Source: Promethearchaeota archaeon
Lineage (GTDB): Archaea > Asgardarchaeota > Lokiarchaeia > Sigyniarchaeales > SOKP01
Reading direction: 5' to 3'
DNA length: 64,000 bases
Assembly (NCBI GenBank): GCA_048938855.1
Contig: JBHLLT010000001.1
Span: 1 to 64,000, forward strand
Shown here: piece by piece, positions 1 through 64,000 of the stretch
How the letters are laid out: every line of letters starts with the position of its first letter
Position numbering within the stretch: the first letter of the stretch is position 1
Made by a program: the position numbers and the translations under genes
The notes under the pieces: generated by a model
Seen by the model: only the letters and a program-made list of their open reading frames with translations
Told to the model about the DNA's origin: nothing
Database searches by the model: none

Positions 1-481
1 TTTCCAATTCTTTTTCGATTGCACGTTCTTTTCTTGATTTAAACTTACCGCCTTCTTCTGCTTTTCCACTCAGATATAGAATATAAGCCAATATATGTAG
101 AAGAACTGCTGCGCCCCAAAAAATTGCAGGAAAAATTACCCAATAATACTCTGGAAATGTAAAAAAGTTAACAATAAACAGGAAAAGCATAACAAAAATA
201 TAAGAATTTAAGTGATATATTACACCACGTTTAGCCATTGGATAAACTCCTCTTGCATACAGAATATAGGCTAAAAAATGCATATTGATTCCTATTAACC
301 ATGAGAATAGGGGGAAGACAAACCAAGAAAACTCTGGTGTAAATATAAGATTTATTAAGAACAGCAATATGTTAACTAAGATAAAAACAGCAATGTGGAT
401 CTTTACAGAGAACCTAAAGCTTACTTTCTGTGCAGCGATTTTTCTTAAACTTTCTTCAGAAAATGCATTATTTACAGTCAT
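1..481 (-). CDS. 2TM-domain membrane protein (two hairpin repeats), 3' end truncated by window edge
   Basis: Not in the ORF track. ATG at 481 opens a stop-free frame to position 1: MTVNNAFSEESLRKIAAQKVSFRFSVKIHIAVFILVNILLFLIN...WFVFPLFSWLIGINMH...YHLNSYIFVMLFLFIVN...YWVIFPAIFWGAAVLLH. The H...N...W..P...WG...H pattern occurs twice. Confidence 0.75.
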   Translation of the reverse strand, partial: MTVNNAFSEESLRKIAAQKVSFRFSVKIHIAVFILVNILLFLINLIFTPEFSWFVFPLFSWLIGINMHFLAYILYARGVYPMAKRGVIYHLNSYIFVMLFLFIVNFFTFPEYYWVIFPAIFWGAAVLLHILAYILYLSGKAEEGGKFKSRKERAIEKELE

Positions 482-842
482 AATCTTTCTTAATATTTGG
501 AAAATCTAAAGGTTAACGACTTTACTTGATTAAAATAAATTCCGATATATAAAGTTATTGTTGATTCTACATAGTGGTAGTATTTGTACAAATAAGTAAA
601 AAAACAATTAGTTCTTCAAAAATAAATCAATAATAGTTCATTGGGATCTTATTTTTTAAGAGAAATATATAGATAATTATATAATTTAATAAAATCATCG
701 AGATCTCTCATTTCTTGGTATTAATACTTATTATACTCGGATTAATAAAATCAAACAAGATGATTATGAGTAGCAAAAAGTATAAATATCAACTAGTGTG
801 ATTTATATAAATTCTGCCTCATAATATTCCAATAACGTAAGT

Positions 843-1496
843 ATGTCAACATTATCCGAATATCTTGAAAAGTTAGAAGCGTGGGACCGAAAAACTTTTC
901 TTACTATTTATAAAAGTGATTTAAGCAGAAGAACCAAGAAATTTGCGATAGTTTATAGTTTTCTTGGCTCATTGTATTTCTGGGGGCTTGCATGGATAGT
1001 TTGGTTTATCTATGGGTACATTACAAAGGATTATTATCTATTAGTGTTGTTTACAGGTGGTTTTGAACAAAGTCTTATTATTCATAGTATTATACGATAT
1101 AAACTTATTAAAAGAAATCGTCCATTTATTACTCTTCAAAAAGAAGGTGTGAAAAAACATGATGATTTTATAAAAATTCCCTATCTTATGAAAGAATCAG
1201 AAAGACAATCATTTCCTTCTGGACATGTTACTTTTCTCGTATTATTTGGCTTTATATGTGCTTTTTACTTTTCAGATTTCTTTTGGATTATTCTCTCTAT
1301 TTTTATAGCATTAAGTGTTATTATGGGGATCTCTCGGCTAATATTAGGAGTACATTTCCCAATTGATGTAATTTTTGGATTTGTATTTGGAGTTTTGTAT
1401 GCTTTATTATACCTTGGATTTACATACGAATACTGGGTAATGTTTTATTATTGGTTGGGACAAATATTTTCTCCGATAATTCAATTTTGGCTTTGA
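843..1496 (+). CDS. PAP2-family membrane phosphatase
   Basis: Motifs KRNRP, SFPSGH and SRLILGVHFPID; multiple TM segments. Confidence 0.9.
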   Translation: MSTLSEYLEKLEAWDRKTFLTIYKSDLSRRTKKFAIVYSFLGSLYFWGLAWIVWFIYGYITKDYYLLVLFTGGFEQSLIIHSIIRYKLIKRNRPFITLQKEGVKKHDDFIKIPYLMKESERQSFPSGHVTFLVLFGFICAFYFSDFFWIILSIFIALSVIMGISRLILGVHFPIDVIFGFVFGVLYALLYLGFTYEYWVMFYYWLGQIFSPIIQFWL

Positions 1497-1692
1497 ATCT
1501 ATTCTTGTTGAACTTGTTTTAGTATTTAACCGAAATTACCAGTTAACACTTCTAATCACATTAGTATTAGGTATAAGGGGAGCTTTGCTATGGTTGTTCG
1601 TAACTTTATGGATTTATGATGATGTAAATAAGGTTTCCCCTGTTTTAAAACAAAGAGAAAGAAAATTGAGTAGTAAATTTTCATTATATTAA
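1495..1692 (+). pseudogene. Possible relic of a membrane-transporter C-terminus
   Basis: Stop-free frame with no start at its 5' end: ESILVELVLVFNRNYQLTLLITLVLGIRGALLWLFVTLWIYDDVNKVSPVLKQRERK..., i.e. a TM helix followed by an amphipathic tail. Confidence 0.25.
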
Positions 1693-1759
1693 TCAATATT
1701 GATATCAAAGAACCAAACACAAATTTTTATTTTATTGCTTTCTTCTCCTATTTACTAAA

Positions 1760-3076
1760 ATGCAGATAGCTTCAAAAAATAGGAAAAGACAAGCAATTCC
1801 TAAACATCACAAATTCAGTCCAGATTTCAATTCAGTGATTTTTATAGTATTGTGGAATTCTCTCGGGTTCTTTTTTATTGAATTTAGTATGAATTATTAT
1901 ATTCGGTATGTTTTAAATTATCTTCCTTATAATGTAGGATTATTTTTCTCATTTATCACAATGGGGGGTTTAATCAGTTCATCGTTTATCGGGTTTTTAA
2001 CTGATCGATATTCTAAACGAATTTTAGTTATGATAGGGTCTTTTGGGAGAGGTATATCTTATTTTGGTCTCTATATTTCGGTCATAGCAGAGTCGTTAAT
2101 AGGGATGTATGTCAGTGCTTTTGTTTTAGGATTAGGAGCCAATATTTTTTGGAATCCATTAGATACTATAATTTCTGAAAAATCTTCAAAATACCATCGT
2201 TCATCTGCTTTTGGAAAAAGAAGATTTGCTTTAGGAATGGGAATGTTAATCGGGACAGTTTTAGGATTTGTAATATTTGGTTTAGCAGACGCTCTTACAC
2301 CTGGTAATGCTTTTTTCTTATATGGAGCGATCCCAATATTTGGTATCGCAAATTTTGTTGCAGGGATTCAATTTTCTCGGAAAGTAGATGAAAAAAAGAA
2401 ATTTGTTTATCCGGAGGATAACCCTAATTCTCTAATAGAGTCTGAATTGGAAAATTCCACAATCCCTACAAAAAAATCAACAAATCGTTTATTTATTTTT
2501 GGAATTATTATACTCCTTTCAGGATTTTTTTTAACTGCGATAAATTCTGGATTTTATCGACCATATATTCAACTCTATGTTCTTGATTTCATTAATCATG
2601 ATCCAGTTTCAGTTGCAGTATTCTATTTCCCTGCAGCTTTATTAGGCGCTATAATTGCTCCTAAATTAGGCACATTAGCTGATAGAGTTAATACTTATTA
2701 TGCGGTTACAGTCGCAAGCATACTTGGAGGCCTTGTAACTTGGCTGATCATTAATTCCGGAAATTTATGGTTTTTTGCTTTTTTGCTTGTAATTGATAAT
2801 ACAATTATGCTAACAGTAAGTTTTGTGTTTATAAATTTCCTCAGTAGAGTTTCTGTTAAACACCGAGGAAAGCTTTTCAGTGTAATTACCCTTTTTGAAT
2901 CAATTGGTAATATTATCGGCCCATTTTTTGGAGGAATAATCTATTATATTAACCCACAGGCACCATTTATAATTTCGATAATAGTTGAGTGGTCTTTAAT
3001 ATCTTTTTTTATTCTTGGTATGTGGATTTTAAATCCATACTTAGTAGAATCAAAAGAAATAAAGAAAAAGAATTAG
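1760..3076 (+). CDS. MFS transporter
   Basis: About 12 TM segments; motif A-like GFLTDRYSKR and GTLADRVN. Confidence 0.9.
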   Translation: MQIASKNRKRQAIPKHHKFSPDFNSVIFIVLWNSLGFFFIEFSMNYYIRYVLNYLPYNVGLFFSFITMGGLISSSFIGFLTDRYSKRILVMIGSFGRGISYFGLYISVIAESLIGMYVSAFVLGLGANIFWNPLDTIISEKSSKYHRSSAFGKRRFALGMGMLIGTVLGFVIFGLADALTPGNAFFLYGAIPIFGIANFVAGIQFSRKVDEKKKFVYPEDNPNSLIESELENSTIPTKKSTNRLFIFGIIILLSGFFLTAINSGFYRPYIQLYVLDFINHDPVSVAVFYFPAALLGAIIAPKLGTLADRVNTYYAVTVASILGGLVTWLIINSGNLWFFAFLLVIDNTIMLTVSFVFINFLSRVSVKHRGKLFSVITLFESIGNIIGPFFGGIIYYINPQAPFIISIIVEWSLISFFILGMWILNPYLVESKEIKKKN

Positions 3077-3100
3077 TAAAAGATTTTACTTTTTTAAAAA

Positions 3101-3637
3101 TTAATACCAATCTATAAAATCGTCTATCGGACGTCTTTTTCTTTCTTTTTCACTAGCTTTTTCACGAGCTTCATCTACAACTCCTATGGCTATAACTCCC
3201 ATTAATTCGAATTTATCATTTGGAAATTTAAATATTTCATTTACCTTGTCTTTTCGACCAATAATCTCACCAATCCAAGTAGCACCAAGTTCTTCGTTTG
3301 CATTGACGCCTAATAAAATATTTTCCATAAATGCCCCAATTGCTTGGATATCTTTTACTCTTTCATATCCTCTTTCAAGATCTAAGAAAACTACTAGATT
3401 AACATATGCGTCTTCTATGATACCTCCATATTTAGTGAGTTCCGATAGCATTCTTTTAACTGTGGGATGAATTACTATACAAACACGCCATGGTTGACTA
3501 TTATTTCCAGAAGGTGCCCATTGAGCACATTCTAATATACTTAAAATAATTTCCTTATTAATTTTTTGATAAATAAAGTTTCTAGAACTTTTCCTCTTTT
3601 TAATAAACTCTATAAAATCATTTTTAATAGGATCCAT
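3101..3637 (-). CDS. Nitroreductase family protein
   Basis: RKSSRNF, APSGNNSQPW, ENILLG...LGATWIG. Confidence 0.9.
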   Translation of the reverse strand: MDPIKNDFIEFIKKRKSSRNFIYQKINKEIILSILECAQWAPSGNNSQPWRVCIVIHPTVKRMLSELTKYGGIIEDAYVNLVVFLDLERGYERVKDIQAIGAFMENILLGVNANEELGATWIGEIIGRKDKVNEIFKFPNDKFELMGVIAIGVVDEAREKASEKERKRRPIDDFIDWY

Positions 3638-3810
3638 ATTTTAACCATATTTTAACAATTATTAAATACTTTTCCAAACTTCTTAGTTTTCTTGATACTA
3701 CGTAGATATTCATCTAGATATTTCTTCTATTTATTTTTCTTAGAATTTATAAGAATAGTGAATAATAAAATGATAGCCCTTTTTTAAGAAAGGGTATTGA
3801 GGTTAGAGCC

Positions 3811-4155
3811 ATGGGTAAATTATGGGGCAAAAAGGGAAATGACGAGCTTTTAGGTTCACCACAAGAAACAATGGGTTTTTCTAAAGAATATTCTTCATTA
3901 CTTCAAAGTTTTGTTATAAGAAAATATGATTTTACTAATCTTAACCAAGTAGAAGACATAAAGAACCAATTATTGAAAAGAAAAATCTTAATAATAAATG
4001 CAAAAGAGATTCTTGAATATATCGATATTTCAGAGCTTAAAAGAACCATAGAAGACTTAAAATCTTTCTTGCGGGAAAATGGAGGTAGTATGGGAAGACT
4101 TGGAGATAATTATTTAATAATGACACCGAATGCAAATGTTAAAATTGCTAATTAA
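3811..4155 (+). CDS. sepF: Archaeal cell-division protein SepF (DUF552)
   Basis: C-terminal core: LNQVEDIKNQL...ILIIN...LKRTIEDLK...GGSMGRLGDNYLIMTP. Confidence 0.75.
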   Translation: MGKLWGKKGNDELLGSPQETMGFSKEYSSLLQSFVIRKYDFTNLNQVEDIKNQLLKRKILIINAKEILEYIDISELKRTIEDLKSFLRENGGSMGRLGDNYLIMTPNANVKIAN

Positions 4156-4159
4156 GGAT

Positions 4160-5419
4160 TTATCTCTTTTTTTGTTCTCTGAGAATTTCAATAAAACTCT
4201 CAATTTGATTGAGAACTTGAGTTTCATTCATTTTTCGAGGGTCATTCATGTCACTTGTTATTACGAGTGAAGGAATATCTGCTTCTTCCATCAATTTGCG
4301 TTTTAAATCATACATTCCACATGCATTTGGGCGACAAGAAAGGTTATCATGTAAAATAACTCCGTCGACTTTCCACTCTCTTACTGTTTCTTTAAACATT
4401 TTTATTCGAGTTTGTAAATCATATATATACCAAAAACTTAAAACTAATTCAGCCATGGATTCTATAGGTTTTTTCATGACCATTTCCTTTGTTACCTTGG
4501 GATTTGTGTATTTAGTGAAAGCATAAACATATGGTTCATAAACGATAATTGCATTCCATCTTTCTAAATTTGAAAAGAATTTTAAGTTATACCAAAAAGG
4601 AATTCCTTCAAACATCAATCTAAATTCTTCATGATCTAATGCCCCAATTCCATTTTCCACTCTTTGTTTTGCTTCTTGATGCATTCGTTTGTATAATTTT
4701 ATAGGAGACTTTAAACCTGTCATTGTAAATAGCGGAAATAATCCTCCAAATGTATCTCTGGTAGATACTGGACATGGAATATTTTTTCTTAGTTCAAAGA
4801 CATCTTGCCATACTTTTCCCAATTCATAGGAGTTCAAGGCAACCTCTCTTCCTTTTTCCGGATCATATTCATGACCAGTTACCTCTGTAATAAAATCTAA
4901 TAGTTCCCAGAGTTGTTCAATAACATATTTTTTATAGTATTCACGTTGTTTATTGGTTGTGTTACTTACAACATGGGGGACATCTATAGTAAAATGAGGT
5001 ACGTCGAATCTTTCAGCTTGTACTTGGAACCAATTAACATGAGTATCACAAATAACATCACTAGATAACATAAAAGTGGGTTTTCTTGTTCCACCAACAC
5101 TCATATCCGCATTACTTAATGTTGCACCCACATTAGTTTTAAAATATGAACATAGATCATAAGAAAACCCTTCATTTTCTGCCAATTCTATAAAATTTTG
5201 GGATTTCTTTAAAGCCGCTGAAATTGTTGCAGAATTTTCAGGCAACATTGGTTGTACATCCATAGAATATAAGAATTCGACAGGTGTCCCCGCTGTTGCC
5301 CATGCAGTAGGTTTACCATCTCTATACGCTTGTTCAATTGCTAAGAAATGTCTACCCATTTCATTTTTTAATTTATTTGTGGCGTTTAACATTTTACCTG
5401 ATTTTTTGGTTGTTGACAT
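4160..5419 (-). CDS. 2-hydroxyacyl-CoA dehydratase / benzoyl-CoA reductase-type subunit (HgdA/BcrB-like)
   Basis: PENSA, DLCSY, ICD, DGVILH..SCRP, SDMNDPR, IESFIE. Confidence 0.85.
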   Translation of the reverse strand: MSTTKKSGKMLNATNKLKNEMGRHFLAIEQAYRDGKPTAWATAGTPVEFLYSMDVQPMLPENSATISAALKKSQNFIELAENEGFSYDLCSYFKTNVGATLSNADMSVGGTRKPTFMLSSDVICDTHVNWFQVQAERFDVPHFTIDVPHVVSNTTNKQREYYKKYVIEQLWELLDFITEVTGHEYDPEKGREVALNSYELGKVWQDVFELRKNIPCPVSTRDTFGGLFPLFTMTGLKSPIKLYKRMHQEAKQRVENGIGALDHEEFRLMFEGIPFWYNLKFFSNLERWNAIIVYEPYVYAFTKYTNPKVTKEMVMKKPIESMAELVLSFWYIYDLQTRIKMFKETVREWKVDGVILHDNLSCRPNACGMYDLKRKLMEEADIPSLVITSDMNDPRKMNETQVLNQIESFIEILREQKKR

Positions 5420-5431
5420 ATTAATCCTCCC

Positions 5432-6475
5432 TTAAATAATTTCCTTAAATGCTTCAAATCTTGTAGTTAATTGTTTGTATGATTCTCTATTATATTCCAT
5501 TTCGACAAAAAGATACGGAATTCCTAATTCTTTAAATTTTTTATTAAAGTAAGGATGATCATATAAAATTGGTTCACAAAATTTTTGAGCAATATTAATA
5601 ACGCCATCAACATCATATTTTGTGGCTAAGGCTTTTACAACTTCAAACCTATCATAAGAAGGAAATTTTGTAGAAAAAATAGGCTTACTTAAGTGGTATT
5701 TTGCTAATGCTTTGACAGGTTCTTCGCCTTCATCAACGTTTTGCGAAAAATATTTTGTTCCAGTGCAAAGATCATCAATAATAATATGAAATCCTAGACT
5801 TTCAAGAAATTTGATGAATTCTGTATCATCTATTACTGATCCTGTTAATAGGACTTTTTTTAATTTTTTATCCGGTTGTGGATTCTGAGTTTTTAAGTAC
5901 TCTAATTTTGATTTGAGCATATCTAAAGCTTTTTTTTTATCTAGTTGTTGCACACTTTTAACTAGAGCGTGAAAATCAGAACCTTTCAAAATCATTTTAG
6001 ATCTATATTTTGAAATATCTCTCAATAGAGTTCTGATTTGGTTCATTAATTTTATAGCGTTGCTGATTTTTTCTGAAGTAATACTTACATTAAATTTTTG
6101 GCCTAACTGGTTGATTAACTCATTTATATCATCTATATAAAAATCTAATGCTGCTTTATTACGCTTTAATGGTGCGTTTAAAAAATAGAAAAACTCAAGA
6201 TTAACGCATTCCAGCCAAATATCAAATTCACGATTTGTGCAATCACAACCATGTGTTGCAATTATTCCCTTGAAATCGTTGTCCAAACCATTTAACGCTT
6301 GTTCCAAAAGATTTTTAGCCCATATACAATGGTTTGGGGGAATGTGTTCGTTAGCTTTATCAACACTCATTGTAGGATCGCCGAATAATCTTATTGGAAT
6401 CATATCTGCTGCAATTATAATCTCTTCAGGGGTTTCAACTGCACTATCTAAGATAGCTATCTTATTCATACTCAT
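5432..6475 (-). CDS. 2-hydroxyacyl-CoA dehydratase subunit (HgdB/BcrC-like)
   Basis: PEEIIIAAD, HGCD, DDLCTG, DGVI....KFCEP, QLTTRFEAF; 12 bp upstream of its partner gene. Confidence 0.85.
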   Translation of the reverse strand: MSMNKIAILDSAVETPEEIIIAADMIPIRLFGDPTMSVDKANEHIPPNHCIWAKNLLEQALNGLDNDFKGIIATHGCDCTNREFDIWLECVNLEFFYFLNAPLKRNKAALDFYIDDINELINQLGQKFNVSITSEKISNAIKLMNQIRTLLRDISKYRSKMILKGSDFHALVKSVQQLDKKKALDMLKSKLEYLKTQNPQPDKKLKKVLLTGSVIDDTEFIKFLESLGFHIIIDDLCTGTKYFSQNVDEGEEPVKALAKYHLSKPIFSTKFPSYDRFEVVKALATKYDVDGVINIAQKFCEPILYDHPYFNKKFKELGIPYLFVEMEYNRESYKQLTTRFEAFKEII

Positions 6476-6604
6476 ACATTCAATTCTAATTTTTTATCCT
6501 AAAATCCTATAGTTCTAAATCTTGAAATATTTAAAAAAATATTTATTTAATCGTTCAATTTATTCCTTTATAGCAGCATTTAATTTTAGGAAAATAACGT
6601 TTCG

Positions 6605-6919
6605 ATGTCGGGTCAACAACAAACTCTTCACAGAACCTTATCTAAAGCCATTCTCAAAGATGAAGTAAGAATCAAGTTGAAGATTTGGAACACTTACTTA
6701 ACTGGCAAACTTGTTAAATTCGACAATTATATGAATTTAATCGTAAAAGATGCTAAGGAAATCTATTTTGGTCGCGGGGGTAAGAGAAGCAAAGATTTAG
6801 GGACTTGCATGATAAGGGGCGCCAGTATCATATTTGTCGGTCAAGATCGAGAGAAACTGATCTTCGCCCAAGATGAAGAAGTAAAATTAATGCATAGAGA
6901 AGAATCAGAAGAGGCCTAA
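6605..6919 (+). CDS. Sm/Lsm RNA-binding protein (SmAP)
   Basis: Sm1 GKLVKFDNYMNL and Sm2 MIRGASI; directly upstream of rpl37e, the conserved archaeal linkage. Confidence 0.9.
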   Translation: MSGQQQTLHRTLSKAILKDEVRIKLKIWNTYLTGKLVKFDNYMNLIVKDAKEIYFGRGGKRSKDLGTCMIRGASIIFVGQDREKLIFAQDEEVKLMHREESEEA

Positions 6920-6939
6920 ATTAGGAGAGTATTTTAAAA

Positions 6940-7161
6940 ATGGGAAAAGGAACACCGAGTAGGGGAAAAAAAAATAAAGCAGCAAGCCATAGAACATGTC
7001 GTCGGTGTGGAAGGCATTCCTACCATCGCAGAAAGAGATTTTGTGCTTACTGTGGATTTGGAAAAACAGCTAAACGCAGGTCTCCTTCATGGAGAAATAG
7101 AATTCCAGCATTTAATGGAACAAAGTCTTTTTATAGAGGGGTAAGAAAAGTAAAGGCTTAA
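6940..7161 (+). CDS. rpl37e: 50S ribosomal protein L37e
   Basis: MGKGTPSRGK...CRRCGRHSYH...CAYCGFG. Confidence 0.97.
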   Translation: MGKGTPSRGKKNKAASHRTCRRCGRHSYHRRKRFCAYCGFGKTAKRRSPSWRNRIPAFNGTKSFYRGVRKVKA

Positions 7162-7312
7162 CAGCCACAAATTTATCCTTTTATCAGTTAAAAATCTAAA
7201 AATAGATTAATACCTCAATTCTAAAATTTTATATACAGTTGCCTAATTTTCTATTTTTAAGTCGTTCAGTTAAAGTTCTAATTAATCTAAGATAAATAGA
7301 ATTTGAATAATC

Positions 7313-7696
7313 ATGTCATTTAATGATAAAGTAGTAATTGAAAGTATTAATAAAGAACTTGAAAGATTAGAACACTTAGGAGAAATTATAGGTACTGCAG
7401 TAGTGAAGCGAAATGGTTTACTTGTGTCATCAAGATTACCAAGAGATATTGACGATAGAAAACTAAGTGCTTTATCAGCTACCATGTTCGAGGGCATCGA
7501 AACGGCTACTTCGAGTTTTGAAAATAATCAAATTAAGAATATTACTGTTGAATATTTAGATTACCAATTGATAGTCGTAGGAGTAAATGACAAAATTATT
7601 TTGGTTTCTCTATCTGAAATAAATGCAAATCTTGGTTTGATCTTTATCGAAATTGAAGAAAGCATAAAAAATATCAAACAAATTATTGAGAAGTGA
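7313..7696 (+). CDS. Roadblock/LC7 domain protein
   Basis: IGTAVVKRNGLLVSS, LSALSATM, NLGLI pattern; 127 aa. Confidence 0.9.
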   Translation: MSFNDKVVIESINKELERLEHLGEIIGTAVVKRNGLLVSSRLPRDIDDRKLSALSATMFEGIETATSSFENNQIKNITVEYLDYQLIVVGVNDKIILVSLSEINANLGLIFIEIEESIKNIKQIIEK

Positions 7697-7702
7697 TTTA
7701 CC

Positions 7703-8440
7703 ATTTTAACAGAAAAACAAAAAGAGAGATTTACAAGACAAATTATTTCTCCTTTCATTGGAGAAAAAGGACAAGAAGTGATATCGAAAATTAAAGTTCT
7801 ACAAATTGGAGTTGGAGGTTTAGGTTCACCTTTTGCTTTATATCTTACAGCAGCAGGTATAAATGAATTAACGATTATTGATAATGATACCTTAGAAATA
7901 TCTAATTTACAAAGACAAATTCTTTACAATGAAACTCACATCGGTAAGGAAAAAGCAAAATCAGCTAAAGATGTATTGCTTAAGCTTAATTCAGATATTA
8001 AAGTTAATGCTTATAAGGATTATATTGATGAAAATTCTATAAAAAAATATCTAAAAGAAACTCAATATGATTTCATTGTGGATTGTTCTGACAATTTCCA
8101 GACTAAATTTTTAGTTAATAAAATAGCAGTAGAGAACAATTTAAATTGTGTTATTGCAGGTATCAAAGATTTCTATGGACAAATTATAACAATCAAACCT
8201 AAAGAAAGTGCTTGCTATCAATGCATTTTTTCAGTGATGGATTCTCCCCCTATTGAAGGCCCTTTACCAGTAATAGGCGTTACTCCTGGAATTCTAGGAA
8301 CTTTGGAAGCTTTAGAAGTGATAAAAACAGCTCTAGGACTGCCTAACTTGGAAAATAAACTTTTAATGGTTAATTTAATAGATATGAGTTTTAATATAAT
8401 TGATATCGTAAAGAACGAAAATTGCATATGCTCATCATGA
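7703..8440 (+). CDS. ThiF/MoeB/HesA E1-like adenylyltransferase (UbaA-like); probable ATT start at 7703
   Basis: GVGGLGS, SNLQRQ, DCSDNF, ACYQC. The frame upstream of the track start (7778) encodes the conserved N-terminal motif ERFTRQII...GEKGQE. The only plausible start after the in-frame TGA at 7694 is ATT 7703, behind GAGAAGTGA. Confidence 0.85.
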   Translation: MLTEKQKERFTRQIISPFIGEKGQEVISKIKVLQIGVGGLGSPFALYLTAAGINELTIIDNDTLEISNLQRQILYNETHIGKEKAKSAKDVLLKLNSDIKVNAYKDYIDENSIKKYLKETQYDFIVDCSDNFQTKFLVNKIAVENNLNCVIAGIKDFYGQIITIKPKESACYQCIFSVMDSPPIEGPLPVIGVTPGILGTLEALEVIKTALGLPNLENKLLMVNLIDMSFNIIDIVKNENCICSS

Positions 8441-8464
8441 ATACGTAAAAGTTAAAAGAAAATT

Positions 8465-9013
8465 TTAAAATTTCATGAAATCTGGATTTTTGCCAAAAAA
8501 TTCTTTATAGGTTTTACCATCTTTGGCATATTTGTCTGATGTTTTCTCACCTATGAAAATTTCGTCCTCTGGTAGATTTCTAAGAAATTTAGCTGGAACT
8601 CCAGCCCACAATTGTTTTGTTGGTACTTCTTTATTAGTAATCACAGCTCCAGCTGCTATCATTGAGCCATCATTCATTTTAGTATTATGGAGTACATTAC
8701 TACCAATACCAACCAAACAGCCATCTCCTATTTCTACTGGCCCATGGATCATTGCATGGTGACCAATAATGCAATTCGAGCCAATTTTTACGGAAGTTCC
8801 TTCCTCAATGTGAATTGTAACATTTTCTTGTATGCTAGTTTTTTTTCCAATCTGAATTAGCCCCTGATCTCCTCTCAGAATTGCTCCAAACCAGATATTA
8901 CTCAATTTTCCAATAACTACATTCCCTATAATTACAGCGGTTGGTGCAATATATGCAGTTTCATGGATTTGTGGTTTTTTCCCTGTATGTGGACATGGCA
9001 TAATTATTGGCAT
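8465..9013 (-). CDS. Gamma carbonic anhydrase family hexapeptide-repeat protein
   Basis: IWFGAILRGD, IQENVTIH, IGHHAMIHG, WAGVPAK. Confidence 0.92.
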   Translation of the reverse strand: MPIIMPCPHTGKKPQIHETAYIAPTAVIIGNVVIGKLSNIWFGAILRGDQGLIQIGKKTSIQENVTIHIEEGTSVKIGSNCIIGHHAMIHGPVEIGDGCLVGIGSNVLHNTKMNDGSMIAAGAVITNKEVPTKQLWAGVPAKFLRNLPEDEIFIGEKTSDKYAKDGKTYKEFFGKNPDFMKF

Positions 9014-9022
9014 AATTAATCA

Positions 9023-10696
9023 TCAATCAAATAAATTGGCTTCTTTTATTATTTTTTTATGATCAAATGCAAATTCTAAATCTTTCAATTTCTCTTTTGG
9101 TATAAGTTCTACAACTTTGGCATCATCACCACATCTCATGTCAGTAGTATCCTCAACAATACATTTAAATGCAGTGCTATGAATTTTCCCACGTGGATCA
9201 CGTCCTTCTTCATCATAAAAACCAATTTTTTCTATTATTCTAACAGATAAGTTTGTTTCTTCCTTAATTTCTCTAAGCAATGCATTTTTTGGCTTTTCAC
9301 TTTTCTCAATAAAACCTCCTGGAAGTGCATAAAATCCCTGAAATGGAGGATATTTACGCTTTATTAGGACAATATTTCCTTTTCTATCTTCAATAACAGC
9401 ATCGACAGTATATCCAATTTTCACTTTCTTGACCTGCATTCTCATATATATATTAAATATTATTGTAACAACTAAAATCCCTGTAATTATCATAGCAATT
9501 ATAAAGTTTAACAGAAAAGTTCCAATGTCCCCTTCCTGTAAACTGAAAGCAATCATAATGACTCCACCTAAATCTGCTAAAATTCCCGCTCCAAATAATA
9601 GGTTCAGTAAATTAAGTCCTTTCTCAGTTCTTTGTTGAATTTCTTCATTTTTCTTTTGATATAATTGTTGCATTGAGTCATAAATGATATCAAATTTTTT
9701 ACTAATTCTCTTTACAATGCCTTCTATCTTAAATTCATTTAAGAGATGCTTTAGCACCGTGGTATAATGTTGTCTCCTATTATAATCCAATTCATTATAA
9801 ATTACACTTAGATTTGTTTGGATTAAACCCCTTAAAAATCTTAAATTTCTTATTTTTCTTTCAATAGTCTCAATATCCTTGAATTCTTCTGATTGGGCTT
9901 TTAAAAAGAGAAGGTCAAGAGACTCGTTAATCAATCTTAATGCAAATAATATAGCTCTTATTTTTGGTGTTGGGGAAATAACAAATTCTTTCATATAAGA
10001 TTCAAAAAAATTTTCATAATTTTCTTCTGCCATATATATAAATCCAGAATTTCTTCGAATAAAATGTAACTCAGATAGTCTATTAGACAAATTATTTTCA
10101 ATACGCCTATCATAAAGGGTTTCAGAATAATCTTCCCATTGTCCTGAATATATTTCTGTCCAGTATCCTATATCTTTTTTATGTTTGTTAATATTGTGTT
10201 TTGTCCATTCTATAAGATCTGGTTTTATTTTATTAGAAGTGACAAATACATAAATAGGGCTTTCTAAATCAAAAATAACGCCTTTACTTTCATCTTTTTT
10301 GGAGTAATCTCGCAGAAAGGATAACAATATTTGAGGAATCTGTTGAATATAACTTGATTTTATCTTTTCCTTTTTCATAGGTTCATCCTTATAATATTCC
10401 ACATCAAATTGAAAAAATCCAAGGGTATCATATTCCCTTTGACTGTTTTCATCCGCATAAGGAAAATTTTCTAAATAAGGTATCCACTTACATGATAAGT
10501 AGATATGTTTTGCTATGTCAATAATTGTATCTCCAAGTTCTTCCCGAATTTTGTAATAAATATCATCTTTTCTTAGATTATTTAACCGTTTTTTTACCTG
10601 TTCCTCAATTTCTTGGCTTTTTTTATTTCCATCAATTAAAGATGTGTTCAAAAATGTGGAGATGGCCCAATATTCCTCTTTATATATAAATTCCAT
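9023..10696 (-). CDS. Fusion protein: helical N-terminal domain, 2 TM helices (CorA-like layout), C-terminal Nudix (ADP-ribose pyrophosphatase-like) domain
   Basis: Nudix box GGFIEKSEKPKNALLREIKEETNL with GRDPRG and AFDH; two hydrophobic helices at about aa 361-417. Confidence 0.75.
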   Translation of the reverse strand: MEFIYKEEYWAISTFLNTSLIDGNKKSQEIEEQVKKRLNNLRKDDIYYKIREELGDTIIDIAKHIYLSCKWIPYLENFPYADENSQREYDTLGFFQFDVEYYKDEPMKKEKIKSSYIQQIPQILLSFLRDYSKKDESKGVIFDLESPIYVFVTSNKIKPDLIEWTKHNINKHKKDIGYWTEIYSGQWEDYSETLYDRRIENNLSNRLSELHFIRRNSGFIYMAEENYENFFESYMKEFVISPTPKIRAILFALRLINESLDLLFLKAQSEEFKDIETIERKIRNLRFLRGLIQTNLSVIYNELDYNRRQHYTTVLKHLLNEFKIEGIVKRISKKFDIIYDSMQQLYQKKNEEIQQRTEKGLNLLNLLFGAGILADLGGVIMIAFSLQEGDIGTFLLNFIIAMIITGILVVTIIFNIYMRMQVKKVKIGYTVDAVIEDRKGNIVLIKRKYPPFQGFYALPGGFIEKSEKPKNALLREIKEETNLSVRIIEKIGFYDEEGRDPRGKIHSTAFKCIVEDTTDMRCGDDAKVVELIPKEKLKDLEFAFDHKKIIKEANLFD

Positions 10697-10801
10697 AGTG
10701 GTAAATTATTTTTAATTGAAAATTTTAATATTAATAAAAAAAGGACTTATTTGTATTAAATTCTTTTAATATATAATCTGTTTTAAATTTCAAAACCTAA
10801 A

Positions 10802-11743
10802 ATGATGACAAAAGAATTACAACAGGACATTCTTAGATTAAAAAAAGAGAAAGACATTCTTATCCTCGCACATTATTATCAAACTATAGAGATTCAAGAA
10901 ATTGCTGATTATGTAGGTGATTCGCTTGGATTATCTCGTAAAGCTAAAAATATTGATACTAATTATATAATATTTGCAGGTGTAGATTTCATGGCTGAAA
11001 CTGCTTCAATCATTAATCAAGATAAACATGTTCTGATACCTAATTATGAGTCTTGCTGCCCAATGGCCGCTTTTCTTACACCCGAAATGGTAATTGAATA
11101 TAAAAAAGAACATCCTGGACTTCCAGTAGTGGTATACATTAATTCAACAGCAGCAGTTAAAGCTGAGTCCGATATTTGTTGTACATCTTCAAATGCAGTT
11201 AAAATAGTTGAAAAGGTTAGTAACGAATTCAATGTGGATTCTGTATTGTTTGGTCCGGATGCAAACTTAGCAGATTATGCTGAACAATTATCTGGTATAA
11301 AATGTATTCAAATGCCTGATATTGGGCATTGTTATGTACATTCACAGATCACCCTAGAACATATTAATAAATCTCAACAAGAACATCCTAACGCTCTAGT
11401 CATGGTCCATCCTGAATGTATCAGGGAAGTTAGAGATCGTTCTGATTTTGTTGGGTCAACAGCTAAGATGTATAACAGAGTTAAGAATAGTAACCATAAA
11501 GAAAAAGAGTTTATCATTGGAACAGAAATTGGACTTATACAACGTATGGCACAAGATTTTCCAGATAAAAAGTTTTACCCAGTAAAAGAAAAATTAATTT
11601 GTTATAATATGAAAAAACACAACCTAGAGTTAATTAAATATCTGCTTGAAAACTCAAACGACACAACTTTTGAGATTAAAGTTCCTTCAGAAATTGCCCA
11701 ACGAGCCATAAAACCAATTCAACAAATGCTGGATTATTCATAA
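10802..11743 (+). CDS. nadA: Quinolinate synthase A
   Basis: LAHYYQ, VGDSL, FMAETA, CPMA, VYINS, CTSSNA, CYVH, HPEC, C..MK. Confidence 0.97.
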   Translation: MMTKELQQDILRLKKEKDILILAHYYQTIEIQEIADYVGDSLGLSRKAKNIDTNYIIFAGVDFMAETASIINQDKHVLIPNYESCCPMAAFLTPEMVIEYKKEHPGLPVVVYINSTAAVKAESDICCTSSNAVKIVEKVSNEFNVDSVLFGPDANLADYAEQLSGIKCIQMPDIGHCYVHSQITLEHINKSQQEHPNALVMVHPECIREVRDRSDFVGSTAKMYNRVKNSNHKEKEFIIGTEIGLIQRMAQDFPDKKFYPVKEKLICYNMKKHNLELIKYLLENSNDTTFEIKVPSEIAQRAIKPIQQMLDYS

Positions 11744-11888
11744 GTTCATAGAATTTTTATAAGAAAAGTATATTGTTAAACTGTCAAACTTTATTTTATA
11801 TTATGTTATATCTTTTTTGATTTCTTATATTTTGGAACAGTCATATCATCTACATAGTCCTATGAATTTAAAAAAAAATGATAATGGA

Positions 11889-13499
11889 CTAAAAGAAGGA
11901 TGTTATTTTTCTTTGATTTCTTTTACGATCTAACCATTTCTTAAAATCATTTGTTACTCTCCCCGACCATATGGCTTTTTTTATGGTTTCTTGATTAAAT
12001 CTATAAATATCTTGATATGTAAACTTATGATATTTCATAAGTTGTCTCATTTTTATTAGCCATTCCACAAATTTTTTGTATAGCTTATTATCTGATGAAG
12101 CAACTCTATTGTATGAATTCTCATAAAACATTTTATCATCTTCTGTATAACCTGTGAAAAATCTATAATTTTGATTCATCCAAAAAATCTTTTCCGTAGA
12201 TTCTGAATATTTTTTAATATTGCAGTTCCATAATTTTATTGTTTCTAGGGTAGGGATAGCGTTTAAGTTCTCTGGTATTTCAGTTATTGTGGGATTATTA
12301 GATAAATCAATAAGTTTAAGATTAGTTAAATTTTCAATGCCTTCAATTTCTGTAATTCTGTTATTTCTCAAAAACAGCTTCTCTAATTTCTCAAGATTTT
12401 CCAATCCCTCTAGTTCTGTTATTTCATTGTTATTTAATCTTAAAATATGTACATTTGAAAATTCCTCGATCCCCTTCAAATTAGAAATTTGATTATTGCT
12501 TAGATCTACTTCATTCACAGCATCAAAATTATCATTTATTGCATTTAGATTTGAAATCTTCCTAATGTTTTGATTATTCAAAAAAATTTTATCATTTCTA
12601 AAAAAGGCTACAACCCTATCTTTATATTTTATAAAATTAAACTCAAATTCATAGTCTTTAAAATACTCAAGATGTTTATTTACATATTGAATTAATGGAA
12701 ATTGGTTTCTTCCTTTTAAGATTTTATAGACATCTTTAACCAAACCATCTCTATAGTCTTCGGGAATATCATATAAGATTTTTGAGATAATTAATGAAAT
12801 ATTTTCAATTCCAAAATCCCTGATAATTCTATGGATTAAAAAATTTATTTGAGATGATAAATCTATACCTGGATCATATTCAATTAAGGCTCTAAAATCA
12901 GTTGTAACATCGCGTAAAAAATTCGGACTCAAGTCATCGAAAATGCTTTCAAACTCATCATGGTTTAAATATCTCAAATATCCATTTTGAGTTAGAAATT
13001 GAACCACAGTAGGATGTTTACTTGCAAGCCTAATAGCTATCTCCTCGGAAAATACTCTTTTCGCCAATGGATCTCCAACTTCAGTTAATCTCTTTAATAA
13101 TGGAAAAGCTAAATTTCTATGAAGAATTCTTGTATCATAACCATTTTCCGCCCACACTTGGATATTTGAACAGTGTCCTTGAAACTCTTCTTCGGGGGTG
13201 ATTCTTCCGGTTATATGGTTATGATTTCCTTCCATTGATCTATCTAACTTCTCCGCGGCTTCATCAATAGATTCAATCTCATCATATTCTTCTATTCGAT
13301 CAACAGGGATATTAAGCAGTAAGTACATACACTGCTGGAATCTACGTCCTTTTACATAAATCTGAGTTTGTCCGCCTTCAAGCTTCAATTTAAGGTAGTC
13401 ATTAATTTTAAATTCTTTTACATTAGAGAGAGGTTTGATTGAAATGAATAAGACAATTATTGAAGTAAGTAATATAATGTAAATACAACTTAGAAACAT
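11889..13499 (-). CDS. Leucine-rich repeat protein with Loki-type N-terminal domain and C-terminal PIP-box-like motif (start uncertain)
   Basis: LRRs LSNNQI, LNNNEI, LRNNRI, LSNN. N-terminal KEFKINDYLKLKLE...FQGHCSNIQVW.EN.YDTRILHRNLAFPLLKRL. Ends QRKITSFF. Confidence 0.85.
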   Translation of the reverse strand: MFLSCIYIILLTSIIVLFISIKPLSNVKEFKINDYLKLKLEGGQTQIYVKGRRFQQCMYLLLNIPVDRIEEYDEIESIDEAAEKLDRSMEGNHNHITGRITPEEEFQGHCSNIQVWAENGYDTRILHRNLAFPLLKRLTEVGDPLAKRVFSEEIAIRLASKHPTVVQFLTQNGYLRYLNHDEFESIFDDLSPNFLRDVTTDFRALIEYDPGIDLSSQINFLIHRIIRDFGIENISLIISKILYDIPEDYRDGLVKDVYKILKGRNQFPLIQYVNKHLEYFKDYEFEFNFIKYKDRVVAFFRNDKIFLNNQNIRKISNLNAINDNFDAVNEVDLSNNQISNLKGIEEFSNVHILRLNNNEITELEGLENLEKLEKLFLRNNRITEIEGIENLTNLKLIDLSNNPTITEIPENLNAIPTLETIKLWNCNIKKYSESTEKIFWMNQNYRFFTGYTEDDKMFYENSYNRVASSDNKLYKKFVEWLIKMRQLMKYHKFTYQDIYRFNQETIKKAIWSGRVTNDFKKWLDRKRNQRKITSFF

Positions 13500-13627
13500 A
13501 TTTGAGAAAAACTTGGATTTTTGGTAACAGAGTTAAAGATAATTCCCTTTTTCAATATTAAAACCCCTATGATTTTAAAATTTATAAATAGATTTTTTCT
13601 TTACTACAGAGCTACATTATAAAAGAT

Positions 13628-14728
13628 TTAAACGGGTATAAAAGTAAGCATATTAAAATTCAGATCAATATTAGAACTATCTAAAATAGCCTGTTGTATC
13701 CGTTTACCTTCTTCTGTTAATGATAACTTCTTTGATTGCGCAACTCCTTCCATAAATTTTTTTCTTTCTATATCTAAAAAGCCCATTTCTATCGCATTCT
13801 TAATTATTAGATTCAGTACTAATAATTGAAATTGTTCCTCAATAGCACCCCATATTAAGCCCATTTCCTTTAATTGTTCTGTTAATTCTTCAGCTAAAAT
13901 GTCCAGATCATAAATCATATCATAAATGCCTTCTTGAAGATTGATAATTTCATCTATCAACTTATCTTTTATGAGTCTAATCGTTGTAGTTCCCAGTAAA
14001 TCCTCTTCGTGAAAGAAGAAATCATTCTGTTTGCGCTTAATTAAATAGAAACCAAATTCATTTTTTATCAGTTTCATTCTAGCAAGATAATTAATTGCCT
14101 CTTTTGATACTTTATAGATTATGCAGAATTGCTCTAAATCAATTTTGTATCCTGCAAATTTTTGAGTATTTTTCTCATCTAAATGCCAATACTTTCTAGC
14201 TAAAGCACCTTGGCCTAGAATCGAGTTATAAAATATATAAAATAGTGATAAATATAGATCTCTGTCTTGCTGTAATTCAAAAAAATTATCTCCAATTTTC
14301 GATACGATTCTTACTATATGAATTATAAATGGGTCTTCTACATTTATTTCTTTATAAAAATCTATTAGGTTCTCAAGCTTTCGGACATTTTTTTTTAATT
14401 CATTAACAATAAATAGTTCATCTTTTAACTTTAAAGGTTTTTCTTCGAGTTTTTCTATTCCCTTATCGGTTATAATATATCCACGGTACTGTTTATTTGT
14501 TTGCTTATCTGTAATTAAACGTTGTTCAACATTTTCATTTTTTAGATGAAATGTAATATATTTAGAAACTGTAGATCTGCTCAAATTTGAATATTTAATC
14601 AAATTAGTAAATCTTTGCGGACCTAAATTTCTAAGAATGAATAATATCCTCCGGCTATTGTCATCAATACTACTTGATTTTTTCAATAGCTCGCTCGCTA
14701 ATTTTTTTGATATGTTCCAGCTCTCCAT
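13628..14728 (-). CDS. Winged-helix DNA-binding protein (ArsR/MarR-like N-terminus) with an unknown C-terminal domain
   Basis: RRILFILRNLGPQRFTNL...LSRSTVSKY...YIITDKG. Confidence 0.7.
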   Translation of the reverse strand: MESWNISKKLASELLKKSSSIDDNSRRILFILRNLGPQRFTNLIKYSNLSRSTVSKYITFHLKNENVEQRLITDKQTNKQYRGYIITDKGIEKLEEKPLKLKDELFIVNELKKNVRKLENLIDFYKEINVEDPFIIHIVRIVSKIGDNFFELQQDRDLYLSLFYIFYNSILGQGALARKYWHLDEKNTQKFAGYKIDLEQFCIIYKVSKEAINYLARMKLIKNEFGFYLIKRKQNDFFFHEEDLLGTTTIRLIKDKLIDEIINLQEGIYDMIYDLDILAEELTEQLKEMGLIWGAIEEQFQLLVLNLIIKNAIEMGFLDIERKKFMEGVAQSKKLSLTEEGKRIQQAILDSSNIDLNFNMLTFIPV

Positions 14729-14922
14729 AATAATATTATATTAGTCTAAATATATAAAATTATACCTTTTTTCTGAACTTAGTTCGAACATATACTGAAA
14801 TACAATTAATTATGATTTTAGTATGTTTCTGATTAATTAAAGGTAAAGCTTTAAAAATTAAGCCTTTAATATAAGAATTTGATAGTAGATTCAAAATTAC
14901 TATAATTGGAAAATAATTTATT

Positions 14923-15123
14923 ATGGAAGATCCAAATATTTTGAATAGAATCAAAAAAATTGAAAGTAGACTAGATAGCATAGAAGAGCGCATTACACAT
15001 TTAGAACATAGAATAGGGCGTTTTCCATCACGTCCATTCCCAAAACCAGAACCTATACACCCTCCAGGATCCCCAGAACCACCTAAACCACCAGGACCCC
15101 CTCCAGAACCCTTTAGGTTTTAA
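14923..15123 (+). CDS. Small coiled-coil protein with a proline-rich tail
   Basis: Heptad pattern RIKKIESRLDSIEERITHLE followed by PFPKPEPIHPPGSPEPPKPPGPPPEPF. Confidence 0.7.
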   Translation: MEDPNILNRIKKIESRLDSIEERITHLEHRIGRFPSRPFPKPEPIHPPGSPEPPKPPGPPPEPFRF

Positions 15124-15280
15124 TAAATGCCTAAATAATCATTGAAGAGAAAAGCAAAAAAAGACCTATCACTTCTAAACCATAGTTCGAGATCTTGAAC
15201 GATAATCCTTATCTTTCCTTTCTAATAATTATTATGTAATATAAATCAGTTTATGAAAAATTAATGGGGTGTGATAAAAA

Positions 15281-15535
15281 ATTACCCAATATAGGTTTAG
15301 GCTAACGGGAGTCCCTCCAGATCAAGCTATAAAATTAATTGAATTAGATCCAAATAATTCAATTGCAGAAATTAAAAAAACCGTCCAACGTGAGTATAAG
15401 TTAAATCCAATTTTAGCTATACAATTCATTTTTAAAGGGAAAGTATTACCTGATCAATTAAAGTTTGCAAAAATTGGTATTCATCCAAAAAAAGATGTAA
15501 TTACTGTAATGGCTACTCAAGCTGGCGGAATTTAA
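15281..15535 (+). CDS. Ubiquitin-like protein (84 aa, ATT start), C-terminus ...QAGG-I
   Basis: Absent from the ORF track. Translation (M)TQYRFRLTGVPPDQAIKLIELDPNNSIAEIKKTVQREYKLNPILAIQFIFKGKVLPDQLKFAKIGIHPKKDVITVMATQAGGI*. In-frame TAA at 15275; SD-like GGGGTGTGA at 15266-15274. Confidence 0.88.
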   Translation: MTQYRFRLTGVPPDQAIKLIELDPNNSIAEIKKTVQREYKLNPILAIQFIFKGKVLPDQLKFAKIGIHPKKDVITVMATQAGGI

Positions 15536-15635
15536 AAAAAAATATTAATAAGGAGAAATATTTTTCACGGGGGTATTAAGAGGAAGAATATTTATTTTTT
15601 CTCTCTTTTTAATTTTTTTTTAATAACAGAGTTCA

Positions 15636-16061
15636 TTAATGCTCTAAAAAGGAAAATTTTGTAAAATCCTTAAATTTAGTGTTAAGAATTTTAATAATTT
15701 GTTTTGAAAATGATCTAAAATTTGAAATTTCTCCATTAAAATCATTGAGAATATCTTTATATTGAGTGAGAAAACTAGAAATTATTGTTTCAGAAATTTT
15801 TTCTAACTTTTTTTTGTCAAAATTTACATTATCACATTTTAAAACAAGATGATAGTCAGACTCATGTGTATAAAAGAAGAAAAGAAAACTGTCTAAGACC
15901 AATGTTCTCAAGCTTTCTTTAAAACTGTTTTCTGTAAATCGACAAATTATATCAAAATAGCCTGCTAATGATTGTTCATCGTTTAATTTATCATAATTAG
16001 TGAAATTGTGATAAAATAAAGCAATTCCTGCTTGATCTATAATCATTAATTCTCTGATCAT
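15636..16061 (-). CDS. Longin-like domain protein
   Basis: MIRELMIIDQAGIALFYHNF...LAGYFDII..F...FLTQY...FNGEISNFRSF, the usual Asgard longin pattern. Confidence 0.75.
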   Translation of the reverse strand: MIRELMIIDQAGIALFYHNFTNYDKLNDEQSLAGYFDIICRFTENSFKESLRTLVLDSFLFFFYTHESDYHLVLKCDNVNFDKKKLEKISETIISSFLTQYKDILNDFNGEISNFRSFSKQIIKILNTKFKDFTKFSFLEH

Positions 16062-16324
16062 TTTAAATGCATATTCTTATCTGGAATTTCCACCTAAATT
16101 AATATAACTATTAATTTTTAAATGTTAATTCCAAATTTTATTAAATTCAGAAAATATATTCTCTTGAATTTATTACGTGAATTTTGTATTTAAAGCATAT
16201 TATTTGTTTAATAATAATTTAGGAAATAAGTTGAGTAAATATAAAAAAAAAATAGAGTAATACTTAGGTTTAAACAAAATACTTCCTTAATATTTTCAAT
16301 CAATATATCAAGAATGTGAAAAAC

Positions 16325-16513
16325 ATGGCATGGGGCGGTTCGTTAAACAAACAAGGTTCTAATCATATTAGAAAGCTTAGAGAGGCAGATAAAGTTATTG
16401 GTTTTTTAGAGAATTTTAAGAATGATCTAACTCCTGCCGAAAAAAAATATTTCACTAAGACTATTGAAGTAATTACAGATTATATTACAAAAATTTCAGA
16501 AGGACTGAAGTGA
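16325..16513 (+). CDS. Small helical hypothetical protein
   Basis: ORF of about 62 aa; ATG at 16325 follows an SD-like GTGA; no family recognised. Confidence 0.55.
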   Translation: MAWGGSLNKQGSNHIRKLREADKVIGFLENFKNDLTPAEKKYFTKTIEVITDYITKISEGLK

Positions 16514-16517
16514 GATT

Positions 16518-17087
16518 TTATACTTTCAATAAAATTTTCTTAATAATTTCAATGATTTGATCAGCTACTTTTTTGATAGTGTCAGTTAGATTAATTTCAA
16601 AAAATGGAATGTCTTCATTTTCACTTCGTTCTTCAAGTGAGTATTCATCTTCCTTATACAAATTTAACTCAGAAAATCCCTCAAGACTTTCTGGCACAAT
16701 TCCAATCATGAAAACATTCAAGTTTGGTAACTTTTCAAGTAATAAATCAACAACAATATGAACAGGGATAGTGTGTGAAGATATCGGTACTGTTTCTTGA
16801 ATGTTTTCTCTTTCAATTATGGCAACGGTGCCGGGAGGTTTATTTATATTACAAGTATCTAAAAGGATGAGGTGAGATGGTTGAAATTTAATAATTTCTT
16901 CAATTCTGCTCATTGGATCAATACCTGCATTAATAAATAAGGATTCCTCATCTGAATATTCCAGGAGTTCACTAATAATATATGGGCCAACACCATCATC
17001 ACTTAGTTTTTCTTCACCAACTCCTAAAAAAACTAATTTCCTAGCATTCTTCAACTTTTTTAAAAGTCTTGATTGAAATTCTTTCAT
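16518..17087 (-). CDS. Hydrogenase maturation protease (HycI-like)
   Basis: LGVGEEKLSDDGVG, IILLD, SSHTIP. Confidence 0.85.
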   Translation of the reverse strand: MKEFQSRLLKKLKNARKLVFLGVGEEKLSDDGVGPYIISELLEYSDEESLFINAGIDPMSRIEEIIKFQPSHLILLDTCNINKPPGTVAIIERENIQETVPISSHTIPVHIVVDLLLEKLPNLNVFMIGIVPESLEGFSELNLYKEDEYSLEERSENEDIPFFEINLTDTIKKVADQIIEIIKKILLKV

Positions 17088-17330
17088 TGATTTAAAATTA
17101 TTTATTATGTTATTGTGGATGATAACACTACCTTAGTATTAGACATTGAAACGACTTATTAATTATTATGAAAAATTAATTAACTTGCAGATTAATAATT
17201 TTATAATTAAGAAATATTAAATAATATTTATTTTGAGGCATAATTCTTTATAATAGCTCTTCAATAATAAATAACGAGCAAAATTACAAAAGATTTGAAT
17301 TTAGAAATGTTTCCTCTGAGAGGATGATAT

Positions 17331-19568
17331 TTGGATAATAAAGATAGTGATAATATCTTATCAAACAAGGATTTCATAGAGACTATTAATAATTTAGAAA
17401 TAATCTATTTCAGAGGAGAATTTAAAGGAAAATTATTATTTCATAATACTGCTCTCAATAGAACGCTTGGATTAGACACCTCAATTGATTTAACTGGAAC
17501 TCCATCGTCTCAGTTTTTCTCTGATTCTGAGCTACGTGAGAAATATTATAACCAATTAGATAAAAAAGGATATGTAAAAGATTTTATCGTAAAAATAAAC
17601 AATTCCAAAGGAGAGGAACTATATTTATTACTCAATTCTCGTGTTATTAAAGATAATAAGAATAAAAACAAAATCATAGAAGGGACCGCAATTGATATAA
17701 CTGAAAAGCATAATTTAGAGAACGAATTAAAGGAAACTGAAAGAAAGTTTAATTTAATTGCAGAAAATACTAACGATTTAATTGCTATACTAAATAAAGA
17801 TTTTGAACATATATACATTAACGAAAATGCATATAACTCTGTTTTAGGATATCAGAAGGACGAGGTTCTTGGAAAGCGTCCGAAAGATTTTGCTCATCCC
17901 GAAGACCTTAAAAGAGTATCAAAGTCATTGAAAAAAGGATTACTAACGGGTGAATTATCAGAGGAATATAGAATTAGGCATAAAAATGGAGATTATATCT
18001 GGATTGAACTTAAAGGAAAATTTTTAACTGAAAATGAAGATAATATCGGAGCAATTTTAATTTCAAGAGATATCACTAAACGAAGGGAAACTGAAAAAAA
18101 ATTAAGAGAATCTGAAGAAAAATATAGAAATATGATTGAAGATGCACAAGAAGGTGTTTGGGCTTTAGATGATAATGAAAATACTATCTTTGTTAATACA
18201 AGAATATGTGAAATGCTTGGATACACAAAAAATGAGATGATAGGTAAAAACTTACACTCCTTCATTCCTGAGTCAATGGAACCTTTAATACAAAGTAATC
18301 GATCTAGACGCGAAAAAGGAATTAAAGACACTTATGAATTACAATTATTAAAGAAGGATGGGAGTACTATCTTTACGGAAGTAAGTGCAGCACCAATTAT
18401 GGATGAAACACAAAAATATAAAGGGTCATTTGCATATTTTACTGATATAACTGAAGAAAAAAGTGCAAGACAAAAAATACGTGATTCTGAAAATAAATAT
18501 AGAACTTTATTTGAGTCAAGTACAGATGGAATATATTCCACCAATATGGAAGGTCGGTTTATTGAACTTAATCAGGCATTTCTTGATATGATTGGATATT
18601 CTAGAAATGAAATTCTCGAAATGAATAATCGTCAAATAACTCCAGTAAAATGGTATGAAACAGAAGATAATAATCTTTTAACTCAATTATCTATAGGTGA
18701 AAGTAAAGTCTATGAAAAGGAAATTTATCATAAAAATGGTAAAATCTTACCTGTTAGTATCAGATTTTGGATATTACAGGATGAGCAAGGAGATCCCTAT
18801 AGAATATGGGCAATTATAAGGGACATCACTGATATAAAAAAGATGGAATATAAATTAAAGGAAATTAACAGACTAAAATCTGAATTTTTAAGGAGAGCCT
18901 CTCATGAATTAAAAACTCCATTAGTTTCAATCAAAGGTTTTTCTGAATTAATCTTATCAAAATACTCTGAAGATTTAAATGCTGATATAATTTCAGATTT
19001 AGATGAAATAAATAAAGGCTGTGAAAGGTTACAAAGTATTATTAATAACCTTTTGCAGACTTCTAAAATGGAATCTACTGAATATAAGCCAAAACTTCAG
19101 AGGGAAGATTTATCTTTCCTAATTAATTACTGTGCTGAGGAATTACATCCTCTAATTGCAAAAAGAGAACATTCGTTGAACATAGAGATTCCTGAAACCA
19201 TGATAACAAAATTTGAAAAAGAAGAAATTCATGATGTAATTTCAAATTTACTCATAAATGCAATAAAATATACTCCACCTAAAGGTTGGATTGATATTAG
19301 GGCGGAAATTTTAGATGATTTCATTGTAGTTTCAATAAAAGATAATGGAATTGGATTTACGGAAGAAGAAAAAAGCAAAATTTTTCAACAATTTGGAAAA
19401 GTAGAACATTATGGTCAGGGTTTAGATTTGGGAATTGATGGATCTGGTTTAGGCTTATATATTTCTAAGAAGATTGTAGAATCTCATGGTGGAAAAATTT
19501 GGATGGAATCTGAAGGTAGGAATAAAGGGAGTAAATTCTATTTCTCACTTCCACTTATTAAAGATTAG
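17331..19568 (+). CDS. Multi-PAS sensor histidine kinase
   Basis: Four PAS/PAC units ending in DIT; H-box RRASHELKTPL; NAIKY, DNGIG, GSGLGL. Confidence 0.95.
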   Translation: MDNKDSDNILSNKDFIETINNLEIIYFRGEFKGKLLFHNTALNRTLGLDTSIDLTGTPSSQFFSDSELREKYYNQLDKKGYVKDFIVKINNSKGEELYLLLNSRVIKDNKNKNKIIEGTAIDITEKHNLENELKETERKFNLIAENTNDLIAILNKDFEHIYINENAYNSVLGYQKDEVLGKRPKDFAHPEDLKRVSKSLKKGLLTGELSEEYRIRHKNGDYIWIELKGKFLTENEDNIGAILISRDITKRRETEKKLRESEEKYRNMIEDAQEGVWALDDNENTIFVNTRICEMLGYTKNEMIGKNLHSFIPESMEPLIQSNRSRREKGIKDTYELQLLKKDGSTIFTEVSAAPIMDETQKYKGSFAYFTDITEEKSARQKIRDSENKYRTLFESSTDGIYSTNMEGRFIELNQAFLDMIGYSRNEILEMNNRQITPVKWYETEDNNLLTQLSIGESKVYEKEIYHKNGKILPVSIRFWILQDEQGDPYRIWAIIRDITDIKKMEYKLKEINRLKSEFLRRASHELKTPLVSIKGFSELILSKYSEDLNADIISDLDEINKGCERLQSIINNLLQTSKMESTEYKPKLQREDLSFLINYCAEELHPLIAKREHSLNIEIPETMITKFEKEEIHDVISNLLINAIKYTPPKGWIDIRAEILDDFIVVSIKDNGIGFTEEEKSKIFQQFGKVEHYGQGLDLGIDGSGLGLYISKKIVESHGGKIWMESEGRNKGSKFYFSLPLIKD

Positions 19569-19698
19569 TTTTTTAAATAGAAATTTAATATTTACAGATT
19601 CCTACCTATCCTTTAAATTTTTATTTTACCTAATTTAAAAATAGAGAGAAAAACACGTATAAATTCATTAATTATAAAATATTCATATTAATTGTTAT

Positions 19699-20307
19699 AT
19701 GACTGAAGATGTAGAAGAAAAAACAGAGAAAGTTCAATTAGATGGGTTAATTGAAAAAGATAAAGTTATAATTTCAAATAGTAAAGCTATTGAAGAATTT
19801 TACAATACGTCTTATATAGGTACTATAGAGTTAGATGGAGATGAGAGAGAATTCTTGACTTTAAATGCTATAGAAGTATTACTTCTATGTGAAAGAAATA
19901 GAATACTTCTTTGGGAAGATAATGATAGAAACAAAAATTTATATGATTTTGAAGGATTGCTAACTTATTTCACTCAATTTGATTCACGTCTTTGGCAAAA
20001 GTATGTAATATATATGGATCTAAGAAAAAGAGGATATATTGTTCGTACAGGTTATGGAGATGGGATAGATTTTCGAGTTTATAAAAGGGGTGCCGATTTT
20101 GAAAAAGATTCAGCGAAATTTTTAATATTTCCCGTATTTGAAGGAAATCCTATTGAACTAAGGGATTTAGATAAGATGTCCAGAGTTGCTATGAGTTCTC
20201 GAAAAGACTTAATTGTTGCCACCGTAGATAGATTGAGCAAACCGATTTATTATAGTGTTAAAAAGTTTCAAATTTTAAATAAGACGGAGGATATCGATGA
20301 AACATAA
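19699..20307 (+). CDS. endA: tRNA-intron endonuclease family subunit (possibly non-catalytic)
   Basis: YMDLRKRGYIVRTG, DFRVY, RVA.S.RK; the catalytic His position appears to be Ser. Confidence 0.8.
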   Translation: MTEDVEEKTEKVQLDGLIEKDKVIISNSKAIEEFYNTSYIGTIELDGDEREFLTLNAIEVLLLCERNRILLWEDNDRNKNLYDFEGLLTYFTQFDSRLWQKYVIYMDLRKRGYIVRTGYGDGIDFRVYKRGADFEKDSAKFLIFPVFEGNPIELRDLDKMSRVAMSSRKDLIVATVDRLSKPIYYSVKKFQILNKTEDIDET

Positions 20308-21955
20308 ATTTTCTTGTGATACATCGATAATCTTCGATGGTCAAATTCTTAATTTAATTGAAAATGGAGATTTAGGAGAAAATCCTGAAATTTTTATTTC
20401 CAATGTTGTTGTCGCTGAGGTCGAATATAGAACCAATATTCAAAAAGAAATTGGATTCTTTGGTCTAAATGTTTTAAAAGAATTAAGAAAGCTTCATGAA
20501 GACAGTGTTATTACACTCCATGTTATAGGGAAAAGACCTACGAGAGAAGAAATAAAAATGGCACCTGGTGGAGAGTTAGATGCTTTAATTAGAGAATCGG
20601 CTTTAGAAAACGGAGCAACTTTAATTACATCGGATCGCATTCAAGGGGATGTTGGAGTTTTTGAAGGTCTGGATGTATTATTTACTTGGGAAAAAAAGGT
20701 AGAAAGAGAAAAACAACCACTTTCTTTAAAGTTATTAGAATTTTTTGATGAGACAACTATGAGTGTTCATCTTAAAAGAAATCTACCTCCTTATGCTAAG
20801 AAAGGTGCTCCTGGTAGTTGGCATCTTGAGAAAGTTAGTGAAAATCCTTTAATCCCGCAAATGATTGAGGATATTGCTCTCGAAATTATAGAAAATGTGA
20901 GAGCTGATCAACACTCATTTATAGAAATTGAAAGAGAAGGCGCGGTTGTAGCACAATTACGTGAGTTTAGAATAGTTATAACTCGACCACCCTTTTCTAA
21001 TGATGTAGAAATAACCGCAGTTAGACCTTTAGTGAGTTTAAGCTTATCAGATTATTCAATAGATTCTAGATTACAGAGGAGACTGGAAAAAGCAGAAGGA
21101 ATACTTGTTGCTGGGCCACCGGGAGCAGGAAAATCCACATTTTCAGCAGCATTAGCTAATTATTATTTAAGCCAAGATAAAGTAGTTAAAACACTTGAAA
21201 GTGTAAGAGATTTACAAGTAGAACCCGAAATAACACAATATACTAAATTAGAAGGAAGTTTAGAGAATTCAGCAGATATATTATTACTTGTAAGACCTGA
21301 TTTTACTATTTTTGATGAAGTTAGAACCACTAAAGATTTTGAAGTTTATTCAGATTTTAGATTATCTGGTGTTGGTATGGTAGGTGTAGTTCACTCTTCA
21401 TCTGCTATAGATGCAATTCAAAGATTTATTGGTCGTATTGAGCTTGGAATGCTACCTTCAATAATAGATACAATTATTTTCATTGAGGGTGGAGATATAT
21501 CAAACGTATTGATAATTAAAATGACAGTTAAAGTTCCATCAGGATTAAGGGATAGGGATTTAGCAAGACCTGTAGTAGAAGTAAGAAATTATAAAACAAG
21601 ACAATTAGAATATGAGATTTATTCATTTGGTCAAGACATTGTAATCAATCCTATAAAATCTGGAAAATTAAGTGAAAAACCTACACAGTATAGAGAATTG
21701 ACTAAATATGGAAGGGCAAAACCAAAAAAAGAAAAAATTAATCTCGAAATAGAAGTAATGAGAGACAAAATTATTTTAAAAGCAGCTCCTGAATATGCTA
21801 GTCAAAATATAGTAATTTTTTCCAATAATAACGAAATCTTTACCGGGAGTCTTTCTCGAAAAAGTGAGATTAATCTGTCTTTGTCTAATAAGGAAGGAAG
21901 AAAAATTCTGAAAGAGTTTGATAGGAATAGAGATATATATGCAAGAATAAAATAA
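20297..21955 (+). CDS. PIN-domain + VirB11-type ATPase (archaeal PINA family)
   Basis: PIN motifs CDTS, ELDALIRE, TSDRIQ; Walker A GPPGAGKST; LLVRPDFTIFDEVR; GVGMVGVVH. Confidence 0.92.
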   Translation: MKHKFSCDTSIIFDGQILNLIENGDLGENPEIFISNVVVAEVEYRTNIQKEIGFFGLNVLKELRKLHEDSVITLHVIGKRPTREEIKMAPGGELDALIRESALENGATLITSDRIQGDVGVFEGLDVLFTWEKKVEREKQPLSLKLLEFFDETTMSVHLKRNLPPYAKKGAPGSWHLEKVSENPLIPQMIEDIALEIIENVRADQHSFIEIEREGAVVAQLREFRIVITRPPFSNDVEITAVRPLVSLSLSDYSIDSRLQRRLEKAEGILVAGPPGAGKSTFSAALANYYLSQDKVVKTLESVRDLQVEPEITQYTKLEGSLENSADILLLVRPDFTIFDEVRTTKDFEVYSDFRLSGVGMVGVVHSSSAIDAIQRFIGRIELGMLPSIIDTIIFIEGGDISNVLIIKMTVKVPSGLRDRDLARPVVEVRNYKTRQLEYEIYSFGQDIVINPIKSGKLSEKPTQYRELTKYGRAKPKKEKINLEIEVMRDKIILKAAPEYASQNIVIFSNNNEIFTGSLSRKSEINLSLSNKEGRKILKEFDRNRDIYARIK

Positions 21956-21970
21956 TTTTGATTTATGAAT

Positions 21971-22738
21971 CTAATTTGTATTTAACATTACTTTTACTTT
22001 ATCCATTATTGGAGGAAGTACCTCTTCAATTAAATTATCAAACCGTATATCTGCCCAATCATCGTATGGAGTAGCTCCCTTATTGAGAAGAATCAATCTA
22101 GATCCATTTGCTTTTGCAATTCCTGGTAGATTCATTGCGGGTGAAACAACTAATGATGATCCAATAACAAAAAAGACATCAGCCCTTGCAGACCGCAATT
22201 CGGACTCCTGAAGTTCATCAAGGGGAAGAGAGTCGCCAAAATTCACAATACTTGATATAAGTCGGCCATTACAATAAGGACATGTTGGTTGACCTTCTCG
22301 AACAGGATAAGTTCGATATCCTGAGCCCCATTTTTTTTTATCCCATCCAACTTCTTCAAATAGCATTTTTTTATTACATGATAAGCATTTCATAAAAAAT
22401 TGATTACCATGAAGCTCAGCTAACTTATCAAAAGGAATTCCTGATTTAATATGGAGTCCATCAACATTTTGAGAAATAAGATAATCTAATTTACCCATTT
22501 TCAATAATTCAACAATTGCGTAATGATTTGCATTTGGCTTTACCTGATCATATGGAACTTTTGGTGTAGGTGGTGGTAAACCTTTATCACGCCGAGTCCA
22601 TACACCATTGGGACCTCTAAAATCAGGTAATCCGCTATCTGTCGAAATACCCGCTCCAGTTAAAATAACTAGCCTTTTTGATTCAGCTATCCATTTAGCT
22701 GCTAAATTTATTTTTTCTTCAAAATCCATAAAAATCAT
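21971..22738 (-). CDS. Sir2-family NAD-dependent deacylase (SIRT6/7-like motifs)
   Basis: [44 protein letters not shown], IGSSL. Confidence 0.93.
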   Translation of the reverse strand: [255 protein letters not shown]

Positions 22739-22855
22739 AAAAAAAATTGAATTTAAAAAGGTAATGTTTATTCAATTTCGCTCAAATTCACTCCCTTTGT
22801 CTCTTTCAAAACTGAACGAATTAGAATGAAAACTACGAAAATGAGCAAATTTATA

Positions 22856-23590
22856 CTAAAATTTTACTCGTAGGTCTATTGTATTAATTAATATTTCTAA
22901 ATTCCTTTCAAGATTATAAAATTGGATCATATTAAGAGGTTCATCAAAATCTTTCAATGTTTTTTGGGTATGAGAATCACAACCAATAGCAACTGGTATT
23001 TTATATTCTATAATTTTTTCAAAAAATCTTTCATATCGAGGAGAATAGAAAGATGGATAGCTTGAGTTAAACTCAAAATATATATTATGCTTTTTGAGAA
23101 ATTTCATTAAAATATCAACATCTCCTACCATAAAAAATGAAGGATCAAAATGAGCTAATCCTAAAATTGGAAATCTAATAAGGTTACTGATTTGATTTTT
23201 CCAATAATTAATTATGTTTTCCAGGTACGCAATTGTTTCGAAACTTTGAAGATATTCAAACAATATTAAATCAAATTCATCAATATCTATAATTTTTTTA
23301 ATAAATTGCTCTGTACTTGAAAGATCGATTTCTATTCCTTTTAAAAGGATAAGTTTGATATTATTACTAATTAGATATGCTTGGCAATTTGAAATTTCAT
23401 CTAAATACGATGAAATGGTGAGTTTATTATTTAGTTTTGAAACCCATGCTTTCCATGAGTTAGTGAGATGATCTGTAATTGCGATATAATCTAGATTTAG
23501 TTTAATGGATTTCTTTACAATTTGATTAATTGTTTGTTTACCATCTGAGTAATTTGAATGTATATGAAGATTTAAATTTGGAAATTCCAT
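22856..23590 (-). CDS. PHP-domain phosphoesterase
   Basis: LHIHSNYSDG, ITDH, GIE, AH, GCDSH. Confidence 0.9.
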   Translation of the reverse strand: MEFPNLNLHIHSNYSDGKQTINQIVKKSIKLNLDYIAITDHLTNSWKAWVSKLNNKLTISSYLDEISNCQAYLISNNIKLILLKGIEIDLSSTEQFIKKIIDIDEFDLILFEYLQSFETIAYLENIINYWKNQISNLIRFPILGLAHFDPSFFMVGDVDILMKFLKKHNIYFEFNSSYPSFYSPRYERFFEKIIEYKIPVAIGCDSHTQKTLKDFDEPLNMIQFYNLERNLEILINTIDLRVKF

Positions 23591-23644
23591 TGAAAAAACT
23601 AACCTTGCACAGAATCTTAAATTATAAAAAGAGGAGATAGCCTT

Positions 23645-25540
23645 TTATACTCCTAGAGTTTTTGTTTCTTTATTTAAATAAAGACTGAAAACCCCTCCAA
23701 ACAATAGAGTTGTGCCAAGGAAAATTAAAGTTCCGTTAAATAAGAATTCAGCTGTGGTTTGGTCAAAGGTTACGGATCCAAAATGAATTGAAGTGATTGA
23801 AATTACATCCAGTGCAAAAAGTGATACTAACATAAAAATAAATAAGGAAGAGAAAAGCTGTATTATGCCAACTATTATGTTAATATTGTAAATTAATTTG
23901 GCTTTACCCTTTTTCAACTCAATAATTTGGCCAATACCTATATCAATCGCAACTTCCTTCTTATTTACCCTTTTTATGAAGAAATATACTAATTCTCTAA
24001 GAGGGATAATATCAAAAAAGATAGTACCCAATGCAAAAAAGCAAAAAAATATGAGAATGCGGAGTAGAACTAAAGAAAAGGTAGCTGAAAAACCAATTAT
24101 AGGAGAAAATAATACACTGAAATTATTTAATATCCAAATGAAAATTCCGACAAGAATAAGGGAAAAAAACTTTAATCCGGCGAGAGTGAGTATAACTGAA
24201 TGACGATCTGCTATTGTCAATAGGTAATAAGTTACACCTATGAATAAAAAAATTAAACCAATAAGTATCGCATTTGGGTTTAAAATAAAACTTATTATTA
24301 GACAAGTAGAACCAACAATTATGGGCAAATATGGGAAAAAGGGTGCCTTAAAAGGACGATCTAATTCTTTTCTTTTATATCTTAGGATAACCGCCGCAAA
24401 ATTTACAAATGCCAACCCAAAGAAATAAATAAAGGTTGTGATATTTGCTGTAAAACCGACATCACCGAAAAGAATTGCCAAAACTGTAAAAAAGATTCCT
24501 ATAATCGTTGTTACAACTAAGGCTAAAGTGGGTTTTTCGGTTTTTTTACTTAGTTTTAAAAATTTCTTTGATATATAATGATCTCTTGCTAATGCATGCA
24601 TCACAGCTATACCAGAGCCTAACGCGGTATTCATTGTGATTAATATTGATATCATTGCAGCTATTCCCATTAATAAATATCCTGGAAAACCTATTATATC
24701 TTTCATAATGAAAGCTAATAGTATTGGAGATTCCAAGTTTGAAGAATAGGTACCAATATTAATCATTACAACAATAGTCATGGATAAATAAACTAGCAGA
24801 GTGATGAGAATTGCAAAAATATTGGTTTTTGTAATATTCTTTGATGGATTTTTCAAATTGGCATTTAAATATGCTAAATTTGTCATTATTCCTGTAAAAA
24901 AGATGAATAGTGATGAAAACCAAAAAATTACGACAAAGAAATTAGTTTCGGATGTTAAAAATCCTGGATCAAAATTGGATGGATTGCTTATTGGAGAAAT
25001 GAAAAAACCAGAAAAGATAAAAATAGCAAAAATAATTAGTAAAACTACAGTTAAAGATACGAGGGTTCTGAAGGCTATTTTTTGAGTTCGAAAAATAACA
25101 ATTGCAGTAAAAAGTATTGGCAAAATTGCTATTGGTATAAATAAGCTTCGAATAAAGGTTCCGGGAAAAAAAGCTTCTATTACAACTGTAAATGCTTGTG
25201 CTGAAAATGAAAATGATGCTATATTAGCTATCCACAAAAAAAAACCAATTATAAACGCCAAAAACCCTCCTAACGCCTCTTTACTAAAATTATACGCTCC
25301 TCCTGATATTGGTAAACTTGCAGATAACTCACTAAAATTTAAGGCAGTAAAAAATATCAATATTCCCCCAAGAATTAGACTAATAAGAACTCCAGATTGG
25401 GCTTCATTAATAGCTGAACCTAGTAAGATAAAAATTGAACCCCCAATACCAACCCCAATACCATATAAAATTCCTGTTATCAATCCTATATGTCGAGTTG
25501 GGGGGATTTTTTCTTGATCTTTTTCAGCCAATAGAATCAC
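23645..25540 (-). CDS. APC-family amino acid permease with extra C-terminal TM segments
   Basis: GIGGSIF, SELSASLPISGGAY, NPSKNI, RPFKAPFFP. Confidence 0.9.
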   Translation of the reverse strand: MILLAEKDQEKIPPTRHIGLITGILYGIGVGIGGSIFILLGSAINEAQSGVLISLILGGILIFFTALNFSELSASLPISGGAYNFSKEALGGFLAFIIGFFLWIANIASFSFSAQAFTVVIEAFFPGTFIRSLFIPIAILPILFTAIVIFRTQKIAFRTLVSLTVVLLIIFAIFIFSGFFISPISNPSNFDPGFLTSETNFFVVIFWFSSLFIFFTGIMTNLAYLNANLKNPSKNITKTNIFAILITLLVYLSMTIVVMINIGTYSSNLESPILLAFIMKDIIGFPGYLLMGIAAMISILITMNTALGSGIAVMHALARDHYISKKFLKLSKKTEKPTLALVVTTIIGIFFTVLAILFGDVGFTANITTFIYFFGLAFVNFAAVILRYKRKELDRPFKAPFFPYLPIIVGSTCLIISFILNPNAILIGLIFLFIGVTYYLLTIADRHSVILTLAGLKFFSLILVGIFIWILNNFSVLFSPIIGFSATFSLVLLRILIFFCFFALGTIFFDIIPLRELVYFFIKRVNKKEVAIDIGIGQIIELKKGKAKLIYNINIIVGIIQLFSSLFIFMLVSLFALDVISITSIHFGSVTFDQTTAEFLFNGTLIFLGTTLLFGGVFSLYLNKETKTLGV

Positions 25541-25580
25541 TATAAATTTATTCCAAGAATATTAAATAGTTAATTGAATT

Positions 25581-27035
25581 TTATGACTTTTCCAAATGAA
25601 ATATACCTGAAATAATTGATAAAATAGCTCCTACTAATAGAAGTAAACCCATTATATCACTATTGGTTATACCAAAATCAATTAACCCATAAAACACACC
25701 TAATGACCAAATTATAAAAAAAACGCCAATCCCTATCAAAACTCCTCCAAAAAATTTAGAAGCTCGATAAATTGCTGAGAGAATTTCTAATCTATGTATC
25801 CTACTCTCTTTATCTCTAATTTCTTTTTCCTGACTCTCTAATTCTAATTTAAGTTTTTGTAAGATTTCTCTTGAATCATTAGTGCTAGAATCAATTGCTT
25901 CTTTCGCTTTACTCAATTTCTCATGTTCAGATTCCATATGTTTTAATTTTTCAGTTAAAGCTTCTAATCTTTTTTCTCGTTCAATATACTCAGTATTTGA
26001 AGTTTCAATACCTTTTTTCAACTCTTCAATTCTTTTCTCATTAGCTTCAATTAGATTTTCTTTTCCAATTATTTGTTCAATTAAATTATTTGAAGTATCA
26101 TTTAATTCTTGTATACGAGATTCAATTTCAATTAATTGTTGTTGTTTGTCAGTTAATTGAACTTTATATTTTGCAAGGAGTTCTTCGTATGTCCCTCGCT
26201 GTTTCTCCATTTCTGGAAAACCGTCTTTATACTCTTCAATTCTGGACTCGATCTCCTTAATTCTACTTTCTCGTTTATCAATTTGTTCAGTTAAAAGCTT
26301 TTTTTCCTCTTCTTTTGCTTCTATTTCTGAGTTTGAGTGTTCTAACTCAATTTTATTCTTACTAATTGAGACTTTCAAAGTTTCATTTTCAGCACGTTGA
26401 CTTTTTAATTTCTTTTCTAACGCTTCAGATTCTTCTTTCTGTTTAACAAGTAAATCATCTTTTGATTGAATCTCTTGATTTAATTTTGAAATTTTATTAC
26501 GAAGTTCTTCTTGAGATGTAATTTTTTCTTTTATTGAATCTGTAAGAACAATTAAGTCTACTTGTCTTGTTTCGTAAGTTTTAACTAATTGTTCATTATT
26601 CTTCAAGAGTTCCACGTATTCTTGCTCCAAATTCTCTTTACTTTCATTAGTAATCGCCAATCTCTCTTCTAAATTACTCATCTCTTCATTTTTGCGATTA
26701 TATTTTTCTTCAAGCTGATTTATAGTTTCTTGAATAGCAGAAAGATATTCCTCTTTGTCATCTATTTTTTTTTGAATATTATCCAATTTTTCCTGTGCTT
26801 CTTTTACTTCTTCACTTATTTCTTCAAGAGGTCTTTTTTCAATCTGTTTTTTTTCTATCTGTTCTTCATTAGTTATGGCTTCTGATAAGTCTTCTATACT
26901 ATTTTCAAAAGCTCTTAATTTTTTATCTATCATATCTCTTGAATTTTTAGCTTTAGATAAGTACTCTTTATCTACTCTATCTACTTCCCTTTCCGATTTA
27001 TTTTCCTTTTCTTCTCCTTTAAATTCGTCAGTCAT
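25581..27035 (-). CDS. Long coiled-coil protein with two C-terminal TM helices
   Basis: About 420 aa of E/K/Q-rich heptads, then FFGGVLIGIGVFFIIWSL and MGLLLLVGAILSIISGIF. Confidence 0.8.
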   Translation of the reverse strand: MTDEFKGEEKENKSEREVDRVDKEYLSKAKNSRDMIDKKLRAFENSIEDLSEAITNEEQIEKKQIEKRPLEEISEEVKEAQEKLDNIQKKIDDKEEYLSAIQETINQLEEKYNRKNEEMSNLEERLAITNESKENLEQEYVELLKNNEQLVKTYETRQVDLIVLTDSIKEKITSQEELRNKISKLNQEIQSKDDLLVKQKEESEALEKKLKSQRAENETLKVSISKNKIELEHSNSEIEAKEEEKKLLTEQIDKRESRIKEIESRIEEYKDGFPEMEKQRGTYEELLAKYKVQLTDKQQQLIEIESRIQELNDTSNNLIEQIIGKENLIEANEKRIEELKKGIETSNTEYIEREKRLEALTEKLKHMESEHEKLSKAKEAIDSSTNDSREILQKLKLELESQEKEIRDKESRIHRLEILSAIYRASKFFGGVLIGIGVFFIIWSLGVFYGLIDFGITNSDIMGLLLLVGAILSIISGIFHLEKS

Positions 27036-27554
27036 TTTTTGAATTTTGGATTATAATAATTAATGCCTCATATAGAATTAGAATATGAAAGTTTATTTAA
27101 TTTCTGCAAAAATAAAATATTTGATTAAACAAGTGTCGATTTATATAATCGATCATTTTTATACTAATTTTTCTTAAAAGTATATTATGAAATATTGAAA
27201 TTACATATATATAAATTTTGATGTTTCCCTATTTTCAATTTGATTTAAGGATTAAAATAATGAATAAATTTATAAATGATTATGTTTTAAACCGTGAATC
27301 AATTTACAAAAGGAAATTGAACAAATAAAGATGAGGTCACAATATCTATTGACAGGATTGAAAGATTTTTGTATAACTTCATCTATGGTTCGCTTTTGAA
27401 TAGATATTTTAACCCGTTTTTTTATCTTTTTGATGTGGCTCTAACCAACCTATCCCTTTTTCCATCAAAATAGAGTATATAGTTGATTTGTAAAATTCAA
27501 TGGTTCTTTCCCAAATAAGTATTGCAGAGCTTACTGATACAATTATGATTTGGA

Positions 27555-28517
27555 TTATGTCATTAATGATATTACTTCTTGATATGATGTATTGGGCATA
27601 GGTCCAAAAGTTTTTACTTTTAAAGCACCAACAGCATTAGCGAATTTCGCGATTCTTTCTAGTTTCCAATCCATTAAATATCCTACGATAAACGCACCTC
27701 CAAAACAATCTCCGGCTCCAGTAGGGTCTTTCTCAATAACTTTAAATCCATCGATTTTTAGTCCATTAATTTTATCTGGAGTAAAAATTGTACATCCTTT
27801 ATGACCTTGTTTTAATATTACTATTTTTGGTCCCATTTTTAGTAATTGCTGACATGCTCTTTCAGATCCCTTCATATTTGCTAGATTTTCAGCCTCTTTT
27901 CCACTTGGGAGTAAAATATCCGTTTTTTCTAAAATGGGTCTGCTGATATTTAATATAGTCTCTAAATCTAACATTTCTTCTCTAAGATTGGGATCAAAAG
28001 AGACTATAACATTTGGATTAATTTCTTTCGCGATTTTTATGGCTTTATAACATGCTTCTCGAGATTGTTTACTAACAGCAAGAGCACTTCCCATTATATG
28101 AATATTTTTTATATTCTGAAAATATTCTTCTTTAACATCGAATTCTGATGTTTCTCCAGCAGCTCCTTGAGCAAAAATAAATTTACGCGAACCACCAGAA
28201 TTATATTGGTTGAAAGCTATTCCTGTAGTTAATTCATTAGTAATTCTTATTTGAGAAGTATCGACACCATCACTATGTAATTTTTCTAGTATGCATTCTC
28301 CAAACTCATCATTTCCTATAACACCGATTAATCCAGTAGAAAGTTCAAATGGTTTCCCCATTCGAGCGGCTGAATCTATAAATATAGCAGGTGCCCCACT
28401 TGGAAAAGGGCCTCTATAAGTCCCACCAACCTCTCTATGCTTAGAATTTATTCTATCTCGCATTATTTCTACTAAGAGTTCTCCTAGAGAAATAATCTCA
28501 GGATACTTATTAGGCAT
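27555..28517 (-). CDS. PfkB-family sugar kinase
   Basis: GPFPSGAPAIF, FDPNLR, DPTGAGDCFGG, ANAVGA. Confidence 0.93.
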   Translation of the reverse strand: MPNKYPEIISLGELLVEIMRDRINSKHREVGGTYRGPFPSGAPAIFIDSAARMGKPFELSTGLIGVIGNDEFGECILEKLHSDGVDTSQIRITNELTTGIAFNQYNSGGSRKFIFAQGAAGETSEFDVKEEYFQNIKNIHIMGSALAVSKQSREACYKAIKIAKEINPNVIVSFDPNLREEMLDLETILNISRPILEKTDILLPSGKEAENLANMKGSERACQQLLKMGPKIVILKQGHKGCTIFTPDKINGLKIDGFKVIEKDPTGAGDCFGGAFIVGYLMDWKLERIAKFANAVGALKVKTFGPMPNTSYQEVISLMT

Positions 28518-28616
28518 AATTGAATTTTCTTTTTTTTAAAATAATAATTATAAAATAATTCGGAATGGAAAAAAATAGTTTCTAAAAGATTTCTAATAAA
28601 AGAATTAGACGGAGAA

Positions 28617-29522
28617 TTATTTTAAAAATTTCTTTTTAAATGATTCTATAGTGCTTGATATTTCATTAATATGAATTTTTAATTCCTTTGGATGGACTTC
28701 TTTTAATTTATCTACATTTTCTATTATATTTTTCAATTCGTCAATCCAAATATTCATAAGAATTTCTTTCTCTTTATTTTTGCAGGCAAGTTTTATTTCA
28801 TCATCAATCCATTCTTTTGCGCTATCTTTTATTTGTTTTTTAAGCACATCTATTGTTATTTTAACTAAATCTTGCTCACTTTTTAGGCTCTCTAACATCG
28901 GTTCTAGATTAGTTTTAAACTCTGTATTCTCATCATTATATTTTTTAATCATATCTCTGAGAACATCTACTTTTGTATCAATTTCTTCCTTAAAATTACT
29001 TAATTTAGTAGAAAAATTTTCACTCATAGTTATTATTTTTTCATTTAAAGATTTATTTTGAGTTAGTAGATTATCAACTTGCCTATCCAATTTTTGATCA
29101 ATAGTTTTGAATTTATTTTCCAGCTCAATGTTGAGTGTCTTAAAATTATCTTCTAATTTCATGGAAATATCAGAAAATTTTTCTCTCAATTCTTTTTCGA
29201 ACATATTTGCTAAATCTTCTATGTTTTTACTTGTCGATACTTCCTGCTTATTAATATCGTGTGTTTGTTGTGCGAATAGATCATTTGTATTCTGTTCTAA
29301 TTTATCAATTTGCTCATTATATTTCTTTTCTAGATTATTAACCATTTCATCTAGATTATGATCAAGTTTATCTAAACGTTCAGACAATTTTTTTTCCAGA
29401 TCATTTACTTGATTACTAGATTTTTGTTCAAACTTTTTTAACTGTTCATTAATCTTATTTTCTAACTTAGTGACTTGTTCTTTTAATCTCTGGAATTCCT
29501 TTAAGGTTATTTCTTCAGACAA
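28617..29522 (-). CDS. Coiled-coil protein
   Basis: Continuous amphipathic helical repeats; no TM; immediately downstream of the GTPase gene. Confidence 0.75.
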   Translation of the reverse strand: MSEEITLKEFQRLKEQVTKLENKINEQLKKFEQKSSNQVNDLEKKLSERLDKLDHNLDEMVNNLEKKYNEQIDKLEQNTNDLFAQQTHDINKQEVSTSKNIEDLANMFEKELREKFSDISMKLEDNFKTLNIELENKFKTIDQKLDRQVDNLLTQNKSLNEKIITMSENFSTKLSNFKEEIDTKVDVLRDMIKKYNDENTEFKTNLEPMLESLKSEQDLVKITIDVLKKQIKDSAKEWIDDEIKLACKNKEKEILMNIWIDELKNIIENVDKLKEVHPKELKIHINEISSTIESFKKKFLK

Positions 29523-29594
29523 TTTTTTTCAACTTTTATTTATTTTATTTATCTTTTAATTAAATACGATTTATTTTTTAACCAAAAAATGTTT

Positions 29595-30599
29595 CTAATT
29601 ATTTTGTACCTTTTCTTCTTTAGTTTTTGAAATTATTTTTACTAATTCGAACTCTTCCCTATTTAATTTTTCTATATAGTCAATATTTTGTTCAAAATCT
29701 TTTTTAGCGTTAATTAATAGTTCTTTTAAGCTATTAATTAAACTTTCAGGTGACTTAGAATGCGTTTTTTTGATATGGTTTATTGTTTTTTCAAGTTCAG
29801 ATAAATTAATTAAAAATTGATCCATTATATTGATTTTATGATTCGAATTCTTTTCTAACTCTTGTTTAAGGAAGTCAAAATATTTCAATTCTTTAATTTC
29901 TTTATCTTCACCTTCTTTTTCTTTTATCTTTGGTTTTATCTTTGGTTTTTTTAACACTGAATCTAAATTATTTAAATTTCCTAATCCACTTTTTAAACGA
30001 GATTCCTTTTTATTTATTAAATTTAGGAATGCTGTTGCTGTATTTTCCTTTACAAAATTAGGAAAAAAAACTTCTGCTTTTTTTAAAAACGTATGTATTA
30101 GCAATTCTAAACATTCTGAAATATTTTCACCTGTCTTTGCTGATACAAATACAACATTGTCATTTTTGGATAAAAAATTATTCAAATTTGATTTAACCTG
30201 TCTCTCATTTGTAAAGATATCCAATTTGTTACCAATAAATAACCTTAAAATATCTTCAGATAGGCTATTTACACGTTCTAAAAACTCTTCCTTTAGAAGT
30301 TTTAGCGTTTCTTTTGGTTTTGTTAGATCAAAAACTAGAAGACAGATATCGATATTTTTATATAATACTGGATTAAATGGATTAAATAATCTTTGGCCTC
30401 CCGCATCCCATATTGAAACTAATACTCTTATTATATTACCATTATTCTCCATTACATATTCTTTTTTAGTAGTTTCACTACCTATTGTGGGTAGATACTG
30501 TTCAGAAAATGGTTTCCCCATAAAGGCGTTGATTATTGAAGTTTTACCAACTTCTCCTCCTCCAAGAACAACCAATTTTATATTTATGGTATTGTCCAA
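29595..30599 (-). CDS. Rab/Ras-like small GTPase with a C-terminal helical extension of about 160 aa
   Basis: G1 GGGEVGKTS, G2 PTIG, G3 WDAGGQ, G4 NKLD, G5 SAK. Confidence 0.92.
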   Translation of the reverse strand: MDNTINIKLVVLGGGEVGKTSIINAFMGKPFSEQYLPTIGSETTKKEYVMENNGNIIRVLVSIWDAGGQRLFNPFNPVLYKNIDICLLVFDLTKPKETLKLLKEEFLERVNSLSEDILRLFIGNKLDIFTNERQVKSNLNNFLSKNDNVVFVSAKTGENISECLELLIHTFLKKAEVFFPNFVKENTATAFLNLINKKESRLKSGLGNLNNLDSVLKKPKIKPKIKEKEGEDKEIKELKYFDFLKQELEKNSNHKINIMDQFLINLSELEKTINHIKKTHSKSPESLINSLKELLINAKKDFEQNIDYIEKLNREEFELVKIISKTKEEKVQNN

Positions 30600-30916
30600 T
30601 TTGTAAATCGCCTAGGAAAAATAGTTAGACTCTTGATTTGAAAATTTTCTGGCGTAAAGAGCCTTTATTTAGTATAACTTAATTTATTAAAACAAAAAAG
30701 GAACTTATATTTAAATATATTTAGAAAAATACTTCTTTATACTTCAAAGCTATTAATCTTACTCAAAAATTAAATAAATTTCCTTTGATAAAATGATGTT
30801 AGCTCTTATTAATTGCTTTTAAATTTATAAAAAATTTATATTACTTTCTGATTTTTCACTATTAATATTATCATATTATTAAAATTATCAAAAATAGTTG
30901 AAATTGGTATAAGAAA

Positions 30917-31954
30917 ATGGGATTAAAAACTAATATTACTGAGATGTTTGGAATTAAGCATCCAATAATTGCAGCACCTATGGGCCCTTTTTATACAAAA
31001 GAATTAACGGTGGCTGTTTCAGAAGCTGGAGGATTAGGAGTATTAAGTCATACAAACTTATTTGGAAAAAATAGTTTGGAAGTAATGAAATCGAATATGG
31101 AATATGTGGTAGAACACACCGATAAGCCTTTTGGGTTTAATATAAGAACATCTAGATTACAATTGGATGCACCAGGACTCTGTCGAGGGATTTCACGATT
31201 TATAATGGATAATCCAAAAATAAAAGAGCAATGTGTTTATGCTGTAACTAGTGCAGGATCTCCGAAGACATTACCAAAAGCTAAAACTTATCAAAAACTT
31301 AAGGAATCTGGATCAAACATAAAACATTTTCATGTAGCGCCAGCATTATGGCTTGCTGATAAATGTGTGGCTTATGGTGTTGATGGTATGGTTGTTACTG
31401 GTTGGGAAGGGGGAGGTCATCAAAGTTATGAAAAAATCAGTACTTTGGTCTTATTACAACAAGTTACAAAAAAATATTCAGAAACCCCAATAATTGCATG
31501 TGGTGGATTTTCAAGTGGAGAAGGATTAGCCTCAGCTATAGCTATGGGTGCAGGAGCCATTGCGATGGGATCAAGATTTATTGCTTCAAAGGAAAGTGAA
31601 TTCCATGATAAATACAAAAATGTAGTTCCTTCTGCAAAGGCGGATGATACAATATGGGTTACTGGAGTTCTTGGCCCAATCCGTCTTTGGAAAAATAAGT
31701 ATTCCTTAAACCACGGAGTTGTATCAAGTAAAGAGGAGAAGATGGCCTTGGAAGCTCAAATAACTCCAGAAATCGTTATGGAAGATCAGAAACATTATGA
31801 AATGACCTATGATGGTAATGTTGAAGATGGTGCTGTACTTTTGGGTCAAAGTATTGGCTTAATCAATTCTATTGATGCTGTTCAAGACATAATTAATAAT
31901 ATTGTCAAAGATGCAGAAAGAAGGCTAAAAGAAGCATATCTCTGTATTGTATAA
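30917..31954 (+). CDS. Nitronate monooxygenase / FabK-like flavin oxidoreductase
   Basis: HPIIAAPM, VSEAGGLG, GWEGGGH, PIIACGG, MGSRF, GQSIG. Confidence 0.9.
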   Translation: MGLKTNITEMFGIKHPIIAAPMGPFYTKELTVAVSEAGGLGVLSHTNLFGKNSLEVMKSNMEYVVEHTDKPFGFNIRTSRLQLDAPGLCRGISRFIMDNPKIKEQCVYAVTSAGSPKTLPKAKTYQKLKESGSNIKHFHVAPALWLADKCVAYGVDGMVVTGWEGGGHQSYEKISTLVLLQQVTKKYSETPIIACGGFSSGEGLASAIAMGAGAIAMGSRFIASKESEFHDKYKNVVPSAKADDTIWVTGVLGPIRLWKNKYSLNHGVVSSKEEKMALEAQITPEIVMEDQKHYEMTYDGNVEDGAVLLGQSIGLINSIDAVQDIINNIVKDAERRLKEAYLCIV

Positions 31955-32020
31955 ATTTATGCAATACTTAAATTATTTTTTGTCTTATTTTATTATATTT
32001 TAGATTTAAAGGTGTGTATT

Positions 32021-32221
32021 ATGAGCAATTATGATGAGGAAGATTATGTATACTGTGAAAATTGCGAGGAAGAGATACTTCAAGAGGATGCAATTTATGT
32101 AGGTGGAAAACCTTATTGCAAAAAGTGTTATCGTGAAGCTGAAGAGTCTGAGCTTATTGAAGATGCTGAAGATTTTGAGGATGAAGATGAAGATGATTAT
32201 GATCAAGACGACTTTGATTAA
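32021..32221 (+). CDS. Small zinc-finger protein (LIM-like finger) with an acidic tail
   Basis: CENC...GGKPYCKKCY followed by an E/D-rich tail; ATG at 32021 after GGTGTG. Confidence 0.7.
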   Translation: MSNYDEEDYVYCENCEEEILQEDAIYVGGKPYCKKCYREAEESELIEDAEDFEDEDEDDYDQDDFD

Positions 32222-32265
32222 ATATTATTGAAAAATTAAGAAAAAACTCCAATGATATTATAAAA

Positions 32266-32742
32266 ATGTCAGACACTAGGCAAGAAATTGAACCATATGA
32301 CTATATTGAACATTTTAAGAGAAACACAGCGTTACTAGTCTCAATGGATAAAATTGGAAAACTTAATGTTATGGCATTAGACTGGAAAACAATAGAAAAT
32401 TTTGAGGGTAATCCTGTAATTAGAGCACAAGTTGCTTATAGTCGATATACATACAAACTATTAACTGAAGGAGTCAATGAGTTTACGATAAATATACCTT
32501 CAGATAAAATCTCTCATGCTGTAGACATATCAGGCTCTTATTCTGGAAGAAATATAGATAAATTTAAAGAAGCAGGAATAGAAATCATTCCTGGAAATAA
32601 ATCACAAGTACCTACCATAAAAGACTCTGATTTAAGCTATGAATGTAAAATTGTTCATACAAGCAAATCAAATATAAGTAGTCATCATTATTTTTATGGG
32701 AAGATACTAGCTGCGTATGCTTCAAATAATATAAGGAAGTAA
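32266..32742 (+). CDS. Flavin reductase-like protein
   Basis: NVMALDW, RYTY, EFTINIP, GSYSGRNIDKF, YECKI. Confidence 0.88.
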   Translation: MSDTRQEIEPYDYIEHFKRNTALLVSMDKIGKLNVMALDWKTIENFEGNPVIRAQVAYSRYTYKLLTEGVNEFTINIPSDKISHAVDISGSYSGRNIDKFKEAGIEIIPGNKSQVPTIKDSDLSYECKIVHTSKSNISSHHYFYGKILAAYASNNIRK

Positions 32743-32855
32743 TTTTTTTATCTATTTAATTCAAAACCAATCATCGGAGTTTTTCATAAATTAATTTTAT
32801 AAAGTCTAAAATATTCAAAAAATTAGAGTTTAATAATTGAAGGCGGTAAAAAACT

Positions 32856-33440
32856 TTGAAAAATGAACAACCAACATTATCAGATAATTATAAAGGGCGT
32901 CTTACACCTAGATTAATTATATCCTTATCATTAATAGGAGTATTTTCTGCGCTTATTTGCGTATTAACTATGGTAATTTCAATTCCAATTCCTGCTACTC
33001 AAGGTTTCATTAATATTGGAGATGCAGGAGTAATGATTTGTGGTTTATTATTCGGTCCTATAATAGGTAGTTTTTCTGGAGGTATCGGTTCAGCTTTAGC
33101 AGATATTTTTTTAGGCTATACAATATATGCCCCTGGAACATTAATAATTAAAGGTTTAGAAGGCTTTTTAGTGGGATTTATAGCAAATCCCAAAAAATAT
33201 TATGAAAAAATAAATTATCGAGACATCTTAGCTGTTATAGCTGGTGGTGTTTTAATGGCCATCGGATATTTTCTTTATGAAATTATCATTTACGGGATAG
33301 CTGCAGCATCATATGAATTAATTCTGAATGGTATAATTCAATTTGGTTTAGGGGGATTGATAGCGCTTACATTTATTGCAGCAGCACGCAAACCTATAGT
33401 AAATAACTTACCACAAGTTTTTGATAAAGTTTTCAAATAA
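32856..33440 (+). CDS. ECF transporter S component
   Basis: IPIPATQGFINIGD, GGIGSALADIFLGY, TLIIKGLEG. Confidence 0.92.
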   Translation: MKNEQPTLSDNYKGRLTPRLIISLSLIGVFSALICVLTMVISIPIPATQGFINIGDAGVMICGLLFGPIIGSFSGGIGSALADIFLGYTIYAPGTLIIKGLEGFLVGFIANPKKYYEKINYRDILAVIAGGVLMAIGYFLYEIIIYGIAAASYELILNGIIQFGLGGLIALTFIAAARKPIVNNLPQVFDKVFK

Positions 33441-33483
33441 GAATAGAATTAAACTGATACAATATTCTTTTTAAGAAATATTT

Positions 33484-33639
33484 TCAATCAGATTTACAAT
33501 ATTCGCATATCAATTCTTCATAATCTTCCCAATCGTCTCGGTAAATCTTAATTTTACCTGTATCATTACAAAATTTACAATTGTAGTCTGCACTTAGGAA
33601 AATTTCTTTTTTGACTATATTAATCATATTTCTATCCAT
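33484..33639 (-). CDS. Small zinc-finger protein (51 aa)
   Basis: Not in the track: MDRNMINIVKKEIFLSADYNCKFCNDTGKIKIYRDDWEDYEELICEYCKSD*; two CxxC motifs. Confidence 0.6.
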   Translation of the reverse strand: MDRNMINIVKKEIFLSADYNCKFCNDTGKIKIYRDDWEDYEELICEYCKSD

Positions 33640-33800
33640 ACTCTAACTCAATTAAATAAAAATTTCCAATAAAGAAGTAAAATCCAGTTATTTATAACTT
33701 TATGTTTGGAAAAGAAATCTGTTAAAATATTGTGAGAGATTTAAAAGGAAAATAATAATACACTGTGTAATAATTTATCAGAAAATAAAGAAAAAGAGAC

Positions 33801-34760
33801 TTAGAAATTAGAATATACCATAAATTTATCTCCAGACCCCAAACTGTAAAGTTCGAATTTGCTACCGCGCTTAGTTTCACAGAACATTTGAATCATTGGG
33901 AATAAGTAGATTTGAGAAGTAATTTGTGAATCTTTATCTTTACTATAACTTCTATAATCATTACTTGCAGCTCCAATCGTCTTTTTAATATTTTTATTCC
34001 AATATCCTAATGAGGGTTCCGCTTTAGATTCTAAATCTTTAAAATCGCTAAATTTAATACCCTCAACTTCTTCAATCATCTTATGGAGATCTTCTCCAAT
34101 TTCTTTCTCATACTTTGTTTGAGCACTTGAATGAAGAATAGGTACACCTGTAACAACTGTTTGAAAAGGTACAGGAAGGTCTTCATACTTGTACAGATTT
34201 TTATACCCTCCACATTCTTTACATGGTTCAATTCTGTTTCCAGTACCATAACAAGCACCGCATGGATAAGAAAATACTTTTTTTTCTTTATTCTGCTCTT
34301 GATCAACTAATATAATGAGATTTTCTTCAATTTTACCAGTACCTTTGCACGTTTTGCACTTATTTTCCATATATCCTTTACCTCTACAATTTTTGCAAGG
34401 GACTGCTTGTAATGACTCATATTGAGGGACAATCTCATCTCCCTTCCATTCATCTTTATTTATCTTTCCTACTCCTTTAAATGAATAGAATTGAACTCTT
34501 CCTACTTTAGGGGCAGTTATAGTAGATTCTTCTTTTCCTTTTGGAGCAGGACCGAGGGATTTTTTAACAGCAAAATAAATTGCTGCTTCTTTATTAGTAT
34601 CTTTTACATATTCAGCTGCACTAATAGCATCTAATGTAAAAACCGCTCCTTTTGTGCCAAATTGTTTTTCCATCTTTTTACGATCTGTTCTAGCCGCTTT
34701 TTGTTTCCATTTCTCAAAAATATCGTCTAAATTTGGTGTTTTTATTCTGACATCAGGCAA
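33801..34760 (-). CDS. Protein with four DnaJ-type CxxCxGxG zinc-finger motifs and no J-domain (SSUH2-like layout)
   Basis: CKNCRGKG, CKTCKGTG, CGACYGTG, CKECGGYK; no HPD motif. Confidence 0.75.
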   Translation of the reverse strand: MPDVRIKTPNLDDIFEKWKQKAARTDRKKMEKQFGTKGAVFTLDAISAAEYVKDTNKEAAIYFAVKKSLGPAPKGKEESTITAPKVGRVQFYSFKGVGKINKDEWKGDEIVPQYESLQAVPCKNCRGKGYMENKCKTCKGTGKIEENLIILVDQEQNKEKKVFSYPCGACYGTGNRIEPCKECGGYKNLYKYEDLPVPFQTVVTGVPILHSSAQTKYEKEIGEDLHKMIEEVEGIKFSDFKDLESKAEPSLGYWNKNIKKTIGAASNDYRSYSKDKDSQITSQIYLFPMIQMFCETKRGSKFELYSLGSGDKFMVYSNF

Positions 34761-34906
34761 AATTATTCACTTTATTTTTTTAAAAATTTCATTAAGTTTA
34801 TTTAATAGATTTAGAATTATAAAAATATAAAATAGAATAATTTATAATCTTTATATACAAGAAAATTAAAAATAAATACAAAAATAACAAAAAAGTAGAA
34901 TATAAT

Positions 34907-35068
34907 ATGTCTGCTGAAGAACGTCAGTCTGTTGAATATTTCTTACAATGGATACAACAAGGGGGATTGTCAGATTGGATTACCCATTTTATAAATCAAG
35001 GCGATGAAACAAAACTTAGACAAATTAAGGAAGTTTATGATAAAATAAAGCGCGTTTTTGGTTTTTAA
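34907..35068 (+). CDS. Small hypothetical protein (53 aa)
   Basis: Not in the track: MSAEERQSVEYFLQWIQQGGLSDWITHFINQGDETKLRQIKEVYDKIKRVFGF*; locally higher GC, protein-like composition. Confidence 0.6.
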   Translation: MSAEERQSVEYFLQWIQQGGLSDWITHFINQGDETKLRQIKEVYDKIKRVFGF

Positions 35069-35191
35069 TTTCAAATTTATTTTTATTATCTAATCTTACA
35101 TCCAATTTTACTTATTTCCATTTCAAATTAGAAAATTTGATTTGGAATTTTTCATTTACATTATTTAGTTAAAACTTGAATGGTATCCTAA

Positions 35192-37858
35192 TTGAGTCTC
35201 CCTTTAAGAAATTTCTTTATTATTTTTGATAGAAATCGTGATCATAAGAAAGATTTGATATTTAACGTTAACTTCTTTTATCTAAAATCATTTAAGAAGA
35301 AGAAATTTACATTTACATATGTAAAAGAACCATTTTTTAAGGGGAGCGTAATTTTAGGATCAGATTTCAAAAATAAAATTCGTCCTCTAAGTTTTAATAA
35401 AACTGAAAAAGATGGACATCAACAGCCAATTAATCCAAGATTGTTAAAAAAGTTTATATTATCTGATAAAAACAAATTTATTGCTTTTTCAAGTCAAACT
35501 CCTTCTCAAGATGTTTCATCAATTATGGAGATGCTAAGTAATTTTCAATATGACACATCTAAGATTATAAATTTAACCTTATGCAATTCTTGTATGGAAA
35601 AACATACATTTACATTAATAAATGAAAATTTTCAAATTAAATCTTATAAAGACCAAATTATTTGTTCAGAATGCGCATATGAGATTATATTGAATAGAAT
35701 TAAGCTTACAGGGCTTATTTCTCAGGAAAAGATTAGTCCTAAATTAAAGAATTTTTTAATGCATTTAATCCTCAAATTTAGAGATGTCAGAAAAGTTCTA
35801 GAAGCGTTTAAAGCAGATTTTGATCCTACAAAATCAAAGGATATCACTCTATATGACATTGAGAAAACTCCATCAATTAGTAAAAAATTTCTTAATCAAA
35901 AGATAAGTAGCTTAAGTATTCCAGTCAATTTTAAAGAGATATTAAAAAATTTAAAATTAATTAATCTATTACCCATTCAAGCAATTTCTATTGAAAAGGG
36001 TTTATTATCAGATCGTAGTAATCAATTGATTATGGCCCCTACGAGCGGAGGCAAGACTTTGGTAGGAGAATTAGCTGGAATCTCACATGTTTTAAAAGAT
36101 AAAGCTGCTAAAATGTTGTATTTAGTACCAATTGTAGCTTTAGCTAATATTAGGACAGAAGAATTTAAGGAGAAATATAAACCACTGAAGCTAAAAATCA
36201 TTAAAAAAGTTGGAGAATCATTATTTGAGAAAAAAGAAGATAAAAATAATAAAGAGTTAACGGATGCTCATATTATAATTGCCACATATGAAGCAATTGA
36301 TTTTATTTTAAGAAGTGGGAAAAGAGAACTTTTAGGAAATATTGGTACTATTATAATTGATGAAATTCAAACATTAATTGATCCTGAGAGAGGATTTATA
36401 CTAGATGGTTTAATAGCAAGATTAAAAACCCAATATAATTCTCAATTTCTATATTTAAGTGCTACATTAGGAGAACCCGAATTTTTAGCTAAAAGACTTA
36501 ACTGTAAATTGATAAAATATAATGATCGTCCTGTTCCAGTTGAACGTCATTTATTGCTTTCTTTAAGTGAAGCACAGAAACTTAAATTTATCTCATTATT
36601 AATGAAGAATGCTTATTCCACAAAATCTAAGTACGGATTTAAAGGTCAATCAATAGTTTTTACTAATACCCGAAAAAAGTGTGAATCAATTACATTTTAT
36701 TTACAACAACGTGGACTTAATGCTGCTGCTTATCATTCAGGTTTAACAAATGAAGAAAGAAAAATTATTGAAGAAGATTTTCAATCACAGAAACTAGTAG
36801 GAGTAGTAGCCACTGCAGCATTGGCAGCAGGTGTAGATCTTCCAGCTCGACAGGTAATTTTTGAATCTTTAGCAATGGGTATAAATTGGTTAACTGTTGC
36901 AGAATTTGAACAGATGCTAGGGCGTAGTGGTAGATTAAAAAAACATGAAAAAGGTTTAGCCTATCTCCTTGTTGAACCTGGAAAGATATATTCACCTAAA
37001 ATGAAGATTACTGAAGAAAATATCGCAATAAAACTTTTGAATGGAAAAATTAAAGATTATGAACTTATACCTGATATGGACAAGTCCCAAACTGAAATAT
37101 TAGCATTTATTTCAATGTTCAATCAAAGAATACCAAAGGATACCGTATATAGCTTTTATAATCTTTTAATAAATAATCATTTTGATTTGGAAGAAGTTCT
37201 AAAGAAATTAATTTCTCTTAATCTGATTCGCATAAAAGAAGATTTAACTATTAAAACAACACGAATAGGAAGAGCAATTGCAAATTCGTTTATTAGTGTT
37301 GATGGTAGTATTGAAATTATTAGGAAATTACAGAATAAGCTAGAGACACCTATGGAAATTGCCTTAAATTTAGAAACTCTCAGAAATGTATATTTATCTA
37401 AAAACATCGTTGCAGATTTATCTAAAAATGTTAATATGAAATATTTCTCAAATAATTTATTTAGCGCTAGTGTTTTATCGTTGATGAATGCAGAGTATGT
37501 AAAAAAGAGAAAATCATTTTCACGTGATTTTATTGATTTTATTATGAAGCTAACAGGCGAAGTATTCAATTGTAATTGTAAAGATAACCCGTATTGTGAA
37601 TGCGGTCGTTTAAACCTAGAAAAACTAATCCTAAATTTAAGAATAAATAGTAATATGACAATAGAAGAGATATCTAACTATTTGATGGAAGAATATAAAA
37701 TTATGATTTTTAAGGGAGATCTCATTGATTATTTAGAAAGTTTGATTTATAGTTTAGAAAGTATAAAAAATATAGCAGAAGGCATTTCCAATTTAGATGA
37801 AACATTCAACAAAGAAATAAAAGAGATACCTCACTTAATAGAGAGCATAAAATACTAA
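35192..37858 (+). CDS. Archaeal superfamily II DEAD/DEAH helicase (COG1202/DUF5814 type)
   Basis: APTSGGKT, DEIQ, LSAT, YHSGL, TAALAAGVDLPA, QMLGRSGR; C-terminal CNCKDNPYCECG. Confidence 0.92.
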   Translation: MSLPLRNFFIIFDRNRDHKKDLIFNVNFFYLKSFKKKKFTFTYVKEPFFKGSVILGSDFKNKIRPLSFNKTEKDGHQQPINPRLLKKFILSDKNKFIAFSSQTPSQDVSSIMEMLSNFQYDTSKIINLTLCNSCMEKHTFTLINENFQIKSYKDQIICSECAYEIILNRIKLTGLISQEKISPKLKNFLMHLILKFRDVRKVLEAFKADFDPTKSKDITLYDIEKTPSISKKFLNQKISSLSIPVNFKEILKNLKLINLLPIQAISIEKGLLSDRSNQLIMAPTSGGKTLVGELAGISHVLKDKAAKMLYLVPIVALANIRTEEFKEKYKPLKLKIIKKVGESLFEKKEDKNNKELTDAHIIIATYEAIDFILRSGKRELLGNIGTIIIDEIQTLIDPERGFILDGLIARLKTQYNSQFLYLSATLGEPEFLAKRLNCKLIKYNDRPVPVERHLLLSLSEAQKLKFISLLMKNAYSTKSKYGFKGQSIVFTNTRKKCESITFYLQQRGLNAAAYHSGLTNEERKIIEEDFQSQKLVGVVATAALAAGVDLPARQVIFESLAMGINWLTVAEFEQMLGRSGRLKKHEKGLAYLLVEPGKIYSPKMKITEENIAIKLLNGKIKDYELIPDMDKSQTEILAFISMFNQRIPKDTVYSFYNLLINNHFDLEEVLKKLISLNLIRIKEDLTIKTTRIGRAIANSFISVDGSIEIIRKLQNKLETPMEIALNLETLRNVYLSKNIVADLSKNVNMKYFSNNLFSASVLSLMNAEYVKKRKSFSRDFIDFIMKLTGEVFNCNCKDNPYCECGRLNLEKLILNLRINSNMTIEEISNYLMEEYKIMIFKGDLIDYLESLIYSLESIKNIAEGISNLDETFNKEIKEIPHLIESIKY

Positions 37859-39048
37859 GTTATATGTATTTCTATTACATCATAATCTTCCAAATTATAA
37901 TCTGAGCCAACTTTTTTGCGTTTCTGACGTGCTCCTTCACGTATTACTATAGCATGATCAAAATTCTCATAAAAACTTCTGTGAATTTTTTCGGCGACTT
38001 CCTTTACTGTAACACCTTCTTCCATAAGGAGAGGTTGATTAGCAACTATTCCATTACTCATGGTAAATATCCTTATCTTCTTTAAAACTTTTAAGATAAT
38101 TTCACCAAAATCTTTTGGGAAATTATCTTTATAGATACTAGTTCCTAGAATTATGGGAAATCTATCAGAATATTTCCTTTTTAAGATTTCAAAAGTCTCT
38201 TGAGTATGAGGAAGATCTCCTTTTGTACCAATTAGGATTACTTTCTTATATACAATTGAAGGGATTAAAGCATCTATAATATCATCAATAGTTATTTTAC
38301 CATATACCTTAACAATTCCATTACGAATTCCATTTTCGGTTACTATTTCTTTTATTTGTTCTGTTAAGTTGTCTAAATCCTTTATTTTCTTTGCTTTTTT
38401 AGTTAAATATAACACTTGAATCTTATTAGCACCAGTTTTTTCGATAGTTAGCGGGGGGGCGGTCTGGTTTATCCTAATTTCAGCTTTTGTTAATTCAGTT
38501 ATTAAAAGATCCATCTGTTCATTTATATTCCTTGATAAGTCAATACAAAAACATAAGAGATCTGCTGCTCTAAGTTGCGAAAGAATCTCTTTTCCATTAC
38601 CAATACCTTCCGAAGCACCTTCCATTATAGAGGGCATATCTACAATTTGAAATCTAATACTTTGATATTTATAGATTCCAATTTCTGGAATCGGGGTAAA
38701 TTTACCAATTTTTTCTTCTGCTGCACCTGTTAAATAATTTAAAAGTGTAGTTTTTCCTGCACCAGGAATATAGAAACTACTGATCAATATTATTTGGAGT
38801 CCTTCTTTTTTTATAGAGAAAGGGCTCACAATTTTTTGAGTGCTTTTCTGTTTTTGTCTGTGCTCCTCGACTTCCCGTTTCATCTTAGCTAAACGAGATT
38901 TATTGAGTGCTACAATTTTTTCTGTAGCTTTATGCTTAGGAACAAGTGATAAGAACTCTTCTAATTTCTTAATTTTTTCTTCTTTAGAACCAGCATCAAG
39001 ATATTCTTGATATTTTGCTTTTGCAGCAGGTGGTAAATTTGAGCTCAA
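37855..39048 (-). CDS. DRG/OBG-family GTP-binding protein with TGS domain (G motifs atypical)
   Basis: PKHKATEK, GAGKTT, IVDMPSIMEGASEG.GNGKE, TKGD, IHRSF, LEDYDVIEI. Confidence 0.85.
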   Translation of the reverse strand: MSSNLPPAAKAKYQEYLDAGSKEEKIKKLEEFLSLVPKHKATEKIVALNKSRLAKMKREVEEHRQKQKSTQKIVSPFSIKKEGLQIILISSFYIPGAGKTTLLNYLTGAAEEKIGKFTPIPEIGIYKYQSIRFQIVDMPSIMEGASEGIGNGKEILSQLRAADLLCFCIDLSRNINEQMDLLITELTKAEIRINQTAPPLTIEKTGANKIQVLYLTKKAKKIKDLDNLTEQIKEIVTENGIRNGIVKVYGKITIDDIIDALIPSIVYKKVILIGTKGDLPHTQETFEILKRKYSDRFPIILGTSIYKDNFPKDFGEIILKVLKKIRIFTMSNGIVANQPLLMEEGVTVKEVAEKIHRSFYENFDHAIVIREGARQKRKKVGSDYNLEDYDVIEIHIT

Positions 39049-39068
39049 AAGAAAACACTTATTAATAA

Positions 39069-39524
39069 TTAAAATAAAGATCGAAATCTATCTTCTGTTT
39101 TTAATCTTAAATCTCCTAATACTTCATTAACCCGGGATTCAAATTGCTTGAAATATTTAGGTTTTTTTGAAAATATATCATTAAGGGGATAACGGTTTAA
39201 GAAATAGGTAATTATTTGATTTAACTGGCGTTTAACTACATTTGCATCTGTTTCTTTTTCTATTATTGCATAGGTTAATAAAGGCTGTTTATCAGAATTA
39301 TCTTCGCTTGGTAGTGTAATCATCTCACAAAAACAGACCAACTTAAAGCTTGCCAGACTAATTACATTTATGTCATCACCAAAAACTTCCGACGTGAATT
39401 GCTCTAACGCTGTAAGGAAACCAGCACGTAAATTTGGATCCAAAACATCATCTGAGGATGAATAATATTTAATCTCAACTAAGTTTCGCATACCTAAATT
39501 TATTCCTACTTCAAGAACGGCCAT
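39069..39524 (-). CDS. Longin-like domain protein
   Basis: LRAGFLTALEQFTSEVFGD...LNQIITYFLNRY...FKQFESRV. Confidence 0.7.
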   Translation of the reverse strand: MAVLEVGINLGMRNLVEIKYYSSSDDVLDPNLRAGFLTALEQFTSEVFGDDINVISLASFKLVCFCEMITLPSEDNSDKQPLLTYAIIEKETDANVVKRQLNQIITYFLNRYPLNDIFSKKPKYFKQFESRVNEVLGDLRLKTEDRFRSLF

Positions 39525-39734
39525 TTTAAAAAAAGATATCTTTTTACAATCTCAATTGTCAAGTTTTATAATATAAATTATAATTTTTATTTCTATTTTT
39601 TTTTTAACTCTTTATTTAATTTAATTTTAATTGTTATTTAAAAGGATAAAGAGTTTTATTGATTTATTTTTTTGGATTATCCTATTGTAACATATAAATT
39701 TTATTCTAATTTAAAAGATTAATTTATAGAAATA

Positions 39735-40598
39735 TTAAATTTGCTTAATCTGTTTCTCATAAAGAAAAAAGGTATTTTCACAAAGCATTGCTACAGTCAT
39801 TGGTCCTATTCCTCCAGGAACAGGCGTTATTTTCCCACACTTATCATAGACTCCTTCAAAATCGATATCTCCATATATTTTCCCTTCAATTCTGTTTATA
39901 CCTACATCAATGAGAATTGCTCCATCTTTGATTTTTTCTTTAGTTATGAATTTTGGTTTTCCAACACCAACAATTACTATATCTGCTTTTCTGATATAGC
40001 TATCAATATCCTTTGTGGAAGTATGACAAATTGTAACAGTAGCATTTCTTTTCAATAGCATGAATATCAGAGGTTTACCAACTAAATTGGAACGATTAAT
40101 AATAACAACATCTTTTCCCTTCAGTGTAATATTATTGCTTTCTAGTAATTTTATTATCCCTTTCGGAGTACAAGGCCCTTGATCCTCAATATAATCAAAA
40201 AGCTTTCCTCTCGTAACAGGATGTAAGCCATCTGCATCTTTTAATGGTGAAATTTTATCAATAAATTCCGCAGTAAAATTTCTTAAGTGTTCTGGAAGAG
40301 GTATTTGTAGTAAAATTCCATGAATGCTACTATCGTTATTAACTTTTTCGATCTCTTCTAATAATTGCTCCCTCGAAATATTCTCATTTAACTCTATTTC
40401 AACAGAATCGATGCCTACACTTTGACAGGTTCTATGTTTAATATTTACATAAATTTTAGATGCAGGGTCTTTTCCTACAAGAATCGTTGCCAACTTTGGT
40501 CTAATGCCTGTCATATCTACTGCTTTTTTGATTTTAATCTTCAAATCTGCATTTAATTTTTCTGCTAACTTTTTTCCATCTAAAATTTTGGTATTCAT
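39735..40598 (-). CDS. folD: Methylenetetrahydrofolate dehydrogenase/cyclohydrolase
   Basis: LDGKKLA, DPASKIYV, HGILLQIPLP, PCTPKG, RSNLVGKP, ITPVPGGIGPMT. Confidence 0.97.
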   Translation of the reverse strand: MNTKILDGKKLAEKLNADLKIKIKKAVDMTGIRPKLATILVGKDPASKIYVNIKHRTCQSVGIDSVEIELNENISREQLLEEIEKVNNDSSIHGILLQIPLPEHLRNFTAEFIDKISPLKDADGLHPVTRGKLFDYIEDQGPCTPKGIIKLLESNNITLKGKDVVIINRSNLVGKPLIFMLLKRNATVTICHTSTKDIDSYIRKADIVIVGVGKPKFITKEKIKDGAILIDVGINRIEGKIYGDIDFEGVYDKCGKITPVPGGIGPMTVAMLCENTFFLYEKQIKQI

Positions 40599-40686
40599 GA
40601 TTATTCTTGGTTATACTAGAATTTGAATCTAAAAAAAGTAATTATATTAATAGCAAAATAAATTGTCCTTTTTTAAAGTAAATTCC

Positions 40687-41796
40687 TTAAATTCTTCTTC
40701 TTTTCCAAAGAAAGACAACTATTGCGATAATTAATCCGATAGAACCTAGAACGACCCCCAAAATCAAATAGTTAAACTCAACCATCCATATTTCATCATT
40801 TAGAAAAGATAATTTTTGTAATGTATTTAGAGTTTCAAATCCGTGGTAAGAAGAAGTTACTGAAGAAATTATTGATTGATCTTCTTGAAAAGTCTCTGTA
40901 AATCCACCATCCTCGAAGTTTTGATGCTTTAAAACCCATGAAACTATTTTTTGAGTGTCTAACGCCTCACTATTGATTAAAGAAATTGCTTTTACACAAT
41001 AATATGTACTACTTAATAATGCATTTGATGCTAATTCAGAAGGGAGAAATCCTCCATAATTGTCAAGATCTGCGGAAACATTGACATAAAAAGATTTGAG
41101 GTATTCCAATGTTTTATTAATATCAACAAGATCATTAATATCTCCAAATCTTTCATCGGCAAGAATAAATGCGGCAATACTTGTATCAAAAAAGGTTGAT
41201 GATAGTGTTTGATTTCCTCCATATCCACCATCTGTATTATTACATGAAAGAACCCAATTTTTATGAGTTGATACATTTGCAATCGGTTTATCTATTAATG
41301 AGTAGATTTGAATTGCATAATATGTGCAAGTAAGGCTCGATAAATGGGTAGTATTTGAAAAGGAAAAACCACCTGCAGGTTGTGCTGTTTCATTTAGAAA
41401 TTCATAAATTTTAGTTGTGAGAACTGATGTAATAGTGAACTCTAATAAGTTCAATGATTTCAATAGGTAATATATGTTATAAATATTTACTACAGTGCTA
41501 TCAAACATATCTTTAATTCTTTCTTCCAATTCAGTACCTATGGAGGTAAAATCATGTAGATTTGTTCCCATATCATTCAAAATGCTTAGTGCATAAGCTG
41601 TTGCTTCAAGAGAAACTAGTTCTTCCCCACCCTCACCACTAATAACATTAGAAAAGCCTTCTCCTTCGATTTCAGTATTTAATATGAAATCCCTTAAATA
41701 TGAATGTCGAGTTTTTCCTAATACGCTCGGAATTGCATTTATTGTTAAAATTATTGCGAAAGTAATGATGATAAATTTCCGATATTTATGTTTCAA
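40687..41796 (-). CDS. Prenyltransferase/squalene-oxidase repeat protein with a signal peptide and C-terminal TM anchor
   Basis: Repeats such as AGGFSF, WVLSCNNTDGGYG, YGGF, WVLKHQNFEDGGF, TYYA/TYYC; hydrophobic N-terminus; C-terminal TM followed by WKRRRI. Confidence 0.8.
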   Translation of the reverse strand: MKHKYRKFIIITFAIILTINAIPSVLGKTRHSYLRDFILNTEIEGEGFSNVISGEGGEELVSLEATAYALSILNDMGTNLHDFTSIGTELEERIKDMFDSTVVNIYNIYYLLKSLNLLEFTITSVLTTKIYEFLNETAQPAGGFSFSNTTHLSSLTCTYYAIQIYSLIDKPIANVSTHKNWVLSCNNTDGGYGGNQTLSSTFFDTSIAAFILADERFGDINDLVDINKTLEYLKSFYVNVSADLDNYGGFLPSELASNALLSSTYYCVKAISLINSEALDTQKIVSWVLKHQNFEDGGFTETFQEDQSIISSVTSSYHGFETLNTLQKLSFLNDEIWMVEFNYLILGVVLGSIGLIIAIVVFLWKRRRI

Positions 41797-41951
41797 TTAA
41801 AGATACCTAAATCTGATAAATTAAAATTTAATTTGTTAAATATATCTTGAAATTAAAAATTAACTATATGATTAAGAGACTTTAAGTGATATCTTAAATT
41901 CATAAATTTTGGCAAGAATTACTAATAAAAGATTTATATCTCTCCTATTGA

Positions 41952-43472
41952 TTAAAGGATTTCACTGATATCTCGATATAACAATTCTCTATTGACTTGA
42001 AATTGATCGTATGTGATAAATAATTTTCGAAAAGATTCTAAACTACCTAGAATCGCAGCTCCATTAAAAATAGCATATTGAAGATTATCTGGTACGAAAA
42101 ATTTGAGGACTTTACTTGCTGATTTAATAGTTTCAGAGAATTCTCTGGCAGCTGATTTTTCCTCTATTACTTTTGGGATATCGGGAATTTCTATTGATTC
42201 TATAGGCTTTCCACAATATGGGCAGAAAACAGAATCAGAATCAGGAATTTGTTTTCCACAATTTGGACAATTACCTTTTAATGGTTTTTGTGTACCATCA
42301 TCTTGCTTACTAATTTTAATCTTGGGCAATACTAATACACCACCACATGAAGGACATAAATTCTTTCCATCACTGAGATCTATAAATGCACCACAGTGAG
42401 GACAATTATCTGCCTTCTTTTTAGAAATTTCTACTGCTTGTAACTTAATTAATTCACTTTTAACAGCAGACAGAGGTGTAACTGGTTTTGGAATAGCACC
42501 TAATTCAGGAAGAATTGAATCTAATTCCACTTCAAAACGTTCTTGAAATCCTGAATATGTGAGATTTCCTCCAGAAAAAACTATATGAGATAAAAGATCA
42601 TACCAATATAAACTATCAATATTTCTTAAACTTGCGAGAATTGCTTGAGGAATATTCATGACATTACTATAACCTAGCATTGCAGGATTAAATAATACTT
42701 CTGGAGCTTGATAGAGAATATAAGTTGGAACATTAATAGTTGATCCATCGGGCATGGGAACTCCAAACATATCTCCGGATTTTATAGATTTATTTGCATC
42801 TAAAACAAAGTAACAGTTTTTTTCTTTTATTTCTTGAATAATTTCATCTGCTGCACTTGAAGCAATACTCACACCTTCTCTCATTAGTAGACTTTTTAAA
42901 TTTTGATTTACATCAATTCCTGCTAAAGAGAGTTTTTGAACAGCATGTTGCACAATTTTACCGTTTATTATTGGTACAATCCAGGTTAATCCATCCCCCG
43001 ATTCGATTACTAATCCTGTCGTTAACCCTACACTAAATAACGATAATAATGGTGTTGGCATCATCATTAAACTATTAACCCGGTGTGTTTCAAAGAAAAG
43101 TCGAGCAATATATTCTTTTGTATCCTTATTTATGAAAGGCGATTCACAATAAAAAACTGGATATTTAGACAGATCTTCGATTCTAAGTAGTGAATAAAAA
43201 ATATAATTCAAGATTTCATAGTAACTTTCCCAATCCATAATTTCTCCACGACTTAAAGGATGTTTGATTTTTAATACCCCCCTCATCCGTGATACATCGT
43301 TTCCAACATAAATACTTCTAGCACTTACATCGACCATGACAGATTTGTATTTTTCAGTTCCAGTAATACAAGGGAATACAAATCTTGGTCCAGGTTCTCC
43401 CGCAAATCCTATTTTGACATATGCTGATCCGATATCAATTATAATTGGGGTTCCAGCTAAAGGTAGTGCCAT
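41952..43472 (-). CDS. Actin-family protein (Asgard actin/ARP) with a zinc-ribbon insertion
   Basis: IIIDIGSAYVKIGFAGE..PRFVFP, IKHPL.RG.I.DW, VGLTTGLVIESGDGLT..VPI, EIKEKNCY, PEVLFNP, VFSGG, NGAAILGSL; insert carries CPHC, CPSC, CPNC, CPYC. Confidence 0.93.
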   Translation of the reverse strand: MALPLAGTPIIIDIGSAYVKIGFAGEPGPRFVFPCITGTEKYKSVMVDVSARSIYVGNDVSRMRGVLKIKHPLSRGEIMDWESYYEILNYIFYSLLRIEDLSKYPVFYCESPFINKDTKEYIARLFFETHRVNSLMMMPTPLLSLFSVGLTTGLVIESGDGLTWIVPIINGKIVQHAVQKLSLAGIDVNQNLKSLLMREGVSIASSAADEIIQEIKEKNCYFVLDANKSIKSGDMFGVPMPDGSTINVPTYILYQAPEVLFNPAMLGYSNVMNIPQAILASLRNIDSLYWYDLLSHIVFSGGNLTYSGFQERFEVELDSILPELGAIPKPVTPLSAVKSELIKLQAVEISKKKADNCPHCGAFIDLSDGKNLCPSCGGVLVLPKIKISKQDDGTQKPLKGNCPNCGKQIPDSDSVFCPYCGKPIESIEIPDIPKVIEEKSAAREFSETIKSASKVLKFFVPDNLQYAIFNGAAILGSLESFRKLFITYDQFQVNRELLYRDISEIL

Positions 43473-43571
43473 TTTTTATCACAATTATATTTTTTGATGA
43501 ATGTTATTAATAATCTATATTTATGATTTTTATAATTATTTTATAGAATTTAAAAGTAAGAATTATTTTAA

Positions 43572-43997
43572 TTACTTTTTCATAAATTTAAGAAGAGTTT
43601 TGAGGATTTCTTTTTGCATGACTATACCTATAAGATCATTATTTTCATCTACAACGGGTAATCGTTGTACTTTTTTATTGAACATTATCTCTAAAACATA
43701 GACTAATGTATCATCTTCTTTTACAACAAATGGTTCTGGCGTCATTAAATCCTTAACAAGCGTATTGGGGGAGTCTAAACTCATTGCAAACCTGGCAAGA
43801 CGTATATCTCTTTGCGTAATAATGCCAATTAATCTTTTATCCTTTCTATCTTTAACAATAGGAAGACCTCCAATATTTTTCCTAATCATCAATAATTCAG
43901 TAGCACTTATTTTCTCATTTGGAAATGTATATAATGGATCTTTTATCATTATCTCAGAAACTTTTATTTTACTTAGTTTGCTTAAACAATCTTCCAT
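43572..43997 (-). CDS. CBS-domain pair protein
   Basis: GGLPIV...LIGIITQRD and QRLPVVDE..LIGIV. Confidence 0.92.
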   Translation of the reverse strand: MEDCLSKLSKIKVSEIMIKDPLYTFPNEKISATELLMIRKNIGGLPIVKDRKDKRLIGIITQRDIRLARFAMSLDSPNTLVKDLMTPEPFVVKEDDTLVYVLEIMFNKKVQRLPVVDENNDLIGIVMQKEILKTLLKFMKK

Positions 43998-44088
43998 ATT
44001 AAAACCCCAAATTTAAAAAAATTATTCAAAAATCAATCTCGAAATTTTCTAATAGAAGATAATCAATATTAAAATTAAAATGTATTTA

Positions 44089-44487
44089 TTAGCGACTACT
44101 AATAGATTCAATTAGTTTTTTCTCAATTTTTATTAATTCCTTTGAATGTGCCTTATATATCTTTAATAGATATTCACCCCACTCGTTTAACTTTACCCAA
44201 CCCCCTCCACCGCGGCCTCCTTTTCCAGTGATAACAGGACTCATTCCAGTCCTATTTTCAATTCTTTTTAAAATATTCCATGCATATTTATATGAATATC
44301 CCTCTTTTTTTTTATGAGTACATTCTTTAGCTGCTTGAGTGAGAGAACCTCCATCATTTTTTTTAATTTTATCTAACAACTCCGCCCATCCAGATCCCAA
44401 TATATTTTTATTATCAAATTTTAACCATAGTTTTACTCCAAAACCTACTTTAGATTTTAATTCTTCTATATTGGGATGATTTTCCAT
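44089..44487 (-). CDS. ModE-family winged-helix regulator (N-terminal domain only)
   Basis: ILGSGWAELL, GSLTQAAK, SYKYAW, GGRGGGG. Confidence 0.85.
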   Translation of the reverse strand: MENHPNIEELKSKVGFGVKLWLKFDNKNILGSGWAELLDKIKKNDGGSLTQAAKECTHKKKEGYSYKYAWNILKRIENRTGMSPVITGKGGRGGGGWVKLNEWGEYLLKIYKAHSKELIKIEKKLIESISSR

Positions 44488-44601
44488 TATATTATTATTT
44501 GTTTTTTGTTCATTTAATAGTTTGTTATATATTAGAAAAGAAAGACATAAAAGGTACGCTCATTTTATCTTTTTAAGAAATACAGAATTCAAGTATACAT
44601 T

Positions 44602-45366
44602 ATGTTTTTTTCACGCGGAGAAACTGAAAAAAAAGGGAAAGAAGTTTTAAAAAATCTCTACTTTTTTTCAGAAAATCAAATGTTAGATTGTAATCAATAT
44701 ATAATAGAGAATAATGAAACTAAAGAACTAACATTATTTGATGCTGGTAATGGAATTTCTCTCAAAGGCTTATTTAAAGGTATGGAAAAATATAAACTTG
44801 ATTACCATAATATTACTAAAGTATTTTTAACACATGAGCATGTAGATCATACGATAGGGCTTTACTCATTAATGAAATTACTGTCAGAAACACTACCTCA
44901 AATCTATGCTTATGGTGAAACTGCTAAAATTCTGAGAGAAGGAGATGTTTCTCAAATATTTCCTGGGAATTTGGGAATAAAACCAAGTATGTTTGGAGTT
45001 GAAATCGTTCCATTGCATGTCTCAAATTTAGAAAATCTTAGTGAAATTGAAATTTCTCCCGATTTTAAATTTCAAATCCACTATACTCCAGGACATTCAT
45101 TAGGTTCGATATGTTATTATGAGAGAACAAAAAAAATACTAATTCCCGGAGATTTAGTGTTTCAAATGGATAAAGTTTTTAATATCGGCAGTTTTGGACG
45201 TTATGATTTTCCAGGTGGATCATTAGAATCTTTGAAAAATTCAATTCGTTATACGACAGAACTTGATGTATCTATTTTACTCCCAGGTCATATGGGGGTT
45301 GTTCTAGAGAAAGCAAATAAGCATATTGAAGCAGCACATAGATCTATCATGACTATTCAGTATTAG
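44602..45366 (+). CDS. MBL-fold metallo-hydrolase
   Basis: THEHVDH, TPGHSLG, GDLVF, GRYDFPGG, LPGH. Confidence 0.92.
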   Translation: MFFSRGETEKKGKEVLKNLYFFSENQMLDCNQYIIENNETKELTLFDAGNGISLKGLFKGMEKYKLDYHNITKVFLTHEHVDHTIGLYSLMKLLSETLPQIYAYGETAKILREGDVSQIFPGNLGIKPSMFGVEIVPLHVSNLENLSEIEISPDFKFQIHYTPGHSLGSICYYERTKKILIPGDLVFQMDKVFNIGSFGRYDFPGGSLESLKNSIRYTTELDVSILLPGHMGVVLEKANKHIEAAHRSIMTIQY

Positions 45367-45512
45367 ATTCAAGGTCTCAATATTCAAAATGCTAATTTTT
45401 ATGCTTTAATTGCACATTTAAATAAATTCTCTAAGATACTAATATTTAAATAACCCTTCAATCTATTATTTTTATAATCCTCATTAAATTAAAAAAATCG
45501 TGAAAATATATT

Positions 45513-46175
45513 ATGTCTGAGCAAAAAAAACCCAAGTTCGCTGAGGTAATATTTCTCCGTTCTTACCCTAAAGTGATCTTCTTTTATCCTTTACTGGTCA
45601 CCTCATTGATTCTTTGGTTGATCCAAGCATTACTGCCTGCTGATAACTCGGTATTAGGTTACATTTGGTTTATAGTGTTCTTTATCAATATTTTCGTTAC
45701 AGCTTTTGACTTTTCTTCAACGAAATTCTTTGTTCTAGTATTAGCAATTGTTATTGTTATTTTGTTAGTTGTTTTCCTAGTTTTGCCATATTATTCAATC
45801 CCTTTTGCATCTTTTAGTATTTACCTTGCATTACCTTATCAATTTTATATGTTAATGTCAATAATTCTTGGTTTTATTTTAGGGATTGTATTAATTAGTA
45901 CCAGGTTTGAATACTATAAAATTGAAAGAAATGAAATATTCCACAAGACAGGTATATTTACTTCAGCTGAGCGATTTCCTGTAAAAAGCTTAAGATTTAG
46001 AAAAGACATTCCTGATGTCTTTGAATTCTTTATGTTACGTGCTGGTCGATTGACTATAATGCCTGGAAAAGCTGATGAAGTCATGATCTTGCCTACAGTG
46101 CTTAACATTAATAAAAAGGAAGCACATCTTGATTGGTTACTATCTGAAGTCTCTGTCGAACCAGATGATGATTAA
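45513..46175 (+). CDS. Membrane protein (4 TM) with a C-terminal soluble, possibly PH-like, domain
   Basis: Four hydrophobic segments, then YYKIERNEIFHKTGIF...ERFP...DVFEFFML.AGRL. Confidence 0.65.
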   Translation: MSEQKKPKFAEVIFLRSYPKVIFFYPLLVTSLILWLIQALLPADNSVLGYIWFIVFFINIFVTAFDFSSTKFFVLVLAIVIVILLVVFLVLPYYSIPFASFSIYLALPYQFYMLMSIILGFILGIVLISTRFEYYKIERNEIFHKTGIFTSAERFPVKSLRFRKDIPDVFEFFMLRAGRLTIMPGKADEVMILPTVLNINKKEAHLDWLLSEVSVEPDDD

Positions 46176-46269
46176 AAATAAATCAATTATCTTTTTTTTA
46201 ATTTTTTATTCTTTTACCTGATTAAATTTAGATAAATTTAAGTGATAATTAGCACTTTAAATTACACCT

Positions 46270-46995
46270 ATGTCTCATCCACCAATAATTTTATTTGATT
46301 TTGATGGAGTTATTATAACACAAAAATCTTTAGAATATACAGCATCTAAATTAATTAAGAATGAGTTTTTTAGATGGAAAAACATAGAACACATGAGATT
46401 AATAGATTTTGCAAGACTTTTTGAGGAATCTGACTCAAAAAATAGAATAGTGGCTTTAAAACAAATTAATAAAGCATATAAACCGTTTATTCCAAGTATT
46501 TGGAGGAGGAATTTATTTTTTATCAAATTTAGACGTATGTATCCAAAACTAGAGAAGAATGAAACTTTAAAACCGGATTTAGACCAAGTTTTAACCCACC
46601 TTAAAAATCATAATTTTAAGTTAGGAATTGTTTCTAATACAAGTAAAGAGCGATTAGATTTTTTTAGAAAAAAACTTAATCTGGATAGGTTTTTTTCTGT
46701 CTTTATTTCTAGAGATGATGCTCGCTATAGAAAACCTAATCCATACCCAATAATTACTGCATTAATGAAAATTAAGACACTTTTTAAATATTCAATAAAT
46801 AAAGACAATGTTTATTATATTGGTGATCTTCCCGCTGATATTGAATGTGCTAAGAATGCTAATGTAAAATGTATTGCTTTACTTTCGGGTCATGGTACAA
46901 AAGAGAGTTTAGAAAAATCTAATCCTACGTATTTACTTCAAAATATTAAATCCATTTTAGAAATTGAGCCTTTCAAAAAATTCTTATTGAATTAA
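46270..46995 (+). CDS. HAD-family hydrolase (phosphoglycolate phosphatase-like)
   Basis: FDFDGV, IVSN, KPNP, IGDLPADI. Confidence 0.92.
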   Translation: MSHPPIILFDFDGVIITQKSLEYTASKLIKNEFFRWKNIEHMRLIDFARLFEESDSKNRIVALKQINKAYKPFIPSIWRRNLFFIKFRRMYPKLEKNETLKPDLDQVLTHLKNHNFKLGIVSNTSKERLDFFRKKLNLDRFFSVFISRDDARYRKPNPYPIITALMKIKTLFKYSINKDNVYYIGDLPADIECAKNANVKCIALLSGHGTKESLEKSNPTYLLQNIKSILEIEPFKKFLLN

Positions 46996-47008
46996 ACACT
47001 CTATAACA

Positions 47009-49744
47009 ATGGATATGTTTAATCTTGAAGAATTTGATAATGAATTAATTTTAGAAAAAGTAAATAGGTTAAACAAATACTTAAATAAAAATAAAGTAGA
47101 TAGGGTTTCAAAAATCCTTGATGAATTACTTAGTTTAATGGATGATCAAGAATATGTTGTGCCCATAACTTATATATTAAGTATATTAGCAGAAAACAGA
47201 ATTACACTCATCTCTAAAGAATTAATAAAAAAAGTAGAAGCTTATCTTCACTCTGAAAATCTCAAATTAAAAATCAATTCACTTATTATTATAGGTTTTG
47301 TGATATTGAAAAATCCTCAATATCTTGAAAAATATTCTCGGGAATTTATTAAATTTTTATTAGATGAATTTGAGGATGTTAGAAATAATGTACACTATTT
47401 TTTAATAAAATTGTTCGAATTAAATCCAGAAATTATAAAAAAGAATGTTGATATCATAATAAAAAGTTTTAAAATTGAAAATAACAATCAAAATATAATT
47501 TCTTTATTAAATTTATTAGAATACTGTGAAATCTCCGAATTTGATCATTTATATCAAGTAAGGAGTTTATCAATAAAATTACTTAAACGACTTAAAGAGA
47601 AAGAAAATTCTCAAATTTTTAATAAATTATTAGGTTTTATTAAAAAGGTGTATCTTCAGCTTGAAAAGTTCGATTTGGAGTCCCTAGATTATGAGAAAAT
47701 TATAAACTTATTAAATAATCAATTTTTGATGAAAAAAACTAATTTTACTGAATTAAGTAAAAAGGAAAAATTAGGATTAAAAGAATATTTGAAAAAATTT
47801 TTAAATTCGAAATTAAAAGATGAAAAGGTCTTTTTCTATTTAAAAACAAAGGAAAATATAATTTATATTTATGAATTAGAAAAAAGCAAATTAAAACGAT
47901 TTTTTGAACAAAATCAGAAAATTTCTGATGATGAAATTACAAGTACTTTTTCTCAGGTTATAGAAAATAGTTCAGAATTAAAAAGATTTATCAAAACATT
48001 AATTAAGCTAAAAATTATAGAGGGGTATTATTCTAATCTCGGATTTTTTTATCCGTTTAACTTTATAAGATCAAAATTTATGGAAGGTTTAAATGAAAAT
48101 GGTTCAATTAGTATAAAAAGTTTCAATTTTCTTCCCCAAAATTTCATTGAAAAAATAATTATGGATATTTCTAGATTTACCAATCAAAGATTATTAAAAC
48201 ATAAGGATCAAGAAACTTATTCTTCTTTGAAGCATATTAAAAATCAAATTAATTCTGAAGCTGCAAAAAATAGTACTATCGAATTAAAACCATATCGTAC
48301 TTTATTGCTTGACAGTGATTTTTTAGAATTAATAAAAAATTTGCCTAGAGAATTTTTATCGAAATATCATAAAGGAACACAATGGTTAACAAATCTAGGG
48401 GTCCAAAAAATTAGTAATGAAGTTCAAAACTCTAGAATTGTGGGATATTTTGATATTCCTAAATTATCAGAGAAATTAAATATAGGAGAACTTCTATTAT
48501 TGGATGTATTTGAACAGTTTGTAGATTTTAGAAGTGGGATTTGGAATAGGAAAAGAAATACCTTTTATTATTCTAAATTTTTAAAAGACAAAGTTAATGA
48601 GATTAGTTTAGTTGTCGATGAAAATGAAAAAATCCATCAAATTGAAATGATCTCCAAGGAGCTTGATATTGATAAAAATCATATTTTGTCTAAAATTGAC
48701 GAGAACTTACAGTTGATTGCAGAAGAAATAAAACAACAAGATCAAATAAAATTAGATGTGTATTTACAAAAAACTGGGATGGAATTAGATGCTTTTCTGA
48801 GATTTATTGATGATTTAAATATTTTTTATTTCAAAAAGGGAGATTTTTTAATCCTTAACCCACAAAAAATTGAAGATGCTAAGAATGAAATAAGATACAT
48901 GCTAATTGATAAGTCTAAATCGGATGATTTTATATCATTAGGAACTATAAAGTTTGTCCAATCAACACTTATTGAAGAATTAATAAAAGAATTACAAAAT
49001 GACGGAAAAGTTAAGGGGATTTTTCATGAAAATGAGGGAGAACTTATTTTTTACACAGAGAGAGGAATCCGTAGTTTGATGCTAGAAAATAGCCTCCTTT
49101 TTTCATTTCATGATCTTTTCTATGATAAAGAATTAATACAAGAAGAAATTGATCTAATGATGCAAATTTTTGAAGATTTAGTAAGTAAAGGAAAGTTGAA
49201 AGGACATTTTGATGAAACATCATTAACTTTTTCGAGTGATGAAGTATTATTTGTAAAAGACTATAATACAGTTTTATTCGAATTTGAGAAAATGGTTAGT
49301 AATTATATCAGAAATTTTGAAACTGAATTTAATAAAATTAGTAAAATTCTCTCAAAAAGAGAAGAAACAATTTTTCCACAAGAGATAAAGATTATTCAAG
49401 AAACCATTGATAAGATTAACGAGAAATATGTTAATTGGAGAAGTGGTTTGGAAGCTTTTATACGTAAAACAAACAAAAAAGTATTAAAAGATCAAGGTAT
49501 TAGTGTAAAACAATATAAAACCATCCTTTCAAAAGATAAAAAAGATGAAATTAAATCTTTCGAAGAAGATCCAGAAGTGCATGATCTTTTGAACAATTTT
49601 AATAATTGGGTAAAACGTTATAATAAAATCGAATTGAAATATCCTAATGTGATATTCTACCAAAAAAGATTAATTAATAATCCAGAAGATAAAGAATCTA
49701 ATAGTAAATTAAATGATTTGCTTGATGAATTAGATCTGAGATGA
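47009..49744 (+). CDS. Large protein with HEAT/ARM-like N-terminus and tandem winged-helix (PCI/UFL1-like) repeats
   Basis: N-terminal helical repeats (FLLDEFEDVRNN); recurring units such as LIKLKIIEGYY, FDIPKLSEKLNI, LQNDGKVKG, DLVSKGKLKGHFD. Confidence 0.55.
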   Translation: MDMFNLEEFDNELILEKVNRLNKYLNKNKVDRVSKILDELLSLMDDQEYVVPITYILSILAENRITLISKELIKKVEAYLHSENLKLKINSLIIIGFVILKNPQYLEKYSREFIKFLLDEFEDVRNNVHYFLIKLFELNPEIIKKNVDIIIKSFKIENNNQNIISLLNLLEYCEISEFDHLYQVRSLSIKLLKRLKEKENSQIFNKLLGFIKKVYLQLEKFDLESLDYEKIINLLNNQFLMKKTNFTELSKKEKLGLKEYLKKFLNSKLKDEKVFFYLKTKENIIYIYELEKSKLKRFFEQNQKISDDEITSTFSQVIENSSELKRFIKTLIKLKIIEGYYSNLGFFYPFNFIRSKFMEGLNENGSISIKSFNFLPQNFIEKIIMDISRFTNQRLLKHKDQETYSSLKHIKNQINSEAAKNSTIELKPYRTLLLDSDFLELIKNLPREFLSKYHKGTQWLTNLGVQKISNEVQNSRIVGYFDIPKLSEKLNIGELLLLDVFEQFVDFRSGIWNRKRNTFYYSKFLKDKVNEISLVVDENEKIHQIEMISKELDIDKNHILSKIDENLQLIAEEIKQQDQIKLDVYLQKTGMELDAFLRFIDDLNIFYFKKGDFLILNPQKIEDAKNEIRYMLIDKSKSDDFISLGTIKFVQSTLIEELIKELQNDGKVKGIFHENEGELIFYTERGIRSLMLENSLLFSFHDLFYDKELIQEEIDLMMQIFEDLVSKGKLKGHFDETSLTFSSDEVLFVKDYNTVLFEFEKMVSNYIRNFETEFNKISKILSKREETIFPQEIKIIQETIDKINEKYVNWRSGLEAFIRKTNKKVLKDQGISVKQYKTILSKDKKDEIKSFEEDPEVHDLLNNFNNWVKRYNKIELKYPNVIFYQKRLINNPEDKESNSKLNDLLDELDLR

Positions 49745-49748
49745 GTAA

Positions 49749-50033
49749 TTAATCTTCTTTTTTGTTATTTTGAGAGAGGAAATCGTCCACATCAATTTTT
49801 TCATTTGGTACAATTTTATAAGTTTTTGGATTTGTTATACCATTCAATGTTAAAATTCCATGGTCTTCAAGATATCTAAGAGCTCTCCAAATAAAATTAA
49901 TCTTAGAGCGATTTGAAGATTTGATATTATTACATCTTCTTATTCTTTTAGTATTAACAATAGTTACATTGTTATCTATTAATTTGTTTATCGCTTCTAC
50001 TGTTTCTTTTAAATTCTTCTGAAAAAAATCCAT
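49749..50033 (-). CDS. Small winged-helix-like hypothetical protein
   Basis: FIWRALRYLEDHGILTLNG...KTYKI helix-wing pattern. Confidence 0.6.
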   Translation of the reverse strand: MDFFQKNLKETVEAINKLIDNNVTIVNTKRIRRCNNIKSSNRSKINFIWRALRYLEDHGILTLNGITNPKTYKIVPNEKIDVDDFLSQNNKKED

Positions 50034-50236
50034 TTTTATAAGAGCTCCGTCTTATTAAGATATGATTAGATAAACTCTCCTCGGTTAAAATATCAATTTA
50101 AAAAGTTAAATCCACTATATTGAGTATTATAAAATTATCTTTTGAACTTTATAAACCTTTGTTACAATATTTTTTTTTTTTCAAAAAGAGTAATCCATAA
50201 ATTAGTAAAACAAATTTTAAGAAATATTAAAAAAAT

Positions 50237-51838
50237 TTAATGCCTAAAGACTCTTTTTCCACAAAAGACTAATGCACAGTTCAATTCATCTGCTCGCTTA
50301 ATTACTTCTTTATCTCTAATAGATCCTCCAGGATTTATGATAGCTTTGGCACCAGATTTTACTGCTATCTCTAAACCATCTGGAAAAGGAAAAAAAGAAT
50401 CAGTACCCATAAAGGAATCCTTGAGTTCTTGCTTATGTCCAAATTCAATTGCTTTTTGGGCAGCTAATTTCACCACATGAACTCTACTATGTTGTCCAGC
50501 ACCAATACCTAAGGTGTAAATGCCTTCATCATAAATTTGAGCAAAACAGGCTGAATTCGACTTGGCCCATTTTGAAACTTTATATGCAAAGAGTAAAGCT
50601 TTTTTTTCGTCATCAGTAACATTTCTTTTGGTAACCACATTCCATTCTTTAACAATTGGTTTATAATCATATTCTTGAAACAGTACACCTCCGAGTACTC
50701 CCCTTAGTTCCAAGTTTTTATATATCTCATTTCTTTTACTAAGCAAATCTTGAAACGCTATAATTCTTAAATTTTCTTTTTGTTTTAAAATGTCTAGTGC
50801 TTCAGTTTCAAAAGAGGGTGCCATTATAACTTCTAAGAATATTTTTTCTTTATTTATAATGAAATCAGCTACTTCTTTTGTAAGTTTTCTATTGACTCCC
50901 CAGATACCTCCAAATGCGGATAAAGGATCTGTATTATATGCTTTTTTAACTGATATTAATTGATCATTTTTATCAATGGCTACACCGTTTGGATTTGTAT
51001 GCTTTAAAATTGCTGTCACATAATGTTTATTATCAAAATCTAAAAGAATTTGGATACATGCATCAATATCCAAATAATTGTTAAACGATATCTGTTTCCC
51101 ACTAAGTTGTTTTAGATTGTGAAGCCCAAAAGTTGAATTTATATCTCTATAATATGCTGCTCTTTGATCCCAATTTTCGCCATAGCGACAATCTTGAACC
51201 TTTTCAAAAATTTTGATTATATTTTGGCCCATAATTAAATTTGGGTTGTAGTAGCGCTTTAAATAGTTTGAAATTGCGGCATTATAGTCTGCCATTATAA
51301 AAAAAACATCTTGCGCTAACATAGCCCTTGTATTATCACTAATCCCCCCAGAATCTCTTAATTCCTTCAAAATTTGATCATAATATTTCGGATGAGGGAC
51401 GACAACTACATCTGGAAAGTTCTTAGCAGCAGCTCTAATCATAGTTGGGCCACCTATATCTATTAACTCTAAAGCTTCTTCCAAACTGGTATTTGGTTTT
51501 GCTATCGTTTCCTTAAATTTATATAAGTTACAAATAACCATATCTATAGGTGGAATATTATATTTTTGCGCTTCTTGAATATCTTTTTCTTTATCTCTCC
51601 GAAATAAAATCCCTCCTTCTATTTTTGGGTGAAGTGTTTTAACTCTACCGTCAAACATCTCAGGTGATTCAGTATAGTCAGAGATTTTTATATAGTTTAT
51701 ACCATTTGATTCTAATAATTTTCCAGTCCCCCCTGTCGATAAAATTTCAATTCCAAATTCTTTAACTAATACCTTAACAAATTCAATTACACCCGTCTTA
51801 TCAAAGACGCTAACAATTGCTCTTTTTATAGATTTCAT
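50237..51838 (-). CDS. purH: Bifunctional AICAR transformylase/IMP cyclohydrolase
   Basis: SVFDKTG, STGGT, GRVKTLHP, IDIGGPTMIRAAAKN, RYGEN, KHTNP, FFPFPD, PGGSIRD, RVFRH. Confidence 0.97.
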   Translation of the reverse strand: MKSIKRAIVSVFDKTGVIEFVKVLVKEFGIEILSTGGTGKLLESNGINYIKISDYTESPEMFDGRVKTLHPKIEGGILFRRDKEKDIQEAQKYNIPPIDMVICNLYKFKETIAKPNTSLEEALELIDIGGPTMIRAAAKNFPDVVVVPHPKYYDQILKELRDSGGISDNTRAMLAQDVFFIMADYNAAISNYLKRYYNPNLIMGQNIIKIFEKVQDCRYGENWDQRAAYYRDINSTFGLHNLKQLSGKQISFNNYLDIDACIQILLDFDNKHYVTAILKHTNPNGVAIDKNDQLISVKKAYNTDPLSAFGGIWGVNRKLTKEVADFIINKEKIFLEVIMAPSFETEALDILKQKENLRIIAFQDLLSKRNEIYKNLELRGVLGGVLFQEYDYKPIVKEWNVVTKRNVTDDEKKALLFAYKVSKWAKSNSACFAQIYDEGIYTLGIGAGQHSRVHVVKLAAQKAIEFGHKQELKDSFMGTDSFFPFPDGLEIAVKSGAKAIINPGGSIRDKEVIKRADELNCALVFCGKRVFRH

Positions 51839-52059
51839 GAAAATTCAGTTTATTCTAAGTTCATTATATAGTAAAAGTAAACAAACAAAGAAAAGTTTTC
51901 TATTGTTAAAACTTAATTAATAGAGCTTTAATAAGTGAAATAAAAGAAATAATCGAAAAGATATAAAAATTGCCATTTTTTTTAGGGCTGACACAAATGT
52001 ATAAAAACGATGTTGACATAAAAATAATGCGAGCTAAATCAAATGGAGGTTCATTCAAA

Positions 52060-52491
52060 ATGAGGATTGATAAAAAAATTGAGATTGAATCCAATCCAAA
52101 AAGAATATTCGATATTGTAACTGATGGTGAAAATACTCCAAGATGGAATATCGCCTTAGATGAGGTTATTGAAAAAGAGGAAGGCCAAAAGTTTCTTTTA
52201 AAATCTACTATTGGAGATATCTTAATTGTTGATACAGATAGTGTGGAAAATGAACATGTAACATGGCATATGGAGAAAAGTGATATGAATTCCATAGGTT
52301 ATATTGTGGAACCTAAAGGAGAGCTTACAGAGGTAACTTTATGGACTGAATTTGAAAACAAAAAACTCAGGAAAAGCTATGAAAAGACAGCAAAATTAGT
52401 CTTAAAAAGTTTAAAGAATTATGTAGATTTTATTGAAGAAGGTGGAGATCCAGAGGAATTTGATAAAAAGCACCTTATGGTTAGTCCATAA
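52060..52491 (+). CDS. SRPBCC/START-like domain protein
   Basis: ATG at 52060 behind GGAGGT; IEIESNPKRIFDIV...PRWN...LKSLKNYV. Confidence 0.75.
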   Translation: MRIDKKIEIESNPKRIFDIVTDGENTPRWNIALDEVIEKEEGQKFLLKSTIGDILIVDTDSVENEHVTWHMEKSDMNSIGYIVEPKGELTEVTLWTEFENKKLRKSYEKTAKLVLKSLKNYVDFIEEGGDPEEFDKKHLMVSP

Positions 52492-52525
52492 GTAATTTAA
52501 AATCTTTTTTTTTTTTCATTTCTAT

Positions 52526-54001
52526 TTAGAATTTTCCTATAAGATCATGTGGTTGTGTTTCTCGTTGACCTACTACAGATACTATTCCTAATGATACATC
52601 TTTCATTTCTTTAATAGATCTTGCCCCTGCATAAATCATCCCATTCGCTAAACCTTCCTTTAAAGTCGCTAAAACTCCAGCTACATCCCCTACATAGGGT
52701 ACATAATTGGATACTCCTTCAGTCAGCATTTTTGAACCTTCAATATAACGGTCAGAGATATAACCAAAAGTTCTTGCCTCTTTACTTCCCATACCTCGGT
52801 AAACTTTTACTTTTCTCCCCGCAATTGTATCAATAAAACCTGGAGATTCTTCAGTACCAGCGAAGAAATGTCCAGACATCATTAAATCGGCTCCCACTGC
52901 AAAAGCCTTTGGTAGATCTCCTGGATTAGTAAATCCACCATCTGCAATAAGTGATATTTTTGGACTGTAATCCTGAATAGCATCTGCTACTTGTGCTGTT
53001 GCAAAAAGTGTTGGAGCCCCTACTCCAGTTTGTATAGAAGTTGTACAGATTGAGCCTGATCCCATTCCAACTTTTAAACCAATGAATCGATCCTCAATAA
53101 AATCACATTTTGTAATTAAGTATTCTGCTGCTTGATAAGTCCCAATATTTCCCAATACAAAATCCGATTCTAAAAGCCTCATTAATTTAGATGTACCAAT
53201 AATATCAGCTTTCTTATAAAAATCAGCAACATCAATAAAGAAAATATCGACATATTTATCGATCTCTTTTAATTTATTTTGAGCTTCTGATGACTCTGGA
53301 AATTTTGGAGATAATGCTAAGGCACATAGTAAATGGCCGTCGTCATCTTTAGATGCAAATGGAAATTCTGGTGCTAAATCTTTCTTTGTGATTAATCCTT
53401 TTAAAAGACCATCTTTATCTATAATAGGGAGTTTTTCTTTGCGTGATTCATATAAAATTTTCATTGCATCTTCTCTCGAGGCTCCTGGCTTAATAGAAAT
53501 AACATCTTTAGTCATATAGTCTTTTACAATTCCGTTTTGAATATCTTTCTCAATAAAAGGGATATCACGCTTTGTAAATATGCCACATACTTTCTTAGCT
53601 TCATTAATAACGACGATTCCGCTAATATTATAATTTTCCATCATATATTTGGCTTTAGCGACCCCTTCATTTGGTGTTATCGTCGCTACGTGTTCATCGT
53701 CAATTACAAAAGATCTGGCTCTCTTTACAATTCTAGACATTTCCAGTTGTCTTTCATAAGAGCAATTACGATGTAATACTCCAAGACCACCATGTAACGC
53801 CATATTAATTGCCATTAATTCCTCTGTTACTGTATCCATAGCAGAAGATAGTATCGGTAAATTAAGATGATATCTCCCTAAATTAGAGGAAATATCTACC
53901 TCTTGAGGATTGAAGTTAGTGAATCCTGGAAGAATTAAAATATCTTGAAATGTGGCAATCAATTCTTCCGTATGAATTTTTTTGCGATATTTATCAGACA
54001 T
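52526..54001 (-). CDS. guaB: IMP dehydrogenase with CBS pair
   Basis: LSSAMDTVTE, GGLGVLHRN, KVGMGSGSICTT, IADGG, YRGMGS, EGVS. Confidence 0.95.
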   Translation of the reverse strand: MSDKYRKKIHTEELIATFQDILILPGFTNFNPQEVDISSNLGRYHLNLPILSSAMDTVTEELMAINMALHGGLGVLHRNCSYERQLEMSRIVKRARSFVIDDEHVATITPNEGVAKAKYMMENYNISGIVVINEAKKVCGIFTKRDIPFIEKDIQNGIVKDYMTKDVISIKPGASREDAMKILYESRKEKLPIIDKDGLLKGLITKKDLAPEFPFASKDDDGHLLCALALSPKFPESSEAQNKLKEIDKYVDIFFIDVADFYKKADIIGTSKLMRLLESDFVLGNIGTYQAAEYLITKCDFIEDRFIGLKVGMGSGSICTTSIQTGVGAPTLFATAQVADAIQDYSPKISLIADGGFTNPGDLPKAFAVGADLMMSGHFFAGTEESPGFIDTIAGRKVKVYRGMGSKEARTFGYISDRYIEGSKMLTEGVSNYVPYVGDVAGVLATLKEGLANGMIYAGARSIKEMKDVSLGIVSVVGQRETQPHDLIGKF

Positions 54002-54138
54002 TTTTAAGCACCACGTTGAAAATTTAATAAAAATTTGAATTGATTATACTCCTATATTAAAACATATATAAATTATATCAGACTTAAAAATTTTGGTATT
54101 GAATAGCGATTAAAAAAAAATAAAGAGAGATTTAGTCA

Positions 54139-54954
54139 TTAAACCGGAATATCTCGTTTATTAAATATAACAATTGATGTTACTGTTAGAACCCCAGAAT
54201 AAATTAAAAGAAATAAAACTTTATATCCTACAGTATCCCAAACATGGTTCACAAGTAAATTGGACATATCTGAATAGAAAAATATACTAATAAGTTTTAC
54301 ATTTTGAGTTCCTTCTGGAAATGATTGCCAAAATTGACCAACTGCGTAGAAAAATATCACCACACCTAATGCATAAGCCAATGCCCTCTTGGAAGATGAA
54401 AATGAAGAGAAAAAATAACCAGTACTAATTAGAGAAACCATAAAGATAAAATTCCAAAGAAATGCAAACATAATTTCATTCAAATAAATATCATATATGG
54501 TTACCGAAGGAAATATTAGAATACCTAAAAGAACGCTCATCATAACAAAATAGTAGATTAATAAAATTTCAATTATGAGAGAAAAATACTTACCTAAAGT
54601 CAGTTCAGATCGTTTGAGAGGTTTTGAAAGTAGTAAATCAATTGTTTTATCTTCTATCTCTTTTGGGATGTTCTGTGCAGATTTTAAGATAAAATAGATA
54701 CCAAAGTAAAAGAAAGATACTGCAAATAAATATACATTAAGAAAACCTCCGAACTCAGCAAGATTATAGAATTCTCCAACAATCTGTCGGATTGCTTCAG
54801 GATAATTTTCAAATAATTCCTCCATACCAGCAAAAAGATCGGGATCATAAAAGGTTACAAACCAAACAAAGAAAAGTGACATAATAGCTGAGTAAATCAG
54901 GAGACTTTTGTAATGATTTTTTAGTTCGTTCCATATAATTTGTATTACTTTCAT
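54139..54954 (-). CDS. ABC-2 type exporter permease
   Basis: EIEDKTIDLLLSKPLKRS...GKY, C-terminal FNKRDI; about 6 TM. Confidence 0.9.
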   Translation of the reverse strand: MKVIQIIWNELKNHYKSLLIYSAIMSLFFVWFVTFYDPDLFAGMEELFENYPEAIRQIVGEFYNLAEFGGFLNVYLFAVSFFYFGIYFILKSAQNIPKEIEDKTIDLLLSKPLKRSELTLGKYFSLIIEILLIYYFVMMSVLLGILIFPSVTIYDIYLNEIMFAFLWNFIFMVSLISTGYFFSSFSSSKRALAYALGVVIFFYAVGQFWQSFPEGTQNVKLISIFFYSDMSNLLVNHVWDTVGYKVLFLLIYSGVLTVTSIVIFNKRDIPV

Positions 54955-55907
54955 ACGATCTCTCCTCCTTTTGATTTGTCTTTTTCATAATATTGTAAGA
55001 AAATATTTTCTAATGTAGAATGAGTTATTGAAAAATCTTTTACAAGTTCTCCAGCCCATTCTATTTCGCTAATTTCACATAAAATCTTTCTAGCTTCATT
55101 AGGGGGAAGCAAAAATTCGAGCTGGGTTTGGAAATCATATTTTATTATCGATTCAGGATAATCTGCTTCCAAATATGATTTAAATGCTTTCATACTTTTC
55201 GAAGTTTCAAAGATTAATTCTATATGTTTTAGATTTTTTGCCTTTAGATCATTCACCTCAGATATTTCAACTATTTTTCCTTCCCGTATAATAGCTACTC
55301 GATCGCAAAATTTTTCTACTTCAGCGAGCACATGACTACAAAGAAATATTGTACATTTCGATTCTTTTTGCCTTTCAGATATAATTCTATAAAACTCTGA
55401 TTGCATCAAAGGATCGAGTCCAGAAGTTGGCTCATCCATGATTAATAGATCAAATTCTCCCATTAGAGCTGATAATACTCCAACTTTTTGTTTATTACCT
55501 TTACTTAGAACTCCTACTTTTCTATCCATATCTAATTTAAGACGTTCTGTTACATTTTTAACATACTCCCAATTTATTTCAATGTCGTAGAGTTTCGCAA
55601 AATAATTAATCAATTCATTTGCAGTCATATTTTTATATAAACCTAATTCACCCGGTAAATATCCAATTCGATTCCGAATCTCCACATCTTTTTTTGGACT
55701 TATTTTTTCTCCTAATAATATAATTTCACCTGCATCTATGTTAAGAAATCCAAGTATACATCTGATAGTTGTAGTTTTTCCTGCTCCATTAGGTCCAAGA
55801 AAGCCAAAACGAGAGCCTTTAGGTACATCGAAGGAAATGTCATCTACTGCTTTTACTTTGCGCTTATTATAATACTTTTTCAAGTTTCTAACTTCAATAG
55901 CATTCAT
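54951..55907 (-). CDS. ABC transporter ATP-binding protein
   Basis: GPNGAGKTT, LSKGNKQ, MDEPTSGLDP, SH. Confidence 0.96.
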   Translation of the reverse strand: MNAIEVRNLKKYYNKRKVKAVDDISFDVPKGSRFGFLGPNGAGKTTTIRCILGFLNIDAGEIILLGEKISPKKDVEIRNRIGYLPGELGLYKNMTANELINYFAKLYDIEINWEYVKNVTERLKLDMDRKVGVLSKGNKQKVGVLSALMGEFDLLIMDEPTSGLDPLMQSEFYRIISERQKESKCTIFLCSHVLAEVEKFCDRVAIIREGKIVEISEVNDLKAKNLKHIELIFETSKSMKAFKSYLEADYPESIIKYDFQTQLEFLLPPNEARKILCEISEIEWAGELVKDFSITHSTLENIFLQYYEKDKSKGGEIV

Positions 55908-55914
55908 TTTTTAT

Positions 55915-56009
55915 AATATTTTTCATATATTTTAAAATCTATAAAGATACAATATTTAATAACAAGTCAACCTATATAAATATTTTTCATATAATTTGAA
56001 ATCTACAAA
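55915..56009. promoter_or_regulatory. Two 31-bp direct repeats with a TTTCA-N7-TGAAA palindromic core; probable operators of the divergent GbsR/MarR regulators
   Basis: 55915-55945 aatatttttcatatattttaaaatctataaa versus 55979-56009 aatatttttcatataatttgaaatctacaaa (28/31 identical, 64 bp apart). Confidence 0.7.
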
Positions 56010-56046
56010 AAATTTATTAAATTGAAAAGATAATTAATTTATAGTA

Positions 56047-56556
56047 ATGAATAAAATTGATGAAAATTTTCAATTTGAAGCAATAATTCGAGAAATTGAA
56101 AAAGAACTAATAAAAATAATTGTTGATTTGGGAAGTAATAGTCCTTTATCTCCAAAATTAACTGAAATTTTAGGTTATCTATTACTTCACGATGAGTTAA
56201 CTCAAGCACAATTAAAGGAATTAACAGGATTCTCCATTGGTACGATATCATCTAATTTAAACCAAATGGTTAGTTTAAATATTGTCCGTAAGGAATTAAT
56301 CCCTAAAACAAGGACATACAAATATATTTTCCTTGGAAGAAAAGGGAGTATTGAAATGCAAGCGAGTTTTATGAAAGTAGAAACTGTTTCTTCATCGATA
56401 AATTTCTTTGAACAAAAACATGATGAACTATTGAAATTGGAAAATGAGAAGGGGTATGACTTATTAAACGAAAGAGTAGAATCAATGTTAAAATTTTTCC
56501 AATGGCATAAAAAAGTTATAATAGAGAAATATAAAAAATTAGGAGTTATGAAATAA
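56047..56556 (+). CDS. GbsR/MarR-family transcriptional regulator
   Basis: EILGYLLLHDELTQAQLKELTGFSIGTISSNL...RTYKY. Confidence 0.85.
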   Translation: MNKIDENFQFEAIIREIEKELIKIIVDLGSNSPLSPKLTEILGYLLLHDELTQAQLKELTGFSIGTISSNLNQMVSLNIVRKELIPKTRTYKYIFLGRKGSIEMQASFMKVETVSSSINFFEQKHDELLKLENEKGYDLLNERVESMLKFFQWHKKVIIEKYKKLGVMK

Positions 56557-56557
56557 T

Positions 56558-57058
56558 TTGGAAGAAAGTGAGATATTTAGTCCAACTTTATTAAAAATTG
56601 AGGAGGATATTATTCGATTTTTATCAAATTCTCCATTATTTTTCACCAAAGACCAATTTATCAACCAAATTAGGGCATATTTCATAACACGTAAGAATTT
56701 AACGCAAAAAAAGTTACAAAAAATCACCAAATTATCACTTGGTAAAATTTCTCAAGTCTTGAAAACTTTAATAAGGTGGAGATTAATTGAAAAAACAGAT
56801 GTTTCAAGCACAGGAGAATATACTTACAGCATGGAATCGATAGATAAGGCTCTTGTTAATTATTTTACTGTCCTTACAAAACAAATGGAGAAATTTATAA
56901 AACCTTTGGAAGAATTAAAAAATAAATTAGATAATGGTGGTGAGAAGATTAAAAACCTTAGAGGATATGATAAGATTAATAAATTATTACCACTGTTCTT
57001 GGATGCAATTAAGGTTAATATTGAAATTATGAAAGAATTTAGTATAGAATTTTTTTAA
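56558..57058 (+). CDS. GbsR/MarR-family transcriptional regulator (paralogue)
   Basis: QIRAYFITRKNLTQKKLQKITKLSLGKISQVL...GEYTY. Confidence 0.82.
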   Translation: MEESEIFSPTLLKIEEDIIRFLSNSPLFFTKDQFINQIRAYFITRKNLTQKKLQKITKLSLGKISQVLKTLIRWRLIEKTDVSSTGEYTYSMESIDKALVNYFTVLTKQMEKFIKPLEELKNKLDNGGEKIKNLRGYDKINKLLPLFLDAIKVNIEIMKEFSIEFF

Positions 57059-57064
57059 AAATTG

Positions 57065-57085
57065 ATGGGTATTTTGACCCATTTT
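57065..57085 (+). terminator. Possible hairpin plus T-run after the regulator pair
   Basis: ATGGGT-attttg-ACCCAT followed by TTT, 6 nt after the stop codon. Confidence 0.35.
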
Positions 57086-57215
57086 ATTATATATACGGAT
57101 ATCACGTAAAGATAAAATTCTCACATATATTAATTAGTAAAAATTAGTATACGACTAGTTATCAGTAAAATAAGTTTTTTTTGTAGAGTTTTTTTGATAT
57201 TTTTGGTGGAAAAAG

Positions 57216-58517
57216 ATTACTGAAACTGAAATTACTGAGGAAAAAATAGTTCAATATCTTATAGATAAGAGTAAGAGTAAATTTGGGTTATTTTCTATTA
57301 ATTACATTTTAATAAACTGCAAAATTAAAGAGTTATTAGAATTTATTGCTGATTATGGTATATCTCCTCCTGAAAAACCATTTGTGAGTAGACTCGAATA
57401 TATAAAACTTATTTTAGCGCATCTAACTAACATTTATAACTCAACTGATTGGCAAAAAAGATTTGATAATCCTTTGGAATACTGTGGATATGCTGTAATC
57501 AATTCAAAAAGATTCAAAAAATATTTATACAACTTAGATTTTATTGCAAAGCAAGATTTAATTGAGACTTTTGCAGATCATTGTGCAGATCTAGAGATAA
57601 CAGTCCATAATACAACTTATGATTCAATAACACCTGAGATGGACATGTATTTAACTATCAAAAAGTCAAAAGTTAAGACCGCAGCTGTTTTTGTAATGAA
57701 TGGTGTCAATGTTAATGATGAATCTTATGCAGAAACAAAAAAATCTATAAAACAAGCAACTAAAGTTGCAAGTTGGAATATTTTTGTAACAACTCCTATT
57801 GGTGTTCTTAAATTAGGCTTAAAAAATTTAATTCTTGACATGAATAATTTAAACTGTTGGCTATATGTAGTTGATCCCTCACGGAAAATTGTTTTTGGTA
57901 TAAATAAGGGAAGAAAGAATGATAAATTTGATGTTGAAACACGTAATAATTTCATTAAAAAACTTCCTAAAGAACCAATGAGAGCACCTTCACAAGTTAT
58001 AAAATTATCTGACTATTCGTTTGATGAACAGAACTCGTTTGAATCATATAATTTTAGATTATTTGATATCTATAACGACATAGAACATAATAAATTAATG
58101 TTAAAGGAAGCAGATCAACCAAAATATTCAGAGATATTCAGAGATTTGATCATTATGGAAAAATCCAGTGGAACCCCACTAGTTAACTATTCAAGTGAGA
58201 ACTTCAAGGAACAAGCACTAGTATCAGGGTTTCTTACTGCTATGGACTCTTTCGTAACTCAAATTGGGGGCTCAAAAATGGAAGAAATTAATTATAAAGG
58301 TTTGTATGTACAAGCATCTTATGGTGAATCTATTGAAATCGTATGTTTTTTATTCAAGCCGTCAGATTCAAGCTTTAAAGAGCGGCTTAATTACCTTACT
58401 ACTCTTTTTGAAACACTTTATGAAGAACAAATTGAAGAGTTCAAAAGAACGGGTAATATAAATCTATTTGACGAAGATGAGATTCTTTCTATTATGAAAG
58501 ATATCCTTGATATTTGA
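57216..58517 (+). CDS. Hypothetical protein with a C-terminal longin-like domain; probable ATT start at 57216
   Basis: Frame is open from 57198; ATT 57216 follows GGTGGA and adds 56 protein-like codons to the track ORF. C-terminus FRDLIIMEKSSGTPLVNY...LVSGFLTAMDSFVTQI is longin-like. Confidence 0.7.
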   Translation: MTETEITEEKIVQYLIDKSKSKFGLFSINYILINCKIKELLEFIADYGISPPEKPFVSRLEYIKLILAHLTNIYNSTDWQKRFDNPLEYCGYAVINSKRFKKYLYNLDFIAKQDLIETFADHCADLEITVHNTTYDSITPEMDMYLTIKKSKVKTAAVFVMNGVNVNDESYAETKKSIKQATKVASWNIFVTTPIGVLKLGLKNLILDMNNLNCWLYVVDPSRKIVFGINKGRKNDKFDVETRNNFIKKLPKEPMRAPSQVIKLSDYSFDEQNSFESYNFRLFDIYNDIEHNKLMLKEADQPKYSEIFRDLIIMEKSSGTPLVNYSSENFKEQALVSGFLTAMDSFVTQIGGSKMEEINYKGLYVQASYGESIEIVCFLFKPSDSSFKERLNYLTTLFETLYEEQIEEFKRTGNINLFDEDEILSIMKDILDI

Positions 58518-58596
58518 TAGAAGATTTATTAAAGCAGCAATATCAAAATACCAAAAATTCATTGAAATACTTTAATAAAATCCCTCAATAAAATGT

Positions 58597-59511
58597 TTAC
58601 ATACGAGTTAAGTTTCTTCTAGGTAAATTCTGTATTTTGGGGTTATTTATTAACAAATCTAACACTTTAATTATATTCTCTTTATCAGTTTTTATGTTTT
58701 CTGTTTCTATATCAATATAGTTACTCATGTGATCATTAAACATTTGAGATGTAACATTTTCAGTTAAATTTGCTATAATTTCTCTCTCTTCTATTAAATT
58801 TTCAACAGGAGTTAATAACTCAAAATCTCCACTTTTCCATTCGTCCCATAATTCCGAAAAAGGAACGATATTCAATGTTCTAAATCTAAATATCGTAGGA
58901 TTAATCTCAGACAATACTCTTGCTGTTTCTTTTACATGTTCTTCTGAATGTTTTTTTCCTCCTAGACCTAAAATTACATACAAGCTCAATTTAATTCCAG
59001 CATTTAATACTTTTTTTCCTGCCCTAATCATCGATTCAGCATTAGTTCCTTTCCTCATTAATCTTAAAATCTTGCTACTCCCACTTTCTAATCCCATATA
59101 GACAATGTCTAGTCCTACATTTGCCAATTTTTTTAATTCTTCGTCTGATTTTCTTAAGATATCTAATGCTTTCGCATAACAACTTACTCTTGGAACAGCT
59201 TTTAATTTAAATCGAACATATTTTATTATATCTACTAAATAATCTGTTGGAGCTGATGTAGGATTACCCCCTGCTAAGAACACAGGAAATCCATGATAAT
59301 TATTCTCTGCATAATAATCAACATCTCTTTTAACATCTTCTAAAGGTCTAATTTCATAATCTTGCTCAATACCATACATACCTTTGTAGGTTCCACAGAA
59401 CCTACATCGATTCCATGAGCAACCTCCTGTAACTGGAATTAAGACAGACATAGAAGCCCCTTCTACAGGAGGTCTTATTACTATTTGACTAGGGGGCACT
59501 TTTGGTAACAT
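58597..59511 (-). CDS. Radical SAM protein
   Basis: CSWNRCRFC, YMGLESG, ILGLGG, NDHMSNY. Confidence 0.92.
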   Translation of the reverse strand: MLPKVPPSQIVIRPPVEGASMSVLIPVTGGCSWNRCRFCGTYKGMYGIEQDYEIRPLEDVKRDVDYYAENNYHGFPVFLAGGNPTSAPTDYLVDIIKYVRFKLKAVPRVSCYAKALDILRKSDEELKKLANVGLDIVYMGLESGSSKILRLMRKGTNAESMIRAGKKVLNAGIKLSLYVILGLGGKKHSEEHVKETARVLSEINPTIFRFRTLNIVPFSELWDEWKSGDFELLTPVENLIEEREIIANLTENVTSQMFNDHMSNYIDIETENIKTDKENIIKVLDLLINNPKIQNLPRRNLTRM

Positions 59512-59741
59512 CAGAGTAAATAGGAAAATTATATTTGTTTAATATTATTAATCTTTATACACTTTATTTGAATCAACATAGTTTTTTAGATATTACTATT
59601 ATAAATATTAATAACGCTTCACGGAAACTATTTAAGGTGCTAATTATTCAATTTATTAACATTAGAGAATATAAAATTCCAATTAAAAAACCTTAAAATT
59701 CTTTAAGATATTTCTATTATCATTCGAAGATCCATTAAAAA

Positions 59742-60338
59742 ATGAGTTATAATCAAAAAGATATATTATTTAGCTTTAAGATTGTGATATGCGGAGCCAG
59801 TTCAGTTGGTAAGACATCTCTTTTTAATCGGTATTGCTTTAACTCATTTAGTTTTGATAGTTCTCCAACAATTGGGATAAATTTTCATTCTGTTTATTTG
59901 AAAATCAATTTTACAAAAGAAATAAATCCACAGAATGAAAATTATGTAGTAAATTCTATTTTTGATTTTGGAGGGCAAGAAAGGTTTGCTCCATTAATCC
60001 CCAAATTTATAGAAGGCGCAAACGGAGCTTTATTAGTATTTGATTCTACAAGTTATCCTTCTTTTGAACAATTAGATTTTTGGTTTGAAAATATTATTAA
60101 AAATGCGATAGACTCAAAAATTCCAATAGTGTTAGTCGCTAATAAAAGTGACTTAATAGAGAAAACCCCAGAATCAGAAATAATTAAAGATAAACTGATT
60201 TTTGATTATTTAGAAAAAAGAAATTTAGATGGATTTGCACGAACTTCAGCATTAGAAAATTACAATGTTTTAGAAGTATTTAAAGAATTAAATAATAAAA
60301 TGTTGAAAAAAGAACATATCCCATTTGTTGTAGCTTAA
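59742..60338 (+). CDS. Rab-like small GTPase
   Basis: GASSVGKTS, PTIG, FDFGGQERF, NKSD, TSAL. Confidence 0.93.
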   Translation: MSYNQKDILFSFKIVICGASSVGKTSLFNRYCFNSFSFDSSPTIGINFHSVYLKINFTKEINPQNENYVVNSIFDFGGQERFAPLIPKFIEGANGALLVFDSTSYPSFEQLDFWFENIIKNAIDSKIPIVLVANKSDLIEKTPESEIIKDKLIFDYLEKRNLDGFARTSALENYNVLEVFKELNNKMLKKEHIPFVVA

Positions 60339-61408
60339 AATTCTCTCATATAGACAAAATCTGAGAAAATGTTAAAAAAAACTTTCTGTGCCTTATTTAA
60401 ATCAGGATAAATGTCTCTTAAATAGTTTCGAGCTTGTTCTGTTAAGTTTTTGGCTAAATGTTCAGCAATTCGTAAAGTATTCGTATCAGTAAATATCTTT
60501 ACTACTGTATCGACGTCATTATTAGATAGTTTTGGTTTGTTATAAATCTCTGAAATTATTCTTGATTCATCAGGACCAGCATTTTGGATACATAAAATAT
60601 ATGGTAATTTCTTTTGTTTATTTTTAATATCGTTTTTTAAGTCAATAATATCATCCCGAATTGCGTGAGCTTGTCCAATCCGTAACATGGCTTCACTTAA
60701 GGGATTGATTTGATAATGAAGATTTCCTTTAGCCAAAATAGCTCCAATCTTAGTAGATTTTTCAAATATTCTTGCTTTTTGAGATTCTGCTATATTCAAA
60801 TACTGCTCTAATGTCATAGTAATATTATTATAATTCATGTATTCTTCTACTAGTTGCCCTTTCATTAAGTAATCCATTGCTTCTGTGTATTCATTAATTG
60901 CAAATAATTTCAAATTATCTGGGAATTTTGATGATTTTAATATGTTTAATCCTAAAAGATACCCTTGTGTACCACCTAATATTGACATATCTCTACCATA
61001 TAGTCTTATTAATTCATCTTTATTCGGGAGTTCTAAATCCTTATATACTTGATTCATTTCATTTTTTAATTGGACGTGAAATGTAGGTTTCCCTCTTCTT
61101 GTTGTATCGTTATCTAGAAGATCATCATGTATTAAGTGCCCGCTATGTAATAATTCAACGGATATGGAAACTTCATATATTTGTTCTTTTTGATCTTCTA
61201 AATACATAGGATTTACAATTCCCGTAAAAGCGGCAATTAATAATATAGGATGGATTCTTTTTGCTTTTTCATTGAGAATAAATTCTTCTAACTGGTTGAT
61301 AAAATCATTTAGAAGAATATCTTTTTCTTTCTTGTGTAGATTAGCAAAATAGGTTTCCAGTTGCTCATCTACCATCATTTTTTCGGTTTTAAAGAATTCA
61401 TCAATCAT
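60335..61408 (-). CDS. Polyprenyl (GGPP) synthase
   Basis: KRIHP, ELLHSGHLIHDDLLD..TTRRGKPT, GQ, RDDIID. Confidence 0.9.
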   Translation of the reverse strand: MIDEFFKTEKMMVDEQLETYFANLHKKEKDILLNDFINQLEEFILNEKAKRIHPILLIAAFTGIVNPMYLEDQKEQIYEVSISVELLHSGHLIHDDLLDNDTTRRGKPTFHVQLKNEMNQVYKDLELPNKDELIRLYGRDMSILGGTQGYLLGLNILKSSKFPDNLKLFAINEYTEAMDYLMKGQLVEEYMNYNNITMTLEQYLNIAESQKARIFEKSTKIGAILAKGNLHYQINPLSEAMLRIGQAHAIRDDIIDLKNDIKNKQKKLPYILCIQNAGPDESRIISEIYNKPKLSNNDVDTVVKIFTDTNTLRIAEHLAKNLTEQARNYLRDIYPDLNKAQKVFFNIFSDFVYMREF

Positions 61409-61528
61409 GATAAAAATGCAAATTGCTATACTTTGGCTAATGCAATAATATTAATATAAAACATTTAATAATTTAATTTTATTATATATTAAATTTATAC
61501 ATATAATTTAATAAGGAGAGTCTTAAAA

Positions 61529-62041
61529 ATGAAAATAGCGGTAATTTCTGATTCCCATGACCATAAAAATAATATTTTGAAAGCTGTTTCTATTATTAAT
61601 GAAAGAAAAGTTGATGCACTTATCCACTGTGGAGATTATATTGCGCCATTTGTAAGAAAATGGTTTAATAATTTAAATGATTCTATAAAAAATAACTTTT
61701 ATGGGGTGTTTGGGAACAATGATGGTGAAGTATTATTTCTTAAAAAAAATTTAGGTCAAATTTGTGAATTCCCTCAAAATGCTAAAGAACTAATTTTAGA
61801 GTTAGGTGGTAAGAGAATTTTTGTATCACACATGCCCTCAGAAAAAACTATAGAAGCTTTAGGGAAATCTGGTGATTTCGACATAATTTTAACAGGGCAC
61901 ACGCATTTTCTTTCAAATAAAAAGCTAGATAATGATACTTTAGTAATTAACCCAGGTGAACTTTGTGGATATTTAACAGATAAAGCTACATTTGCTATTA
62001 TTGATACAGAAAAAATGGAATCTGAGATAATTGAATTATAG
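61529..62041 (+). CDS. YfcE/MJ0936-family metallophosphoesterase
   Basis: ISDSHD, HCGD, GNND, SH, GHTH, NPGE. Confidence 0.92.
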   Translation: MKIAVISDSHDHKNNILKAVSIINERKVDALIHCGDYIAPFVRKWFNNLNDSIKNNFYGVFGNNDGEVLFLKKNLGQICEFPQNAKELILELGGKRIFVSHMPSEKTIEALGKSGDFDIILTGHTHFLSNKKLDNDTLVINPGELCGYLTDKATFAIIDTEKMESEIIEL

Positions 62042-62143
62042 AATACCATTTTTTTTTCTTTTTGAATAATTAAGTATAAATAGAACCTTTATGATTTCAG
62101 GCTTATTACTTATACTTTTATGTTATCTTTTTTTTTAAATATT

Positions 62144-63358
62144 ATGTCATTACCTTTAGAAGGGAAAATTATATTAGATCTTACGAGAATGTTACCTGGC
62201 CCTTTTTGTTCCATGATTCTCTCTGATCTTGGTGCTGATGTTATAAAAGTAGAAGATCCTCGTTATTTTTACGGTCAACCTCCACCATTCTTTCAAAAGG
62301 GAAGATACCGTGAGAGTGCTTTCAATTCAATCCTTAATAGAAATAAAAGGTCAATTACACTTAATCTAAAAAAAGAAAAAGCTCTTTCAATTTTTTATGA
62401 ATTGGTAAAAAAAGCAGATGTGGTTCTTGAGTCGTTTCGACCAAAAATTACAAAAAAATTAAAAATTGACTATAATACCTTAGCGACAATAAATCCATCA
62501 ATCATCTGTTGTTCCTTAACAGGTTATGGGCAAACCGGTCCATATGAACAAATTGCGGGTCATGATCTTAATTACATTGGAATATGTGGTATTTTAGATT
62601 TAAACAGAGAGAGAAAGCTATATAATAAAGAATTTCAAGAAAGAAAGCCAATTAATCCGGGAGCCCAATTTGCGGATATTGGAGGAGGATTAGTATCTGC
62701 TATCGGAATTTTGGGAGCTATAATTGAGAGGGATAAAAATCTTGAAAAAAAGGGACAATTCATAGATATCTCAATGACAGATTCTGTTTTTTCATTTATG
62801 CCACTTGTAGCAGCATATCATTTTTCTAGAGGATTAAATGATGGAGTAGAAACAGAAAATCCTTTGCATGGAGATTTTCCTTTTTATAATGTCTATAAAA
62901 CTAAAGATAATAAATTTTTATCTGTTGGAATTGTTGAAATTAAGTTTTGGCGACTTTTATGTGAAACATTAGGACGGGATGATTTAATTTCAAAACAATT
63001 TGCCCAAGGAGAAGAAAGAGAAAATGTCTTCGTTGAGCTACAAAAGGAATTTTCGAAAAAATCACAAAAAGAGTGGATGGATATCTTTAAACCTCTAGAT
63101 GTATGTATCATGCCAGTAAAATCTTTTGCTGAAGCAAGTGAAGACCCGCAGATTAAAGCACGAAATATGGTTATTGAAATGAATCATCCAAAATTTGGAA
63201 AGATTAAAAATATTGCTTCACCTATAAAATACTCACGTACACCATTAAAGATAAGATCGCTTGCTCCTAAACTTGGTCAAAATACAAAGATGATTCTAAA
63301 AAATTTAGGTTATTCAGATGAAGCTATTCGAGATTTTAGAAAAAAAGGGGTAATTTAA
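62144..63358 (+). CDS. CaiB/BaiF family III CoA-transferase
   Basis: LDLTRMLPGPFC, DLGADVIKVE, NRNKRS, GYGQTGP, GHDLNY; MSLPLEG (ATG 62144) is the likelier start. Confidence 0.93.
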   Translation: MSLPLEGKIILDLTRMLPGPFCSMILSDLGADVIKVEDPRYFYGQPPPFFQKGRYRESAFNSILNRNKRSITLNLKKEKALSIFYELVKKADVVLESFRPKITKKLKIDYNTLATINPSIICCSLTGYGQTGPYEQIAGHDLNYIGICGILDLNRERKLYNKEFQERKPINPGAQFADIGGGLVSAIGILGAIIERDKNLEKKGQFIDISMTDSVFSFMPLVAAYHFSRGLNDGVETENPLHGDFPFYNVYKTKDNKFLSVGIVEIKFWRLLCETLGRDDLISKQFAQGEERENVFVELQKEFSKKSQKEWMDIFKPLDVCIMPVKSFAEASEDPQIKARNMVIEMNHPKFGKIKNIASPIKYSRTPLKIRSLAPKLGQNTKMILKNLGYSDEAIRDFRKKGVI

Positions 63359-63365
63359 GGATATT

Positions 63366-63734
63366 TTATAGTATCTCTAAAATTAGGATAAGTAGTGCAA
63401 ATATAAGAGATATAAATGTAAAAACTAATAGTATAATAAACATCGGCCAATCTTTTAACTGTCCGTAGAAGCCTGCTGCGTTTATTGTGGAGTAAATAGC
63501 CATCCCAATAGCAATAAAAAATACAGCTATCCCCCAGAATTGATTGAATAATAATCCTACCCCTCCAATTATAAGCATTATGGATGTGAGAAATTCAGCA
63601 ATTAAATGAAAAAATATCTGTGTCGGCTTTGTATTTAATTCAGGTACTTCCTTCTTTAATAATAACATTAACCACATGCATAACATTGCAATTCCTATTA
63701 TTATAATATAAATGGAAGCGATTAATTCGATAAT
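63366..63734 (-). CDS. Small 4-TM membrane protein; probable ATT start at 63734
   Basis: The frame extends 16 hydrophobic codons upstream of track ATG 63686 (IIELIASIYIIIIGIA), completing TM1; ATT follows GGTGGA. Confidence 0.65.
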   Translation of the reverse strand: MIELIASIYIIIIGIAMLCMWLMLLLKKEVPELNTKPTQIFFHLIAEFLTSIMLIIGGVGLLFNQFWGIAVFFIAIGMAIYSTINAAGFYGQLKDWPMFIILLVFTFISLIFALLILILEIL

Positions 63735-63847
63735 CTTTTTCCACCTGCTTATTTTTATTTAAACCAGATTGATTAATCAATTTATTTACTTAAATTATCT
63801 TTAAACTGTATTGATTAAATAATTATCCAATAATAATCGGTTATTTT

Positions 63848-64000
63848 TTATTTATTGTCATTAAATGTAAATAGAACTTTGATAGCATGAGATTTAGATT
63901 TATCCGCTAATACATCAAATGCTGTTTTGTATTCTTTAAGTGGAAATTTATGTGAAATTAATGCAGATGGATTAATTCGATTTGATTTTAAAAATTCCAT
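63848..64000 (-). CDS. C-terminal fragment of a zinc-binding (MDR-family) dehydrogenase; gene enters from beyond the window
   Basis: ...INPSALISHKFPLKEYKTAFDVLADKSKSHAIKVLFTFNDNK*, a typical MDR C-terminus. Confidence 0.7.
   Translation of the reverse strand: MEFLKSNRINPSALISHKFPLKEYKTAFDVLADKSKSHAIKVLFTFNDNK

Follow-up and report, generated by a model that had tools for sequence, protein, structure and literature searches.

Near-cognate ATT and ATA codons as probable translation starts in a Lokiarchaeial genus

How is translation initiated on genes that have an in-frame stop codon just upstream and no ATG, GTG or TTG ahead of their conserved coding sequence? Four such genes lie within a 64,000-nucleotide window (contig JBHLLT010000001.1, assembly GCA_048938855.1) of an uncultured Loki-type archaeon (Promethearchaeota; Lokiarchaeia; Sigyniarchaeales), each with an ATT codon a few nucleotides behind a Shine-Dalgarno (SD)-like motif. 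The original prediction held that this lineage uses AUU routinely, or as a translational control, and thereby hides genes from standard gene callers. The observation at the four sites is confirmed in the present analysis. Its interpretation is supported as well, and extends to ATA: dozens of ordinary genes in this archaeon and its genus, including ribosomal protein uS10 and the start-codon proofreading factor aIF1, most likely begin at ATT or ATA placed behind a ribosome-binding site. Two corrections apply, in that ATA is used almost as much as ATT, with ATC also used in relatives, and two of the four sites are species-level shifts of the start rather than conserved ATT starts.

Four coding frames with probable ATT starts

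The first site opens an E1-like gene of the ThiF family (7703 to 8440, forward strand) at ATT 7703-7705. The in-frame TGA at 7694-7696 is the stop of the upstream Roadblock/LC7 gene (7313 to 7696, forward strand; Pfam Robl_LC7, 1.2e-10) and lies inside the SD core GTGAT (7693-7697), 5 nt before the ATT. The ThiF domain (217.6 bits) spans residues 11 to 241, matching profile positions 2 to 236 of 238, whereas the first canonical codon lies 25 codons downstream. The orthologues of the genus start with ATT (16), ATC (4) or ATA (1), giving 21 of 21 congeneric genomes with an AUH codon, while seven genomes of other families have ATG. Across the 21 congeners the GTGA is conserved but the spacer varies.

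The second site opens a ubiquitin-like (Ubl) gene (15281 to 15535, forward strand; 84 residues, ending GG-I) at ATT 15281-15283, with an in-frame TAA at 15275-15277. The SD GGGGTGTGAT occupies 15266 to 15275, including GTGAT at 15271-15275, and GGGTGTGAT is conserved in congeners. The ubiquitin family assignment is confirmed (Pfam, 36.8 bits, 3.4e-09), both it and the ThiF assignment scoring above the gathering threshold. The next canonical codon lies about 75 codons downstream. Within the genus the start is ATT in 17, ATA in one and ATG in two of 20 genomes, the two ATG-bearing congeners having weaker SDs, whereas 10 more distant genomes have ATG, and other families have ATG at the same residue.

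The third and fourth sites are of a different kind. The third (ATT 57216-57218) opens a 433-residue protein (57216 to 58517, forward strand) 6 nt behind GGTGG (57205-57209), with an in-frame TGA at 57195-57197 and the next canonical start 56 codons downstream. Seven close orthologues of the same length read ATG-ACT/AGC/AGT where this genome reads AAG-ATT, so that the ancestral ATG codon is AAG here (57213-57215). The label ‘longin fusion’ given to this protein in the original prediction was not confirmed, as a Pfam search returned no hit. The fourth (ATT 63734-63732) opens a 122-residue membrane protein (63366 to 63734, reverse strand), also without a Pfam hit, 6 nt behind AGGTGG (63746-63741), with the next canonical codon 16 codons downstream. 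Its orthologues start one codon upstream, at ATA (15) or ATG (4), behind AGGTGA, and the closest relative has AAG-ATA; the N-terminal helix IIELIASIY is conserved. Both sites are therefore recent shifts of the start by one codon. As single-species states, they could in principle be recent loss-of-start lesions. They share the 15-mer GGTGGAAAAAGATTA, which occurs nowhere else in the genome.

All four sites carry GTG at position -10. The 3' end of the 16S rRNA is GGATCACCTCCT, which identifies this GTG as the core of the SD GGAGGTGATC. GTG at -10 is also the modal register of ATG genes in this genome. An actin-family gene (Pfam Actin, 6.5e-62) provides a reference case, with the same register in GTGATAAAAA-ATG (43470 to 43482, reverse strand) and the identical context TGTGATAAAAA-ATG. 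A scan of the window for further AUH starts found none convincing beyond the four, and an Rfam scan of the window returned no hits.

Genome-wide and phylogenetic distribution

Behind a 5-base SD at optimal spacing, long-ORF-opening ATT (40 cases; 8.3x background, p=2e-23) and ATA (22 cases; 5.4x, p=4e-10) are enriched genome-wide, relative to other codons, about as much as TTG and GTG, whereas mock motifs give no excess. Some candidates in the genome-wide list are shadow ORFs, so the counts are estimates. In 15 of 20 such genes, a Pfam domain begins, at profile position 1 to 7, upstream of the first canonical codon; examples include SDR, GPN GTPase, uS10, response regulator, CobA and flavodoxin.

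Comparison across 20 or more independent assemblies supports the same reading, the AUH codon sitting at the residue homologous to the ATG start of orthologues for the E1-like, Ubl, uS10 and membrane proteins. At the membrane protein, ATA and ATG interchange at one position. uS10 starts at ATA in 20 of 20 congeners, but at ATG or GTG in nearly all genomes of other families and at ATT in one. The aIF1 gene has no canonical start before its zinc knuckle; ATT or ATC is conserved in the genus and sister genera, and ATA, or CTG in one family, occurs in several other Asgard families. The ATT of aIF1 sits at a longer spacing (GTG at -13) than the typical AUH start.

A sister family of equal GC shows no significant excess in 1.2 Mb, so the trait is lineage-enriched. 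The trait is strong in this genus, but its phylogenetic limits are only roughly set, since sampling 400 kb per genome from relatives has low power, one relative (G033) is 54% GC and too noisy, and only 0.4 Mb of another (G111) was sampled.

Alternative explanations

The alternative that survives best, although it remains unlikely, is that a dedicated second initiator tRNA, or a modified C34 as in mitochondrial tRNA-Met (f5C), decodes AUH cognately; AUA and AUU starts in mitochondria work this way. Only one initiator-type tRNA gene (A1:U72, GGG/CCC stem) was found, with the canonical CAU anticodon, and no such tRNA with an AAT, GAT or TAT anticodon was found. However, modifications cannot be read from DNA, and tRNA detection in this MAG is incomplete: ARAGORN finds only 13 to 24 tRNAs because the tRNA genes are intron-rich, 24 to 30 genes were found, and the initiator had to be located by motif. 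A second, unusual initiator cannot be fully excluded.

Initiation at the next canonical codon downstream is very unlikely. Each ORF has a later GTG or ATG, and database calls of relatives are sometimes such truncations. However, truncation would remove the start of the ThiF domain and nearly the whole Ubl and, in other genes, P-loops, Rossmann motifs and nearly half of the uS10 domain. The upstream residues are conserved at the protein level with synonymous changes, and distant orthologues start with ATG exactly at the AUH position.

Equally improbable is read-through of the TGA at the E1-like gene, or termination and reinitiation without a true start codon, yielding a Roadblock-E1 fusion or coupling independent of AUU. 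The two ORFs are in the same frame, separated only by TGA plus two codons. However, these two codons are not conserved and in some congeners include a second in-frame TGA, whereas GTGA and the 5-nt spacing are conserved as an SD. Genome-wide, AUH genes follow an upstream ORF less often (ATT 10%, ATA 27%) than ATG or TTG genes do (41% and 40%), which rejects translational coupling as the general mechanism, and the other three sites have no upstream in-frame gene.

The weakest alternative, named in advance as a potential refutation, takes the GTG at -10 (or, at the Ubl gene, an ATG at 15264 joined through the A6 run) as the real start, put in frame by a 1-bp indel through assembly error, programmed frameshift or transcriptional slippage in the A-run; it is contradicted because GTG at -10 is simply the SD core, sites 1, 3 and 4 would need the loss of a base while the ATG-A6 route would need a gain, the upstream ATG is not conserved, and the same spacing recurs in 20 or more independent MAGs while the spacer sequence varies freely and has no conserved slippery site.

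Initiation model and known systems

The best explanation, held with high confidence, is that AUU and AUA (AUC in some relatives) serve as true start codons in this genus. In this model, the SD-anti-SD duplex (GGAGGUGAUC against the 16S 3' end) would place the codon in the P site within a narrow register, the GUG core lying 9-10 nt upstream, and the ordinary initiator Met-tRNA (anticodon CAU) would pair with a third-position mismatch, so that the proteins should begin with Met. The lineage would tolerate this far more than usual, with at least 50-100 genes affected, about a quarter of SD-led starts at optimal spacing and roughly 1.5-3% of all genes. AT-biased mutation would turn ATG into ATA or ATT, the change being retained where the SD is good. 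The codon positions, the SD register, conservation across assemblies, domain coverage and the canonical initiator tRNA gene rest directly on the sequence data, whereas the N-terminal Met, the efficiency of initiation and aIF1 autoregulation are inferred.

aIF1 discriminates against AUU in Sulfolobus, and the AUU of infC is autoregulated (PMC4705826; PMC6237735). That aIF1 is itself most likely AUU-initiated here suggests an infC-like feedback that sets cell-wide stringency, which makes translational control plausible. A more far-reaching, tentative hypothesis is that start-codon stringency is genuinely relaxed under this feedback loop, so that the 50-100 AUH-initiated genes, including uS10, the Ubl protein and its E1-like enzyme, would form a translational regulon whose output relative to AUG genes would track aIF1 abundance.

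Near-cognate initiation is not itself new. In E. coli infC and pcnB, an SD-positioned AUU or AUA codon is read by the normal initiator tRNA, ATT, ATC and ATA are permitted starts in NCBI table 11, and the fidelity factor's own gene (infC there, aIF1 here) carries the weak codon. In E. coli, however, two genes are involved, against an estimated minimum of 50-100 here, a ribosomal protein included, and the fidelity factor here is of the aIF1/eIF1 type rather than IF3. In eukaryotes, the orthologous eIF1 is also made from a suboptimal start site that its own abundance would disfavour (PMC4705826), but this is an AUG in a poor Kozak context reached by scanning, unlike the non-AUG codon with an SD found here, where any such effect is hypothetical. 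Mitochondria use the same set of codons as starts in an AT-rich genome, but rely on a modified tRNA-Met and have no SD, whereas here the SD register is strict and the tRNA gene canonical. Literature searches found no systematic description in Asgard archaea, only a single ‘rare ATT start codon’ of the Asgard tubulin AtubA (PMC13394414), in which a database N-terminus that was too short was repaired by assuming ATT behind a plausible ribosome-binding site. That report covers one gene in a Heimdall-type MAG and treats it as a rarity; here the use is systematic, quantified and conserved across a genus.

As eIF1/aIF1-based AUG stringency is a hallmark on the path to eukaryotic initiation, an Asgard lineage in which about a quarter of optimally spaced SD-led genes use AUU/AUA would be informative, offering a natural system for asking how stringency is set and whether aIF1 autoregulates as IF3 and eIF1 do. 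Gene callers restricted to ATG/GTG/TTG miss or truncate these genes, and inventories of eukaryote-like proteins in Asgard genomes, including ubiquitin systems and cytoskeletal proteins, are therefore biased. The Ubl protein of the window is absent as a called protein from a collection of 5.8 billion proteins, in which its close relatives appear only as wrongly extended or truncated calls.

Four ATT codons in the modal Shine-Dalgarno register

The window corresponds to positions 1-64000 of contig C34 in a 3.95-Mb, 30% GC archaeal MAG of 93 contigs (hereafter G000), whose close relatives are deposited as Promethearchaeota/Promethearchaeia, that is, Loki-type Asgard archaea. Stretches of about 65% GC on two other contigs, C11 and C19, are likely contaminant contigs, in line with the 7% contamination estimate. 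The 16S rRNA ends in ...GGATCACCTCCT, so the Shine-Dalgarno (SD) consensus is GGAGGTGATC. The original prediction described four coding frames lacking a canonical start, each opened by an ATT behind an SD-like motif, and this description holds at every site. Each ATT (7703+, 15281+, 57216+ and 63734-) follows an in-frame stop located 2-8 codons upstream, with no ATG, GTG or TTG in between, and each has a GTG at -10. For first canonical starts genome-wide, GTGA peaks at -10 and GGTG at -11. The GTG at -10, which had been named beforehand as a possible frameshifted start, is therefore the SD core in the modal register and not a candidate start.

The gene at 7703 (gene 1) encodes a ThiF-family E1-like protein, while that at 15281-15535 (+) (gene 2) encodes a ubiquitin-family protein (Ubl) ending in ...QAGG-I, with one residue after the di-glycine, about 7 kb from the E1-like gene. 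Among the eight neighboring ORFs scanned, which include NadA, an LRR protein, a HycI-type protease and a PAS histidine kinase, no E2-, E3- or JAB-type Pfam family was found. The genes starting at 57216 (gene 3) and 63734 (gene 4) have no Pfam hit. The actin-family gene of the window (41955-43472, minus strand) uses the same upstream context with a canonical start, TGTGATAAAAA-ATG, and encodes a 506-aa protein in which an Actin domain (residues 10-323) is fused to C-terminal zinc-ribbon domains. The exact 15-mer GGTGGAAAAAGATTA, comprising the SD, spacer, ATT and one more base, occurs only twice in the whole genome, at 57205-57219 (+) and 63745-63731 (-), both within the window and 6.5 kb apart on opposite strands. 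In both genes, the orthologues have a start codon where G000 has AAG.

Genome-wide enrichment and N-terminal domain coverage

To determine whether such sites exceed chance, every codon placed 9-10 nt after the GTG core of a 5-base SD match was scored for whether it opens an ORF, requiring at least 100 open codons downstream, no canonical start since the upstream stop and, for non-canonical codons, no canonical start within the next two codons. Against a background of 90 ORF-opening instances among 36,519 other codons, ATG is enriched 36-fold (102/1,145, p = 7e-120), TTG 11-fold (35/1,290, p = 1e-24) and GTG 6.9-fold (7/414, p = 9e-05), while ATT is enriched 8.3-fold (40/1,956, p = 2e-23) and ATA 5.4-fold (22/1,639, p = 4e-10). 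In contrast, AAA, AAT, TTA, TAT and TTT sit at 0.7-1.7-fold, ATC and CTG are not significant, and neither a reversed nor a shuffled mock motif gives an ATT/ATA excess. The register profile shows ATT and ATA peaking sharply at distance 10 (counts of 37 and 24, respectively), whereas ATG is spread over 8-13 and AAA peaks one codon upstream of real ATG starts. After background subtraction, this corresponds to about 50 genes with a 5-base SD and about 95 with a 4-base SD, that is, about a quarter of SD-led starts at optimal spacing and roughly 1.5-3% of genes.

Domain coverage was then assessed in 20 candidates whose first canonical codon lies at least 20 codons downstream. In 15 of them, a Pfam domain begins at profile position 1-7, within residues 4-33, upstream of that codon. 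Examples include adh_short (residues 6-198, first canonical codon at 71), Ribosomal_S10 (5-99, codon 49), Response_reg (4-114, codon 22), CobA (7-177, codon 39) and ATP_bind_1 (6-250, codon 20). Similarly, in the E1-like protein the ThiF domain covers residues 11-241, while the first canonical codon is at 25.

Conservation of the start sites and alternative explanations

Comparison with orthologues separates the four sites into two conserved AUH (ATT, ATC or ATA) starts, at genes 1 and 2, and two that illustrate ongoing turnover among ATG, ATA and ATT, at genes 3 and 4. For the E1-like gene, G000 and 20 congeners all carry AUH at the same position (16 ATT, 4 ATC, 1 ATA), behind a conserved GTGA whose TGA is the stop of the preceding Roadblock gene, while the 5-nt spacer varies freely and sometimes holds a second TGA. 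Seven genomes of other families in the order have ATG at the homologous residue (ML..E.ERYQRQI). For the Ubl gene, the genus shows 17 ATT, 1 ATA and 2 ATG, the two ATG-bearing congeners having a weaker SD (GGTTTGA), and 10 more distant genomes have ATG (MVQYRFRL, MAQFRFRL). For gene 3, seven close orthologues of the same length read ATG-ACT/AGC/AGT where G000 reads AAG-ATT: the ancestral ATG is lost and the adjacent codon has become ATT, now at the modal register. For gene 4, orthologues begin one codon upstream with ATA (15) or ATG (4) behind AGGTGA, whereas G000 has AAG-ATT and its closest relative has AAG-ATA.

Initiation at a downstream canonical start and read-through of the upstream TGA are both rejected by these data, as are assembly error and a frameshift from the GTG at -10; the ATG at 15264 that could feed a frameshift into the Ubl gene is not conserved. 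With GGTGA in the modal register, the SD's own TGA is in frame with the start codon two codons upstream, so that any upstream translation in that frame stops just before the start; at the E1-like gene (SD core at 7693-7697), this TGA is the Roadblock stop. Coupling to an upstream ORF is not the general mechanism, as only 10% of ATT genes and 27% of ATA genes directly follow a long ORF, against 41% of ATG and 40% of TTG SD-led genes.

The interpretation that this lineage uses AUU routinely is thus supported, with high confidence, and extends to ATA, although initiation at these codons is inferred from sequence alone. AUH starts behind an SD are known from bacteria (infC, pcnB) and are allowed by table 11. 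For Asgard archaea, the literature search returned a single-gene remark, a ‘rare ATT start codon’ for AtubA (PMC13394414), and no systematic description. What is new here is the unusual scale of the inferred near-cognate initiation, its occurrence in an archaeal lineage and the involvement of aIF1 itself.

Initiation machinery, database entries and distribution

A single initiator-type tRNA gene was found (at about 9180-9305 of contig C31, minus strand), with A1:U72, a GGG/CCC anticodon stem, a CAU anticodon and an intron; no initiator-like tRNA with an AUH-reading anticodon was found. About 2.6 kb away on the same contig, the aIF1 (SUI1) gene (C31:6347-6670, plus strand; locus L118:1420-1740) has no canonical start before its zinc knuckle and begins at an ATT with GTG at -13. 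ATT, or ATC in one sister genus, is conserved behind AAGGTTGTGA in the genus and sister genera, while within the class two other families have ATA and others have GTG or TTG. In other Asgard classes aIF1 mostly starts at ATG, but one family shows AGGTG-N7-CTG and two show AGGAGG-N9-ATA with no canonical start before the zinc knuckle (loci L207 and L209, from another Asgard family, and L198, L201 and L202). Ribosomal protein uS10 (contig C70:173543-173845, minus strand; locus L180) starts at ATA behind GGTGA in G000 and in all 19 congeners examined, whereas nearly all genomes of other families have ATG or GTG and one has ATT. Published work shows that aIF1 rejects AUU complexes in Sulfolobus, and that IF3 (AUU start) and eIF1 (poor context) autoregulate (PMC4705826; PMC6237735). 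An analogous loop for aIF1 in this lineage is an inference.

These starts have consequences for databases. A search of 5.8 billion predicted proteins does not return the Ubl of the window, and its near-identical relatives appear only with spurious N-terminal extensions (MWKKITQYRF..., VKLKITQYRF...) or as truncations (LTGVPPDQ...).

In 1.2 Mb of G032, a genome from another family of the same order (31% GC), the same codon test gives ATG 40, TTG 3, ATT 4 and ATA 2, with neither ATT nor ATA significant, and 0.4 Mb of an AT-rich genome from another class shows no signal with the same 5-base SD test. Heavy AUH use is therefore enriched in this lineage and is not a simple result of AT-richness, although isolated plausible cases exist elsewhere, for example a MazF-like gene behind GGTGAT-N5-ATT. 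The same holds for heavy TTG use: TTG starts behind an SD are also much more frequent in G000 (35 in 3.95 Mb) than in the sister-family genome G032 (3 in 1.2 Mb), which suggests a general relaxation of start-codon choice, not one limited to AUH.

Follow-up and report, generated by a model that had tools for sequence, protein, structure and literature searches.

Results

A ubiquitin gene overlooked for want of a standard start

The window, a stretch of 64,000 nucleotides, belongs to a Lokiarchaeial genome that is 97% complete and is designated G000 (C numbers are its contigs; G, L and P numbers are other genomes, loci and proteins). On its forward strand, an open reading frame made of ATT, 83 further codons and TAA occupies positions 15281-15535 and encodes a product of 84 aa, which ends with QAGG followed by a single isoleucine (Table 1). 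The only in-frame ATG, GTG or TTG is the codon of Met77, so gene callers that use the common starts of translation table 11 skip this frame; NCBI table 11 also gives ATT, ATC and ATA as alternative starts. The original prediction, made from the sequence alone, had proposed an ORF overlooked here for lack of a standard start, with SIAEIKKTV, QFIFKGKVLPD and the QAGG end as ubiquitin-like motifs. Both the frame and the motifs are present as quoted, and related genomes, which it expected to be under-annotated, do show mis-annotation, the database N-termini of relatives being extended or truncated.

The 84-aa product matches the ubiquitin family PF00240 of Pfam with 36.8 bits (cut-off 25.4, E = 3.4e-9). 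An AlphaFold2 model, calculated from an alignment of 42 sequences, has a pLDDT of 92.4 and a pTM of 0.81, with the order of elements of the beta-grasp fold. Its best Foldseek structures are ubiquitin, SUMO and the Caldiarchaeum ubiquitin (TM about 0.75), and against 1UBQ the TM values are 0.76/0.83. The proposed assignment to a eukaryote-type ubiquitin-like protein (Ubl) is thus borne out by profile and fold. No match to ThiS, MoaD or Urm1 was detected in Pfam at E<=1 or among the top 50 Foldseek matches of the model. When we compared the gene with four orthologues of the same genus, 30-37 codons differed synonymously and none non-synonymously, the opposite of the decay that had been named as fatal to the prediction, and G000 has one close copy. 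The gene is real, intact and under strong purifying selection.

Table 1. Coordinates of the ubiquitin gene, of its elements and of the related features considered in the text
Feature	Position	Strand	Remarks
Shine-Dalgarno-like element GGGGTGTGA	15266..15274	+	core GTGA at -10 relative to the start codon; based on sequence and genome-wide GTGA position
In-frame TAA	15275..15277	+	two codons upstream; rules out a canonical start further 5'
ATT (AUU) initiation codon, inferred	15281..15283	+	start-type codons at the same aligned position in orthologues
Lokiarchaeial ubiquitin gene	15281..15535	+	84 aa, beta-grasp, stand-alone, intron-free copy
Position of intron site A (codon Thr75)	15503..15504	+	empty in the window; occupied in relatives including G084 and G101 of the same genus
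Gly82-Gly83 diglycine	15524..15529	+	invariant in the 42-sequence alignment
Ile84, one-residue C-terminal extension	15530..15532	+	differs among orthologues or is missing
tRNA splicing endonuclease EndA gene	19699..20307	+	PF01974 and PF02778 above cut-off; context only
Candidate E1/E2 pair	G000 C34:205531-207126 and 208964-209524		no Ubl gene alongside
L7Ae	G000 C34:340142 (L196/L197); others L198-L212		ATT/ATA in genus
Site A inserts	L170:5440-5484, L171:1646-1690, L172:4526-4570(-), L050:5214-5258, L055:331-375, L059:5214-5259, L061:2992-3036, L063:360-410
Three further insert sites in ubiquitin genes	L173 about 3380-3420; L032 about 2185-2220; L058 about 505-540

Identity with a published protein and distribution

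Lokiarch_37670 of Lokiarchaeum GC14_75 is listed as 'Ub' in Supplementary Data 1 of Hatano et al. 2022 (PMC9192718). Over positions 2-84, 81 of 83 residues are identical between this protein and that of the window (S27A, E30D; compared by eye), and both carry an isoleucine after QAGG; Lokiarch_37670, however, starts with Met and has the five-residue tail ISIIH, whereas the window copy has an ATT start and a tail of one residue. Judged by this identity, the window protein is not new but the ubiquitin previously described for Lokiarchaeia. Yeast two-hybrid contacts of Lokiarchaeota ubiquitin with UEV proteins were reported in the same study (PMC9192718). In the literature that we searched, conjugation assays of the Loki protein did not turn up, the data being from yeast two-hybrid assays and from the localisation in human cells of an MK-D1 ubiquitin, a possible orthologue.

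The homologues carry the names Lokiarchaeota or Promethearchaeota. Matches were obtained in 36 of 41 relatives and in 137 of 161 genomes of the class, mostly as one close copy each, these tallies taking in some partial and paralogous matches. In five well-assembled genomes without a match, no fragmented ubiquitin copy was found with this query either. The pro-ubiquitin of Caldiarchaeum subterraneum (PDB 6FNN) has the beta-grasp fold in common with the window protein (TM 0.75), but the two are only about 18% identical. The pro-ubiquitins of C. subterraneum and Helarchaeia are encoded in E1-E2-E3 operons and have tails of 9 or 4 residues, whereas the window gene stands alone and most of its relatives have a tail of 0-1 residues. 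With the precursors of eukaryotic ubiquitin, NEDD8 and SUMO, the family shares the fold, the GG and a variable, disposable extension; it differs from eukaryotic ubiquitin by an identity of about 20%, its single unit and, in the window gene, the non-AUG start. The protein cannot be assigned to any one of ubiquitin, NEDD8 and SUMO in particular. We also noticed longer proteins (L040:776-2449 and P0143-P0147), in which this Ubl domain occurs internally, next to an E2 domain or fused to it; this set includes Hodarchaeales proteins at 45-48% identity.

Translation probably starts at AUU, as in many genes of the lineage

We examined the codon aligned with the ATT in 112 distinct orthologous loci. 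It is ATG in 51, ATT in 39, ACG in 7, TTG in 5, ATA in 4, ATC in 1 and GTG in 1, bearing in mind that one locus has ATT directly followed by ATG, that four others have ATG one codon off and that the genomes are related and therefore not independent. All the non-ATG codons are one base away from ATG. A GTGA-type element precedes 35 of the 39 ATT-started loci versus 25 of the 51 ATG-started ones, and the genome-wide mode of the GTGA position before ATG in G000, -10, is also its position ahead of the ubiquitin ATT. This near-cognate series and the modal spacing argue strongly, in agreement with the non-AUG start first proposed, for translation beginning at the AUU at 15281. ATT is retained on the ubiquitin gene in most of the genus. 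In one clade (L142-L144, L149-L151 and L153), the ubiquitin start is ACG behind GATGTGA.

Such starts are frequent in G000. Behind GGTGA at the canonical spacing (n = 121), we counted 28 ATG, 23 ATT, 21 ATA and 12 TTG, ATT and ATA together exceeding ATG, with 8.0 ATT and 6.3 ATA expected among the same sites; a shifted control of this count gave no ATT excess in G000. The start of L7Ae is ATT or ATA in all 16 genomes of the genus and ATG in the 9 genomes of other families. The habit is common to unrelated genes, including dehydrogenases, transporters, L7Ae and a ThiF/MoeB-family gene of the window (7703-8440, +), which gains an N-terminal Pfam match with an ATT start at 7703. By eye, eS26 in C49 also looks ATT-started. 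Because ATT and ATA are routine genome-wide and on L7Ae, AUU is not specific to ubiquitin; such starts would be a trait of the lineage rather than a ubiquitin-specific switch. A strong GTGA Shine-Dalgarno would position the ribosome, and initiation at AUU would most likely follow from a tolerance of the lineage for near-cognate starts. We found no report of this ATT/ATA habit in Asgard archaea in the literature searched.

The infC gene of Escherichia coli is AUU-initiated. The ubiquitin gene resembles it by its AUU behind a Shine-Dalgarno, but the infC-type start is a rare exception, whereas AUU is frequent in the Lokiarchaeal lineage. In G000, the frame of aIF1 (C31:6347-6670, L169) has no ATG, GTG or TTG before codon 88 and a Shine-Dalgarno-preceded ATT near its beginning, and a non-AUG-started aIF1 might exert an autoregulatory feedback similar to that of IF3. 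A loss of aIF1 as the cause of the relaxed starts was ruled out, aIF1 being present in G000.

The residue after the diglycine is variable and probably disposable

Of the 121 homologues, 26 terminate at GG, 57 carry a single additional residue, 31 carry a longer tail and 7 have no clear GG; the tail is thus missing in 26 of the 114 GG-bearing proteins, counted like the start codons in related, non-independent genomes. The single residue may be I, V, A, F, N, K, R, C, S, Y, Q or L, and proteins otherwise identical to the window ubiquitin have I, V, A, F, FL, Y or no residue at all behind the GG. A propeptide kept in presence and sequence is not what we observed. Since this residue is variable and is absent in about a quarter of the relatives, it is, on this comparison, a disposable leaving group and not a conserved switch.

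In C. subterraneum, Rpn11 removes a ubiquitin tail of nine residues, and ubiquitin that keeps this tail is not activated (PMC5654768); a Helarchaeial pro-ubiquitin has a four-residue tail (bioRxiv 10.1101/2023.07.25.550441). By analogy with the former, Ile84 of the window copy would have to be removed before activation, which agrees with the trimming originally proposed for exposure of the GG. A JAMM/Rpn11-type protease would take it off constitutively, as deubiquitinases trim the spare residue of eukaryotic polyubiquitin. With cleavage after GG being routine, the tail would be free to drift between none, one residue, a short peptide and even a whole roadblock domain. A few fusions of ubiquitin, GG and a roadblock/LC7 domain are found, at L102 and L117 and among the proteins P0122, P0123, P0125, P0126 and P0141, as such cleavage would permit; the counterpart of the roadblock part is a separate gene in G000 (70% identity). 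Eukaryotic UBA52 and UBA80 are N-terminal fusions of ubiquitin to ribosomal proteins, which these orthologues resemble by the GG-linked N-terminal position of ubiquitin ahead of another domain.

Conjugation machinery and gene neighbourhood

G000 encodes three E1/E2 sets (on C34, C49 and C58), at least two RING-like proteins and seven proteins with JAB matches, five of which have an intact HxHx7SxxD; an E2 with HPN...C is also found. With a diglycine near the C-terminus, and E1, E2 and a processing protease encoded in the genome, the protein can be placed by analogy among the type I (conjugated) Ubls, for which thioester transfer and isopeptide conjugation are predicted. No E1, E2, E3 or JAMM gene adjoins the ubiquitin gene in the window. 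The E1 and E2 genes of C34, beside which there is no Ubl gene, lie 190 kb from it. In G033 and G037, the ubiquitin orthologue has an E1 and an E2 gene for neighbours, and these two match best, within G000, those of C34 (63% for E1 and 67% for E2); from the synteny in these two genomes, the C34 proteins are most likely the cognate pair of the window ubiquitin. The exposed GG would be activated by E1, passed to E2, likely those of C34, and conjugated to lysines, and the tag could be read by UEV/ESCRT-I proteins.

Three neighbours of the ubiquitin gene are conserved: a winged-helix gene, present at 89 of 155 loci, an LRR gene and a small gene that looks like a longin. In the window, a 66-aa mini-protein made of a coiled coil and polyproline (14923-15123, +) is encoded on the same strand, 157 nt 5' of the ubiquitin gene. 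Elsewhere in G000, a JAMM-E2-E1 operon with ubiquitin-domain proteins (C49:126764-132131 and C66:49007-49339) looks like a second Ubl system, whose Ubls have acidic N-terminal tails and single-Gly ends (STAG, SVAG). A further JAMM-E1-E2-like cluster (C58:14951-22429) contains an E2-like protein without a match to the HPN...C pattern, and two small Ubl-like ORFs lie nearby, one of them ending with VIGG.

Competing explanations

The original prediction had attributed to both the start codon and the cap a control of this particular gene. In its developed form, the gene would belong to an AUU regulon tuned by aIF1, and removal of the cap would gate the pool of free ubiquitin. The late first ATG of the aIF1 frame, at codon 88 behind the ATT, fits this idea, the bacterial IF3 gene itself having a non-AUG start, as does the retention of ATT on the ubiquitin gene in most of the genus. 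Tails are also present in 37 of 44 ATT/ATA/ATC-started loci versus 40 of 68 others, a comparison that is phylogenetically confounded. However, both the start codon and the tail change between closely related genomes that encode an otherwise identical protein, unrelated genes have the same ATT/ATA habit, roughly half of the orthologous loci start with ATG and about a quarter of the homologues need no trimming. Neither element thus behaves as the gene-specific control that had been claimed, the start not being of the infC kind, and we consider the regulatory interpretation unlikely.

Still less probable is a role as a sulfur carrier of the SAMP/Urm1 type, or as a Ubl adaptor that is not conjugated, with activation by a MoeB/ThiF protein such as that encoded at 7703-8440. 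ThiF-family genes do lie less than 8 kb away in the window and also beside the orthologue in L059, but the window type is near the orthologue in 1 of 155 loci, an E2 adjoins the orthologue in G037, and Pfam and Foldseek group the protein with ubiquitin/SUMO and not with ThiS/MoaD. Moreover, several separate small ORFs of G000, GG-ended, look like MoaD/ThiS by eye. As for an ATT copy that is decayed and untranslated through loss of its start, or an assembly error, the lack of a canonical start is what would suggest it. But 39 distinct loci have ATT at this codon, 30-37 synonymous changes are accompanied by no amino-acid change and a 97%-complete genome contains no other copy; conservation practically excludes such a reading. 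We estimate at about 0.8 the probability of the joint reading in which the window gene encodes the principal, highly conserved ubiquitin of Lokiarchaeia, with a lineage-wide AUU start, a disposable tail that is trimmed and the C34 E1/E2 as likely partners.

Bulge-helix-bulge inserts in the ubiquitin genes of relatives

The window copy has no intron; inserts with a bulge-helix-bulge (BHB) structure were found in orthologues elsewhere only. In fourteen homologue clusters, 10-12 additional residues precede TVMATQ, and at the DNA level these site A inserts are hairpins of 30-36 nt within codon Thr75. In seven of the eight distinct inserts examined, two 3-nt bulges flank a perfect central helix of 4 bp, and the canonical BHB cuts restore the exact frame. 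The insert of L059 is 31 nt long and causes a frameshift, and those of G084 and G101, from the genus of the window, contain TAG in the only copy detected, while a comparison of their exons with the window gene gives 43 and 40 synonymous and 0 and 1 non-synonymous codon changes, respectively. In six aligned inserts, 87% of cells pair versus 39-54% in slid controls, a figure favoured by the derivation of the structure from the same sequences, and 8 of 17 pairs have two-sided, compensatory changes.

Three further sites were found: at Lys61 (31 nt, canonical BHB, G067), after Lys70 (30 nt with TAA, relaxed BHB, G027) and near Gln80 (29 nt, relaxed BHB, L058 and probably P0014). Site D is canonical, and sites B and C are relaxed (3/4 central helix). 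Among the matches listed, 5 of 161 class genomes have ubiquitin introns. Because an essential-looking gene under purifying selection carries stop-bearing or frameshifting BHB inserts, with covariation and frame-restoring cuts, the ubiquitin transcripts of these relatives are probably spliced by EndA and a ligase. EndA is the class of enzyme that would cut BHB introns.

A de novo scan of G000 for BHB introns, blind to in-frame inserts without a stop, gave 27 candidates versus 32 and 31 in frame-shifted controls, without excess. The intron sequences had no meaningful match in G000. In a small sample, 650 kb of loci from relatives searched by tblastn with the proteins of G000, 30-nt inserts were seen in the ubiquitin gene only, but a hot spot specific to this gene is unlikely. 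L190 was rejected as an intron, being a partial 3' duplication, and L182 and L184 were rejected as chance pattern matches.

Discussion

The ubiquitin protein is a rediscovery, and the finding as first framed, a known gene in a mis-annotated variant, is a modest one. Its practical side is that, in a large Lokiarchaeal genus, ubiquitin, L7Ae, aIF1 and many other genes are lost or given a wrong start by standard gene calling, and such errors bias the counts of eukaryotic signature proteins. Beyond this, we lean towards the view that the supply of ubiquitin in Lokiarchaeia involves the RNA level, through near-cognate starts, possibly tuned by aIF1, and, in several lineages, through mRNAs spliced by EndA, with four independent gains. 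The intron part of this view concerns relatives, including some of this genus, and not the window copy. If it is true, spliced protein-coding mRNAs occur in close archaeal relatives of eukaryotes. Confirmation of near-cognate initiation and of EndA-spliced ubiquitin mRNAs, for which the evidence so far is comparative, would give the finding biological weight. The gene is short and nearly invariant, and two genomes of the same genus have a stop-containing insert in the only copy detected, which makes it a clean substrate for tests.

A passage of PMC7714728 cites crenarchaeal cbf5 as the one earlier case of a BHB intron in an mRNA, and that paper added an intron in a Haloferax 5' UTR. The inserts of the ubiquitin orthologues resemble the cbf5 intron by a 4-bp helix that is flanked by two 3-nt bulges, and by predicted cuts that restore the frame; unlike cbf5, they occupy four separate sites of one short gene in Asgard hosts, and their splicing is predicted. 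In the literature searched, cbf5 was the one archaeal precedent in a coding sequence, and for Asgard archaea we found tRNA introns only.

The EndA gene of the window adjoins a PIN-domain ATPase gene (19699-21955, +), and this block also lies near the ubiquitin orthologue in L059; EndA is near the orthologue in L131 and L170 as well. ARAGORN called introns in 16 of 24 tRNAs of G000, which fits the intron-rich tRNAs of Asgard archaea, although some of these calls look spurious.

What the first reader, a model, noticed from the sequence alone, without database searches (positions are those of the whole stretch)
41952..43472. Actin with a roughly 125-aa double zinc-ribbon insertion
Seen: a recognisable actin core including a D-loop-like GTEKYKSVMVDV. 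Between FQERFEVELDSILP and the final YAIFNGAAILGSL segment is an insert with CPHC, CPSC, CPNC and CPYC (about 42213-42404) flanked by Pro/Lys-rich linkers; phosphate-2 reads IESGDG instead of DSGDG. Established: eukaryotic ARPs diverge from actin by loop insertions, and this site is the subdomain-3 loop near actin residue 325. Inference: a specialised ARP whose zinc ribbons recruit partners or alter filament contacts.
Basis: partly seen in the sequence, partly recalled or inferred. Interest (0 to 1): 0.72.

Follow-up and report, generated by a model that had tools for sequence, protein, structure and literature searches.

The report
Asgard actin relative with zinc ribbons
This is a real, single-copy actin relative kept across one order of Loki-type Asgard archaea; it carries one or two zinc-binding modules in a surface loop, has lost actin's ATP-splitting residues, and keeps only one of actin's two filament-joining faces, so it may cap or anchor the archaeal actin filament rather than build one.

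Summary
Observation confirmed. A 506-aa actin fold (AlphaFold pLDDT 89) carries a ~130-aa insert (residues 325-454) with two tandem C4 zinc ribbons in the subdomain-3 loop at actin 323-325. It is not a chimera: orthologues occur in 143 of 154 genomes of one Lokiarchaeia order and were not found elsewhere in the phylum sample. They form a clade (SH-aLRT 100) apart from Lokiactin (37% identity), under purifying selection. P. syntrophicum has two ribbons. The Ca. L. ossiferum orthologue UYP44711.1 has one; it is already in a published ARP tree, with no insert described. Nucleotide-binding glycines and lysines are kept, but Q137 is T/S/A in 319/319 and H73 is R. The scan reported this family before on other DNA. 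New here: it keeps Lokiactin's pointed-end face (R62, G63, P243-D244-G245 invariant) and lost the barbed-end face, while a second paralogue shows the mirror pattern (contrast p about 1e-4, optimistic). A toroid membrane-protein gene follows it in 105/106 loci. Best reading (0.42, untested): a hydrolysis-poor barbed-end cap or anchor for Lokiactin filaments, with ribbons binding membrane-side partners.

The parts
41952..43472 (-). Actin-related protein gene (here ARP-Z), 506 aa
42501..43472 (-). Actin core, residues 1-324, colinear with actin up to about residue 323
   Evidence: pLDDT mostly above 90; dN/dS 0.064
43326..43352 (-). D-loop equivalent (K41 Y42 ... M46 = actin R39 H40 M44), conserved and Lokiactin-like
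   Evidence: K 316/319, Y 318/319, M 302/319
43275..43286 (-). MRGV 63-66 (actin 61-64), pointed-face contact; R64 = actin R62
   Evidence: R and G 319/319
43248..43250 (-). R75 replacing actin H73
   Evidence: 319/319
43053..43055 (-). T140 replacing catalytic actin Q137
   Evidence: T192, S121, A6, no Q
43002..43004 (-). E157 replacing actin D154 (IESGDG)
   Evidence: E 309/319
42981..42983 (-). W164 replacing actin H161
   Evidence: W235, T29, N20, H15, S13
42744..42752 (-). PDG 241-243 (actin P243-D244-G245), pointed-face contact in subdomain 4
   Evidence: each 319/319
42111..42500 (-). Insert, residues 325-454, in the subdomain-3 loop at actin 323-325
   Evidence: dN/dS 0.19 overall, first linker 0.07
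42327..42413 (-). C4 zinc ribbon 1 (C357, C360, C373, C376), present in all orthologues
   Evidence: four Cys invariant in 118 diverse orthologues; pLDDT about 92; zinc binding inferred, not measured
42198..42275 (-). C4 zinc ribbon 2 (C402, C405, C417, C420), absent in family f32 and the Lokiarchaeum branch
   Evidence: pLDDT about 85
41952..42110 (-). Resumed actin core, residues 455-506, and stop codon
   Evidence: dN/dS 0.07
40687..41796 (-). Fixed downstream neighbour: N-terminal signal/TM, prenyltransferase-like alpha/alpha toroid, C-terminal TM and 5-8 residue basic tail
   Evidence: Pfam PF00432 E 1e-25; next gene in 105/106 loci; tails; single copy in this genome
44089..44487 (-). ModE-like winged-helix regulator, usual upstream neighbour (93 of 113 loci)
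   Evidence: TIGR00637 E 8.5e-12, below the cut-off

Best explanation
ARP-Z is an order-specific Asgard actin paralogue that works as a non-polymerising end subunit and adaptor for Lokiactin filaments. Shown: actin fold; kept nucleotide-binding scaffold; loss of Q137, H161 and H73; conserved subdomain 2/4 (pointed) face; diverged subdomain 1/3 (barbed) face, with the ribbon insert in one of its contact loops. Inferred step 1: it binds nucleotide but hydrolyses poorly. Inferred step 2: it docks by its D-loop, R62 and PDG onto the exposed barbed end of a Lokiactin filament, and no further subunit adds well on its altered face, so it caps or terminates the filament. Inferred step 3 (weakest): the flexibly tethered ribbons bind a partner on the cytoplasmic side of the membrane, perhaps in a complex that includes the co-encoded toroid surface protein, and so anchor filament ends to the cortex. 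The identity as a conserved, hydrolysis-altered ARP is about 0.95 certain; the confidence given is for the capping/anchoring mechanism.
For: With contact segments taken from PMC10019781, identity to Lokiactin is 0.44 on the pointed face and 0.21 on the barbed face (p 0.039; BLOSUM-positive 0.64 vs 0.36, p 0.011). The paralogue ARPb shows the mirror, 0.32 vs 0.53; contrast p 0.0001. Both named salt bridges lose only their barbed half: R62 74/74 but D288 variable; D244 74/74 but R290 becomes W in 61/74. The pattern holds in the deepest one-ribbon family. Lokiactin is a separate gene in the same genome and keeps every catalytic residue. In L. ossiferum, Lokiactin transcripts are severalfold higher than those of the other homologues, including this orthologue (PMC9834061), which fits a substoichiometric regulator. 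The same ribbon type occurs in 42 other ORFs of this genome, 26 with predicted TM helices against about 30% background (crude). Precedent: haloarchaeal CdpC uses zinc ribbons on a flexible linker to bind FtsZ1 and the membrane (10.64898/2026.07.16.738847). The toroid gene is adjacent in 105/106 loci, and the ModE-ARP-toroid block is missing together from the 100%-complete G040.
Against: No binding, capping or ATPase data exist. Residue-level permutation treats sites as independent and overstates significance. I had seen the per-site table before choosing segments, and with my own wider lists the ARP-Z effect was borderline (p 0.049) and the ARPb effect not significant (p 0.40). Arp2 and Arp3 also have elongated subdomain-3 loops (PMC2651865) yet template growth from their barbed face, so the insert alone need not block it. 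Lateral (interstrand) contacts are poorly kept, 0.25. PDG is also kept in ARPb and may be structural. The neighbour's domain is extracellular and its cytoplasmic tail is only 5-8 residues; in G305 the two genes are apart. The block is dispensable in at least one genome (G040).
Confidence: 0.42

Rival explanations
1. Filament-independent scaffold: a monomeric, ATP-bound pseudo-enzyme like the nuclear Arp4/Arp6/Arp8 (own knowledge), whose conserved subdomain 2/4 face binds a non-actin partner and whose ribbons bind protein or nucleic acid.
For: Catalytic residues are gone. Lateral contacts are diverged. Neighbours (ModE-like regulator, FolD, CBS) are not cytoskeletal. Large loop inserts typify non-polymerising ARPs (own knowledge).
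Against: The conserved face matches Lokiactin's own residues (K39, Y40, M44, G63, V64), not a new motif, after deep divergence. Insert charge varies from slightly basic to strongly acidic (K+R/D+E 19/16 here, 14/32 in L. ossiferum), unlike a conserved nucleic-acid binder.
Confidence: 0.25
2. ARP-Z and ARPb act together: either a direct heterodimer (ARP-Z pointed face on ARPb barbed face) or the two caps of a short Lokiactin minifilament, as in dynactin or the spectrin junctional complex.
For: Mirror conservation of faces. Both paralogues are near-universal in families f1 and f2.
Against: ARPb was not found in the four f32 genomes or in G301 (63-88% complete), which have ARP-Z with the same face. 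G040 has ARPb without ARP-Z. The genes are not linked.
Confidence: 0.14
3. ARP-Z forms its own filament, or co-polymerises with Lokiactin, with co-evolved contacts; the ribbons decorate the filament surface.
For: The D-loop is full length. The barbed face has its own conserved residues (W at 290 in 296/319, F at 143, T148), which could be a remodelled interface.
Against: Q137 is lost in all orthologues. W-loop positions 166, 167 and 169 and positions 287-288 vary widely while their pointed-face partners are invariant; self-polymers should constrain both sides.
Confidence: 0.14
4. Assembly chimera or a neutral, decaying insertion.
For: Linkers evolve faster (dN/dS 0.3-0.4). One extra copy in G365 lacks the insert.
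Against: The insert is present in 319 distinct sequences from four families, including closed genomes. Ribbon-1 cysteines are invariant.
Confidence: 0.01

Closest known systems
Lokiactin / eukaryotic actin (Pfam PF00022; best PDB sequence hit 9wc4 'HC1 actin')
   Same: Fold (Foldseek TM by target about 0.9); D11, G13, K18, G156, G158, K213, E214, G301, G302; D-loop, R62 and PDG.
   Different: 37% identity; separate clade; Q137, H161, H73 and D154 replaced; barbed face diverged; 100-210-aa ribbon insert.
'Asgard ARPs' of Rodrigues-Oliveira et al. (PMC9834061): L. ossiferum UYP44711.1; P. syntrophicum QEE17409.1
   Same: These are orthologues: same clade, same insert site, same gene neighbours.
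   Different: Published only as a branch of a trimmed tree and a qPCR target; no insert, ribbon or function is described in the main text. UYP44711.1 has one ribbon, this protein two.
Eukaryotic Arp2/Arp3
   Same: Actin paralogues with elongated subdomain-3 loops (PMC2651865) that act at filament ends.
   Different: Their loops are short and carry no folded zinc domain. They present a usable barbed face (own knowledge), the opposite polarity to that inferred here. ARPb, not ARP-Z, has the Arp2/3- or Arp11-like polarity.
Nuclear ARPs (Arp4, Arp5, Arp6, Arp8)
   Same: Non-polymerising, large loop insertions, altered hydrolysis (own knowledge).
   Different: No orthology shown; no chromatin-remodeller context found; their inserts are not zinc ribbons (own knowledge).
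Haloferax CdpC (10.64898/2026.07.16.738847)
   Same: Archaeal zinc ribbons on flexible linkers, used to connect a cytoskeletal filament to the membrane.
   Different: A separate protein that binds FtsZ1; homology to this insert was not tested. It is a functional precedent only.

Membership tests
Actin family (PF00022) | Actin fold and Pfam score above the cut-off | tested here: met
   209.9 bits vs cut-off 27; model and Foldseek
Actin family (PF00022) | Phosphate-1, phosphate-2 and adenosine motifs | tested here: met
   D13, G15, K20, G159, G161, K216, E217, G301, G302 conserved; D154 is E; nucleotide binding itself not measured
Lokiactin (bona fide Asgard actin) | Falls in the Lokiactin clade with high identity (75% or more among those sampled) | tested here: not met
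   37% identity; separate clade; the true Lokiactin is on contig C79
Lokiactin (bona fide Asgard actin) | Catalytic Q137, H161 and H73 | tested here: not met
   T/S/A, mostly W, and R; Lokiactins 14/14 canonical
Lokiactin (bona fide Asgard actin) | Both longitudinal contact faces conserved | tested here: not met
   barbed face 0.21 identity; D288 and R290 lost
Lokiactin (bona fide Asgard actin) | Forms F-actin-like filaments | not testable with these tools
   needs polymerisation assay and EM
Published Asgard ARP group containing UYP44711.1 | Monophyly with UYP44711.1 and QEE17409.1 | tested here: met
   one clade, SH-aLRT 100, on core-only sequences, quick tree without bootstrap
Arp2/Arp3 | Orthology to Arp2 or Arp3 | tested here: inconclusive
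   the clade holds no eukaryotic row, but no labelled Arp2/Arp3 references were in the tree and deep branches are unresolved
Arp2/Arp3 | Barbed face kept to template a daughter filament | tested here: not met
Arp2/Arp3 | ARPC1-5 partner subunits | not tested
   none among the neighbours; genome not searched for them
C4 zinc ribbon (PF13248, PF13240, PF12773) | Two CxxC knuckles 10-14 residues apart, Pfam above cut-off | tested here: met
   49.2, 34.3 and 31.2 bits vs cut-offs 27, 25 and 27.3; spacings
C4 zinc ribbon (PF13248, PF13240, PF12773) | Binds zinc | not testable with these tools
   needs metal analysis

The most novel reading that the evidence does not exclude
Lokiarchaeia of this order split actin's two polymerisation faces between two paralogues, independently of eukaryotes. 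ARP-Z is a barbed-end cap that carries its own zinc-ribbon tether to the membrane, and ARPb is a pointed-end cap or nucleator. That would give an archaeon polarity-specific end control of its actin filaments using actin paralogues, including an actin-fold barbed-end capper, a role eukaryotes give to unrelated folds (capping protein, gelsolin; own knowledge).
Probability: 0.25. Interest if true: 0.85.

Novelty: new variant of a known kind. Interest (0 to 1): 0.6.

Why it matters
Cultured Asgard archaea have Lokiactin-filled, motile protrusions (PMC9834061, PMC13716822). How their filaments are terminated and attached to the membrane is open, and I found no assigned function for the extra actin homologues in the papers I could read. 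This family is present in both model organisms (P. syntrophicum QEE17409.1, L. ossiferum UYP44711.1) and gives a residue-level, directly testable prediction about filament polarity control. I found no other actin with a folded zinc domain inserted at this site in the PDB sequence search or among the 150 best profile hits over 1.8 billion representatives. The family is restricted to one order, so it bears on parallel elaboration of the actin system rather than on direct eukaryotic ancestry.

Tried and rejected
First AlphaFold run on 60 close orthologues failed (pLDDT 50); a deeper alignment fixed it. ESM Atlas feature search of the insert gave no usable hit; the structure search returned only the family's own 79-member cluster and ordinary actins. 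PHROGs and PADLOC were not searched. Sigma-70 promoter scan: chance level, and the wrong promoter type for archaea. Literature: accession search found only PMC9834061; other searches found no description of the insert. The J. Bacteriol. 2024 review on archaeal actins and Chou and Pollard 2019 were not held, supplements were not read, and most subscription papers are not searched, so prior mention cannot be excluded. Long actin hits (P0129, P0130, Helarchaeales 777-853 aa) are tandem or C-terminal fusions without this insert. The three f17 hits at E about 1e-111 are 384-aa open frames; the one fetched is an ordinary Lokiactin. The careful tree did not finish; only quick trees are used, with a midpoint root. 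RNA data are contigs from one study and cannot prove one transcript.

Full report
Observation. The ORF at 41952-43472 (minus strand) encodes 506 aa without a stop. Pfam Actin covers 9-322 and zinc-ribbon models cover 357-424, all above their cut-offs. PDB actins align in two blocks, 5-323 and about 455-493. The four CxxC lie at 357, 373, 402 and 417 (nt 42404-42213). The insert is about 130 aa, placed after Lokiactin residue 330, i.e. actin 323-325. AlphaFold2 with a 146-row alignment gave mean pLDDT 89: core mostly above 90, ribbon 1 about 92, ribbon 2 about 85, linkers 45-67. Foldseek matched actins with TM by target about 0.9. So the core is intact and two small domains hang from one loop on flexible tethers.

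What it is. Relatives are named Promethearchaeota/Lokiarchaeia. The genome has three actins: this one, a Lokiactin on C79 and a third paralogue, ARPb, on C41. ARP-Z is 37% identical to its own Lokiactin. On core-only sequences it forms one clade (SH-aLRT 100), apart from Lokiactin (99) and ARPb (100) (quick tree). A profile finds it in 143 of 154 genomes of the order (four families). It was not found in 7 genomes of other Lokiarchaeia orders or in the rest of a 400-genome phylum sample; most genomes that lack it are incomplete. Named members are H. repetitus MCF2140085.1, P. syntrophicum QEE17409.1 and L. ossiferum UYP44711.1. The last is one of three homologues that PMC9834061 places among Asgard ARPs and measured by RT-qPCR, with Lokiactin severalfold higher. 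Family f32, the deepest branch under a midpoint root, and the Lokiarchaeum branch have one ribbon, which scores as ribbon 1; the others have two. The simplest history is one ribbon inserted once, duplicated, and the copy lost again in Lokiarchaeum; the root is not tested. Selection is purifying throughout: dN/dS core 0.064, first linker 0.069, ribbons 0.13 and 0.19, other linkers 0.3-0.4. One genome, G365, has an extra fast-evolving copy nested in the clade that lacks the insert cleanly, so the insert is modular.

Active site. Across 319 distinct orthologues D11, G13, K18, G156, G158, K213, E214, G301 and G302 are kept. Q137 is T, S or A in all, H161 is mostly W, H73 is always R, and D154 is E in 309; S14 is E or Q in deep branches. 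All 14 Lokiactins keep Q137, H161, H73 and D154. From the established roles of these residues (own knowledge) I infer nucleotide binding with poor hydrolysis. Earlier scan notes had flagged these changes; I tested them here.

Filament faces. In F-actin, subdomains 2 and 4 of one protomer (D-loop, 195-208, 243-247) contact subdomain 3 of the next (W-loop 165-172, 283-294), with R62-D288 and D244-R290 salt bridges (PMC10019781). On these segments, 74 diverse ARP-Z sequences match the Lokiactin consensus at 0.44 on the pointed face and 0.21 on the barbed face (p 0.039; similarity 0.64 vs 0.36, p 0.011). Thirteen ARPb sequences give the mirror, 0.32 vs 0.53; the contrast has p about 1e-4. ARP-Z keeps R62 and D244 in every sequence but loses D288 and has W for R290. 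ARPb loses R62 and M44 but keeps D286, D288, R290, Y143 and H173. The insert sits in the 322-325 loop, which is also part of the barbed-face contact (own knowledge). Limits: sites are not independent; I had seen the per-site table first; my own wider lists gave p 0.049 for ARP-Z and no significance for ARPb; lateral contacts are poorly kept; and Arp2/Arp3 tolerate subdomain-3 loop inserts without losing the barbed face (PMC2651865). A subunit with only the pointed face can add to a barbed end but cannot be extended, which gives the capping hypothesis.

Context. A gene for a surface protein (signal, prenyltransferase-like toroid, C-terminal TM, 5-8 residue basic tail) follows directly in 105 of 106 loci with enough flank, across all four families; some loci repeat genomes, and kin are not independent. 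FolD, a ModE-like regulator and a CBS protein are looser neighbours. In G305 the toroid gene lies elsewhere. In G040 (100% complete) ARP-Z, the toroid orthologue and the ModE-like gene are all not found, and other genes stand upstream of FolD on a continuing contig: one joint loss. In L. ossiferum RNA libraries of one study, a contig of run X3 runs from 5538 to 8326 of L198, matching the two genes (5556-6704 and 6804-8303), and X4 adds the ModE-like gene. This is a weak hint of co-transcription only. The ribbon type is a common module here: 42 other ORFs match, 26 with predicted TM helices against about 30% background, including RDD and CAAX-protease-like proteins (crude). Haloarchaeal CdpC shows that such ribbons can bind a filament and the membrane.

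Mechanism. Best (0.42): a hydrolysis-poor end subunit that caps Lokiactin barbed ends and is tethered to membrane-side partners by its ribbons. Rivals: filament-independent scaffold (0.25); obligatory partner of ARPb (0.14), weakened by ARP-Z without ARPb in f32 and the reverse in G040; own filament or co-polymer (0.14); artefact (0.01). Nothing about binding is shown.

Novelty. It is a member of the actin family and of an already plotted Asgard ARP branch, not a Lokiactin, and not shown to be Arp2/3. I found no paper describing the insert, the catalytic changes or the face asymmetry, within a library that lacks most subscription papers. This scan has seen the family in 57 windows of 42 genomes; a word search of its notes found none stating the pointed-face or cap reading for it. 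Verdict: new variant of a known kind, interest 0.6, rising to about 0.85 if polarity-specific capping by the two paralogues is true.

Noticed in passing
L130:4797-5915 (G000:C41:44796-45914): Third actin paralogue (ARPb, 373 aa), near-universal in families f1 and f2: keeps barbed-face residues (Y143, Y166, H173, D286, D288, R290), lost M44, R62 and Q137, H161 is R; a candidate pointed-end cap or nucleator.
   Followed up: partly
L271:4976-6130: G365 carries a second, fast-evolving ARP-Z copy (385 aa) with the whole insert deleted, besides the full-length gene; single MAG.
   Followed up: partly
L272:3137-4273: G352 has a faster-evolving Lokiactin-like gene (75% mean identity to Lokiactins), nested next to family f1 Lokiactin.
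   Followed up: no
window 40687-41796: Toroid surface protein ends in a conserved TM plus basic tail (KRRRI, YKNRI, RRNRI), resembling a sorting or retention signal; weak Pfam Ribophorin II N-terminal hit (E 0.02); more distant homologues occur in many other Asgard families.
   Followed up: partly
L159:1480-3810, L160:70-2628, L158, L161: Divergent actins with 300-480-aa C-terminal extensions in other Lokiarchaeia orders and family f6; no Pfam domain in the extensions of the three scanned.
   Followed up: no
P0129, P0130, P0138: Tandem double-actin proteins (742-767 aa) among the profile hits.
   Followed up: no
L270:4000-9440: In G040 a cluster that looks like lysine-fermentation genes (by eye, not tested) stands where the ModE-ARP-toroid block normally lies upstream of FolD.
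   Followed up: partly
window 37855-39524: DRG/Obg-like GTPase next to a longin-like gene, conserved downstream of FolD in family f1.
   Followed up: no
window 42444-42473: Predicted helix 334-343 in the first linker; the linker is as constrained as the core (dN/dS 0.07) in close orthologues. With conserved E444-F445 and the new W290 it may fold back on the barbed face.
   Followed up: no
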